The position numbers were made by a program, and so were the translations under genes. 64,000 nucleotides of DNA from Malacoraja senta (lineage: Eukaryota): contig JAXLNO010000246.1 in assembly GCA_038087875.1 (NCBI GenBank), positions 186,001 to 250,000 on the forward strand. Direction: 5' to 3'. Shown here piece after piece: positions 1-64,000 of the stretch. Each line of letters opens with the position of its first letter. Positions within the stretch are counted from its first letter, which is position 1. The notes beneath the pieces are model-generated. The model saw only the letters and a program-made list of their open reading frames with translations. It was not told the origin of the DNA and searched no databases.

Positions 1-278
1 AGTCAAAGACCTTTCTCACACTAGTGATTCTTTTTTCTCCACTTCCATCAGGCAGAAGATGCAGAGCTTAAAGGTGTAGAGCACCAGACACAGGAACAGC
101 TTCTTCTCCTCTGTTATCAGGCTTTTGAATGTTCCATGTGCTAGGACCCATTCCCAATTATCCTTTACCTCAATATGGCCATTGGATTTTATCTCTGGAA
201 CTGTTGTACAATAATGTTGAGAGCTATATTCTTCACTCTGTATCTTATCCTTCAGTCTGCCTATTGTACTTGCATTTG
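1..278 (+). repeat. Rex1/Babar-like LINE 3' fragment, near-identical to 1629-1907
   Basis: Direct repeat of 1629-1907 with only about 4 differences seen by eye. Confidence 0.7.
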
Positions 279-1338
279 AAAATATTTTTTATTGGAGATA
301 AGTACACAACCTATTAACATCATTACAGTCTTACATTTTTGAATTGATAATATTGTCAATTATTATTACATTGTCTCCAATACCTTTTGCCTTTTTTTTT
401 TTTTTTTTAACTAGATAGAACTAAAAAGATAGATGAAGTAAAGAAAGAAAAGAGAGAGAAGAAAAGAGAGGAAAAGGAAAAAAAAAAAAAAAAAAAAAAA
501 AAAACAACAACAAAAAAACAAAACAAAAAAAAACAGAAAAGAGAAAGATAGTTAAAGAAGAATGGAAAAATTTATTAAAATAAAAAACTTCATTCGAGAT
601 ATATTCGTACATTTCAGAGTATAGCATTTCATCCATTCTTTAGCCCGAGTGTTAGTCAGGTTCCTGTGCTGAACCATTCTGACCCTTTAAATAATCAATA
701 AAGGGAGACCATGTTCCAACGAATAATTCCTGTTTGTCCAACAGGGAAAATCTGATTCTTTCCACGTTTAAGGTCTCCGTCATTTCTATAATCCACATTT
801 TGATTGTGGGGGTTATAGGGCCTTTCCAAAATTTTACAATTAATTTTTTTCCTGTTATTATACTATAATCAATAAAGTTTCTTTGTGTTGTTGTAAATGT
901 TTGATTTAATTCTAATGTTCCGAGTATTATTAATTTTGGATCCGGGTCCAATTGTGTGCTGGTCACTTTAGATATTATACTAAAAATATTTACCCAGAAT
1001 TTTTTAATTTTTATACAGTTTGCAAACATATGAGATAAGGTAGCTTCTAAATGTTGACATTTATCACATATAGGTGAGATATGTTGAAAGATTTTATGTA
1101 ATTTTGTTTTTGAATAATGTAACCTATGTATTACTTTAAATTGTATTAAAGAATGTCTGGCATTTAATGAACATTGATGTATGTGTTGTAAACTTTCTTC
1201 CTAAGTATCTTTCGTTATTATTTGATTTAAATCTTTTTCCCATGTTTGTCTGTGTAAGTCCGTCGATGTAATGTCACTGTCTAATAAAATATTATATATA
1301 TAAGATATTAATTTTTCTGTATTAGGATGTTTATTCCT
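279..1338 (-). mobile_element. L1 LINE, 5'-truncated 3' end
   Basis: Reverse complement closely matches about 40770-41797. ORF 652..1029 (MFANCIKIKKFW...) is the L1 ORF2 C-terminus, followed by a T-rich 3' UTR. Confidence 0.9.
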
Positions 1339-1344
1339 TGATGG

Positions 1345-1985
1345 ACCAACCACATTGAAGGGACAGCCAAGAAGGCACACCAATGCCTCCATTACCTCAG
1401 ATGACTGAGGAAATTTGGTATGTGTCCAATGACTCTTACCAACTTCCATAGATGCACCATAGAAAGCATACTATCAGATTACATCACAGCTTGTTTTCAG
1501 AATAGCTTTGCCCAAGACCACAAGATATTGCAGAGAGGTGTGGATGTAGCACAGTCCATCACACAGACCAGACTGCCCATCATTGTCTCCATTTACACTT
1601 CCTGCCTCTTCAGGAAGACAGCCAACATAGTCAAAGACCTTTCTCACACTAGTGATTCCTTTTTTCTCCACTTCCATCAGGCAAAAGATGCAGAGCTTAA
1701 AGGTGTAGAGCACAAGACACAGGAACAGCTTCTTCTCCTCTGTTATCAGGCTTTTGAATGTTCCATGTGCTAGGACCCATTCCCAATTCTCCTTTACCTC
1801 AATATGGCCATTGGATTTTATCTCTGGAACTGTTGTACAATAATGTTGAGAGCTATATTCTTCACTCTGTATCTTATCCTTCAGTCTGCCTATTGTACTT
1901 GCATTTGGCTTGATAGTATTTATGTATACAACAGCAAACACAATGCTTTTCACCGTACCTTGGTACACATCACAATACCAAACCT
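1345..1985 (+). mobile_element. Rex1/Babar-like LINE 3' fragment (decayed)
   Basis: KKAHQCLHYL..FHRCTIESILSDYITACF..KTANIVKD resembles the DUF1891-type C-terminus seen at 45650-46000. Confidence 0.65.
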
Positions 1986-2019
1986 AAAGCTAAACCTTAA
2001 ATGGTGGATTATTGTCTAA

Positions 2020-2620
2020 ATGGAGAGAGACTGTAACTGAGTGAAGTTCAGATGGGATCTTGGTATTCAAGTGCATGCATCAAATTAAGTTAGTAGCAGG
2101 CCCAGTAACCAATGGAAAAAATGCAGTCTTTACTGCAAAGGGGATGGAATTTAAGAACAGGGAAGTTATATTGGAATTATGCAGGATGATAGTGAGTCAA
2201 TAACTGGAAAACCGCACACAGTTTAACATTAAAAAGGGTATAGGAGCATTGGATGCAGACCAGGTGAAATTCACCAAACTAAGTCAAGAGATGAAAAGGT
2301 TGTCCCATTAAGAGCGGTAAACACTTTAGGTCTGCATTCCTTGGAGTGTAGAAAGTGATGAGTGACCTTATTCACACATGCAATATCTTAAGGTGCTTTT
2401 CATGATAGATGTTGAGATGTTTCACAGGTGGGAAAGTCTAAAAACAATGGGAAACAACTACAGAATAAGGGACCAGTTGTTTAAAACTGAGGTACATAAA
2501 AATTACTTCTTTCAGAAGGGTGTGAATTGCTGGAATTCTGTGCCCAGAGGTGGTGGTGGCTAAGGCATTAGATATGCTTATGAACATATAGAGAAATCTT
2601 TGAAAGATTCAGGCAATTGA
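2020..2620 (+). mobile_element. Decayed CR1 LINE RT 3' fragment
   Basis: FKTEVHKNYFFQKGVNCWNSVP resembles FKTEMRKNFFTQRVVNLWNSLP of the CR1 copies at 30-31 kb. Confidence 0.6.
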
Positions 2621-2980
2621 GGGTTTTGGGGTAATGGAACAGAGGAGGAGTAGTCCACTCCTGCTATTTTTACTTGTGTTGTTGACGATTACCCTCATGA
2701 ATAAAGTTAGAACTTGCAACCAACATTTCAATCAGAGGGGCCTCAAAGTGGCACAGCAGTGGAGTTACTTCCTTGCAGTCCCTGTGAATCAGGTTTGATC
2801 CTGACTAAGGGTGCTGTCTGTACCAACTTTGTATGTTCTCTCTGTGACTGCATGGGTTTTCCCCTGGTGCTTCGGTTTCCTCCCAGTTCCAAAGACCTGC
2901 AGGTTTATAGGTTAATTGGGATCTGTAAATTGTCCCATGTGTATAGGATAGAACTGTGTAGGCAGCACGGTGATGCAAAG

Positions 2981-3270
2981 GGGTGGCACGGAGGCGCAGC
3001 GGTAGAGTTGCTACAGTGCCAGAGACCCAGGTTTGATCTTGACCATGGGTGCTGTATGTATGGATTTTTTACGTTCTCCCCCTGACCTGTGTGGGTTTTC
3101 TCTGGGGGTTCCAGCTTCCTCCCACTCTCCGAAGACATGCAGGTTTGCAGGTTAATTGGCCCCAGGTGTGTGTAGGATAGTGTTAGTGTGGGGGGGGATC
3201 ACTGGTCAGCACAGACTCAGTGGGCCTAAGGGCCTGTTTCAAGGCTGTACCTCTAAACCAAACTAATCTA
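2981..3270 (+). mobile_element. HE1-like tRNA-derived V-SINE
   Basis: tRNA-like head (A/B-box-like), V-domain-like TTCCTCCCACTCTCCGAAGACATGCAGG, GGGCC..AAGGGCCTGTTTC tail and (CTAAA)-type end. Confidence 0.8.
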
Positions 3271-4157
3271 AGGAGCTGAGGCCAACTGAACAGTGATCAT
3301 TTTATTGAATGGTGGGACAAGTTTGGTGACTATTCTCAGGGGCTAATAGCCTACTACTGTTCTATTTCCTCCTGTTCTTGATAGTTCCCCTCATGGAGGA
3401 AACTAGACCTTGGAGGCCAAGGTTTCCATCTGAGGAGAAAATTGTTTTATTTTTCTCCCAGATGATAACGAATCATGGGAATTTTCAACTACAGAGTGTA
3501 GATTCATTACGTTACTGAGAACGATGGATTTGTTTCTTTGGGAAGTTGTGGGTTACTGGCTACAGACTCTTCTGGTCATGAGTAGATCAGTCATGACCTA
3601 ATTGAGCTGCAGAACAGACTTTACTCATGGCCAACAAATACTTCATTTTTCATGTGATCTCTACAATGACCCACTACAATCATTGCACTCTTACTTGTTT
3701 ATGATTGCACTCACGTATATTGGTGTATTATGACTGGATAGCATGCAAAACATGGCATTTCACCATATTTTTGTACACATTACAATAATAAACTAAACTT
3801 TAGGGAGAAGGGAGCAGAATAATGTGGCCTCTATCAGTGGTTGAGTAATATGGACTAAAACATTGGTTTGGACTAATTCTGCCAGTGGCTTGTGGGCCTA
3901 TTCCTGCTTCTCCTTTCTTGTGTTCATGTATTTGATGTCTCTTGCTTACTGTGGTCACTGCTGTGAGTTATAACTTCAGTAACATAAGCAAATTAGTTCA
4001 GCACTATCCGAGCAAAATTAAAAGCATTTTTAAAAATGCAGACTTAAATCTGGTGTAGTGAGGGAGAAAGACAGACATCTTTGGGTTGATTGAAATGATT
4101 TTGGTTAAGAGCTGAAAATTAAAATGAATAGAAATTAACATTTTGACATTAGACTTC

Positions 4158-4450
4158 AGAGGTACATCACAGAAGCAGGCCCTTCGGCCCACCGAGTCCT
4201 TGCTAACTCCCCGTACAATAGTACTATACCACGACAGGTGACAATTTACAATTTTACCAAAGCAAATTAACCTAAAAACCTGTACTTCTTTGAGATGTGG
4301 GAGGAAACTGGAGCACCCAGAGAAAGACAATGCAGTCACGCATGGAGATGCAGGGAGAATGTACAAACACCGTACAGACAGCACCGTTAGTCAGAATCGA
4401 CCTGAGTCTCTGCTGCTATAGGCAGCAACTCTACCGTTGCAACACTGAGG
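4158..4450 (-). mobile_element. HE1-like V-SINE
   Basis: Reverse-strand match to the same SINE family. Confidence 0.7.
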
Positions 4451-4835
4451 ATATCTTGAATTACAAAAGCAATATTTTGGGCTCATCACCAACCATACAA
4501 GCACCTGCATTCTTTATATGGTACATTAATATGGAGTTTATTGCATTGAAACAGGCCCACAAGCCTGCCCTGTTCAATTCAATCCCTCAGTCATTCCTGA
4601 TCTGGTTTGATTAGGATGCAAATAAAAGCTTTTCACTATATCACAATACAAATGACAATAATAAACCAATACCAATGCTATTGTGTAAGTTCTCCCCATA
4701 TCTGATAGATAGATCCTTGATAAATTTGTAGACACCATCACCGTCTATATCCACTACCATTTGCTGCAGTTTCAATGTCCAAACTAGCTTCCAATATAAC
4801 TGTTTTACAGAATTCCATTTTGAGTTGAAAGATAC

Positions 4836-5050
4836 AACATGGAAACAGGCCCTTCAGCCCACCATGCTGACCACCGATCACCCCTTCACACTAGTTCAAT
4901 GTTATCCCACTTTTTTGTCCAATCCCCACACACACTAGGGGAAATTTACAGATGTCAATTAACTGACAAACCCACACACCTGTGGAATGTGGGAGAAAAC
5001 CAGAGCACCCGGGAAGAACCCAGGTGGTCAAAGGAAGAAGGAACAAAATC
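4836..5050 (-). mobile_element. HE1-like V-SINE (partial)
   Basis: Reverse-strand V-domain and tail. Confidence 0.65.
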
Positions 5051-5061
5051 TATACAGTAGC

Positions 5062-5227
5062 TAGACAAAAATGCTGGAGAAACTCAGGGGGTGAGGCAGC
5101 ATCTATGGAGCGAAGGAATAGTTTTGGGTCAAGACCCTTCTTGGAGGGTCTCGACCGGAAACGTCGCCTATTCCTTTGCTCCATAGATGCTGCCTCACCC
5201 GCTGAGTTTCTCCAGCATTTTTGTCTA
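5062..5227. repeat. Palindromic pair of Penelope-derived tails
   Basis: Inverted arms AGACAAAAATGCTGGAGAAACTCAG...CTGAGTTTCTCCAGCATTTTTGTCT around degenerate hammerhead-like cores. Confidence 0.75.
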
Positions 5228-5968
5228 CCTTCGATTTTTCCAGCATCTGCAGTTCTTTCTTAAAGAAAATCTACACAGACAATACCAGAGGTCAGGATCT
5301 AACGCTGGTCTCTGGTGCTGTGAGGCAGCAGCTCTACCAGCTGTGGACAGTGTTTGGTTTCCTCCTTTTTGTTCTGCATTGTAATGATTCAAGTCAGGAT
5401 AGGCATTGGATTTATGGGTCTCCTGAATCATAACATAAGGAGCAGTTAGCAGCACAAGAATGGAGCGTTATCTGAAACGTAATTACAGTTCCAGGCAACT
5501 ACGCCCTGCCTTTCCATTCCATTTGCTATAGAGTGCGAACAAAACAAAGTGCTGGAGTAACTCAGCAGGTCGGGCAACATCTCTGGAGGACATTGACAGG
5601 CGCTGTTTCAGATTGGGACCCTACTTCAGACTGACAATAGTCACCTATCCTTTTTCTCCAAAGATGCTGCTCGACCCGTTGAGTTACTCCAGCGCTTTGT
5701 GTCTATCGTCACCTATCTATGCCCTCCGGAGTTGCCACAAGACCTGTTGAGTTACACCAGCACTTTGTGTCTTTTGTTGTTGTAAATCAGCATCAGTACC
5801 TCCTCGTGTCTCCATTACAGTCAATTGTTTCCTGCTGGTTCAATGACATCGCTCGACAACTGGTGTCGACCCGTGGTATTTTGATTCTGATTGCATGATG
5901 AGATCCTGCTTTGATGTTGGTGAAGTTTGGCTCAGTTGCTGCTGTTGATGCGTGAGGTTGTGCGTGAA

Positions 5969-6020
5969 ATGATTCTGTTCATCTTGTTGAGTTTCTTCCG
6001 CGTACAAGGGGCTCAAGCAG
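5969..6020 (+). CDS. MHC class I-like exon 1 (signal peptide)
   Basis: ATG at 5969 gives MILFILLSFFRVQGAQA plus 1 nt, then a consensus donor CAG|GTAAGT at 6021. Joins in frame to GPHTLIYYY (AQA|GPH resembles the class I cleavage site before GSH). Confidence 0.8.
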
Positions 6021-6289
6021 GTAAGTTAATGATTCTCATTGTATTCGCTACTGGCTAAAAGCGTCTTGGCTTTATCTCACACTTGACCGGAGGCGACTGA
6101 GTTTAAAAAAGCGCGCAATACACATTCAGTCTGGTTCATGCGGACGTTAAAAGGGTTTAATCTCCACTGTTTCAGTACAATCCAGACTGGAATTTCTGCA
6201 TTGATTTGCACAATGCCCCGTTTCCTCTGTGGAAGAAGGAACTGCAGATATTGGTTTAAACTGATTTTAACTCGTGTAAAACAAACAGG

Positions 6290-7200
6290 AGCGAGGCATT
6301 CACTAGGGTTTCCTCGCTGCTCCGCTCTTGCTCTCCCTTCCCCCCACATTCGTAACAAGGACAGAGTCCCCCTTGTCCTCACCTTCCACCCCATCAGCCG
6401 TCGCACAGCATATGATCCTCCATCATTTTTTGCCACCTCCAACAGGATCCCAATACTGGCCACATCTTCCCATCTCCACCTCTTTCTGCTTTCCGTGGAG
6501 ACCATTCCCTCCGAAATTCCCTGGTCAACTCGTCCTTTTCCACCCAAACCACCCCCTCCCCAGGTACTTTCCCCTGCAACCGCAGGAGATGCAACACGTG
6601 TCCCTTTCCCTCCCTTCTCGACTCCATCCAAGGACCCAAACAGTCTTTCCAGGTGAGGCAGAGGTTCACTTGCACCTCCTCCAACCTCATCTACTGTATC
6701 CGCAGTTGCAGGTGTCAACTTCTCTACATCAGTGAGGCCAAGCACAGGCTCGGCAATCATTTCACTGAACTACTCCGCTCTGTCCATCTTAACCTACCTG
6801 ATCTCCTGGTTGCTCAGCACTTCAACTTCCCCTCCCATTCACAATCTGACCTTTCTGTCCTGGGCCTCCTCCATTGTCAGGGTGAGGCCCAGTGCAAATT
6901 GGAGGAATAGCACCTCATATTTCACTTGGGTAGTTTACACCCCAGCGGTATGAACATTGACTTCTCTAACTTTAAATTGCCCTTGCTTTCCCTCTCTATC
7001 CCCTCCCCCTTCCCAGTTCTTCCACTAGTCTTAGTGTCTTCAACTACATTCTATCTTTGTCCCATCAACTCCCCTGACATCAGTCTGAAGAAGGGTCTCG
7101 ACCCGATAGGTCGCCCATTCCTTCTCTCCAGAGATGCTGCTGGCCTGCTGAGTTACTCCAGCATTTTGTGTCTACCTTCGAGTTAAACCAGCATCTGCAG
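6290..7200 (+). mobile_element. Penelope-like element 3' part (RT C-terminus, GIY-YIG endonuclease, terminal repeat)
   Basis: RNKDRVPLVLTFHP; FTCTSSNLIYCIR..LLYISEAKHRLG..QHFNFPSHS is GIY-YIG-like. Followed by the CTGAAGAAGGGTCTCGACCC tail. Confidence 0.85.
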
Positions 7201-7444
7201 TTCTATCCTACACAAAGTGCATTGTTTGACAGGTTCAAGTTTATGGCCAAATTCCTCGTATGTTGCAAAACATACTTGGCGAATAAAGTGTGATTCTGAT
7301 TCTGATTGATCTGATTCTGAAATGTGGGAAGAGAGCGAGGCACTAGTACAATGCAAAATCATTAAAAGATTAGCACACACTGTGGATTTTGCTATTGACT
7401 GAGTGACAACTCTTAGCTCCAAACGTGCGGTCGTCACGTTTATG

Positions 7445-7790
7445 TTGTTTAGTAGTGATGTGGCCAAGTTTGCAGATGATGCTAAAATAGGTGGAGGGGC
7501 AGGCAGTGTAGAGGATGCAAGGACTTTGCAGAAGGACTTGTTCGGGTTAGGAGAGTGGGCAGAGAAGTGGCAGATGAAATCCAGTATAGCAAAGTGTGGA
7601 GACATGCATTTTGGTAATAAGAATAAAGGCGTAGATTATTTTACAAATGGAGAGAGAATCCAGAAATCGGAGGCACACAGTGACATGGGAGTGTTGGTGC
7701 AGGACTCCTAAAAGGTTAATTTGCAAATTGAATCGGTAGTCAGGAAGGTGATTTATATCAAGAGGACTGGAATACAAAAACAGAAAATGC
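7445..7790 (+). mobile_element. CR1 LINE RT fragment
   Basis: DVAKFADDAKIGG..LQKDL..GEWAEKWQM..HFGNKN. Confidence 0.8.
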
Positions 7791-8413
7791 CGCCCGATTT
7801 GTAAGAGTGTCAAAGGTCACAGGGAGATGACAGGAGAACGGCACTGAGAGGGAACGATAGGTCAGCCATGATTAAATTGTGGAGTAAACTCGATGGGCTG
7901 AACAACCAAATTCTGCACCTTTGACTTATGAAGTGAGTCAAAGTTCAGAACATGAGGGATGATCTTTTTATTTCTTCCCAGACTGGTGTGTCTGGAACCA
8001 AAATTCACAGTTTAAAAATAAGGCTTCAGACATTCTTATGGCACCAAAACATGGTGACACTTGTGTATTGCCTAGGTTAGGTCTGCTATATGATTTTACC
8101 GTTGTATGCGAAACGAAGCATTTCACTGTACCTAGGTGCATGTGACAATAAAATATCATTGAATCGTTGAATTCAGTGCAGTAATGAGATGAAATCTTTT
8201 CACCCAGAGGGTAATTAGTCTTCCAAATTCTCTGTCCAAGAAGGCTGTGGGCATTCAGTCAATCAGATGCTTGAGGCAGGGATAGGAAGATGCTTGGATA
8301 CAAAAGGAATTCTGGGTTAGTTCGGGAAAATGGTTGTCTGCTGGAGGATCGGTTATGATCTTATAGAATATCAGAGATTGGGAACAAAGGATGAATGGCA
8401 ACATTTTGCTGAT

Positions 8414-8690
8414 ACATAGATACATAGATACATAGAAATTAGGTGCAGGAGTAGGCCATTCGGCCCTTCGAGCCTGCACCGCCATTCAATACGATCATGG
8501 CTGATCATCCAACTCAGTATCCCGTACCTGCCTTCTCTCCATACCCCCTGATCCCTTTAGCCACAAGGGCCACATCTAATTCCCTCTTAAATATAGCCAA
8601 TGAACTGGCCTCAACTACCCTCTGTGGCAGAGAGTTCCAGAGATTCACCACTCTCTGTGTGAAAAAGTTTTTCCTCATCTCGGTCTTAAT
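8414..8690 (-). mobile_element. CR1 LINE 3' end with tandem-repeat tail
   Basis: Encodes KTEMRKNFFTQRVVNLWNSLPQRVVEASSLAIFKRELDVALVAKGIRGYGEKAGTGY, near-identical to the end of ORF 30459..31598; (GATACATA)n tail. Confidence 0.9.
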
Positions 8691-11294
8691 GTTAGGTTTG
8701 ATCCCACTCCACAAGAGAATCCAGAAGGAAAGAGAGTATAGAGTGTTCAATTGTCATATGTGCTGACTACAAAACAATGAAATTCTTGTAGCAGCTTAGC
8801 AGACCTGTAAGACAAAACAAATAGATAACATACTAAAAATCCAGTTAATTGATAATCCCAATACATGTGCAAAAACACCTCGAATGCTTAGTTTAACCAA
8901 AGACAGTCCATAGGTCTACAGGGTCCGACTCGACACATTACCTATCCATGCTGCCTGATCTGCTGAGTTACTCCAACACTTTATTTTGTTCATTAATCAT
9001 AGCTGAGTGTAGTGTAGTTCAGGGTTCAATATACGGGAAGATTTTAATGATCACATTCCAACATGCATCTCTAGAGCCAAACAAAACAATGACATTCTCC
9101 TTTGATGGTAATAATCTAATTTGGTGAAAGGGGAAACAGGCTTAGATATAAAGAATAACATTTATAGCAGTTCCAATGTAGGAAAATGCTTCAATGAGAT
9201 TCGTAAGAATATTATTCTGTAACATTTTACTTCGAGCAGTATAATGGCATGACATGACAATTAGCAAAATAAACATTTAAGGTGCATCTTAAAGGAAGAA
9301 TAAGAGGAAGGGATATTTAGAGAGCAATTCTATTACTTAGGCCTGCTCTTCAGATGAAATACTTAAATTTGTGAATAATCAGGAAGTTATACTGCCCGGT
9401 TCATCGTGGGTTCTGACCTCACCACCATCTAAGGGATCCACACGAGACGCTGCCTCAAAAAGGAAGGCAACATCATCCCCCTGGCCACGCTTTCATTACC
9501 TCCCACCATGGGGAAGAAAGTATAGGTGTCTGAAAACCATGACAACCAGGTTCAAGAATAGCTTCTTCCCAACAACTATCACGCACTTGAACAATACACA
9601 ACGCTAACCTCAACTGTGAAATTGTATGGACTGTATGCATGCCGAGGGAGGAGCTGCGTAGGAAGGAACTGCAGATGCTGGTTTAAACCGAAGATAGACA
9701 CAAAATGCTGGAGTAACTCAGCGGGTCCGACAGCGACTCTGGAGAAAAGGAATAGGTAGCGTTTCAGGTCGAGACCATTCTTCAGACTGATAGTCAGGGG
9801 AAAGGGAAACGAGAGATACAGGCGGTGATATAGAGATATATAAGAACAAATGATTGAAAGATATGCTTTGAATGAAAGAGCTGTTGGTCTTAGATATTTA
9901 AATACAATGATCAGAGTTTAAAATCTGAATATTTTTCAATCAGAAAGATGATGGGTGAATGGGATGGAGCAAGTTAGCACAATGATGACAAAGTTTGAAG
10001 AAGGGCCTCAATCTGATACATCACCCATTCCTATTCTCCAGAGATGCTGCCTGACCCACTGAGTTACTCCAGCATTTTGTGTCTAACGCTAAGTGCTGGA
10101 GTAACTCAGCTGGTCAGGCATCATCTCCGGAGAACGTGGCTAGATGACGTTTAGGGTAAACACCCTTCCACAGAGTGAAGAAGGGGTCTTGACCCGAAAC
10201 ATTTATCCATCATCACATATCCATGATCTCCAGGGATGCTGCCGGACCCACTAAGGTGCTCCAGCACTTTGCGTCTCTTTGTGAACCAACATTTGTAGTT
10301 CCTTGTTTCTTCAATGTAAATTGACTGTCATTTGTAGGTAAGTGATAGAATCTGGAGAGAGATGATGGGAACTTGCAGAGAATAAGAATGAGTTGATCAA
10401 GAGCAAGAGTTTAATTGTCATCTGTACTGGCAATGGAACAATGAAATTCTTATACACATATTAAATATACAACAATCAATGGTAAAATAAATTACTATTA
10501 GTTATACTCGGTAACCAGACCATAACAGTGGAAAAACAAACGTCCTTACTGCAACCAAAATAAAGTCCATCACAGATCAGAGTTGTTGAGGTAAGGTTGT
10601 GGTTCGTGTTGTGCAGTGTTTAAATGCCTGCTGCTCATGAGAAAAAAGCTGCTCTTAAACCTGGAGCTAACAGTTCTCAGGCTCTCTAACCTCAGAGACA
10701 GTTGATTGGTTCAACGGTATTTTATATGTGGCAAGTACCGAGGTACAGTGAAATTCATTATTGTATACAGTTTAGTACAAGTATCACTATATATAAGTCC
10801 TTAGATACATCTTAGATAAGCATCTCAGATACAGTACAAGTGTATAGCAGTAGTACGCTGAGACAGTATACAGTGTCGCCAGTTTATGGTGCCATTTTCA
10901 CGTCCCAGTTGTTGTAAGTGAGGGTTCTTGGCCTGACCATGAGGCCCATTGTCCTGGTGTTGTTGAGGGTTGACCTGTCCAATCGAAGCTGTGGTGTCCT
11001 CTACTGCTGCAGGGCGCAACTGGTCCATGTGCCCGGCCTCTTGGAGCAGCGCCTGGAACAGCCAAGTCCCAGGCTGCTGTAGGGCCTCCAGCACCCACTC
11101 CACTGTTGAGGCAGTCCATTCCCTCCCGCAGCCTGTCTGCCTATAAGCCATCCATCTGACTCCTTCCACTCTGGGCGGGAGAGCTGGGCCTTCCAGGTGG
11201 GTCCTCCATCCACGGTCCACAGCGAGCAAGAACTCAGTCCGTGATGGATGGGCCAGATCTTCCGGGCGAATTCCTGGTCCAGGGTGGCCGGCCC

Positions 11295-11400
11295 TGAGAG
11301 TATGGCCAGGGTGGTGTGGGTCTCTGATGATATTAGCTGTCTTTCTGAGGCAGCACCTCCTGTAGATCTATTCAATGGTGGGATGGAATGGTATGGAATG
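11295..11400 (-). mobile_element. Rex1/Babar-like fragment
   Basis: Reverse strand reads IYRRCCLRKTANIIRDPHHPGHTL. Confidence 0.6.
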
Positions 11401-13009
11401 AGTGCTTCATGGTCAGAGTGGACTGTCGGCTGAAGGTTCTATTTGTGTGTCTCTGTGACTATATGTGTGGAGAAGGCTTCGAAAGAGTAGGTGAAGGGGC
11501 ATTCTAAATGATGGGATGCACATATCATTGTAAACGGGGCCCTCAAAGTATTGATCTGTAAAATGCTAAATCTGCATTTCATTGCAGTGGACTAGAGTTT
11601 AATGGTAGCCAATCCACATAAACACTTGTTCTTGTCTATGGCGAGTTTTGCAGACTGCTCCAATTACAATAAATTAATATATAAAGAGAGTGGGATACTA
11701 GAAGGTACATTCCTTTTATCCATAGATGCTGCCTGTTCCACTGCATTACTCCAGTATTTTGTCTCTATCTTTGGTGTAAGCCAGCATGTGCAGTGCCTTC
11801 GTACACACACAAGAAGGATCCCAACAATGGGTTCTGTTTGTATGGAGTTGATACGTTCTCCCTGTGACCGCTCGGCTTTCCTCTTGGTGCTCAGAGGGCA
11901 GTGGAGGCCGGTTCTCTGGATACTTTCAAGAGAGAGCTAGATGGGCCTCTTAAAGATAGCGGGGTCAGGGGATATGGGGAGAAGGCAGGAACGGGGTACT
12001 GATTGGGGATGATCAGCCATGATCACATTGAATGGCGGTGCTGGCTCAAAGGGCCAAATGGCCTACTCTTGCACCTATTGTCTATTGTCTATTGTTTCCT
12101 CCCACGTTCCAAAGACGTGTGTGTTTGTAGGTTTATTGGCCACTGTAAATTGCCCTGAGTGTGTAGGATGTGAAACAGGGAAAACATAGAACTAGTGTAT
12201 GGGTTGATGGTCAGTGCAGACTCAGTGGGCAGAAAGGCCTGTTTCCATGCTGCATCTGTTAAAAAAGATTGGTGAGCATGATACCCGAATTCAAACGTCA
12301 CAGAGAAACCAACACATTTTAGTTTGTACAGACAAGAACACCCAAGAATGTTTGTATTCAAACAGACCAACAAAGTAATAAAGGTTTGCAGGTACAAAGT
12401 TCAACAGTGAGCATTGCTTAATCTAATCTTATACTTAGAACATTGCAGACGTAGGGCATTCAGCACAGGGAGGCTGTCCCATTGAGGGGGACGAGAACAA
12501 ATGGGGAACTGTGGGGATGGGGGCGCCACTAAGAACAAAGGGGGAACTGGTGGGGATGGGGTCTGCTGCCATGTGTGGCAACAGGCAGTGGATAGGACTG
12601 TTCGGTACTTTGTAACTTTGTCTGCGCCAACACATGACGACATTTTTGTACAGCCTAGGTTCAGTTTAGTTTATTGTCACGTGTCGAGGTACAGTGAAAA
12701 GCTTTTTGTTGCTTACTAACCAGTCAGTAGAAAGACAATACATGATTACAATAATGTTTAATGCAAGGTGAAGCCAGCAAAGTCCGGTCAACGATAGACC
12801 GAGGTTGCATGGAAAACAAAGCATTTCACTATACCCAGGTACCCTGGGTACATGTGACAATAGAGTATCATTCAATCATTCTTTCATTCATCAGTCCTAT
12901 TCCTCACAATTTATTTTCCATATAACACAGGCACCCATGGCCGCCAATGCTCCTTTGATTTTCTTTGCCATTTACGTGTGTTGATCTGGCTAATGGGTTT
13001 TGTGAAGTA

Positions 13010-13300
13010 CAGCACAGTGGTGCAATGGTAGAGAGTTGCTGCCTCATAGCGCCAGAGACCCAGGTTCAATCCTGACTTCAGGTCTGTCTATGTGGCGTTT
13101 GCACATTTTCACTGTGACCGAGTGGGTTTCCTCCAGGTGTTCCGGTTTCCTCCCACAACCCAAAGGCATGCAGCTTTGTAGGTTAATTGGCCTATGTAAA
13201 TTCCCCTAGTGTGTAAAGAGTGGACGAGAAAGTGGAATAACTAGAGTGAATGGGAGATCAATGGTCAGCATGGACCCAGTGGGCCTGTTTCCGCTATAAC
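13010..13300 (+). mobile_element. HE1-like V-SINE
   Basis: Head CACAGTGGTGCAATGGTAGAG...GGTTCAATCC, V-domain and tail. Confidence 0.75.
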
Positions 13301-13309
13301 CATATAATA

Positions 13310-13585
13310 TAACCATATAACAATTACAGCACGGAAACAGGCCATCTCGACCCTTCTAGTCCGTGCCGAACACGTATTCTTCCCTAGTCCCATATACCTG
13401 CGCTCAGACCATAACCCTCCATTCCTTTCCCGTCCATATAACTATCCTATTTATTTTTAAATGATAAAAACGAACTTGCCTCCACCACCTTCACTGGAAG
13501 CTCATTCCACACAGCCACCACTCTCTGAGTAAAGAAGTTCCCCCTCATGTTACCCCTAAACTTCTGTCCCTTAATTCTCAAGTCA
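13310..13585 (-). mobile_element. CR1 LINE 3' end
   Basis: KFRGNMRGNFFTQRVVAVWNELP; (AACCATAT)n-like tail. Confidence 0.8.
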
Positions 13586-14649
13586 ACCCTTAACTCTAAA
13601 CTAACCTTAAAAACCACTAAAATTACTGATTTATTGCAAGTAGCTAGATTCAAAACTATTTAAACTACTGAAGACGGGTCCTGACTCAAAACATTACCTG
13701 TCCATTCCAACCACAGATGCTGCCTGACTCACTGAGTTCCTCCAGTATTTCATTGCTCAAGATTCCAACATGTCTCGATATTAACTACTTCTTTGAATAA
13801 CACTGTTGTTTGGTATTTTTATGATATTTTTACGGTAGAATTGCATGCTGAAATGTTCATACCTTGAACATAGTTGAAAAGGATAGTAATTCATTAATGC
13901 ATGCAGGAATAGTATTATTAAAATTGACTTTAGTAAAATACCGAATACACTGGCAATATGCAGTAGGTCAGGCCGCATCTGTGGGCAGGAAAGCAGAATG
14001 TTTTAGGCCAGAGACCCTTCAGGACTGGGAAGGAGGAGAAAGAAGAAAGGAGGAACTGAAGATGCTGGTTAACAAAATAAGACACAGTTTTGGAATAACT
14101 CAGTGGGACGGGCAGCATTACTGGAGAGCGTGGGATGCTAAGGTTTTGGGTCAGGACCATTCTTCAAACTGATTGTGGGGGTAAATAAAGCTGGAAGAGA
14201 GGAGGGGCAGAACAAAGTATGGCAGATGATAGGTGATAGATACCAAAATGAGAGAGCAGTCCTGAACTACTATCTGCCTCATTTGTGACCCTCGTACTTT
14301 CTTTGATCGGACTTTACTGGCTTTACCTTGCACTAAATGTTATTCCCTCATCATGTATCTCTACTCTGTAAATGGTTAGTTTGTAATCATGTATTGTCTT
14401 TACGCTGACTGGTTAGCAGGCAACAAAAGCTTTTCACTGTACCTCTGTACACGTAACAATAGACTAAACTAAAATGTTGCAGAGAGGATTTTCCGACAAC
14501 AAAGGCCAGAGATGAAAAGACAAAAGGAATTAAAGAATGGTGAATTGTGAAAATAGAGGAATGGATGAACGGGACGGGGGAGGGCAGAAATAGATGCAAG
14601 TCCAGATTGGGCACAGGGGAGGGGAAGAAATGGGGGGGTAGGTTACCTA

Positions 14650-15530
14650 AAATTCTCATCACTTCCCACACAAACCATAGCATCCCAGGTAATCTCCCCT
14701 GCAACTGCGGATGTAACATCTGTTCCTGTACCTCCTCTGTGGTCTGCCTCGAGGGACCATAGCAGTCCTTCTAGGTGAGACAAGAGATTCATGTACACCT
14801 TCTCTAAACTGATCTATTGCATTCCCAATGTGGCCTCCTGTATATCGACGAGACCAAGCATTGACTCCACGACCATTTCGCCGAAACTGGATCTGCCATG
14901 GACTTCTGCACTGGATCTCCTGGTTGCTAACCACTTGAACTTCCTTTCCCATTGCCGTATTTACCTTTCTGTCTTGGGTCTCCTCCATTGCCAGTGTGAG
15001 GTCAATTGCAAACAGACCCTAATATTCTTCTTGGGTAGCTTTCAACCTGATGGTGTGAACATTGAACTCGCCAATTTTAGGAAACCTAAGCCCTACTCTC
15101 CTCCTCCTCCTCCTCCCCTTTCTCCCCCACACCCATATTTCTCCCCACCGTTGCCCCCCTCCCCTGTAGCCCACCTGGACTTGCACCTATTTCCCTCCTA
15201 TCCCCCTTCCTTCTAAATTTGCCATTTGCAACCTTTCAATTATTTGGTTGCGCACCTTCTGTATTTTATCTCTGGCCCTTGTCCATAATCTCCCTATCAA
15301 CTCCCCCCATTACCGCCTCCTCACCTATGTTCACCTATTACCTGCCCCTCCTTTCATCCAGTTTCCTTCATCTCCCCCTTCCCCTCCCCCTCTACAATGC
15401 CCATACCACCCCCCCCCCCAACCTCCCACAATGAGTCTGAAGAAGGATCAATTCCACAACACCACATATCCATGTTTTCCAATGATACTGCCTGACCTGT
15501 CGCGTTGTCCCAGCACTTTGTGTCTTTTTC
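14650..15530 (+). mobile_element. Decayed Penelope-like element 3' part
   Basis: Similar to 6560-7200 (FMYTFSKLIYCIP, ANHLNFLSH, GSFQPDGVNIEL) with a degenerate tail. Confidence 0.7.
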
Positions 15531-16342
15531 TAGGAGGAAAAAAAGAAGCACGTTAAGCTGCAGGAAGTGTGGGGGAGGGAGAATGTCTTTCAATGATAGA
15601 CACAGAAAGCTGGAGTAACTCAGCGGGACAGGCAGCATCTCTGGAGAGAAGGAATGGGTGACGTTTCGGGTCGAAACCCCTTTTCAGACTTTCCAAGCCT
15701 TATCTGGTAGAATTTAATGAGATAGACATCTGTTTGTGGTCGAATGCATTATCTGAAAGCTGAATGTAAATTGTACTGTTAAGGCTTTACAATACGTCAT
15801 TGGTAAAAATGTGCATGGATTGAGCATATGGGCTTAATTGTCCTCCTGCTTTGAAGGAAAGCTCACAGCATGTCTCAATTGCATGTCAACCTAGTATCAT
15901 AAAAACAACTGCTGTAGGAACTCAGGTGGTAGAGGAACATCTTTGTAAGAAGGAACTGCAGATGCTGGTTTACACCGAAGATAGACACAAAATGCTGGAG
16001 TAACTCAGTGGGTCATGCAGCATTATTGGCAAAAGGAAATAGGTAACATTTCAGGTTGAGACCCTTCCTCACATCTTCAAGAGTCAAGAGTATTTTATTG
16101 TCATATGTCCCAGATAGGACAATGACATTCTTACTTGCTGCACAACAGAAGGGAATGTAATTTGGAGGGAATTAAATTTTTCACAATGATTTTAACTGGT
16201 ACAGTAAGTCACTTCTATTATTCATAAACCATTGTAGTAATATTTTCAAAACAATATTTGAAATGGCATAAGACCAAGACTGCATGCGAAGTCATCTTCT
16301 GATACAGTTTAGGATTTGGCAGGAAATGCTAAAAATATGGTT

Positions 16343-16628
16343 CAGCACGGTGGTGCAGCGGCAGAGCTGCAGCCTTACAGCGCAAGGGACCCGGGTTTGA
16401 TCCTGACTACGGTTTCTCTCTGCATGGAGTTTGTACGTACTTCCCATGACAGGTGCAGGTTTCCTCCGGATTCCTCCCACATTCCAATGACATACCAATT
16501 GGCTTAGTAAAATTCTAAATTGTCCCAACTGTGCATAGAATAGTGATAGTGTGCGGGGATCGCTGGTCGGCGTGGATTCGGTGGGCTGAAGGACCGGTTT
16601 CTGCACTGTATCTCTAAATTGAACTAAA
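16343..16628 (+). mobile_element. HE1-like V-SINE, full length
   Basis: CAGCACGGTGGTGCAGCGG head, GGTTTGATCC B-box, V-domain and CTCTAAA tail. Confidence 0.8.
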
Positions 16629-17489
16629 TACCCAGAAAGCAAGGAAAAGTTCAAGCTTAAGGAGAGGAAATCTGAATTCACATTCTAGACCTTCATCATT
16701 TAATTTGGCAACTAAAATGTTGCAACTCTATTTACTTCCACAGATGCTGTTGGATCATTTCCAACATGTTATATTTCTGTGTCAAGTTTATAGCACCATG
16801 TCATTATTTTACCTTATTTTCCACTGAAAATGGAAAGGTTGTTTGGTAGATTTGTAATGTAATCATACCCTAGAACATGGGTCCTTTGCTGATTAATATT
16901 GAGAGTTGAGTCCAGCAATACATTCCTCAGGGCTCGAGCAATTGTGCTCTTGACCTGCTGTGAATTTACAGAGAGAAGAATAAGGATGTGTAAAAGTGTA
17001 GTTATGCCGGCTGAAGTATGTACATTTTTGAGATGGTAGAGAAAATGGGAAGATGAATCACTTCTGTTCAGAAGACATTTAACAAGGTTACACTTAAAGT
17101 GTTTATAAACATTTGTGAGGTAGGATCAGGTTATTTGACTGGAAGGTAATTTTCCCCAAGTGAATGTGGGTGGTGGGAAAATTGAGAGAGGAGATTAATT
17201 GGAATGTGAGATTTACATGGAAACATAGAAAATACTGTAGGTGCAGGAGTAGGCACGTAAGCCAGACCCGTTTAACCCCCTGGAGATGGTCTGTAGTGAT
17301 ACCTTCTAACGAGGTTTTATGTAACTAACAATATTGCTAGTTCAGAGTCTATAAGGCTCTTAGGGACCTTAACATTCTGGTGTAGATGTGTGACCCCACA
17401 CAACCCAAGGTCCATGGGATATGCAAACATCTAGTTTGACCTTATGCCCCTGGTCTACTCTGCTTGACTAAATCATAAACATAAAACCT

Positions 17490-17705
17490 TATTATTGCCC
17501 GCAGATCTTCTTATCCAGTGTTAACTTATGCAATGACTGGACCCGTTGCGCTGAACTCAGCGCCATGAGCATAATCACGAGTAAGTGAGTTTGACCAAGG
17601 ACAGGGATGTAGCTGGAGCCCACCGGCGAATTGACGTAGCACAATGTTAACAACCCATATCTCCACGTCTCTAGGCCTGAGTTGAAGATACCCTTCATAA
17701 TCTAG
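17490..17705 (-). mobile_element. DIRS tyrosine-recombinase remnant
   Basis: MKGIFNS and LMALSSAQRVQSLHKLTLD match LMKGIFNS and LMA*VTAQRVQTLRKLQID in the DIRS element at about 59900-60100. Confidence 0.65.
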
Positions 17706-17734
17706 ATGTCAGAGGGTGAAGACTGCGCCAGCAC

Positions 17735-17960
17735 GCATGCTGATCATCCAAAATCAGTACCCCGTTCCTGCTTTTTACCCATACCCTTGATTCCATTAGC
17801 CCTAAGAGCTAAATCTAACTCTATCTTGAAAACATCCAGTGAATTGGTCTCCACTGCCTTCTGTGGCAAAGAATACCACAGATATACAACTCTCTGGGTG
17901 AAAACGTTTTTCCTTATCTCATTCCTAAATGGCCTATCCCTTATTTTTAAACTATGACAC
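17735..17960 (-). mobile_element. CR1 LINE 3' end
   Basis: KIRDRPFRNEIRKNVFTQRVVYLWYSLP..FKIELD. Confidence 0.8.
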
Positions 17961-18016
17961 AAATTTCTGTGTTCGATGACTTTATTCTCCTCAGTGATTT
18001 GGTGCACATGTTAATA

Positions 18017-18325
18017 GTTTAGTTTAGAGATATAGAGCAGAAACAGGCCCTTTGGCCCACCGAGTCTGCACCGGACAGCGATTCACGCACCTTAACGCTA
18101 CCTTACACACAAACGTGGGACAATTTAATATTTACACCAAGCCCATTAACCTATAAACATGTATGTCTTTGGAGTGTGGGAGGAAATCGATGGTCTTGGA
18201 GAAAACCCATGCAGATCACGGGGAGAAAGTACAAACTCCATACAGACAGCACCTATAGTTAGGATCGAACCCGGGTCTCTGGCACTGTGAGGCAGTCACT
18301 CTACCTCTACTGCACCGTGCCACCC
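18017..18325 (-). mobile_element. HE1-like V-SINE, full length
   Basis: Reverse-strand head, V-domain and (CTAAA)n tail. Confidence 0.8.
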
Positions 18326-18429
18326 ATAATAGTGCTGCCCAAAAGTCAAGAGAGTTTTATTGTCATGTGTCCCAGATAGGACAATGAATTCTTGCCTGTT
18401 GCAGCACAACAGAATATGTAAACATAATA

Positions 18430-19085
18430 CAGAGATAAAACAGAGAGATGAGTGTGTGGCCAGGATGGTGTGGGTCTTTGATGATGTTGGCAGCCATTTT
18501 GAGGCAGCGACTGCGATGGATCCCTTCGATGGAAGGGAGGTCAGAGCCGAAGATGGACTGGGCAGTAGTCACAAACTTTCTGGATTCTTTTCCGCTCCTG
18601 GACGTTCAAGTTGCCGAACCAAGCCACGATGCAACCAGTCAGCATGCTCTCTACTGTGCACCTGTACAAGTCCGAGAGAGACCTCCTTGACATACCAACT
18701 CTCCGTAATCTTCTCAGGAAGTAGAGGCGCTGATGTGCCTTCTTTATAATTGCATCAGTGTGCTGGGACCTGGAAAGATCTTCGGAAATATGCACGCCCA
18801 GGAATTTGAAGTTCTTGACCCTTTCCACCATCGTCCCGGGATATAAACGGGATTGTGGGTTCATATCCTACCTCTTCCAAAGTCCACAATCAGTTCCTTG
18901 GTTTTACTGGTGTTGAGGGCCGGGTTATTGTGCTGGCACCATTTGGTCAATCGGTCGATCTCACTAATATACTCTGACTCATCACCATCAGTGTTTCGTC
19001 CCACAACAGTGGTGTTGTCGGCGAACTTGATGATGGAGTTCGGACTATGTCTGGCTGCGCAGTCATGAGTTTAGAGTGAGTACAG
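18430..19085 (-). mobile_element. Rex1/Babar LINE RT 3' fragment
   Basis: IIKFADNTTVVG..WCQHNN..NTSKTKELIVDF; FKFLGVHISEDL..KKAHQRLYFLRRLRR (DUF1891-type). Confidence 0.85.
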
Positions 19086-19482
19086 AAGAACAGTTTTCTT
19101 GTTTTTCAGTCATCAATATTGTCACTAGAATGGGCCATAAAAAAGTACTTCCTGTGGAAAAAGTTCAGTGACTTGGGGGAAAAAGATTTAAACTAATTGG
19201 TCAACTAAATTGTAAAAGACAATGTAAAAAGAATACACATGTGATCCATGAACTAGTTCAAAGAGCTGCCTTGCCTCAGGCACCATCCACTGAATGCTGC
19301 CGAGTGGTGTATTTGTGGGATACTTTGTAGGATTGCATGGAATAAAAATATACATCAATCATAAATGATTTAAATGGCACACAGGATGCCAAGTTTTATT
19401 TACACTCTATTTGTAAACACAGAACAATGCTGCACAAGGCAGGATGTACAGGAAGGAACTGCTGATGCTGGTTAAAACTCTT

Positions 19483-20173
19483 CAGTGAGTCCCTCAGCAC
19501 GTACTCCTGCAGTCTGGAATGGACAGATGATGTTTTGGGTCAGACGCTTCTTCAGACTGATTGTAATAGAAAGCTGAAAAAGAGATGTGGGGCTGGGACA
19601 AAGCCTGGCAAGTGATACAGGTGATAAGACACAAAAAGCTAGAGTAACTCAGCGGGACAGGCAGCATCTCTGGAGAGAAGGAATGGGTGATGTTTCTGGT
19701 CGAGACCCTTCTTCAGACACTTTGTCTCCTTTTCACCTCTAGCCATTGCCACTTACTCCACCCATCTATGTATCTAAATCCGTTCTCTAGTCGCACCAGC
19801 TTCTCGTTTTCACCCAACAAATAACTTACAACGGCCTGTTTCCTTTATCATCGTCACTTTTTTGCATATCTTTCATTCATTGTTCTTTATCTCTCTACAT
19901 CCTTTTCTATATCTCTTGTTTCCCTTATCCCCAACTAGTCTGAAGAAGAATCTCGACCTGAAAAGTCACCCATTCCTTCTCTCCAGAGATGCTGCCTGTC
20001 CCACTGAGTTACTCCAGCTTTTTATGTCTTATCACCTGTATCACTTGCCAGGCTTTGTCCCAGCCCCACAACTCTTTTTCAGCTTTCTATTACAATCAGT
20101 CTGAAGAAGTGTCTGACCCAAAACATCATCTGTCCATTCCAGACTGCAGGAGTATGTGCTGAGGGACTCACTG
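19483..20173. repeat. Long inverted repeat: 236-bp arms (19483-19718 and 19938-20173), 219-bp spacer
   Basis: By-eye alignment gives 11 mismatches in 236 bp. Each arm contains two hammerhead-like Penelope tail cores. Confidence 0.9.
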
Positions 20174-20864
20174 GAGCTTGTTGCAGCCAACACCAAGGCT
20201 CAGTGGAGGTCTACAGTCTAGGGTCCTTCGTGGCAATACATTGGGGGGCTGCAACTGGTGAAGACGCCCCTCAAACAAGGGAAGGGCTATTAACCCAGGA
20301 GGGCTATACAAGTGGCAAGGGTGCTTGATATAAGGATAGTTTGTGAACACAACCAAAAATAACTGTAATTAATCCATGTGTGGACACTGAGAATGGCAGA
20401 AACGTTGTTTGCACTGTTCTTGTTTTGTATATATTTCATTATTCTGAATAATGTTTATTTTTGGCTGGGATAAAATCCCTCCAGATATTACCTGACCTGC
20501 TGAGTCTCTGCAGCCCTTTGTGTTTTGCAGTGAATAGTATATATGATGTGGATGTGAATATTGGTGGTTTGATTAGTAGGTTTGCAGATGACATGTACAT
20601 TGAAGAAGGTTGTCTATGGATCCAGTGGGATACAGATTAGCTAGAGAGCTGGATGGAGCAATAGCAGAAGGAATGTAATCCAGAGATGTGTGAAGTTGTG
20701 CGTGTCGGCATGTCATGTTCTGGTAGGACATAAACGGTAAGAACCTGAGGGGTGTTAATATACAGAGTCCTTGGGTTGCAAGTTCATTGATACGTGAAAA
20801 TGCCGACAAGGGGAGACAGGAAAGCAAAAAATGCACTTTGGCATGCTTGTCCACTTAGACATAG

Positions 20865-21460
20865 CAACATATAAAATTGGTGCAGGAGTAGGCCATTTGG
20901 CCCTTCAAGCCAGCACCACCATTCAATATGGTCATGGGTGATCAACCAGAATCAGTACCCTGTTCCTGCTTTCTCCCCATATCCCTTGATTTCGTTAACC
21001 CTAAGAGCTAACTCTCTCTTGAATACATTCAGTTAATTGGTCTCCGCTGCCTTCTGTGGCCGAGAATTCCACAGATTCACAACACTCTGGGTGAAAAGGT
21101 TTTCCCCATCTCAATCCTAAATGGCCTACCCCTTATTTGTAAACTGTGACCCCTGGTTCTGGACTCCCCCAACATTGAGAATATTTTTCCTGCATCTAGT
21201 CTGTCAAATCCCTTGTTAGTATTCGGTTTCTATCTGATTCCCTCTCATCCTTCTGAATTCCAGTGAATATAATCCCAGTCGATTCATTCTTTTATTTTAT
21301 GTCAGTCCTGCCATCCTGGGAATTAACCTGGTGAACTTTGCTGCACTCCTTCAATAGCAAGAACGTCCTTCTTCAAACTAGGTGACCAAGACTGCACAAA
21401 ATACTCCAGGTGCAGTCTCACCAGGGCCCTGTATAACTGAATAGACTCTGGCATCAAGTA
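20865..21460 (-). mobile_element. CR1 LINE 3' portion
   Basis: Reverse-strand match to the CR1 3' RT region and 3' UTR (GGTGCAGGAGTAGGCCATT...). Confidence 0.75.
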
Positions 21461-22534
21461 TATGAGTTGAGAAATCAAACAAAACATTGGTTAGGCTGCA
21501 CATGGAGTATTGTGTAGAGTTCTGGTCGCTCCTCTACTAACGTTACTGTGCGGGGATCACTGGTTGGCGTGGGCCGAAGGGCCTGTTTCTGCAATGTATC
21601 TCTAAACTAAAAAGGATGTGATGGCATAAAAAGTAGTGCAGAAGGGTTTTGCCAGGTTGTTGCCTGGAATAGAGGTCTGGTGTTATGTGAAGAGATTGGA
21701 TAGGCTGCATTTATTCTCACTAGAATGCAGGAGTGAAATAATGAGGGCTATAGATTGTGTCGGAAGGATCTGCAGATGCAGGTTTAAACTGAAGAAAGAC
21801 ACAAAAAGCTGGAGTAACTCAGTGGGACAGGCAGCATCATTGGAGAGAAGGAATGGGTGATATTTCGGGTCGAGACCTTTTCGGGTCGAAACGCTTCTTC
21901 AGGAAGGATTAACAGATGTTGGTTTACACCGAAGACAGACATAAAATGCTGGAGTAACTCAGCAGGACAGGCAGCATCTTTGGAGGGAAGGAATGAGTGA
22001 CGTTTCTAAACATCATCCATTCCTTCTCTCCATAAATACTGCCTGCCCTGCTGAGTTACTCCAGCATTTTGTGTCTATCATTGGGGTATAGATAGGATAG
22101 AGAGTAACTGTCTCTTTCCCGGGGCAGTGGGGACTAGAACTGGAGGTTTAAGGTGATGGGAGAGAAATGTCAAGGGGATCTGAGCAGAAGTTTCTCACCA
22201 CAGTAGTTATCTGGAATGAGCTGCAGGGGAGATGGTAGAGGCAGACATAATCACAATGTCTATAAAGCATTTGGACTTTTGGTAGGAAAGTCAGGGAGGG
22301 ATAAGGGCGTAATTCATGTAATTGTAGATAAACATCTCGGTCAGCATAGACAAGATTGGGCAAAAGGGCCTGTTTATATGCTGCAGGATTCCGTTTATTT
22401 TAAGATTCTTTCTGTGGTTTTCATGTTGCTATCTCTATTAGCCAGAATAATCACTAAAAATGGCTCAAGCAGTCTACACCAGAGAGAACACAGCGTGAAC
22501 CAAAGGAAGTGAGATATGTAAAATAGGTTCTTTA

Positions 22535-22853
22535 GTTTTTTAATTTAGATACACAGCGTGGAAACAGGCCTTTCAGCCCACCAAGTCTGCACCGACCAGC
22601 GACTAACCCGCACACTAATACCATCCTATGCACACGAGGGACAATTTGACACATGCATCAAGTCAATTAACCTACATTCCTGCACGTCTTTGGAGTGGGA
22701 GGAAATCGAAGATCTCAGCGAAAATCCACACAGGTCACGGGGAGAACGTACTAACTCTGTACAGACAGCACCCATAGTCAGGATTGAAACCGGGTCTCTG
22801 GCACTGCAAACACTGTAAGGCAGCAACTCTACCACTGTGCCACTGTGCCGCCC
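22535..22853 (-). mobile_element. HE1-like V-SINE
   Basis: Reverse-strand full-length copy. Confidence 0.8.
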
Positions 22854-23544
22854 TTATTGGTAACTTTGTGTGATCTTATTTTGTTATGATGCAAATTCTA
22901 TGGGAACGCTTTCTCAAAGAGATAGATAATGATGTAGAAACAATGAACTGCAGATGCTGGTTTGTACCAAAGAGTGTCACAAAGTGCTGGAGTAACTCAA
23001 CGGGTCAGAGGTGTGCTACAGCATCTCTGTAGAAAAAGGATGGGTGATGCTGGGTGAAGCTTCAGGTTGGGATCCTTCTTCAGACTGATGTATCGGGTTG
23101 GGACCCTTCTTCAGACTAACCCTGCTTGAGACTGAAGTAGGGTCCTGACACGAAGTGTCATCCAGCCTTTTTCTCCAGAGATGCTGCTGGTCTCGCTGAG
23201 TTACTTTACCACTCTGTGTCTAAGGTTGATAATGAGTTGTTCAATCCTGATGTTTTGTGATGTTAATTTCTGCATGTTCACAGGGCAGACTGTGAGAGTA
23301 AACAGTTGAAAAACTAGTCTAGCAGGAAATGTGTGGTATTTGAGTAAGTGTGAATGTGGGGCCTCTCCAGTGAGATGATTGGGGAACTCCCTGACAAAGG
23401 GAGATGTGGGGAACAAGTCACCAGGAGGTCACATCAAAGCAGAAGTTAAATGTTACATTGATATTTAGAGTCTGCTCTTGATGTACTGGCATGGTGCAAT
23501 CCGATTTGGACAACTTACTGTATATTGCAGCTCAAGATGGTATA

Positions 23545-23830
23545 GAGATATAGCATTGGAACAGGCTCTTCAGCCCACCAAGTCCACGCTGAACAGCGAT
23601 CCCCATACAGTAGCAATATCCTATAGACTAGCAACAATTTATAATCTTTACCAAACCCTATTAAACTACAAACTCATCTTTGGAGTGTGGGAGGAAGCTG
23701 GAGCACCCAGGGAAATCCCACAGGTAGAATGTAAAAACTCCATACAGACAGCACCCATGGTCAGGATTGAACCTGGCGGTCTCTTGAGCTGTAAGGCAGT
23801 AACTCTACCGCTGTTCCACCATGTCACCCT
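23545..23830 (-). mobile_element. HE1-like V-SINE
   Basis: Reverse-strand copy. Confidence 0.7.
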
Positions 23831-24287
23831 TTTGTGGGGGATCATGCAGAAGCCTCCTCGTGGCGATCCACAGAACCGATGACACGATGCACTCTGTGAC
23901 GCGTCGGGCGACCAATTCTGTCAACATGTTGGACGACGACAGAAGCCAACAGTGAGCTACACCTCGTCTGACACACGAGCGAATGAACCCTTGTTAGACT
24001 AATTAACTGAAGGTTACGACTTATAAATATGATGTGATGCAACTAATTGAGAGTGCAGCATAGAGAGTGCAGCACAGAAACAAGCCCTTTGACCCATCAA
24101 GTCCATACTAACTATTTTGGGACCTGATCTCTTTTTATCTTCCTGATATTTCCAATACCTACCCCTAGAATTTACTCTTTAACGACACACGGAGCAATAA
24201 ATGGTGGCCTGTGAACCAAATAACTGCCGTGACTTCCCTTTGTGGGTGGAATATCTGAATATCATATTTCCAAATGTTGATCAGTAA

Positions 24288-24585
24288 GGGCGACATGGTG
24301 GGGCAGCGATAGAGTTGCTGCCTTAAAGTGCCAGAGCCCCGGGTCCGATCCTGACTATGGCTGCTGTCTGTACGGAGTTTGTACATTCTCCCCATGACCA
24401 GTGGGTTTTCGCCAAGATCTTCGGTTTCCTCCCACACTCCAAAGACGTACAGGTTTGTAAGTTAATAGGCTTGATATAAATGTAAATTGTCCTTCGTGTG
24501 TAGGATAGTGTTAATGTGGGGGGATCTGTACGGACTCGTGCTGAAGGGCCTGTTTCCACACTGTATCTCTAAACTAAACTAAAAT
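24288..24585 (+). mobile_element. HE1-like V-SINE, full length
   Basis: Head, B-box-like GGTCCGATCC, V-domain and CTCTAAACTAAACTAAA tail. Confidence 0.8.
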
Positions 24586-24952
24586 AATCTAAGTAAGCTT
24601 GACATTTAGAATCATGTACAGCATAGAAACAGGCCCTTCAGCCCAGCTTATCTATGCCAGCCAAGATGCCCCATCTACCCTTGACCCACCTATCTATATT
24701 TTAGCTTAGTTTAACTTATTATTAATGTCACGTGTACTGTTTTGCAGTGAAAATGTTTCTTGTGTGCTATCCAGTCAGTGAAAAGACTACATTACAATGA
24801 AGCCGTTCACAATCTATAGATACAGGGTAAAGGATATCATGTTTAGTGCAATGTAAATCCAATTGGTGTTTTGCCAATTTCCCTCCAAACCTTTCCTATC
24901 CATAGAAATTTCTATTACTTGACAATAATTGTATTATTTTATTTGTGTCTAG

Positions 24953-25213
24953 GGCCTCACACACTGATCTACTACTACACCCTGAACCACGGGAGTACTC
25001 ATCTACCAGAATATAGTGTCGTGGGTGAACTGGATGGTTGTGAGATACAGTATTATGACAAAAACATGGTCATTACAGTTCCAAGACAGAAATGGATGGC
25101 GGCTGCATTTGACAGGAATTACTGGGTAACAAATACGGTCTGTGAAACTGGTTTCCATGGAATCATCAAAGGGCAAGTCGATGAATGGATGCGGAGGCAG
25201 AACGAAACAGCAA
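24953..25213 (+). CDS. MHC class I-like exon 2 (alpha1 domain)
   Basis: Acceptor TGTCTAG| and donor |GTTAGT; 261 nt. GPHTLIYYYT...PEYSVVGELDG..IQYYD..PRQKWM..YW..RRQNET contains the class I alpha1 motifs, including the N86-type glycosylation site (NET). Confidence 0.92.
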
Positions 25214-27354
25214 GTTAGTTCATTCATTTCAATACATTTGGAGTGTGATCAATGTTCATAAAAAAACATCTCAAAGAAATTTCTCGCTGTGCCAGAGACC
25301 CAGGTTTGATCCTGACTACACGTTCTCCCTGTGAACACAGATATTTCCTCCAGGTGCTCCGGTTTCATCCCATATCTTGAAAATGTGAGAGTTTGTAGGT
25401 TAATTGGGCTCTGTAAATTACTCTTGTGTGCTGAGAATGGGTGAGGAAAGTGGGATTACATAGATGTGTAGGAAGGAACTGAAGATGCTGGTTTACAGCA
25501 AAGATAGGCACAATGTGCTGGAGTAACTCAGCGGGACAGGCAGCATCTCTGGATACAAGGAATGGATGACTTTTCAGGTCAAGACCCTTCCTCAGACAGA
25601 GTGTTTCCCCTGACTTACTCCAGCATTTTGTGTCCATTTTGGGATAACATAGAACTAGTGTGAAAGATGATCGATGGTTGGCATGGAATTGGTGGGCAGA
25701 ATGGCCCGTTTCCATGCTGAGTCACTAACCTAAGAACTGCAGATGCTGCAAATGTGAAATAAAAACCAAAAATGCCATTGTCTGATGGCTTCATTGTCAG
25801 TTTATCACCATGGAAACCTGTCATTACCTTATCAGTGATACTCCCTATGTCCAACCATGCCTCCCACTCCTGTCTGTAACTTACACATTCTCACAATTCT
25901 GAAGCATTAATTTTGTTTCTCTTTCCATAGGTTCTGTTGAACTTGCTGTGCTTCCAGCATTTTACAAATCATTGAAATGTTGGTGGCTTTTTGAATGGTT
26001 AAAATCCCTTGTGTACCTCACCAATTGTTTTTACTTTTATTGACAAATTTTGAAAGAAAAGTTGTGTGAAATATTTAAAGGATAACCTAAATGTCATTGT
26101 GGTTCAGCCGTAGTGATGGTGCCGTAGTGCCAGAGACCCAGGGTTGATCCTGGCCTCAGGTGCTGTCTGTACATAGTTTGTACGTACTCCCCGTGACCTG
26201 CGTGGGATTTCCCCGGATGCTCCAGTTTCCTCCCACGCTCCAAGCCTCTATGCCAAAGTGGATCACTGGTCACTGTGGACTCTAAGGGCTGTTTTCGTGC
26301 TATATCTCTAAATTATCTTGGGCACCAATTGTAAAGTAAGCTGTCCAAATCCATCTGCACCACACTTGTATATCCATATAATTTGCAATTGGACATGTTT
26401 TGTATTGTAAATCAATAAGTCCTATCACCATTACTGTGTTAATTCAATGACATTCGTAGTGTACCATTGAACAAAGCAGGACCAGGCGTGGGGGAACCAT
26501 GGTGAGGTGGGTGGGGGGGGGGGGACAAAGGAGGACCTGGTGTGGGAGACTTTATAACTTTGTCGGTGCCCTTTATGTGAAGAATCTTGACATACGTTGG
26601 GTTTACAAAACAAAGAATTTCACTGACTTGTCACATGTCACAATAAAGTATCATTCATTCATGATTAATTATTTCTGAAAACATTGCTTTTTGTTACCTC
26701 TTCGGTTACACATTAAACAAATTATATTATTAATCTTTAACTGGACTAAAACAGGGTGAGGGTACAAACAGGGAACAATACATCAAAATATTATGCACTG
26801 GGCATAATTTCTATCAATTTTCCACATCTTGCAATATTTATTATTATTTTCAAATTATATGTGAATACATGTGAATGACGTTTATTACATTATCATCTGA
26901 TTCATTGAACCATGTTTATTGAATCATATTGCCTTCAAAAATATGTTTTATATTTGCATTATTTATGGTGCGCTTATTATCTGCAACATTGTTATGTTTA
27001 TGAGATTTATGAGCATATTGTCGGGGCTCAAGGGTGTGAACAAGAGGGAGAGATTGGGCAAGCCAGGGCTTTATTCCATGGAGCACAGGAGGCTGAGGGG
27101 TGATCATATAGTGGTGCTTAAAATCATGAGGGGAATTGATAGACTGTATGCCCAGAGCCTTTTACCCAGAGAAGGGGAATAAAATAACCAGAGGACATGG
27201 GTTTAATGTGAGAGGGGGAAGATTTAATTGGAACTTGGGGGCGATCTTTGTGCTCAGAGAGTGGTCAGCATATGGAATGACCTGCCAGAGAATGGAGTTG
27301 CGGCAGGTACAATAACAATATTTAAAAGACACATGGACAGGGACATGCATAGGT

Positions 27355-27830
27355 AGATAAAAGTGCTGGAGAAACTCAGCGGGTGAGGCAGCATCTATGG
27401 AGCGAAGGAAATAGGCAACGTTTCGGGCCGAAAACCCTTCTTCAGACTGATGTGAGGGTGGGTGGGAGGGGGGGGGTGGGGCGCAGGAAGAAGAAAGGAA
27501 AAGGTGGAGCCAGTGGGCTGAGGGAGAGCTGAGTAGGGGAGGAGAAAGTAAGGACTACCTGAAATTAAAGAAGTCAATGTTCATACCGTTGGGGTGCAAA
27601 CTGCCCAAGCGAAATATGAGGTGCTGCTCCTCCAATTTACGGTGGTCCTCACTCTGGCCATGGAGGTGGCCGAGGGCAGAAAGGTCGGATTTGGAATGGG
27701 AGGGGGGAGTTGAAGTCCTGATCCACCGGGAGATCAGGTTGGTTGTTGCGAACCGAGCGGAGGCGTTCGGCGAAACGATCGCCAAGCCTGCGCTTGGTCT
27801 CACCGATGTAGAGCAGCTGACATCTAGAGA
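27355..27830 (-). mobile_element. Penelope-like element 3' end (GIY-YIG C-terminus and terminal repeat)
   Basis: SHSKSDLSALGHLHGQSEDHRKLEEQHLIFRLGSLHPNGMNIDFFNFR followed by the terminal repeat. Confidence 0.85.
27414..27450 (-). ncRNA. Minimal type-I hammerhead ribozyme-like motif in the Penelope terminal repeat
   Basis: Minus strand reads TCAGT-CTGAAGA-A-GGGT(TTTCG)GCCC-GAAAC-GTT-GCC: CUGANGA core, one extra A, stem II, GAAA, palindromic AACGTT stem III and an NUH triplet. Activity untested. Confidence 0.6.
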
Positions 27831-28674
27831 GAAACGTTTTGAATGATGTCTACCCATTGCAGGGTAAATGGGACTAGCTTAAATGGGGTATCTTGATTAG
27901 CTTGGATACGTTGGGCCAAAGGGCTTGTTTCCCTGCTGTGTGACTCTCTATGACTGCTTATAGCAAAGAGCGCTGATGCCTCACAGCTCCAGTGATCCGT
28001 GTTCAATCATCTCCAGTGCAGTCTGTGTGGAGTATAAGCATTCTCCCTGTGACAATGTTTGTTCTCCAGTTTCCTCCCACATACCAAAATGTGCTGATTT
28101 AGTAGATTAAGCCACCGCTGCAAATAGGTGGATTTGTGGCATTGATAGAAATGAGGAAGATCCGTTTTGGGGAAAATTAGTGGTGGAATGGTTTTGTTCT
28201 CTGGGCTAGAGTGGGCTCAGGAGGCTGAAAGGCCTCTTTCTCTGTCACATGGATTGATGGGCAGTTATTTATCCTTGAACTGCCTTCTTTCTCATTTTAG
28301 TCAACAGTGTAAAATTGAAGTAATTGTCTGGATTGAACTATTTAACAATTGTAGATGAAAGGAAGAGCAGAGGCTGCTTTCCTCCACACACAAAGTGCTA
28401 AGGAACTCAACGGGTCAAGTGGCATCTTTGGAGAACATGGGAAGGCAGATATTCCGCGTGAGGATCCTACTTCAGACTGAAGTTGGGTCACATTAGAACA
28501 TGCTTTGTACTCACACTCGCAGTCCAGTGTTAGTTTTCAAGGATTTTTTGTTATTCACAGCTTGTAGTTGTTACATATTCAGCAGAGAGAAGACGAGACA
28601 AACTAAAGCACATGCAAAACACAACTAAAAGACCGCAGAAAGAAGCTTGAAAAGAAGGCTCTTATCTAAACAAC

Positions 28675-31600
28675 GTACTTTCAAGAGAGAGTTAGATTTA
28701 GCTCTTAAGGCTAAAGGAATCAAGGGATATGGGGGAAAAGATTAGTTAAAACAAATGTAGGTCCCTTGCAGTCAGAAACAGTTGAATTGATCATGGGGAA
28801 CAAGGTCATGGCAGAACAATTGAATAACTACTTTGGTTCTGTCTTCACTAAGGAAGACTTAATTAACTGCCGAAAATAGCAGGGGACCGGGGCTCAAATG
28901 AAATGGAGGAACTGAGTGAAATCCAAGTTAGCCGGGAAGTGGTGTTAGGTAAATTGAATGGATTAAAGGCCGATAAATCCCCAGGGCCAGATAGGCTGCA
29001 TCCCAGAGTACTTAAGGAAGTAGCCCCAGAAATAGTGGATGCATTAGTGATAATTTTTCAAAACTCTTTAGATTCTGGAGTAGTTCCTGAGGATTGGAGG
29101 GTACCTAATGTAACCCCACTTTTTAAAAAGGGAGGGAGAGAGAAAACGGGGAATTACAGACCAGTTAGTCTAACATCGGTAGTGGGGAAACTGCTAGTCA
29201 GTTATTAAAGATGGGATAGCAGCACATTAGGAAAATGGTGAAATCATTGGACAAAGTCAGCATGGATTTATGAAAGGTAAATCATGTCTGACGAATCTTA
29301 TAAAAAATTTCGAGGATGTAACTAGTAGAGTGGATAAGGGAGAACCAGTGGATGTGTTATATCTGGACTTTCAGAAGACTTTCGACAAGGTCCCACATAA
29401 GAGATTAATATACAAACTTAAAGCACACGGTATTGGGGGTTCAGTATTGATGTGGATAGAGAACTGGCTGGCAGACAGGAAGCAAAGAGTAGGAGTAAAC
29501 GGGTTCAGAATGGCAGGCAGTGACTAGTGGGGTACCGCAAGGCTCAGTGCTGGGACCCCAGCTATTTACAATATATATTAATGATTTGGACGAGGGAATT
29601 GAATGCAACATCTCCAAGTTTGCGGATGACACGAAGCTGGGGGGCAGTGTTAGCTGTGAGGAGGGTACTAGGAGGCTGCAAGGTGACTTGGATAGCCTGG
29701 GTGAGTGGGCAAATGCATGGCAGATGCAGTATAATGTGGATAAATGTGTGGTTATCCACTTTGGTGGCAAGAACAGGAAAGTAGACTATTACCTGAATGG
29801 TGGCCAATTAGGAAAACGGGAGATGCAACGAGACCTGGGTGTCATGGTACACCAGTCATTGAAAGTAGGCATGCAGGTGCAGCAGGCAGTGAAGAAAGCG
29901 AATGGTATGTTAGCATTCATAGCAAAAGGATTTGAGGAGCAGGGAGGTTCTACTGCAGTTGTTCAGGGTCTTGGTGAGACCACACCTGGAGTATTGCCTA
30001 CTGTTTTGGTCTCCTAATCTGAGGAAGGACATTCTTGCCATAGAGGGAGTACAGAGAAGGTTCACCAGACTGATTCCTGGGATGTCAGGACTTTCATATG
30101 AAGAAAGACTGGATAGACTCGGCTTGTACTCGCTAGAATTTAGAAGATTGAGGGGGGATCTTATAGAAACTTACAAAATTCTTAAGGGGTTGGACAGGCT
30201 AGATGCAGGAACATTGTTCCCGATTTTGGGGAAGTCCAGAACAAGGGGTCACAGTTTAAGGATAAAGGGGAAATCTTTTAGGACTGAGATGAGAAAAACA
30301 TTTTTTACACAGAGAGTGGTGAATCTCTGGAATTCTCTGCCACGGAATGTAGTTGAGGCCCGTTCATTGGCTATACTTAAGAGGGAGTTAGATGTGGCCC
30401 TTGTGGCTAAAGGGATCAGGGGTTATGGAGAGAAGGCAGGTACAGGATACTGAGTTGGATGATCAGCCATGATCATATTGAATGGCAGTGCAGGCTCGAA
30501 GACTTTCAGAAGGCTTTCGACAAGGTACCACATAAGAGATTAGGATACAAACTTAAATCACACGGTATTGGGGGTTCAGTATTGATGTGGATAGAGAACT
30601 GGCTGGCAAACAGGAAGCAAAGAGTAGGAGTAAACGGGTCCTTTTCACAATGGCAGGCAGTGACTAGTGGGGTACCGCAAGGCTCAGTGCTGGGACCCCA
30701 GCTATTTACAATTTATATTAATGATCTGGACGAGGGAATTGAAAGCAACATCTCCAAGTTTGCGGATGACACTAAGCTGGGGGGCAGTGTTAGCTGTGAG
30801 GAGGATGCTAGGAGATTGCAAGGTGACTTGGATAGGCTGGGTGAGTGGGCAAATGTTTGGCAGATGCAGTATAATGTGGATAAATGTGAGGTTATCCACT
30901 TTGGTAGCAAAAACGGGAAGGCAGACTATTATCTAAATGGTGGCCGATTAGGAAATGGGGAGATGCAGCGAGACCTGGGTGTCATGGTACACCAGTCATT
31001 GAAAGTAGGCATGCAGGTGCAGCAGGCAGTGAAGAAAGCGAATGGTATGTTGGCCTTCATAGCAAGAGGATTTGAGTATAGGAGCAGGGAGGTTCTACTG
31101 CAGTTGTACAGGGTCTTGGTGAGACCACACCTGGAGTATTGCGTACAGTTTTGGTCTCCAAATCTGAGGAAGGACATTATAGCCATAGAGGGAGTGCAGA
31201 GAATGTTCACCAGACTGATTCCTGGGATGTCAGGACTTTCATATGAAGAAAGACTGGATAGACTTGGCTTATACTCGCTAGAATTTAGGAGATTGAGAGG
31301 GGATCTTATAGAAACGTACAAAATTCTTATGGGGTTGGAAAGGCTAGATGCAGGAAGATTGTTCCCGATGTTGGGGAAGTCCAGGACAAGGGGTCACAGC
31401 TTAAGGATAAGGGGGAAATCCTTTAAGACCGAGATGAGGAAAAACTTTTTCACACAGAGAGTGGTGAATCTCTGTAACTCTCTGCCACAGAGGGTAGTTG
31501 AGGCCAGTTCATTGGCTATATTTAAGAGGGAATTAGATGTGGCCCTTGTGGCTAAAGGGATCAGGGGGTATGGAGAGAAGGCAGGTACGGGATACTGAGT

Positions 31601-31740
31601 TGGATGATCAGCCATGATCGTATTGAATGGCGGTGCAGGCTCGAAGGGCCGAATGGCCTACTCCTGCACCTATTTTCTATGTATCTATGAAGGGCCGAAT
31701 GGCCTTCTCCTGCAACTATATTCTGTGTTTCTATGTTTCT
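28675..31740 (+). mobile_element. CR1 LINE (outer copy, frameshifted ORF2 RT), with 3' UTR split by a second CR1
   Basis: ORF pieces KADKSPGPD..YRPVSL, GKSCLTNL, SGVPQGSVLGP..FADDTK and RPHLEYC. The 3' UTR resumes at 31689 (GAAGGGCCGAATGG). Confidence 0.9.
30501..31688 (+). mobile_element. CR1 LINE (inner 5'-truncated copy, uninterrupted RT C-terminal ORF)
   Basis: Open frame from DFQKAFDKVPH to the stop at 31598, then a complete 3' UTR. Flanked by GAA on both sides. Confidence 0.9.
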
Positions 31741-32337
31741 AAAAGCAGGAATGGGTTACTGATTCTAGATGCAGGCATGATCATATTGAATGGCGGTGCT
31801 GGCTCAAATGGCCGAATGGCCTATTCCTGTGCCTATTTTTCTATGTTTCTATAATTAGTATACATTCGGCTAATTGTGGTGTTTCTTGAAAACACGAAAA
31901 CGAGAGAATGTAAAGGATCTGCAGAACAACTAAAAGACTGCAGAAAGCAGCTTGAAAAGGAGGCTCTTCATCTATACAACATAAGTATGTTTTATTCAGC
32001 TATCATTGTTTGTAGAGTTTCTTATTGGAATGAAAACATCATCCAAGTTTTGACCCTTCCTTGTTACTCCTGGTCCCAGGGGAATGGTTGGCATTAGCTC
32101 ATTACCTTCATCCTAATAAAGGGTTGTTGTTCACAGTTGTGCCTAGGTTTTTATCAGTTATAACCTTGAGTTCACAAACTGTTCTTTGTCTGGGCTAAAG
32201 TTCACAGACTCTCCTTTTCAAGGAGTGAGCAGTTTTAAGCAAACTGACTTCAGCAAATCCTTACAAATTCCATCACCCCCCCCCTCCCCCACTTTGATTC
32301 ATCAATCAATGCCAGAGGGAATGAATCATCTAAGTAA

Positions 32338-33017
32338 AGGGGCCTGTCCCACTTACGTGTCCTTGGCACGCAAATTACGCGTTGAGCCGCGATGGTCCGG
32401 CGAAGGTCGGGGGCGATTACATGCGTACGCACAGCCGTCTGGAGCGTGTGACGTCATTTGAAGATGGATACGAAGCTGGAGTAACTCAGCAGGATCGGCA
32501 GCATCTCTGGAGAGAAGGAATGGATGATGTTTCATGTCGAGACTCTTCTTCAGTCTGAAAAGAAGGGTCTTGACCCGAAACATCACCCATTGCTTCTCTC
32601 CAGAGATGCTGCCGGTCCCGCTGAGTTACTCCTGCATTTTGTGTCTATCTTCAATTTTCTTGGCCCCGCTCTGGGAGTAGAAGTGGGGGCGGATCTGGAC
32701 CGCAACGGCCGTGAGCCCCAGGCCGAGTTCGGCGATCGTTTGCCTGCTCCTGCTGCTGTTGAAAGTGAGACTTTGCGTCGCGCCAGGGTCTTGGGCCTGT
32801 CCCACTTTGGCCGTCAGTTCGCGACAGGCCTTGGCGCGCGAAGATTTCGTTCACTACAAAATTATCGGAGCCCCGCGCAATGTCGCGCACAACTACATAC
32901 CCCTCCGCGCTTCCAAGTGGGACCGGCCCCGCACGGCCATATGATGCCCGTGCGCCTCAACGCGACCACGAGGTCACATAATTTGTGTGCCAAGGACACG
33001 TAAGTGGGACAGGCCCT
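32338..33017. mobile_element. PIF/Harbinger-type non-autonomous element (MITE)
   Basis: About 40-bp TIRs AGGG(G)CCTGTCCCACTTACGTGTCCTTGGCAC..; TAA on both flanks (32335-32337 and 33018-33020); internal partial copies of the TIR motif. Confidence 0.8.
32475..32650. repeat. Palindromic Penelope-tail element within the MITE
   Basis: Arms are symmetric about TTCAGTCTGAA (about 32554), with a hammerhead-like core on each strand. Confidence 0.8.
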
Positions 33018-34039
33018 TAAAAATACCAAGGAAGGGTAGCGCAGCTACACATCACTGGATATCTTTAACCTGTTCAATCACTGGATATCTTTAACCTGTT
33101 CAATGCCACCGCCGAGTACACTAGGGGTCATGGCCAATAGTGAAAAATAAAATTGGCAGTGAACAGCTTAATGGTCTCCATATTTTAGAGAAAGCCTTCA
33201 ATGCCCATGAGGGGTGAGCCTTATTATATCTATGTTTCTCTAAATATAGGAAGCACTTTTGTGGTAAAAGATGGGACAGCTCGGGCCTCGAAAAGATCCA
33301 ACCTTATGTGCAGCTTTACATTTGTTTATATGCAATAAGCAAAAAGAACACAATAGAAGATAAAACATGATAATAACTATAAGCAAAGCCAAGAGATCGT
33401 GGCCTTACACGAGTTGCTGCCTTGCAGCACCAGAGACCCGGGTTTGAACCTGACTACGAGTGGTGACTGTACGGAGTTTGCATGTTCTCCCCGTAACCTG
33501 TGTGGCTTTTCTCTGAGATGTAGGTAAATTGGCTTGGTATAATTGTAAATTGTCCCTAGTGTGGGCTGAAGGGCCTGTTTCAGCACTGTATCTCCAAAGC
33601 AGTGGTTCTTAACCTGGGGGTCGTGACCCCCATGGGGGTCGTTTGGGGGTTTCCGGGGGTCATGAAGGGGTTGTAAAGAACATCAATTTGTTGAGCCCAT
33701 TTTAGGAACCTAACAAAGGTACATACCACACATAGTATTTTGTTCACGTATGCGCTTACGTATACATAGGGCCTATGAGAGGGGGGTGCAGGGGGTACAT
33801 CGTACCTGGGCCCAGAGTCCAATAGGAGCCCGGGAGCTGAAGGAGGGGGGGCGGGAATTTCGTGAAATGTCAGAAAATGTTTACATATATTTTGTGAAGA
33901 CTAGCATTCACATTTTGTGCCTTCAGAATTTTATATATCGTAATTCGTAGAAATTGTGATCCATAATAAAGCAGGGAATTTTAACTGGCGGGTGTGTGGT
34001 CGGGGTAACCTTATTAAAAGAGAGGGAAGGGGAAGAACC

Positions 34040-34475
34040 ATCACTACTGATGGGTCTTCCCTGTAGGAGGAGGGAGAGCACTAGGACCCAGCAGAGTCAT
34101 CACTACTGATGGATCTTCCCTGTGGGAAAAGATGGGGGGAGAGCACTAGGACCCAGCAGAGTCATCACTACTGATGGATCTTCCCTGTAGGAGAGGAGGG
34201 GGGAGAGCACTAGGACCCAGCAGAGTCATCACTACTGATGGATCTTCCCTGTGGGAAAAGATGGGGGGAGAGCACTAGGACCCAGCAGAGTCATCACTAC
34301 TGATGGATCTTCCCTGTGGGACAAGGAGGGGGGAGAGCACTAGGACCCAGCAGAGTCATCACTACTGATGGATCTTCCCTGTAGGAGAAGGAGGGGGGAG
34401 AGCACTAGGACCCAACAGAGTCATCACTACTGATGGGTCTTCCCTGTAGGAGGGGGGGAGCACTAGGAGCCAGCA
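34040..34475. repeat. Minisatellite, 7 units of 59-65 bp
   Basis: Unit ATCACTACTGATGGATCTTCCCTGT..GGGGGGAGAGCACTAGGACCCAGCAGAGTC starts at 34040, 34099, 34164, 34228, 34293, 34358 and 34423. Confidence 0.95.
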
Positions 34476-34734
34476 ATCAGACCACGTGTTGTCTGCATGG
34501 TTTAGGTTGTGGGCCTGGTGCTATGCCGGGAACTCTGGTGAGGTGACGGCTCTGGCCCGCTGGTACAGAGGCGAGGGTCGGCAGAGTCGCTGGCGGAGGC
34601 CCGTGGGGAGCTGGAGTAGAGATATGGGCAGCAGCATCATTGGCTTTCTGAAGACAGTGGCCCCGTCTGGGGAAGTGGTGAGAGTCAGCAGCCGCGGCTG
34701 TTTCAGTGGCCCGGGCCTGGGTTTGGGTCAGTGT

Positions 34735-34850
34735 GTGGATGGGTGGGTGTGAGTGAGTGGGTGAGGGTGTGTGTGTGTGTGTGGATGTGTGTGGGTGTAT
34801 GTGAGTAGGTGAGTGAGTGTGTGTCTGAGTGTATGTGTGTGTTAGTGGGA
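34735..34850. repeat. Imperfect (GT)n/(GAGT)n microsatellite
   Basis: Visible GT-rich low-complexity run. Confidence 0.85.
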
Positions 34851-36166
34851 GGGTGAATTTTATAAATGAAGTTAAAACCATTAGATCTGTTGAACTTGTT
34901 AACAGACTATTGACTTGGTAACCTGTTTCCAAATGTTTGTGTTAGCTTCAGAATACTATTAACAATTCCAGCAACAGTAGCTTCTGCAGAGAGGTCATTT
35001 AGCAAACTCAAGCTGATTAAGAATTATTTAAGGTCGACAATGTCTCATGAACGTCTTGTGGATTTGGCCAGGCTAAGTATTCAAAGTCAAAGTCAGTTTT
35101 ATCCATCACATACACCCGAAGGTGCAGTGAAGTGAATTTGCCAGCAGTGATACACGTAAAAAGAACACGCAATACACAATAAAATTGAACACAAACATCC
35201 ACTACAGCATTCTTCACTGTGTGGAAGGCAACATGTTTCAGCAAGTCCTCCTCCTTTGTTCACCCGTGTTCGGGGCCAAAACCGCTCCGTAGTAGCCGCT
35301 GGGGACGGCCCGATATACAAGGCCCTCTCGTCGGGATGATCCAAACTCCGACGTTGGGACGGACAAACACACTCTGCGGCTTGGAGGTCCCAACTCGGCA
35401 TTTTCCTACTGGAGACCGCAGCTTCCGGATGTGAGCCAGCGGTTCGAGCTCGTCTCTGGTGATCCCCGGCGAGGGATCCCAGGATCCGGATGGTAAGTCC
35501 ACGCCACGCCCGCGGTTAGAAGCTCCGCAGACCACAGCTCCACGGTGTCAACGTATTGAATCAATAGTATTGAATCATACATTGCCAGAACAATACATTT
35601 TTATGCTGTGATTTGACATTTTTCACAAAAAAAGGCCAGGAAAGCACTTTATATAAAGTAAATTTATATAATAAATCTTTTACTTTTTACTAATAATTAT
35701 GTCTTTTGATGATATGAACTGCATTGAAACTTAAAAGGATGTTTCAATGTGAATTCTTTCTCCTTATCTGTATTGTAGCATAAACAAAGATGTTCAAAAC
35801 AAAGGTAGATTAAATGCTGGAGAAACTCAATGGGTGAGGCAGCATCTATAGAGTGAAGGAAAACAAATGTGCTTGCTGATCCTTTTATGTTATTTATATT
35901 TATTTATATTTATCATGGAGGGTGTATAGGGACATAAGGCCTCAAATGCAGAAAATCAACAGAGCGCCCCATCCCACCCCTCTCTCATCTTCCATACCCC
36001 TTTTTGCCATGCAGGCTACAGCTCATGGCATAAAACTGTAGCATAGTGGATAAAAACAGGATGACTAATGGAGAAGGGAAGGGGGCCCAAAAGATACTTT
36101 GTACCCACTGATAAAATTCCTCTGAGGCCCTGCGTATACACGCACAAACAGTGTGTGTTGTGAACC

Positions 36167-37916
36167 ATGTCTTCCAAGACGCGCACGTATAGTGAAACAT
36201 TTCTCAAGTTCGGCTTCACAAGCATTGTTCAAAATCCGTGGTCAAGCCGCGATGTGTTCTCTGTGCCAAGGTTTTGAGTCACGAGAGCATGAAGCCCAGC
36301 AAACTGAAGATCCATTTGGTGTCTTGTCACAGTAACCTGGCGGGGAAGAGCGTGGACGATTTCAAACGAAAAGAAGCCGTACTCAAGGGATCCCGCATCT
36401 ATTCAACGGGTCACTCGCTCATCAAAATGAAGCAGCTTTGGAGGCTTCATACCGGATTGCTTATCGAATCGCACAGACTAAGAAACCTCACAGCATCGGT
36501 GAAGCGCTTATCAAGCTATGCCTTCTCGAAGCAGCGAAGTTGGTGCTGGGGGAACAGCAGTCAAACAAGTTCAGACAGATTTCCCTTTTGAATGACACAG
36601 TCAAAAGTTGAATCTCAGATATGAGTAATGATATTCTGCTGCAAGTAGTGAGGGCTGTGACGAGCAGTCCAGTGTATTCACTGCAACTGGGTGAGTCAAC
36701 AGATGTTGCCTCATGTTCCCAACTGCTAGTCTACGTTCGTTACCTCAATGGAGAAGTACCTGTTCTCGGAGCGATTGGCTACCACCACTCGGGGAGAAGA
36801 TGTGTTCAGAATGCTGGAAGCCTTCCTCATCAAACATGAGCTTGGCTGGGAATGCCTTGTTGGGATGTGTACAGTTGGGGCACCTTCCATGGTCAGTTGC
36901 AGATCCGGTTTCCAAGCCTTCGTGAAGGATGTCGCTCCCCATGTCTCCTTCACCCACTGCAAGATACATCACCATGCTTTAGCGATGAAGACTCTCCCTC
37001 TTGGTCTTCGAGAAGTGCTTTCAGATGTGGTGAAGATTGTGAACCACATCCGAGAGCGCAACAAACTCAAGAATCTTCAAGCGATGTGTGAAGAAATGGG
37101 CGCCGATTTCACTATTCTGTTATTCCACACAGAAGTGCGCTGGCTTTTGCGTGGTAAAGTTCTCAATCATGTGATTTGACTTCAAGAGGAAATAGCGTTG
37201 TTCTTGGAGAGAAGGGGTACTGAGAAGGAGAATCAGCTTCATGAAAAGATGCAGGATGAACTGTTCGTGATGAAGGTTGCTTACTTGGCTGACTTCTTCG
37301 CTGAGGTGAATTCCTTGAACATGTCACTTCAAGGAATCCTCCCAATGGCAAAGTGGCAGCATTCAGGAGGAACCTTTACCAGAGAAGATTCCAGTACGGT
37401 GACACGGATATCTTCCCTGAGATGATGACTCTCCTGGATGCTACGCCTGATGCTGAATGCCACATCCACGAGGAGATCTCAACCCACCTTCTGGCAATTA
37501 GTGAAGCCATCGAACGTTACTTCCCCGGACTGGACGACCGCTCTCGTGATCAGTGGATCATCCGACCCTTTTCCGTTGAAGACGGTGGCATCAGTGATAC
37601 TGACGTGACTGCGAAGGTTGAATTTTACCGAATTCGTGAAGATGCGCAACTCAAGAGTGACTTCATGGAACAAGAGCTCGCCGCGTTTTGGCTGAAAGTG
37701 AAGGACTGTCCTGCTCTTTCGAAGAGGGCCCTGACCCTATTGGTCCAGTCCCCCTCAACCTCTCACTGTGAGGGTGGATTCTCAACTATGGTAACTCTGA
37801 AAACGAAGGTACGAAATAGGTTTGTGATCGACACTGACATGAGATGCTGCCTGTCGAGCATTCGTGTTCATTTTGATTGCCTGATGACTGCGAAGTTATT
37901 TCAGCCATCCCATTGA
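36167..37916 (+). pseudogene. Disrupted Buster-family hAT transposase
   Basis: MSSKTRTYSETFLKFGFT start, BED finger (KPRCVLC..MKPSKLKIH), LQLGESTDV, CTVGAPSM, HCKIH, HTEVRWL and CEGGFS. Several stops and frameshifts. Confidence 0.9.
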
Positions 37917-38134
37917 CTGAGCAATGGCAGACATGTTTTAATAAATCGGGCTGTTTTTTTTCAAATTTTGTTTCAGAGGTCACGGTACTGATCAAGAATG
38001 CCCGATGGGGTCGTGGGGCCAAAAAGATTAAGAACCACTGCTCTAAAGCTTAAAACTAAAGGGGCTAATAAAGGCCACAAAGTGGCTTTAGTGAGTCAGA
38101 TTACAGAAAATCCCACATCTTTTTCAAGGTTTCA

Positions 38135-38822
38135 TGGTTAGTTTATTGTCACATATACCAATTAAGGTACATTGAAATGCAGACTACCATACACCGTACA
38201 AAAAAAAAGCAACAAGACACACAATAACGTAAAAGTTAACATAAACATCCACAACAGAGGAGCCCGCACGTTCCTCACTGTGATAGAAGGCAATAAAGTC
38301 TAATCTCCTTCCTCTTTATCTCCCGCGGTCTGGGCAGTCAAACAATCTGCAGTCGGCGGTCGAAACCCCCGTTGGGGAATCGAAACTCCCACATCGGAGC
38401 GGTCGAAACTCCTGCGGCTTGGAGGTCCCGGATGTCGGTCTCGACTGAGGACCGCAGGCTCCGCAATGTTAAAGTCTTGCAGGCTCTCAAAGTTGGAGCC
38501 CTAAAGTCGATCCCTGACAAGGATTGCGAGCTCCATGATGTTAAGTCCACAGGCTCCTGCGATGGATCTCCCGGTCGATCTCTAGCAAAGGCCGCCATTC
38601 CTCAATGTTAGGCCACATTGTGGACGGAGATACGATACAGAAAATATCGCATCTACGTCGAGGTAAGAGATTAGGAAAAGTTTCCCACAACTCCCCCACC
38701 CCCCCCCCCCCCCCGCCCAAAAAACAAGCTTAAGAACACTAAAGAATATACATTTAACACGTACAAAACGGACACAAAGAAGGAAGGGACAGACATACTG
38801 TTGGCGAGGCAACCATTGCAGC
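38135..38822 (-). repeat. Unclassified dispersed repeat (related segments at about 35090-35560, 49150-49670 and 60420-60700)
   Basis: Shared motifs TTTATTGTCA.., AACATCCA and CTCACTGTGAT(G/A)GA(A)GGC..AAAGT followed by a CpG-rich body. Confidence 0.55.
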
Positions 38823-38834
38823 AAAAGGTGGATT

Positions 38835-41828
38835 CATAAAATTAGAACAGAGACAGGAGAATTATTAAAAATGCCCAAGGACATAAATGATAGATTTCTC
38901 CAATACTATCATAACCTTTATTCAACTAAAACCGTAGGACAATCAGAAGGAATAGCAGATTTTTTACTAAAATGTAATTTAAAAGGTTTAGATTCAAACG
39001 ATAGAGAATTATTAGAAAGGGAGATTACGATAAAAGATATTGAGGAGTCTATTGGCTCTTTAAAAAATGGTAAAGCAGTAGGACCAGATGGTTTTGGCTC
39101 CGAATTTTATAAAAAAAATTATGATTTGCTTTGCCCACGTTTACAAAGACTATGAGTATATCTATACTCAACAGAAACTTCCAGACACTTTAAATGAATC
39201 TATAATAACACTTATTCCTAAAGCTGATAAAGATCCGGAAGACCCGGGATCATATAGAGCAATTACACTTTTAAATACAGATCAGAAAATATTAACTAAA
39301 ATACTAGCGCATAGATTAAGTACAGTGATGAATAAATTAATACACCCTGACCAAACAGGCTTTATTCAGAAACGGTACTCATATTATAATCTAAGAAGAT
39401 TATTTAATATTATATATTCCAAGAGAATTATTAATGAAGATCTAGCAATAATCTCACTTGACGCTGAAAAAGCATTTGATCAGGTCGAATGGTCTTATTT
39501 ATTTTCGGTGATGGAAAATATGCAGCTAGGGGAGAAATTCTGTACATGGATAAAACTGTTATATACAAATCCCACGGCTAGAATATTTACAAACCAAAGG
39601 TTGTCATCTAAATTTAGTCTATCTAGAGGTTGTAGACAAGGATGCCCGTTATCTCCATTATTATTTGCGCTTGCTATTGAGCCACTTGCAGAAAGAGTCA
39701 GGGGGCATCCGGAAATACACGGGTATAACACAAAGGACACAGTGAATAAAATTTCTCTATACGCAGATGATGTATTAATTTACATTACAAAACCAGAAAT
39801 TAGTATTCCAAACTTATTAAAGCTAATAACCCAATTTGGTTCACTTTCAGGATACAGAATAAATTGGAATAAAAGTGAAATTATGCCAATAAGGGAACAT
39901 AACAAACAGATAATACAACAATTTCCATTTAAAATAGTAAAGGAAAAATTTAAATATCTAGGTATTTATGTAACTAAGATATATACATCATTATTTAAAG
40001 CAAATTTTCCACCATTACTGAATAAACTACATAAGAATATTCAATACTGGAAAACACTTCCTATCTCAATGGTTGGCAAAATTAATGCCATAAAAATGAT
40101 TTTTTTACCGCAAATATTATACCCTTTTCAGACAATTCCGATATATCTGGCAAAAAACTTTTTTTTTAAACTGGACTCTATTGTTAATGATTTTATCTGG
40201 GATTATAAGAATCATAGGATAAACAAAAGACATTTGTGTAAATCAAAAATAAATGGAGGCTTGGTTTTACCCAACTTTTTGTTTTATTTCTGGGCAGTTA
40301 ATATTAAAAATATGAATTTCTGGTTGGAAGAAATAGATCATCAACCAGACTGGTTAAAAATGGAAAAGGAAGATTGTTTACCTTTTGATATCGGTTCGAT
40401 ATTATTTGCTACGTCTAAATTAAACAAAAAAAATTATAGGGAAAACCCTATAATATTTAGTGCTATACGAATTTGGAAACAATTAAAAAATACATTAAAA
40501 TTAGATAATTTATCACTTTTTCTTCCAATTGTGAATAACCCTTTGTTTAAGCCTTCATGGTTGGACGGGGGTTTTACACAATGGAAGAATTATGGAATTA
40601 AAAATATGGGACAACTTTACAAGGAAGGCACTTTTCTGACATTTCAGGAGTTGCAACAGACTTATGGACTTCGAGGAAATGATTATTTCAGATATCTTCA
40701 ACTTGGAGATTATGTAAAATCGAATACTCAAAATTTTTAAATTAGAAATTCAGAAATTCTTGATGAATGTTGGAACAAACATCCTAATACAGAAAAATTA
40801 ATATCTTATATATATAATATCTTATTAGACAGTGACATTCCATCGACGGACTTACACAGACAAACATGGGAAAAAGAATTAAATCAAATAATAATGAAAG
40901 ATACTTGGGAAGAAAGTTTGCAACACATACATCAATGTTCATTAAACGCCAGACATTCTCTAATACAATTTAAAGTAATACATAGGTTACATTATTCAAA
41001 AACAAAACTACATAAAATCTTTCAACATATCTCACCTATATGTGATAAATGTCAACATTTAGAAGCTACCTTATCTCATATGTTTGCAAACTGTATAAAA
41101 ATTAAAAAATTCTGGGTAAATATTTTCGGTATAATATCTAAAGTAACCAGCACACAATTGGACCCAGATCCAAAATTAATAATACTCGGAATATTAGAAT
41201 TAAATCAAACATTTAGAACAACACAAAGAAACTTTATTGATTATAGTTTAATAACAGGAAAAAAATTAATTCTAGAAATTTTGGAAAGGCCCTACGACCC
41301 CCACAATCAAAATGTGGATTACAGAAATGACGGAGACCTTAAACGTGGAAAGAATCAGATTCTCCCTGTTGGACAAACAGGAATTATTCGTTGGAACATG
41401 GTCTCCTTTTATTGATTACTTAAAGGGTCAGAACTGTTCAGCACAGGATCCTGACTAGCACTCGGGCTAAAGAATGGATGAAATGCTATACTTAGAAATG
41501 TACGAATATATCTCGAATGAAGTTTTTTATTTTAATAAATTTTTCCATTCTTCTTTAACTATCTTTTTCCTTTTTTTTTTGTTTGTTTTTTTTGTTTTGT
41601 TTTTTGTTTTTCTTCTCTTTCTTTTCTTTCTTTACTTCATCTATCTCTTTAGTTCTGTTTAGTTTAAAATAAAATAAAAAAAGGCAAAAGGTATTGGAGA
41701 CAATGTAATAATAATTGACAATATTATCAATTTAAAAATGTAAGACTGTAATGATGTAAATAGGTTGTGTACTTATCTCCAATAAAAAATATTTTAAAAA
41801 AAAAATAAAAAAAAATAAAAAAAAAAAA
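38835..41828 (+). mobile_element. L1 LINE, 5'-truncated, ORF2 RT with few lesions, poly(A) tail
   Basis: KAVGPDGF, YRAITLLNTD, SLDAEKAFD, GCRQGCPLSP, LYADD, KYLG and the C-terminal CDKC..HMFANC. Candidate TSD AAAA(G/A)GTGGATT. Confidence 0.95.
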
Positions 41829-41924
41829 GTGGATTGCTTAAGGATATAGAAGGGAATATGTGCTTGGAGTTTGTGGATATAGGCGAGGTTTGGTTTCACC
41901 AAGGAAGACATGTAGAATAGTAAG

Positions 41925-42480
41925 TACATCATAAATTCCTCCAACATTTCTGCCACCTCCAACGGGATCCCACTACTGGTCACATCTTCCCATCTCCACC
42001 CCTTTCTGCTTTCCGCAGAGACCTTTCCCTCCGAAACTCCCTGGTCAACTCGTCCCTTCACACCCAAACCACCCGCTTCCCGGATACTCCCCGGATCTCA
42101 ACCCACCTTCTGGCAATTAGTGAAGCCATCGAACGTTATTAAGGTACATTGAAACGCCTAACATTGTCAGAGTGAGGCCCAGCCCAAATTGGAGGAACAT
42201 CACATCATATTTCGCTTGGATAGTCTATACTCCAGCGGTATGAGCTTTGACTTCTAATACTTTCGATAGCCCTTGATTTCTCTCTCCATCCCCTCCCCCT
42301 TCCCAATTCTGCCACCAGTCTTACTGTCTCCGCCGACATTCTATCTTTGTCCCTCCCCTGACATCAGTCTGAAGAAGGGTCTCGACCCAAAACAATGCCC
42401 ATTCCATCTCTCCAGGGAAGCTGCCTGACCCGCTGAGTTACGCCAGCATTTTGTGTCTCTCTTCGATTTTAACATCTGCA
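41925..42480 (+). mobile_element. Penelope-like element fragment with internal deletion and templated insert
   Basis: Matches about 6420-6570 and 6872-7200; about 300 bp are replaced by a short patch at about 42094-42161. Confidence 0.8.
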
Positions 42481-42619
42481 GCATCTGCAGTTCTTTCTTA
42501 CACATAAAGAATCAATGTGGAGAATGCTAACATGCAGGGACACTTTGAAGTTAAGCAAGAAGGAGATGTTGGATCACTTGAAGAGAAATGTGGGTAAATC
42601 CCCAGGACAGAGGGGTGTA

Positions 42620-43065
42620 GTGGATGATAATAATAAGCGTTGAAAACATTAGTGCCGTGCTGGTTTCCGACGGGCACGGTGACGGACGCACCACACATCT
42701 CTGTCCTCAATGCAGCTGGCAGGCACCTCGTTTATCTCTACACATGCGTCTCCCATCAACGTCTTCACCATCGTCTTGATTGTCCATCCTGGGTCAAGTC
42801 TTCCATGGGTGGGTTCCCACAGCACAACCTTGTTTGCTGGCATTTCTGGGTGGCGGAGCCAGAGACCTGCGAGCCTCATCCTTCTCAACGTGATCTTCTC
42901 GGTCAGAGGTGGATTCTCCCCATAGAGCTGGGCGTTGGTGATGTGGTCCCGCCATCTAACATTTTGAACTTTTCCGTGCATTCGGGTGTAGGTACCATCG
43001 AGAGTCTAGGACAGTGCTGGAGTGAGAGTCCATGCCTCACACCCATACAATAATATGGTCTCTAC
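42620..43065 (-). mobile_element. RTE-clade LINE 3' fragment
   Basis: LLYGCEAWTLT..VRWRDHITNAQLYG..RRMRLAGLWLRHPE..VLWEPTHG. Confidence 0.7.
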
Positions 43066-43239
43066 AGTTGTACGGAAAGACAAATATTCACGCTGTAGTT
43101 CAGTGACAAGTAGAGTTCTGCAGGGATCCGTGCTGTGACCCTTGCTACTTGTGACATATATAAATGACTTGGACCCTGGTGTTCAGAAATTACCCAGTCA
43201 TAACAATTAATCAAATAATGATTTTTATTTTTATTTCAG

Positions 43240-43513
43240 ATTATCACGACGTTCAAGGACAGTTTGGTTGTGAGGTGAACGATCACAGTCCCACTGTAGG
43301 GATATTGAAGTTGGCTTTTGATGGAAGTTATGCATTTAGTTTTGATAAGGACAAATTAAAGTGGACGGTGCATGATCCAATAGCTGAGCTTCAAAGAGAA
43401 ATGGGACAAGAATGAAAAAATGAACCGTTATTTCAAGAGCTTGTTAGAACATGACTGTGTGGATCTATGGCTTACATACTATGCAATTGGAAAGACATAC
43501 ATGACCAGAAAAG
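43240..43513 (+). CDS. MHC class I-like exon 3 (alpha2 domain), frameshifted near 43388-43392
   Basis: Acceptor TTATTTCAG| and donor AAG|GTGAGT; 274 nt, not a multiple of 3. First frame reads DYHDVQGQFGCEV..AFDG..LKW; after the shift it reads KEKWDKNEKMNRYFKSLLEHDCVDLWLTYYAIGKTYMTRK. Both alpha2 cysteines are present. Confidence 0.9.
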
Positions 43514-44154
43514 GTGAGTTCAGAACAAAGGATGTTGTTTTGTGATGGTAGGCAATGAGTAACATTATCTCTGACCCAATCATGACAGAGGGAAAGGTCA
43601 TTCGGCCCATTGATTCTATGCTAGTTTTCTACGCAATGTCGACAAACTGTTCCACAGCTCTCTCTCACAACTTGCACTCAGCTCCCTTGGATTCTCCTTG
43701 CATTCAGCTCCACGACGGATAATTTGCAATGTCCAACTAACTCACTGGCACGTCTTTGGTATATTGGACAAAACTGGAGCACATGGAGGAAGCCAACTGA
43801 GTCATCAGGTCATAAGTGATGGCTGCAGCATTAGAACATTCGGCCCATCAAGTCGACTTCGCCAGTCAATCATGGCTGATCTATCTCTCCCTCCTAACCC
43901 CATTCTCCTGCCTTCTCCCCATAACCCCTGACCTGCATACTAATCAAGAATTAAAAATATCCATTGACGTACTCCACAGCCTTCTGTGGCAAACAATTCC
44001 ACAGAATCACCATCCTCTGACAAAATAAATTCCTCCTCATCTCTTTCCTAAAGGAATGTCCTTTAATATTGAGACTATGATCTCTCGTCGTAGACTCTCC
44101 CACCATTGGAGACATCCTCTCCACATCCACATCTATCCAAGCCTTTCACTATTT

Positions 44155-47100
44155 GTTTAAAAAAATATATATATTTTTATTAGAAGCATGTGCATATCAT
44201 AATACAAACATTTCTTATATATCTTCCTCGACGCATCCGGCAACAACATCGACGTGTACACTGACGTGGTGACGTCATACGTCCGCTACTGTGAAGAACT
44301 GTGCGTCCCCTACAAAACTGTCACAATACCCAGTAATGGAAAACCCTGGTTCAACAAGGACATACAACTTCTTCGCAAAAAGAAAAATGCAGCCTACACC
44401 AATGGAAACATTGATCAATACAAAATAGCAAAATATGAACTCAGGTCTGCAATACGGAAGGCAAAATTAGCTTATTCAAAGAAATTGTAACAACAATTTA
44501 AAACTCATAATTCAAGAGAGGTCTGGAAAAATCTACAGAAGATGACGGACTACAAAACACGTCCTGTTCCCATCTCAGATGAGGATCCGGACTTACCGGA
44601 AAAATTGAACACTTTTTATGCAGGCTTTGATAATGTCACCCCGCCATCCATGCCTCCCCCCCACCTAACTCAGCACCATTTACCATCTCTGAGGAGGTGG
44701 TGAGGGCGGCCTTCAAAAATCTTAATAAAAGAAAAGCGGCAGGGCCAGACGACCTCAGCCCCGCTGCTCTTAACCACTGTGCAGCTCAGCTGGCTCCTGT
44801 GTTCACCTCCATCTTTAACACTTCCCTCAGCCAATGTAGAGTCCCGCAGTGTTTTAAGGCATCCATTATCATCCCTGTGCCCAAGTCCTCCAAGGTGAGC
44901 TGTCTGAACGATTTTAGACCTGTTGCACTAACATCAGTTGCCATGAAGGCCTTTGAGCACATAGTCCTCACCCATCTGAAAACATACACTGTCCCCATCA
45001 TGGACCCTTTTCAATTTGCATACAGCGCCAACCGGTCTGTGGAGGATGCTATCAACCTAGCTCTTCACTACTCCCTACATCATTTGGAATCACCGAACAC
45101 TTATGCACGCATCCTGTTTATAGATTTTAGCTCGGCCTTTAATACTATACACCCAATTAAACTCTACAATAAACTGTTGGACATGGGCATTCACCTAGCC
45201 ATGTGCCATTGGATTTTACATTTTCTTACAAACAGACAACAAAGAGTCAAGGTGGGTGAAAAACTCTCCAGCCCTCTGACTATCAATACAGGAGCCCCTC
45301 AAGGGTGCGTTCTGTCACCTCAGCTCTTCTCACTTTACACCAACAACCTCACATCTCAATACAGCTCAGTTAAAATTTTCAAATATGCAGATGACACGAC
45401 AATAATTGGCCTCATCTCAGACAACAATGAATCACAATACCATCAAACAGTGGACAGCGCAGTCAAATGGTGCGCAGAAAACAACCTCCAGCTTAACACC
45501 TCAAAAACCTTAGAAACCATCATAGATTTCAGACGCAAACAAAACCTCAAACCCGCGGTCCATGTCAACTCCCATCCCATAACCTCCACGAACTTATTTA
45601 AGTTTCTGGGCACCTATATCTGCAATAATCTAAAATGGCACATCAATGCTGACCACATCATTAAGAAAGGACAACAACGCCTATACTTCCTCAAACAGCT
45701 CAAGAAGTTCAGAGTCCACAAACACCTCCTGGTACGCTTCTATCAATCCATCATTGAAAGCATCATCACCTCCTCAATCACAGTCTGGTACGGAAACACT
45801 GACAGTCACTCACTACACAGAATACAGCGCATTGTCTCCAAGGCCTCTAGGATCATCAACTCTCCCCTCCCCTCAATCCATTCCATTTACCTCCAACGTA
45901 CCTCAAAACGGGCAACAAAGATCATCTCGGACCCCTCCCATCCAGCAAACCACCTTTTTCAGTCTCTCCCTTCAGGGTCACTTGCCTTAGGTCACTTGCT
46001 ACAAAATCCACCCATTTTAAAAACAGTTTTCTTCCCCTCAGCAATAAGAACACTTAATTCCCTCCAATAACTTTTTGACTTTGATGTATACAGTGTCTTG
46101 TCTATGGTTTTTGTCTGTTCTTTTGCACTATGTATTGTTGGTGAGATTTGTGATTTGTGATGTGCTTTATTATTATTGTTGTTAGTGTTAATGTGCTAAA
46201 GCAGTACCATCATGTACCGAACCCAATTACCACCAACCCTGGTCGTGTGGCAAATAAAGTTTCTATTCTATTCTATTCTACTTTGCTAATAGGTGGGAAT
46301 CCAGCTATCAAAATAATAGTGGTCCTCCTTGATCAATTGTATATTAAATCTGCTTCTATTTAGTTTTGTTTTATAGATAGAAAGTGAGAAATTTAAAAAA
46401 AGGCATAATAAAGAAGAATGGAATAATTTACCAATAATACAACTTTGGAGATAAGTCCGTAAGTTATAAAACATAACTATTCATCTAATCCTGAGCTTGG
46501 ATTTCAGTCAGATTCCTATGCTGAACCAATTTACCCTTTCAAAAAATCAATAAATAGAGACCTTATTCTATTAAATAATTCAAGTTTGTCAATTAAGACA
46601 AGTCTAGTTCTTTCCAAATGTAAGGTCTCTGACATTTCCATAATCCACATTTTGATTGTGGGGGTTATAGGACCTTTCCAAAATTTTAATATTAATTTTT
46701 TCCCAATTATTATACTATAATCAAGAAAGTTTCTTTGGTTTATTGTAAGTCTTAGGCTTTGTTCTGACATTCCTAATATTATTAGTTTTGAGTCGGGATC
46801 CAATTGGGTATTGACTACTTCAGAAATTATTCTGAAAATGTCCTTCCAGAAATTTTTGATTTTTATACAATTTACAAAGGTATGAGTTAAATTAGCCTCT
46901 AAATGCTGGCATTTATCACAAATAGGAGAGATATGTGGGAAGATTCTATTTAATTTTGTTTAAGAATAATGTAATCTATGTAATACTTTAAATTGTATTA
47001 AGGCATGTCTGGCATTTAACGAGCATTGATGTATATATTGTAGACTTTCGTCCCAAATATCTTTCGTTATGGGTTGGCCTAATTCATTTTCCCATGTGTG

Positions 47101-47588
47101 TCTATATAAATCCGTCGGCGAGACCTCACTATCTAAGAGGGTATTATAAATATGAGATATTAATTTTTCTGTATTAGGATGTTTATTCAAACATTCATCA
47201 AGGATTTCTGGTTCCCTAGTTCTGTAATCTTGTGTATTTGATTTAATGTAATCTCTAATTTGTAAATATCTGAAAAAGTTATTTGAGTGTGGTCCGTAAA
47301 TCTGTTGTAACCCCTGAAATTAAAGAAAAGTGCCTTTCCTATAAAGATGTCCCATCTTTTTAATTCCTTAATTTTTCCATTGTGTAAAGCCTTTATCCAA
47401 CATGGAGGGTTTGAATAAAGGGTTGTTTATAATGGGGAGACAGAGTGATAAATTATCCAATTTTAAAGTCTTTTTTAATTGTTTCCAAATTCGTATACCA
47501 CTATATATTATAGAATTTTCACTATAGGTTTTTTAATGCAATTTTGTGGGAGCAAACATAATCGAACCAATTTCAAAAGGCAAACAGT
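44155..47588 (-). mobile_element. L1 LINE 3' part (diverged subfamily), itself interrupted by a Rex1 element
   Basis: DCLPFEIGSI, MNKHPNTEKLISHIYN and MDPDSKLIILG parallel the L1 at 40.3-41.4 kb; bounded by the CTTTCACTATTT TSD. Confidence 0.85.
44220..46280 (+). mobile_element. Rex1/Babar LINE, 5'-truncated, with 457-aa open RT ORF (44697-46070)
   Basis: KAAGPD, DFRPVALTS, LFIDFSSAFNT, GAPQGCVLSP, KYADD and KKGQQRLYFLKQLKKF (DUF1891-type); (TATTC)n tail. Confidence 0.9.
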
Positions 47589-48159
47589 CTTTCACTATTT
47601 TGTATGACTCAATGAGGTCCCCCCTTATTCTTCTAAACTCCAGCGAGTACAGGCCCACTGCCATCAAATGGTCATCATATGTTAACCCATTCATTCCTGG
47701 GATCATTCTTGTACACCTCCTCTGGACACTCTCCAGAGCCAGCACATCCTTCCTCAGATATGGTGCCCAAAATTGCTCACAATGCTCCAAATGTGGCCTG
47801 ACCGGCGCCTTATTGAGCCTCAGCATTACATCCCTGTTTGACAGGGAGAAAGTGTAATTGATGTATTTCATATTAGTTAACCATGGATTTTCTTGACCAC
47901 AGTTGACAGCCCCTAATGGGATTGCATGTCTATCACACATCTCAAAAGAGCACAGCATTAAGCTTCGAAGGGCAAAATTTACACGAGTTGTGCAGGTCAA
48001 GTGTTTTTTTGCACAGAGAGAGCTTGATACCTAGAATGCGCTACCAGGAGTGGTGGTAGAGGAAGACATGATAATGGTGCTTAAGAAGGTTTTGGACAGG
48101 CTTGTGAATGTGCAGCGAATACAAGGATATGGATCACATGCAGGCAGTGGAAATCAGTT

Positions 48160-48460
48160 TTGGTTTAGTTTAGAGATAGAGTATGGAAACAGGATCTTTG
48201 GGCCACTGAGTCTGCACTGACCAGCAATTGCCCATTCACTATTTTTGTCCTACAAGCTAGGGACAATTTACAGAAGCCAATTAACCTACAAACCTGCACG
48301 TCTTTTGTATTTGGGAGGAAACCGTAGCCCCCAGAGAAAACCCACAGGGTGACAGAGAGAACGTACAAACTCCGTCCAGACAGCACTCTAGTCAGGATCG
48401 AACCCGGGTCTCTAATGCTGTAAGACAGCCATTCTATCACTGTGCCACTGTGTTGCCTTA
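48160..48460 (-). mobile_element. HE1-like V-SINE
   Basis: Reverse-strand copy. Confidence 0.75.
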
Positions 48461-48699
48461 GTTTAACTTGGTATCCTGTTCGACATGGACATTGCAGGCT
48501 GAAAGTCCTGTTCTTGTACTGTTCTATGTTCTATATATTCTCATTGGACAGGGCAGAGTTTTTCACTCCTCCAGCCTCCATGTTGAATACTTACTCCCAG
48601 TTTAAATCTGATTCAATTAGTCAATCCATTTCTCCCCCCCCCCCTCCTGCCCTGATCCCCATTCTATATCTTGAAGTAGTCATTCCCTTTTTCGCTCCC

Positions 48700-49140
48700 T
48701 GGTCTGTCTACTATCCCCACAACTTTCCTCTACTTTCCTGTCTTGGTGCATGCAACATCTATCCATTTACCTCTTCCCTTCCTACTGTCCATAGACCCAG
48801 GCAGTTCTTCAAAGTGAAACAGCGTGAAACACTTGCACTTCCAGTCAAATCTACTGCATTTGGTTTTCATGACGTAATCTTCCACATCGCATCAATGAAA
48901 CAAATTGAGTGGCTGCGTTCTGGAGAACCCGCATTCAATCCATGGGACTTTCTAAGATTCCTAATTCCTGCCACTTTAATTCTCCATTCAACACCCACCA
49001 TGATCCATCCATCTGTACCTCTTACACTAGGATAACAAGGGTGAAAGTAACCTTGAGGACCAACAACTCAGCTTCTACCTTGACATGTTGCAGCCTTTCA
49101 CACTCAATTCCACGTTCAACAAGTTGTATTCCCTGTCGAT
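48700..49140 (+). mobile_element. Highly decayed Penelope-like endonuclease fragment
   Basis: Residual similarity to 6600-6970 (FFKVKQRET, CATTTAATTCTCCATTC). Confidence 0.5.
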
Positions 49141-50714
49141 AAAAGAACTGGTTATTTCATAAGTTCATGTTCATTTATTGTCACATACACCAATTGGTGT
49201 AGTAAAATTCACTGGCCAGGTCAGTCATACAATTTAAAAAAGCAACAGACTCAAAAACACATTTTGACATAAACATCCATCATAGTGACTCCTACACATT
49301 CCTCACTGTGATGGAAGGCGAAAATAAAGTTCCAAGTCCTTCCCTTGTTGTTCTTCCTTGGTCGGGGGCCTCGAGCCCCCCGTTGAACGGACGGTCTTGA
49401 GTCCCGTAGCCGGCGGCGTTCGGGCCCTCCGCGTCGAGGTGATCAGCTCCCGCATCGGGGGGATTGCCAGCTCCCCTGCGCCGGGCGATCGAACCTCGCG
49501 TCGGGGCTGGACGAACCTTCTGTGGCGTTGGAGCTCCCGACTAGCCTCTCCCGAGACTGGGAGCCCTTGATGGTAAGTTCGCAGGCCGCGTTGGGAGCGA
49601 TCCCAGGCAAGGGATCCGCTCCGATGGTAAGTCCACGCCCCGTGGTGGGGCTCACGACGGTCCTTTTCAACTGTTAAGTTGAAGTCAGAAAGAACAGATG
49701 CAAGAAGTATGAAGAAGGACACCAAGCTGAAACATTACGTAACCATGTCTTCCAGATGCTGCCTGAGCCACTGAGTTACACCTGCACATTTTTGTGTTTT
49801 TTTTAAATTACAGTAAAGTTATCCACCTGCAAAATCAGGACAGCCTGACCTACTTGAGTACTGCAGTATGTGCTGCATTTTATATAACTCTGTTTAGTTT
49901 CATGCATGCAGAGATGCAGTGAAATGGTTTGGATGGAACAGCAGATGCTGGACACCCCGTCCCTTCTCTCCAGAGATGCTGCCTGTCCCGCTGAGTTACT
50001 CCAGCTTTTTGTGTCTGTCTGCAGTGAAATGGTTGTTCTGCATTCTCCCCAGTCAAGTCATACTGTACATAAGTACAATTCGTCCTCTTCTGGAACAGCA
50101 CGCAGAGATCCACCACATTCCAGGACTATCTTGCAGCTTCCAAGTCTCTGAGAAGTCTGATTTTGCCCTAAGGAAATACCCAATTTCACATTTTCTCATG
50201 TTAAGGCCCAGTGTCATAACAGCACTGGATTGATGAAGTAGAGGCGCCTGCCTCAGTTTAAGTTTTTCTGTTTCAAGATTGTGATCAAACCCTCGTCACT
50301 GGAACTGTGTCGCAGTGCCACCCATTACGTATCAGTCCCAATTATCTTTCAACATGCTGGAATCACTTGTTTTTTATCCTTTTTAGACTTTTTTCATGAA
50401 TTGTTCAGCTTAAACAGTTATGCTACAGCAGTTAAGCGCAGCTACCACTTAGTTCCAGAGACGTAACAACACAAGAGATAGTGTTGGAAGAATGATCAAA
50501 CTCACACATAGTGGTTAGAATCCATAGTCTTTTATTAGTAACTCTGCAGAGGAAACACAAGGTGCTTTCTTCTCAGCATGCTTACTACCAGTCTACCAGA
50601 GAGAGAGAGAGAGAGATGTCTAATAAGCCTGTGGGCGGAGCCACAGTATGAGTGACACTAATCTACAGATAGGCACAGGGATAAGTTTCGGTTTATTATT
50701 GTCACGTTTAGTTT

Positions 50715-51000
50715 CGAGGTACAGCATGAAAATAGGCCTTTTGGCCCACTGAACCTGTGCTGACTAACGACCACCCAAATATTAGTTCTATCCTACACAC
50801 TAGGGACAATTTACAGAAGCCAAAAAACTTACAAACCTGCACGTCTTTGAATGTGACGGAACTGTAGCACCCGGAGATAACTCACATGGTCACAGGGAGA
50901 ATGTATGAACTCTATATAGACAGCACCCATTGTCAGGATTGAACTTTGGTCTGTGGTACTGTAAGGCAGCAACTTTCCCTCTGCGCCACTGTGCTGCCCA
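50715..51000 (-). mobile_element. HE1-like V-SINE
   Basis: Reverse-strand copy. Confidence 0.75.
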
Positions 51001-52302
51001 TGTACTGAGGTAGAGTGTAAAGCTTTGTTTTGCATGCTATCCAATTGGATGAGGTAACAAAATACATATATATGATCATCAAACTCAAGTACTGTAGGTA
51101 GAGCAAAGGGGAAGGTACAGAGTGTGGCATGTAGTTCTCAGCAATGTAGCACAGCAGTTCCATTAGATAAGTGTTTCGACACGAAACGTGACACATTCCT
51201 TCTCTCCAGAGATGCTGCCTGACCCGTTGAGTTACTCTAGCATTTTGTGTCTATCTGCGGTTTAAACCAGCATCTACAGTTCCTCCCTACATAGTTCTAT
51301 AAACAAAGTCCACTGTCTTTAATGGGGTAGTGGTCAATAGGACAGTACCCTAGCTTATGGAACGATCATTCAGAAGCCTGATTTTCTCCTCGGTTATCAA
51401 GTTTCCGAGTAAGCCATTTGGTCCTCTAACCTGCCCACCATTCAATATGACCATGGCTGACGTTCCTCAGGCATCAACTCCTGTTCGATATCAGTTCCTC
51501 ATTGCACTCAGTTCTCCAATTTAAGTTTAATTAAGTTAACTACCGCCACATTAAATGCTTCCAATGATTTTGTCTTCACAAATCTCTGGCGCCAGAGAAT
51601 GACCACACTCTGCAAAAAGAGATTTTGTAAACAAATGACTGGTCTCTTTTATCTCTTATTGAAGAGGAGTGAAAATACTGCCAATTTTAAGCTTGTCCCC
51701 TCCCCAATTGACCCTCATTTCGTAACTTGTCAATTATTTATTATTGTCAATAATATGCCCTAGTGAAAAGATTTGCCGATGGTATTAGTTTATTATTGTC
51801 ACATGAACTGTGATATAGTCAAAAGTTTGTCTGTGTGTTATCCAATCAGATCATACTACACATGTGCAATCAAGCCATCCACAAGTAGAACAGTGCAAAG
51901 AGAAAAATTCTCAGAGTGCAGAATATCGGGTTACAATATCATAGCATTACAGTTACAGAGAAAGTGCAGATCAAAAAGAGTTGCAAGGATCACAATGAGA
52001 TTGGTTGGAAGATCAGGGCAACATCTTATCTTACATGAGAACCATTCAGTAGTCCAATAACAGTGGGGAAGAAGCTGTTCCTGAATTTAATGGTACGTAC
52101 TTTCAAACTTTCTTGTGCACTGTCTTAACAGGGAGCGTGCGATCCCTTTTAAACCACGTGGTTGGTTGATGGTGCCGAAAGAGGCAAAATGGGGCAGATG
52201 TGGACAGTGACTTGGTTGTTGTAGTGGACTGAAGAATATTTTGTGGTGGGTGACTGTGCAAGTTTTACTGAAGATGAAAATAACCATCTTACTGTCTTGT
52301 AG

Positions 52303-52569
52303 TTTCCCCTGAGGTCACTCTCGCTGCCCGCCCTGATGATCATTCAGTCCTGTACTGCACTGTGTTTGGATTTTACCCACCGGCCATCAATGTCAGCTGG
52401 TTGCAGAATGGTCAACATGTCTCTGAGACCAAATCTTCTGGGGTCATACCCAACAACGATGGAACATATCATCTAAGGTCTGTCCTTGAGTATGATCCGT
52501 ATGATGGGAAACAGTATTCCTGTCATGTCGATCACAGCAGCCTGCCCGGTGGGAAGACCATCATCTGGG
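52303..52569 (+). CDS. MHC class I-like exon 4 (alpha3, Ig C1-set domain)
   Basis: Acceptor TCTTGTAG| and donor |GTAAGA; 267 nt. VSPEVTL..LYCTVFGFYPPAINVSW..PNNDGTY..YSCHVDHSSL..W carries the C1-set signature. Confidence 0.95.
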
Positions 52570-52869
52570 GTAAGAACGTTAAATATTCTTTCATAGATAA
52601 TCATTATCTTCTGTTGTTTCCATTTTAATCATCATGAATACATCCCATATTCCAAGATGCTTAAACTTTCTTTGTTTAGTGGTGTTGCTCTAAGTAATCA
52701 CGTAATCAGCACCCACTCTCCGCATGAGCAGAAGACTTTGTCAACAGAACATTTATCAAAAGTAAATAAATAACTAATATATAAGGAAGGAGTATTTGAG
52801 ATTCTCAGTGGTGGAACTGAAATCTATGAAAGGTATGTTTAAATAAAAAATGAATCTTTCCTCATGATG

Positions 52870-53400
52870 TGATTAACAACAAGGCACTGGGGGAGTACAT
52901 GCCCCAATCTGAATCAATGGTCCGAAGTGGAAATGATTGAGAGCTTCATGTTCCTTGGCATGAATTTATCCAATATTCTGTAAAGGACTGACCACATAGC
53001 CAAGGAGGCACACCAACACCTCTACTTCCTCAGGAGACTGAGAATATTCATCATGTCTCTGGTGACTCTAGCAAACATCTATAGATGCCGCTAGAGAAAG
53101 CATGTTGTTGGGTTGCATCACATCTTGATTTGGGAACTGCACTGCCCAAGACTGCAAGAATATACAAAGAGTTAAAGATCATCACACAGGCCAGACTTCC
53201 CACTATTGGCTCAATCTACACTAGGTTGCCTTGGAAAACGAGACTTATCCCAACCTTCCTCCTTCTTGCTCCCATCAGGCATTAGGTACAGAAAGTTGAA
53301 AATATGCACTGCCAGACTCAGGAACACCCCCTTTCCACCTGTTAACAGGCTTCGGAAGGGTCCTTCCATAATGTAGGTTTAATGCCCGATTCACCTCAAC
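52870..53400 (+). mobile_element. Decayed Rex1/Babar fragment
   Basis: AKEAHQHLYFLRRL-like segment. Confidence 0.55.
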
Positions 53401-55258
53401 CTTATTGAACATTGAACATTGTCCATGGAACTGATGTGTTACAATGCTGAGAACTATATTCTGTACTCTGTATCCTCCTCTTTGCTCTATCTATTGTTTT
53501 TGAGTTTGTATTTATGTATAGTTTTATAATTTGTTTGGATAGCATACAAAACAAACTTTGCTCATATTTTGAAACATCTGGCGTTAATAAAACTAAACCT
53601 AATGAAGTAAGTTCCATGACGCAAGTTACAGATTCAGCAACGAAAAATATAACTGCCTGACAAACAGCGATCGTAGAAGTTTGATTCCAAGTATGCTGCA
53701 CTAACCTACACAAATGCTCACTTTTGAAGATTCCCTCGAACAATGCACAACTAAGGAATCTGATGTTTCACTCTGAAGACTGTTGACATACCCCAGAACT
53801 TAATTTCCAACCTATCTATGTATCATCAGCAATCTAGGCTACAGCGCCAACAGTCCCTTCATCTGCTCTTAATACCAACGATAAGTAGTTCACTTTCTTG
53901 CATTGATTCCCAACCTGCAGTTGCAGTTTCCCAACCAGAACACTCCTTTAAGACAACTCTCTGCTTGCTCTTAATTGTTTTTCCATTCATGCTAATTATT
54001 ACCCCCAATGTCATAAGCCATGTGCCTTTGCATCACTTGATCAGATATCTTATGAAAATCCAGATATTGTGGCGACATCTGGTGGTCAGGCCACTTATTG
54101 CTAGAACCCTCGTCAGGGGAGCTGGGACTATCACGTGAGTGACAGGGTTTTGGTGGGAGTTGGTGATGAGTTAATCGCCAGTCAACTGGTGTGCCCGATA
54201 ACAACGGCAGGAACTTTGCTCAAGTCCTTACTAAACGCGAGTGGGCCAAAACTGTATTTCTTTAAAAAAACATTGATTTGTTCACGACGTTTGGATCTCT
54301 ACAATATATTGTATTTCTTTTGTTTCTCATTCCAATTTTGTTACCTATTCTGCTTTTCCATCATTTTGTTTATGAATTTTAGGCTTTTCACACCTGCTGC
54401 TCGAATATACATTGTCTACGGGTTCCTGTTGCATTTTCAAAGAGTTCTAATCAATTTCTCAAACAAAGTTTGAAGAAGGGTCCCAAAACGAAACGTCACC
54501 TGTCCATGTGTAAGAAGAAACTGCAAATGCTGGTTTACACCAAAGATGGACACAAATTGCTGGAATAACTCAGCTGGTCAGCCAGCATCTCTGGAGAAAA
54601 GGAATAGGTGATGAATCCATGTTCGCCAGAGATGCTGCCTGTTCCGCTGAGTTACTCCAGCATTTTGTGTCTATTATGTATATTCTTTCCACTGACTGGT
54701 TAGCATGAAACAAAAGCTTTTCACTGTACCTCAATACATGTGACAATAAACTAAACTAAAGCTTTTGTGTAAATCAGTATCTGCATCTCTTTCTTTCTAC
54801 AATTTTCCTGATAATGCCCTGATAATGCACTTTATTGTTTTGTTATTACTTAAATGTTCTGCCATTATTGAAAGGAATCCAGCATTTTCCCCAAAACAAA
54901 TGTTAGTTTATATAGGGTTAAAGCTTTCTGCTTTCAATTCACCTTCTTTCATGAATTAAGTTGTGGCTGTGATGGTGCCATATATCATAGAGTTGTACAG
55001 AACATATATTGTCCCTTTGCCATGCTGCAGAACTCCGTGATTCAAAACACCATATCATCTTATATACCTTGAAAAGCCCCAAATATAGACACAAAATGCT
55101 GGAGTAACTCAGCGGTCAGGTAACATCTCTGGAGAAAAGGAATAGGTGGCATTTCGGGTCGAGACCCTTCTTCACCCTGAAGTCTTCAGACAGTGCCCAT
55201 CTATTTAGCTGCACAGCTTAACAATTGATTTGTAAAATTATGCATTCTTATTTTTCAG

Positions 55259-55366
55259 AAGGAAATAGGAAGAAAGACAGGCACATAGGCCTTATTGCCG
55301 TGTGTGTGCTGATATTGCTGGCTATTGTCTTGGCAGTAATTGTTTTGTGGAGAAAAAAGAGGAGAG
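55259..55366 (+). CDS. MHC class I-like exon 5 (connecting peptide and transmembrane)
   Basis: Acceptor TTTTTCAG| and donor |GTAAGA; 108 nt. EGNRKKDRHIGLIAVCVLILLAIVLAVIVLWRKKRR is a hydrophobic helix followed by a basic stop-transfer cluster. Confidence 0.9.
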
Positions 55367-56004
55367 GTAAGATGGAAAAATTGTGATGCACTGTTGCTAG
55401 TAAAGGTATTGGGCTTGAAGAAATGATCGATCTCAAGTAGGATAAGGCAGCAGCTACACCTGAAATGCCTCGACAGTCACCACTGTCAACTAGCCTTTGT
55501 GCTGTTGTTAAATGTTTCTGATAATCAGATATTTAAAAATTGTGAATTCAGTGTAAAAAAAAGTTAAACATTATGGATTCACTGCCCCAAATCCTAGAAA
55601 TATCAATGAGTCATTAAAAAGTACAGCATGGAAGCAGTCCTTTTGGCCCACCGTGTCCATGCCAACCACCAACCACCTGTTCTCATGAATTCTATCTCAT
55701 TGCACCTTCTCATCCAGTCACCCACCCACTAGGGGCAATTTACAGTGGCCAATTAAACTATAAACTGACACATCTTAGGATGTGTGAGGAAACCGGAGCC
55801 CCTGGAGGGATCCAATGCGGTTACACGGAGAACATGCAAACTCCACATAGATGGCACTCAAGGTCAAAATTGAACCCGGGTCTGTGTCGCTGTGAGGCAG
55901 CAGCTCTACGAGTTGTGACACTGTGCTGCTCTGTTGGGGGCTCGCACTGTTCATGATCCAAGTCAGCTACGAGGCAGATTGGTTGCAGTTTAACATTTAC
56001 TAGT

Positions 56005-56295
56005 TTTGTTTAGTTTAATTTAGAGATACAGTGACGAAATAGGTCCTTAGGCCCACCGAGTCTGCGCTGACCAGCGATCCCCGCACATTAACACTATCCT
56101 ATACACGCACACCAAGCCAATTAACCTACATACCTGTACGTCTTTGGAGTGTGGGAGGAAACCTTAGATCTCGGAGAAAACACACGCGGTCATGGGGAGA
56201 ACGTACAAACTCTGTACAGACAGCATCAGTAGTCGGGATCGAACCCGGGTCTCCGGTGCTGCAAGCGCTGTAAGGCAGCAACTCTACTGCTGCAC
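56005..56295 (-). mobile_element. HE1-like V-SINE, full length
   Basis: Close to the family consensus on the reverse strand. Confidence 0.8.
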
Positions 56296-57231
56296 TCAGT
56301 AGCTGCCACCAAGGCCGCTGTTGCTGGAAGACTCTATGTTTCTATGACTCAAAATTAAGTGGGAATGTGAGTAGTGGGAGAAATGGTTCAATGTGGAAAG
56401 TCGAATGAATGAGCAACAACATGACAGGTGGACTACAATGTGAAACAGGGCAGCACAGAGCCAGAGACCTGAATTAAATACCGACATCGGCTGTTGTATC
56501 TGTAGAGTTTGCATGTTGTTCCTGTGACCATGTGGGTTTCCCCAGGTGCTCTGGTTTCCTCCCACATCCCCAAAACATGGTTTGGTAGGTTAGTTGTCCC
56601 CTAGATTGTGCATGATACAATGTGGGGAGAGCTGATGAGAATGTGGGACAAATATAGGATTAGTGTACATGAATGGTTGGTGCAGGTCAGTGGGACAAAG
56701 GCCATGTTTGTATGCTGCATATTTCCATGACTCTTTATGATGTAGAAAGATGTTGACTATTTTTGATTTATAAGATTGGGAAAGAGTGTGAGGGACAGTG
56801 CTAGAGTAACTCAGCAGGTCAGGCAACATCCCTGGAGACCATGGATAGGTGACAATCTGGTTCGAGACTCTTCAGGCAAATTACAATGGGTATTCCTCCG
56901 CTTAAGTCTGATAGTAGTGTACAGATGCACCTCAACCACTGACTTGCTCAACAAGTGCTTAAATTAGTTGAATTAAAGTATGTTTGGAGTAACATGCAGC
57001 AGTCCTTAAAATCTACCATTTCCCAAATCCCAAGAGAGCTGGATGATCAGGGTTTTAGTGTAAATTCAAAGTCATCTATATCACTGATTTCTTGCCTGTG
57101 ATCACACTGTTGTAAGATATATTCTGGTGATGAATTGCAGTTCACTTTCCTCCTGTGTAAAGGAGTTATTGTGTTGAATATAACAAGTGGAGGGAAAGTC
57201 AGTGTAGGATTTAGAGTTTGTACGTAATGCA

Positions 57232-57520
57232 GCATGGTAGTGCAGCTGGTAGAACTGCTGCCTCACAACGCCAGAGACCCAGGTTCAATCTGGACCTCGG
57301 GTACTGTCTACGTGGAGTTTGCATGTTCTCCTTGTGACTATGTGGGCTTCCTCAGGGAGCTCCGGTTTCCTCCCATATCCCAAAGATGAGCAGGTGTGCA
57401 GGTAATCATCCTCGGTAAGTCACCCTGATAGTGTAGGGGGTGGATGGGAAATCTATTATGAATGGGTGATTGCTGGTTAGTATGGATTTGGTGGCACAAA
57501 TGGCCTGTTTACACACTGTA
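57232..57520 (+). mobile_element. HE1-like V-SINE
   Basis: Head, GGTTCAATC B-box and V-domain. Confidence 0.7.
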
Positions 57521-58249
57521 TCACTGTTTTCAAGAGAGAGTTAGATTTAGCTCTTAGGGCTAAGGGATTCAAGGGATATGGGGAAACAGCCAGATCGGAG
57601 TATTAATTTTGGATGATCAGCCATGATTGTATTGAATGGCGGTGCTGGCTCAAAGGGCCGAATAGCCTATTCCTGCACCTATTTTTTTATGTTTCTATCT
57701 TTCTATTAAATAAACTAAATTGGAAGACAGAAGGTATTTACTGATGCATCTTCACACCAGCTGTAAATGTCATAAACTGTGAGAATTGATTGCAAATGTT
57801 ATACAATATTATAAACTAAACTGGGTGATCAAAATGACAAGATGGATGAAGAGCAGAGTTTTCATTGAAATAACAGACGTGCAGCTTTCTCGAGCACTTG
57901 GCCTTGGTTGTGTAATATTTCCTCTTCAAAATACAATGTTCCCTGGCATTTCTGGTCTGAGGCACCATTCAGCAAGTATATTTCCTGAAACGGAGGTTCT
58001 GCTTTCATGGTATCAAGATGTCCAACAGCTCCAGCACCCAGATCAGAACCTTGCCAAAACTAAGAATGCAGCAACAATTTAGTCATTGAACATCAACGAC
58101 ATGCATATTTGAACTGAGGCAATGGTTAGCTTATTATCACTGTAAACCAGTCGTGGTCATGGGTCTGCCATTGTGGTCACTATTAGTGAGGGTGATTAAC
58201 TATCATGTAGCAGTGAAATGGAAAAGAATTGGCTTTTCAAGCCCACGGA

Positions 58250-58780
58250 GCCATAGAGTCATACGGCATGGAAATGGCCACCTCAACTTGGCCATGTCAA
58301 CCAAGATGCCATGTTTAAACTACAATTTACCTGCAATTGACCCATATCTCACTGAACCTTTCCTATCTACAGTATGTACCTGTCCAAGTGTGTTCTAAAT
58401 GTTTTTTAATACCTGCCTCAACTCCTTCCGCTGGAATGTTCTTCCATATTTCCACTTCCTCTGGTTCCGAGTAACTCGTTTCCTTCTTACCTTAAACCTA
58501 AGTCCTCTGGTTCTTGATTACACAAGGCTGGTTAAAAGATTCCGTGCATTCAATCTATCTATGCTCCTTGATTTTATAAACTTCTATAAGATCACCCCTC
58601 AGCCTCTTGCGTGCCAAGGACTAAAGTCCAAGCATTCTCATCCTCTCCCTGAATCACAGGCCCTGTTAATGACATCCTTCCGATAGTGGAGTGACCAAAA
58701 CTTAACACATTACTCCAAATGTGACCTCACCAACATCTTGTACAACTGTAGCAGAACATCCCAACTTTTTTATTCAGTAC
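58250..58780 (-). mobile_element. Decayed CR1 3' fragment
   Basis: Residual match to the CR1 3' RT region. Confidence 0.5.
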
Positions 58781-58928
58781 CTTTCTTTTAAAATCTTTTT
58801 ATTGTTTTTTTTCAAAAAAACAAAAACAAAAATAAAACATAAAAAACAGAGCAAAAAGAATAATGATAAACATAACAATGGTATTGATACATAGGGATCA
58901 TGATTACATTAATAACAGGTATAAACTA

Positions 58929-61900
58929 ATAGTAAGATTAAACGAGAACTTACCTAAGTTTGAAGTTTGATCTTTATTTTATGAGGAGTTACGTAGGTGA
59001 TTACGTGAAGAACCCCGCCAGTGCGCCAATCTTCAAAGCAGCGGTGTGAAATCACAAAAAACAACAACCGAAGTAATATAGTCTCATAATAAAACGAGTA
59101 ATACAAGAACTTCAATCTGACCTTTATGATAGAGGGTAGGGTCATGGCGGGCACGTAATCACCTACGTAACTCCTCATAAAATAAAGATCAAACTTCAAA
59201 CTTAGGTAAGTTCTCGTTTAATCTTACTATTTTACTTCGGAGTCACGTGAGTTACTACGTGAAGATTTTAAAGCTTTGTGATTTCATGCCGTAGATCAAT
59301 CCCGGCTTCTCACTGCATAGATTGACTCGGAACGAGAATAATCAATCATGCATTCATAATAACATTTGTACCACAAATGCAGTCATTCATTTCAATAATG
59401 AAATTAATCAGATCCCCTTTAAACCAGAGGAATTTACACAGAACTTAAAATAGTTTCTGCACACAATCCCGTATTAACAATAGGCCGATGGTAAAAATGT
59501 TGAAACATCAACTCATTGGACCATCCGGCGGCTGCGAGTCGACGGGGACGTCTTATGCCCTGGCCGCCGACATTTCTGCTGCCCTAGTCGAGTGAGACGT
59601 AAAAACATAAGTGTTAATATCAGCAGCTGTTATGACTTCTTTTATCCATCAGGAAATAGTCTGTATTGAAACTCTCTTGTGTGGTTTCTTGTGTGTGATT
59701 AACAACCCAGTTTCCGTATTTCTTAAATGCTTTGTGACCTCAATGCATTGTCACAAATATGTCTTAACACAGAGACAAGGATCATTTGGATATGCTGCTA
59801 GCATAATTTTAAATCCTGTCACACCTGGCCTAATTTGCTTTAATAGGTCATAGATATAGAATGTAACCTTGTCTTCAGTTACTTCCATAGTATCTATTTG
59901 TAATTTTCTAAGTGTTTGCACTCGTTGTGCAGTCACTCATGCCATAAGCATGAATACTTTCATCCTGAGCTTGACCAAAGGTAAAGACACACTTGGTGAC
60001 CATTCACGAAGTAGTTTCAGTACCACACTTACATCCCAGATTGTCATGTACCTAGGTTTCGGTGGTTTGGAATTAAAGATTCCTTTCATTAGTCTGGAAA
60101 GAATTGGGTGTGACCCAATTGGGTTTATTTCTGAATCCAGAACCAAATATGAGGGCAATGCACTTATGGCTGAATTAATTGCACTACAACTCAGACCTTC
60201 ATCATAATAGAGTTTTGACAGATTTTCTAAACATTTGAAATATCTGCAGTACTATATTGCAAATTCTTTTGTACACAGGACTTTTCCCATTTCTTAATAT
60301 AAGAAAGGTACTGTTTTTGGAGTGCTCTTCCTCCAGGCTGCCGTAAGCATGTCCACAGTACGCTCAGACAGTCCTCGCCCCAGAAAAGGCCTTCTTAAAC
60401 CTGCAAATCAACAAATCCAAACAATCATTAGATTAGATAGATTAGATTAGATAGCCCTTTATTGTCATTCAGACCGAAGTCTGAACGAAATTGCAACAGT
60501 CATACATAAAACAACAATAAACACATATTAACATCCACCACAGTGAGTCCACCCAACATCTCCTCACTGTGATGGAGGCAAAAGTCTTAGGTCTGCAGTC
60601 TCTTCCCTCCTCTTCTCCCTCTGCGCTGAGGCGATACCCCCCGGGCGATGTTTCCCGTGGCTCAAACACCGCGGCCCGGGGTGGTCGATATAATGGATGT
60701 TGTTTCCCTGTTACAGGGTGCAGCAATAAATTACTCCTTTTGGGGACTTTCATCAACATTTGTGTTGTTAATTCTAATATCAACAGATACCATGGCTGTG
60801 TAGGCCAATCTGGTATTACCAATACACCTGAATCAGCATCTTGCCTGACTTTAAGCAAACACTGGCTTATAAGGCAGAAAAGTGGAAATATATATGACAA
60901 CATATCACTCCAATGTAGCGAGAAAGAATCAATCGCCACTGCTCCTGGATCTGATTCACATGAGACATATCTCGATAGCTGATGATTCAGCCTAGATATA
61001 AACAAGTCAATGTTGGGCATTCCAAATCTGATTACTATATCATTGAATACCTCTCGATTCAACATCCATTCTTATTATCATGGAACTTTCGTGACCTGGT
61101 GTCTGCTATCGTGTTCATTCTACCTGGTAGATAGATAGCTGAAATCCAAATATTCTTTTCAATACACCCAGTCCAAAGTTGATTAGCCATTTTGTCACAT
61201 GACCCTGACTTGATTTCATCCATATCATTAATATAGGCAATTGCTGTTGTGTTTATCAATCTGAACTTGGACATGCCTTTTAGTTGTGTTAGAACAATAA
61301 CCTTGGAGTCCATAGAAACATCCTAAAACTCCAAATAGTTAACTCCCCATGTCTGCAGTAACAATGACTCTTCCTGATTCCATCTGCCTCCGCAGCTAGA
61401 TGCTAAGTCAGTTTCACCCCATCCTAGTGTACTGGCATCTGTTTGTAATATCATGGAAGGTTTGTTCAATCAGCACTCTGCTGGAACTGCTTGAGACATG
61501 TAGAATCCACCACTGCAGATCAGAAACAGCATTTGTTGTCAGTTGCATGGTTCTATCAAAATGACCAACATGCATTCTCAGTGCCTGTTCTTTAACTCTC
61601 TGCAGCTGTTGATAATGTAATGGTCCGAATTGGACTGCTGGGAATGCTGCTACTAATTTTCCCAGTACTCAAGCCACCTGTCTGATTGAGGGGTTTTGCT
61701 CGTTTACCAGATTACTGCAATCTTTAATCAACTCCACCCTTTTTTCACTGGGCAAAGTAATTTTCATTTGGACTGAATCAATTGTGAACCCCAAATAATC
61801 AATCGAGGTACATGGTGTTAACCTTGATTCCTTTGGATGAATTAGAAACCCCAAACTTTCAAAAGTTGATTTCACAACTGCCACAGATGCTTCTGTTGAC

Positions 61901-63940
61901 TGTTTGTCCTTCCTATTATCAGCACATCATCCAAAATATGCCACTAGTACATGCCCCTGGCTTCTTAGCAACCCCAGAACTGGTTTTAATAATTTTGTGA
62001 ATATTCTGGGAGCGGACGTTAACCCATTAGGCAAAGCTTTGAACTGCCATAACTGGTTCATCCATGTAAATTTAAGATACTGAATATGTATCTTTTAAAT
62101 CTATAGTTGCCATATGACATGCTTCTGAAATAAGTTGTTTGGCAGTCACAAATATCTCTTTTAAAATGTTTAAATTAAACAAAAGGATTCAGACTTGTCA
62201 AGTCTAGAATAATCCCACATCCTCAATCCTTTTTTGATCGATGGAATATATTTAACACAAATTGGTGAATTTGGTAGACTGATTCTTCAATAACACATTT
62301 TATATATAGGGTTTGAAACGCAGCTTGAACCTCCATCACTTCTTTTTGTGCAAACCATATGACAATTACAGCAGGAAAACAGGCCATCTCGGCCTTTCAA
62401 GTCCATGCCGAAGAAGTGGAGAATTCTGCTAGGAACATGCTGGACAGGCAAATCATAATTTGGATTGAATTCAATTCGAAATCCTTGTATACTATTCAGA
62501 ATTACCACATCTGAAGTAATCTTCCAATTGTTTATAGAAGAGACATAATCTGCCGCCAACTTTTGGACTTAATCCAGTTAGTATGTTCCCATGAGAACCA
62601 GGTCCACCTACCTCTTGAGTCATTTGAGTACTCTGAGATTCCTGGATTCTCCCGGAAGCACCCTCACTGGTTCTTGCTCCCGCTGCAGGCCGCCAGCTAC
62701 GTCCCTGCGTTAATGTGCGACTTGGTCCTGTCCAGGATCCGTATGACATCTGAAAGGATATTCCTCTTTACAGACTTTTCAACCATTGATGTTTTCATCA
62801 ATCCTGTTTTCGCTTCATCTTCCAACTCTTTAACACATCTCTCGAGATCCTCTCCAAAGAGTAAGTTGGGTAATTGTACATTACTTGGTTTGCAGAGTGC
62901 TGCGAATTTCGGATTCATAATAGGCCGTATAGCACCTTTCCTCGGACAATTGATCTCGAAGTGGGTGCTGCATAGCAACCCCAGTGCTTTCTGATGCAAC
63001 TCCGTCATCTCTTGGCTTTTATCCGCTATTCTGGCAAAGCAGTTATTCCAGCAGCTTTAATATTCTCTGCCATTTCAATTCTTGAGTTCTCATAATCATA
63101 CTCAACTCATATTTTCTTGCATTCTCATTCATTTCCTGCTGTTCCAGCTGATGGGAAACCAAGTAATTTATTAGGGAGGCCAATTCTCTTCTAATGGCTC
63201 TCCTGACTCTGACGGGGCAGCGAATCATACTGCCAGGGGTGGAACATCTGTACATCACGTACATCACGGCTACTGTGACAAATCACATAGAGCCTCACCG
63301 TCAGAATCAGGGTCTGAAATCTCATGACCCGTGGCACGCTCCTCATCCCTGAGGGTGCATTCTAACAGCCCTGAACCAGGAGCTGTTGAGCTGCTTCCAG
63401 CAGCTTGGTTTTCAGTACACTCTTACCTGAGTGTGCTTTGCTCCAACAGCCTATGTAGCAGGCTTTCCATTTGGGCAATACGCTTTAAAAGCAGTATCTA
63501 GCCCTGGAGCTTCCATTTCCTGGGACTCCTCCTCCGTGGCCCGTTTCAATTCGGACTTGGCCTTGCGCCCGACAGGCGTTGACTGCCCCAGGTCCACAGT
63601 CGCTATGCTCACCGCTGACGACTGTACCGGGGTTAGAGGCGGTTGGTCGCTACCCGCAGACTCCCGACTTTCCCGACTTTCTGTCGGCTGTGTCGCTCGC
63701 CTCTTCCCCCTGCCTGTTTTTTCCCATGGCATCTGTGGAAGAAATCCCCACAGACCCACAGTAAACGGACATGAAAAAATACTAAAAAAGTTTTTACTTA
63801 CCTTGTAGTTAAAAAACTACAAATCCACTGAGGAGCTCTGCTCCTCACGTCCGTTTGCGACAAGGCGTATGACGTAATGACGCGCAGGCGCACTGGCGGG
63901 GTTCTTCACATAGTCACTCACGTGATTCCGAAGTAAAATA
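58929..63940 (-). mobile_element. Full-length DIRS1-type tyrosine-recombinase retrotransposon (decayed ORFs)
   Basis: In order on the - strand: gag-like (AIRPIMNPKFAALCK..LLFGEDL), RT (QFKALPNGLTSAPRIFTK; AYLDD frameshifted), RNase H (NTTAIAYIN..IYLPGRMNTIAD..SR), MT-like (DLFISRLN..VIPDWPTQPWY) and YR (TAQRVQTL; SHSTRAA). Inverted termini plus an ICR. Confidence 0.92.
59152..59265. repeat. DIRS internal complementary region (ICR)
   Basis: 59152-59230 is the exact reverse complement of 58929-59007 (79/79). 59228-59265 matches the reverse complement of 63903-63940 (35/38). The two halves overlap at TAT. Confidence 0.92.
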
Positions 63941-64000
63941 TGAGACCAGTGTCAAAATACACAATGAATATAGACCTCTCCATCTCTATGTAAATATAGT

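What the first reader, a model, noticed from the sequence alone, without database searches (positions are those of the whole stretch)
5969..55366. Divergent nonclassical MHC class I-like gene spread across about 50 kb of transposon-filled introns
Seen: five phase-1 exons with canonical splice sites; introns of about 18.9, 18.0, 8.8 and 2.7 kb. The leader, alpha2 second half and TM exon are invisible in the ORF track. Established: cartilaginous fish carry classical UAA and several nonclassical class I lineages (e.g. UBA, UCA, UDA, UEA). Inference: the sequence looks far from a classical allele and may belong to one of these or to an unnamed lineage. I cannot place it without a tree.
Basis: partly seen in the sequence, partly recalled or inferred. 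Interest (0 to 1): 0.75.

Follow-up and report, generated by a model that had tools for sequence, protein, structure and literature searches.

The report
Frameshifted skate UGA class I gene
This is a real skate copy of UGA, a shark-and-ray MHC class I-like gene that is already named, already crystallised and reported to be CD1-like, and this copy is broken by a genuine 2-base deletion.

Summary
Introns are 18.9, 18.0, 8.8 and 2.7 kb and carry reverse-transcriptase ORFs.

The gene is not an unnamed lineage. Every exon matches PDB 9CH4, "shark nonclassical MHC class I, UGA", far better than any other solved chain. In a tree the gene sits inside the skate branch of the UGA clade (100/100). It is 92% identical to the annotated Amblyraja radiata protein.

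The alpha2 exon is 274 nt, not 276. Four skate loci and one read-derived contig carry two more bases after 43388. Contigs from two other runs share the deletion, so it is not an assembly error. A stop follows at 43413-43415, so this copy is most likely a pseudogene or null copy.

The YQNI-tail exon seen in relatives is not in the window and probably lies past its 3' end.

This scan already found frameshifted, intact and truncated UGA copies on other DNA of this genome. Those notes are unchecked and claim 100 or more copies. I could confirm only that another skate, Rhinoraja, has at least 10 UGA genes. Interest is low.

The parts
5948..6020 (+). Exon 1: leader peptide. ATG at 5948 (MREVVREMILF...) or at 5969. 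Donor GT at 6021. Ends in phase 1.
   Evidence: 88% identical to the Amblyraja leader; 90% nt identity to L001, L003 and L004.
6021..24952 (+). Intron 1, 18.9 kb, repeat-rich.
   Evidence: many TE-like ORFs.
24953..25213 (+). Exon 2: alpha1 domain, 261 nt.
   Evidence: phmmer E 1.1e-36 to 9ch4_A, next best 3e-9; 86% identity to Leucoraja P0001..
25214..43239 (+). Intron 2, 18.0 kb, with retroelement ORFs at 30459-31598 and 39088-40740.
   Evidence: Pfam RVT_1, E 1.8e-20 and 1.5e-40.
43240..43513 (+). Exon 3: alpha2 domain, 274 nt instead of 276. Both disulfide cysteines are present (FGCEV, HDCVD).
43388..43389 (+). Site of the 2-nt deletion. Relatives read gag/gaa + two bases + cttcaaag here.
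   Evidence: a 2-nt gap against L001-L004; the X3 contig has 'AC' put in behind 43388, while the X4 and X6 contigs cross the site without a gap.
43413..43415 (+). Premature TGA in the entry frame (...PIAELQREMGQE*).
43514..52302 (+). Intron 3, 8.8 kb, with a reverse-transcriptase ORF at 44697-46070.
   Evidence: RVT_1, E 5e-33.
52303..52569 (+). Exon 4: alpha3, an Ig C1-set domain, 267 nt.
   Evidence: C1-set E 3.3e-20. E 8.1e-35 to 9ch4_A; the loose end of the X1 contig behind 43513 matches this exon's first 30 nt.
52570..55258 (+). Intron 4, 2.7 kb.
55259..55366 (+). Exon 5: connecting peptide, transmembrane helix and RKKRR stop-transfer, 108 nt. Donor GT at 55367.
   Evidence: (96% nt identity to the Amblyraja TM exon).
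55367..64000 (+). Start of the last intron. The relatives' tail exon (DYQNIPPNQNVPC* in Amblyraja) is not found here.
Evidence: In Amblyraja this intron is 6.8 kb.

Best explanation
The window holds one skate copy of UGA. UGA is a nonclassical MHC class I lineage of sharks and rays. Its shark member has a solved structure (PDB 9CH4), and a review reports, as a personal communication, that it binds lipids as CD1 does. An intact UGA chain would carry a leader, an alpha1/alpha2 ligand-binding platform, an alpha3 Ig domain that would pair with beta2-microglobulin, a TM helix, and a short tail with a Tyr-x-x-Ile/Val endosomal sorting signal. This copy keeps the first five exons with good splice sites. 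It has lost 2 nt in the alpha2 exon after 43388, so translation runs into a TGA 25 nt later. The product would stop inside the first alpha2 helix segment, lacking the rest of that helix, alpha3 and the TM. The stop lies well upstream of later exon junctions, so the mRNA should be a target of nonsense-mediated decay. The copy is therefore most likely a pseudogene or null copy, broken recently. Shown here: the exon structure, the lineage placement, the reality of the deletion and its absence in other skates. Inferred: loss of function, beta2m pairing, lipid binding and endosomal routing of the intact relatives.
For: Lineage:
- All four exon pieces hit 9ch4_A best: E 1e-36, 7e-13, 5e-9 and 8e-35.
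- The title of 9CH4 is 'shark nonclassical MHC CLASS I, UGA'.
- Stegostoma P0172 aligns with 9ch4_A over all 268 residues at E 7e-170.
- The window nests in the skate subclade of the P0172 clade at 100/100.
- It is 92.4% identical to Amblyraja XP_032898133.1.

Break:
- There is a 2-nt gap against four skate loci.
- A contig from run X3 has AC inserted behind 43388, which restores ...AETFKEKWDKNEK.
- Contigs from runs X4 and X6 cross the site with no gap. They differ from the window at 43248, 43328 and 43356, and X4 also at 43501. They are therefore other haplotypes or copies with the same deletion.
- At 43248, 43328, 43356 and 43501 those contigs carry the base shared by L001-L004. Three of these window-specific changes are nonsynonymous. 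The pattern fits drift after the break.

Splicing:
- An RNA contig from X1, Leucoraja-like at 43465-43467, runs from 43414-43513 straight into exon 4 sequence.
- Full-length 334-aa products in the Logan-derived collection show the same exon order.

Function of relatives:
- PMC12562908 and PMC10751288.
- A YxxI/V tail is present in skate and shark UGA proteins.
Against: Apart from the deletion the copy looks healthy. There is no other stop, all splice sites are intact and both disulfide pairs are kept. Changes unique to the window are 5.5 nonsynonymous to 4.5 synonymous, an omega of about 0.3, like the intact relatives. So the break is either young or the test lacks power. No RNA run of the window's own species was found, so expression and decay of this copy are untested. 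Assembler contigs drop rare variants, so an undeleted allele or copy in the same species is not excluded. Lipid binding by UGA rests on a personal communication in a review, not on data I could read.
Confidence: 0.8

Rival explanations
1. The gene is functional and the 2-nt gap is an assembly or consensus error.
For: The rest of the gene is intact and omega is low.
Against: Contigs from two independent runs (X4, X6) differ from the window at other positions and still carry the same gap-free sequence across 43388/43389. The site is not a homopolymer.
Confidence: 0.03
2. It is a segregating null allele, or one dead paralogue, of a gene that still works in this species through an undeleted allele or another copy.
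For: The break looks young. UGA is multicopy in another skate: at least 10 distinct proteins lie on one Rhinoraja chromosome. Unchecked notes of this scan report both frameshifted and intact alpha2 exons elsewhere in this genome.
Against: Only deletion-bearing contigs were recovered from X4 and X6, although contigs hide minority variants. This reading does not change the verdict that the copy in this window is broken. It mostly overlaps the best explanation.
Confidence: 0.12
3. The locus yields an in-frame isoform that skips exon 3 (leader-alpha1-alpha3-TM) and so escapes the frameshift.
For: All exons are phase 1, so skipping exon 3 keeps the frame. A Leucoraja model (P0169) skips a whole domain exon.
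Against: No read shows an exon 2-exon 4 joint. A class I chain without alpha2 has no ligand platform. Splice sites of exon 3 are normal.
Confidence: 0.03
4. It represents a new, unnamed class I lineage.
For: Pfam finds nothing in alpha1. The MHC_I score of the alpha2 piece (27.1 bits) is below the 28.3-bit threshold, so the gene looks very divergent when read alone.
Against: It sits with 100/100 support inside the clade holding the 9CH4-like protein. Annotated orthologues exist in at least 13 shark, ray and skate species.
Confidence: 0.02

Closest known systems
Shark UGA (PDB 9CH4, 'Crystal structure of shark nonclassical MHC CLASS I, UGA', released 2026-03-18)
   Same: Same lineage. Each exon's best PDB match is 9ch4_A. 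The domain order is the same. The lineage-typical Cys in LDGCEI is shared, as are both disulfide pairs and the NET/NQT glycosylation site at the end of alpha1.
   Different: The exons look roughly 60-70% identical to 9ch4_A by eye from the alignments. No tool figure exists for the window itself; the Amblyraja orthologue model is 54-58% identical. This is the skate branch, with a 50-kb-plus gene body, and this copy is frameshifted.
Skate UGA orthologues: Amblyraja radiata XP_032898133.1, Leucoraja erinacea XP_055521885.1 and XP_055486429.1, Rhinoraja longicauda XP_078272153.1 and nine more
   Same: They are 89-92% identical in protein. Exon borders are identical, and introns are long (genes of 31-98 kb).
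   Different: All of them have a 276-nt alpha2 exon and an open frame. NCBI names them only 'class I histocompatibility antigen, F10 alpha chain-like'.
The linked sister lineage (P0005 type, annotated 'MR1-like'; probably the UFA of Verissimo 2023)
   Same: It is sister to UGA at 99/98 support. It lies on the same contigs in seven species, including Pristis, Mobula, Stegostoma and Leucoraja.
   Different: It is only about 33-37% identical to Amblyraja UGA over the full length, and about 45% in alpha1. It has an extra stretch between alpha2 and alpha3 and a different tail. That it is UFA is my inference, not tested.
Mammalian CD1
   Same: It is reported to resemble CD1 in function (lipid ligands, PMC12562908). 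The relatives' tail motif YQNI is a YxxPhi endosomal signal of the CD1 type. That CD1b ends in YQNI is from my own knowledge.
   Different: It is not a CD1 family member by sequence. It is 23% identical to a lemur CD1b-like protein, which sits on a long separate branch. UGA keeps the alpha2 disulfide of class I. The model's next-best fold matches after UGA are HFE, ZAG, chicken YF1, MR1 and classical chains, not CD1 (low-confidence model).

Membership tests
MHC class I-like heavy chains | An alpha1 and alpha2 platform followed by a C1-set Ig alpha3 and a TM, one domain per phase-1 exon | tested here: met
   Searches give the exon and domain layout. C1-set E 3e-20, and MHC_I 27.1 bits on the first half of alpha2; dozens of class I chains are hit.
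MHC class I-like heavy chains | Conserved disulfides in alpha2 (C101-C164) and alpha3 (C203-C259) | tested here: met
   FGCEV / HDCVD and LYCTV / YSCHV are seen. The alpha2 pair is split by the frameshift.
UGA lineage (elasmobranch nonclassical class I) | Falls in one clade with the protein crystallised as UGA (9CH4) | tested here: met
   title; P0172 against 9ch4_A, E 7e-170; clade 100/100 including the window.
UGA lineage (elasmobranch nonclassical class I) | Short cytoplasmic tail with a YxxI/V motif | tested here: inconclusive
   The motif is present in skate and shark UGA proteins. The tail exon is not within the window.
UGA lineage (elasmobranch nonclassical class I) | MHC-linked, next to UFA, UDA and UEA (PMC10751288) | not testable with these tools
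   The window holds no other gene. In relatives UGA shares contigs with the sister lineage.
UGA lineage (elasmobranch nonclassical class I) | Binds lipid-like ligands and pairs with beta2m | not testable with these tools
   This rests only on a review statement. The AF2 model of the orthologue was too poor to judge the groove (pLDDT 65).
Functional (expressed, open-frame) gene | Uninterrupted reading frame through all exons | tested here: not met
   Exon 3 is 274 nt and a TGA lies at 43413-43415. The deletion is confirmed in independent runs.
CD1 family | Groups with CD1 by sequence | tested here: not met
   The window's UGA orthologue is 23% identical to a lemur CD1b-like protein. That protein lies outside all elasmobranch clades on a long branch.
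Classical class I (UAA) | Groups with peptide-presenting class I | tested here: inconclusive
   Solved shark and teleost classical chains score only E 1e-9 on alpha1, against 1e-36 for UGA. No labelled UAA sequence was in my tree, and the other elasmobranch rows lack the alpha2 cysteines.

The most novel reading that the evidence does not exclude
The deletion-bearing UGA unit is not a lone dead gene. It is one member of a large skate-specific amplification of this CD1-like gene, with tens to hundreds of copies, many sharing the same 2-nt deletion. This would contrast with the 'single- or low-copy' description of UGA in the literature. The amplification would then have copied an already broken gene, alongside a few intact ones.
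Probability: 0.5. Interest if true: 0.45.

Novelty: new member of a known kind. Interest (0 to 1): 0.22.

Why it matters
UGA and its sister lineage are the reason some immunologists now date CD1-type, non-peptide antigen presentation to the first jawed vertebrates. A skate copy adds nothing to that argument by itself, because annotated orthologues and a crystal structure already exist. The mildly useful points are three. First, this copy is a confirmed pseudogene or null copy, so it should not be counted as a functional class Ib gene in annotation. Second, skates carry many UGA genes, at least 10 in Rhinoraja, although the lineage has been called single- or low-copy. Third, these genes are stretched to 30-100 kb by retroelements, so automated pipelines miss or mis-join them. 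An example is the Leucoraja models that fuse UGA to a 7TM receptor gene.

Tried and rejected
- **Literature on 9CH4:** a full-text search for '9CH4' found nothing relevant. Searches for UFA/UGA papers found only the 2023 MBE paper and the 2025 review. The MBE supplements do not mention UFA or the Amblyraja accession.
- **Tail exon:** regex, tblastn and blastn with the Amblyraja tail exon found nothing in 55367-64000.
- **Structure of the orthologue:** the model had mean pLDDT 64.9 with a poor alpha1 helix. I used it only to retrieve PDB titles, not to judge the groove.
- **RNA evidence from the window's own species:** none was found. The 'RNA?' runs hold relatives' sequence.
- **Copy number through the protein collection:** a search with the genomic alpha1 ORF found nothing. 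The depth of 227 for the X4 contig is compatible with many copies. It is ambiguous, because the contig includes 75 nt of a repeat and the library type is unknown.
- **Relaxed selection on the window branch:** it is not visible (omega about 0.3, 10 changes), so there is no power.
- **Other genes in the window:** tblastn found no GPR139-like gene, which is fused to UGA in Leucoraja models, and no second class I gene.
- **Handling of the break:** the conceptual protein used in scripts carries X at the break, and no letters were put there.
Full report
**Observation**

Reading the sequence confirms five + strand exons with AG acceptors and GT donors, all in phase 1.
- Leader: 5969-6020. An in-frame ATG at 5948 gives MREVVREM..., the start used in the Amblyraja and Leucoraja models.
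- Alpha1: 24953-25213.
- Alpha2: 43240-43513.
- Alpha3: 52303-52569.
- Connecting peptide and TM: 55259-55366.

Introns are 18,932, 18,026, 8,789 and 2,689 nt. Three long intron ORFs are reverse transcriptases (RVT_1), so "transposon-filled" is fair. Alpha3 is a clear C1-set domain (E 3e-20). The first half of alpha2 touches Pfam MHC_I just under threshold. Alpha1 hits no Pfam model, which explains why the gene looked so divergent to a reader without tools.

**What it is**

Each exon piece, searched separately against PDB sequences, has the same best hit, 9ch4_A. The E-values are 1.1e-36 (alpha1), 6.7e-13 and 5.1e-9 (the two alpha2 pieces) and 8.1e-35 (alpha3). The next-best class I chains reach only about 1e-9 on alpha1. 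The fold searches gave the entry's title: "Crystal structure of shark nonclassical MHC CLASS I, UGA", released 2026-03-18.

A phmmer scan of 1.84 billion representatives with alpha1 found only three proteins below 1e-30. The best, 86% identical, is a Leucoraja erinacea model whose 90% cluster also holds Amblyraja radiata XP_032898133.1. A search with that protein recovered a conserved family in skates, sawfish, manta, stingray and seven sharks. The Stegostoma member aligns with 9ch4_A over all 268 residues at E 7e-170.

I built a 55-row maximum-likelihood tree, using the window's conceptual protein with X at the break.
- The window lies in the skate subclade (100/99).
- That subclade lies in the batoid clade (100/99).
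- The batoid clade lies in the UGA clade (100/100).
- UGA is sister (99/98) to a second conserved, physically linked lineage annotated "MR1-like". This is presumably the UFA of Verissimo et al. 2023, though I could not verify the name.

The window's protein is 92.4% identical to Amblyraja's. Synonymous distances are 0.09-0.14 to three skate species. The source is therefore a skate, roughly as far from Amblyraja and Leucoraja as a different tribe.

**Known status**

PMC10751288 mentions UFA as an unpublished CD1-like lineage in the class Ib cluster. [quoted passage not shown] It cites this as a personal communication. The lineage is therefore named, solved and annotated in relatives.

**The break**

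Exon 3 is 274 nt. An alignment with the same exon from Amblyraja (L001), Rhinoraja (L002) and two Leucoraja contigs (L003, L004) shows a clean 2-nt gap in the window after 43388. All four relatives have 276 nt and read ...HDPIAE(P/S)FK(E/K)KWDKNEKMNRYFK. In the window the entry frame reads ...PIAELQREMGQE and stops at TGA 43413-43415. The rest of alpha2 (FKEKWDKNEK...TRK) is in the +1 frame.

Public contigs laid on 43100-43650 settle whether this is an artefact.
- A contig of run X3, a different skate, has "AC" inserted behind 43388, which restores the frame.
- Contigs of X4 and X6 cross the site without a gap. They differ from the window at 43248, 43328 and 43356 (X4 also at 43501), so independent DNA carries the same deletion.
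- At those four positions the X4/X6 sequence has the base shared by all other skates. The window-specific states, three nonsynonymous and one synonymous, therefore arose after the deletion, as expected for a drifting dead copy.

Over the whole CDS the window's unique changes are 5.5 nonsynonymous to 4.5 synonymous. That is no different from intact relatives, but only 10 events are involved. The break is therefore recent or the test is underpowered. There is no other stop and no damaged splice site.

**Splicing**

No RNA run of the window's species was found. A contig of the "RNA?" run X1 matches Leucoraja at 43465-43467. It covers 43414-43513 and continues with TTTCACCTGAGGTCACACTCGCTGCCCGCA, which matches the start of exon 4 at 27 of 30 positions. 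Full-length 334-aa Leucoraja-type products in the Logan-derived collection show the same exon order. Exon borders are identical in four skate loci.

**The missing end**

Skate UGA proteins end ...WRKKRR-DYQNIPPNQNVPC, encoded in Amblyraja by a separate exon 6.8 kb after the TM exon. Shark UGA tails read GYNVI or DYNTV. So a YxxI/V endosomal-type signal is conserved in the lineage. No such exon is present in 55367-64000. It most likely lies beyond the window, and the intron may be lengthened by the element noted at 58929-63940 (s1-141539, unchecked).

**How it would work**

By homology, an intact UGA chain would fold with beta2m and bind a hydrophobic, non-peptide ligand. It would cycle through endosomes by its tyrosine motif and be shown to T cells. 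All of this is inferred from the review and from sequence features, not tested here.

This copy would give at most a 170-residue secreted fragment, or 163 residues from the ATG at 5969. Its mRNA should be degraded, because the stop lies upstream of at least two more exon junctions (established NMD rule).

**Copy number**

Earlier notes of this scan, on other pieces of the same genome, describe several UGA copies.
- Copies with a 2-base deletion: s1-140082, s1-140130.
- Copies lacking alpha2: s1-140238, s1-140284.
- An intact alpha2 exon: s1-140240.
- "At least 100 copies": s1-140284, s1-140285.

These notes are unchecked and I could not reach other parts of the genome. What I could test:
- Rhinoraja longicauda has at least 10 distinct UGA proteins. 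I located five of these genes, at 26.4, 30.3, 35.1, 39.7 and 41.4 Mb of one chromosome, on both strands.
- They form a species-specific clade with mean 96% pairwise identity.
- Leucoraja has two loci or haplotigs, and Pristis has three copies.
- The X4 contig over exon 3 has a word depth of 227, against 2-14 for neighbouring repeat contigs. This is compatible with many copies but ambiguous.
- The window itself holds one copy and no other gene.

**Verdict**

This is a frameshifted copy of a known lineage, so interest is low. The only part that might deserve a follow-up is the skate-specific multiplication of UGA, including copies that share the deletion.

Noticed in passing
Rhinoraja longicauda CM130181.1: L002 (26.43 Mb), L005 (30.31 Mb), L008 (35.09 Mb), L007 (39.67 Mb), L006 (41.36 Mb): UGA is multicopy in this skate. 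At least 10 distinct annotated proteins (90-99% identical to each other) belong to it. The five genes I located are spread over 15 Mb of one chromosome on both strands. All ten form a species-specific clade. The literature calls UGA single- or low-copy.
   Followed up: partly
L001:87707-87745 (Amblyraja); proteins P0154, P0164, P0160, P0172, P0175: UGA tails carry a conserved Tyr-x-x-Ile/Val motif: DYQNI in skates, GYNVI and DYNTV in sharks. This is the layout of the CD1-type endosomal sorting signal. It is encoded by a tiny exon several kb after the TM exon.
   Followed up: partly
L003 (Leucoraja JAMYXN010000161.1); proteins P0152, P0169, P0151: NCBI models in Leucoraja fuse the UGA exons to a downstream GPR139-like 7TM receptor gene, giving 574-663 aa 'uncharacterized protein' isoforms. 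This is probably a read-through annotation artefact. No such receptor gene is in the window.
   Followed up: partly
window 43100-43566 (run X4): The only X4 contig spanning exon 3 and both intron flanks has a mean word depth of 227, in a run of 1.2 billion letters. This hints at high copy number in that organism. It could also come from the 75-nt repeat at its 5' end.
   Followed up: no
proteins P0192, P0197, P0205, P0206 (alignment A2): A large multicopy elasmobranch class I clade picked up by the searches lacks both alpha2 disulfide cysteines (IRSVEV in place of FGCEV; VFVQ or ELVE in place of DCV). It is another nonclassical lineage that I did not name.
   Followed up: no
window 36238-37916 (+): A run of ORFs (MVKPRCVLCAKVLSHESMKPSKLKIHL..., then about 330 aa in shifted frames) looks like a decayed DNA-transposon transposase. 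Two of its ORFs gave no Pfam hit at E 0.001 or better.
   Followed up: partly
window 43248, 43328, 43356, 43501: At these four exon 3 positions the window differs from every other skate sequence and from the deletion-bearing contigs of X4 and X6. They are private changes of this copy that arose after the frameshift (three change the amino acid).
   Followed up: yes
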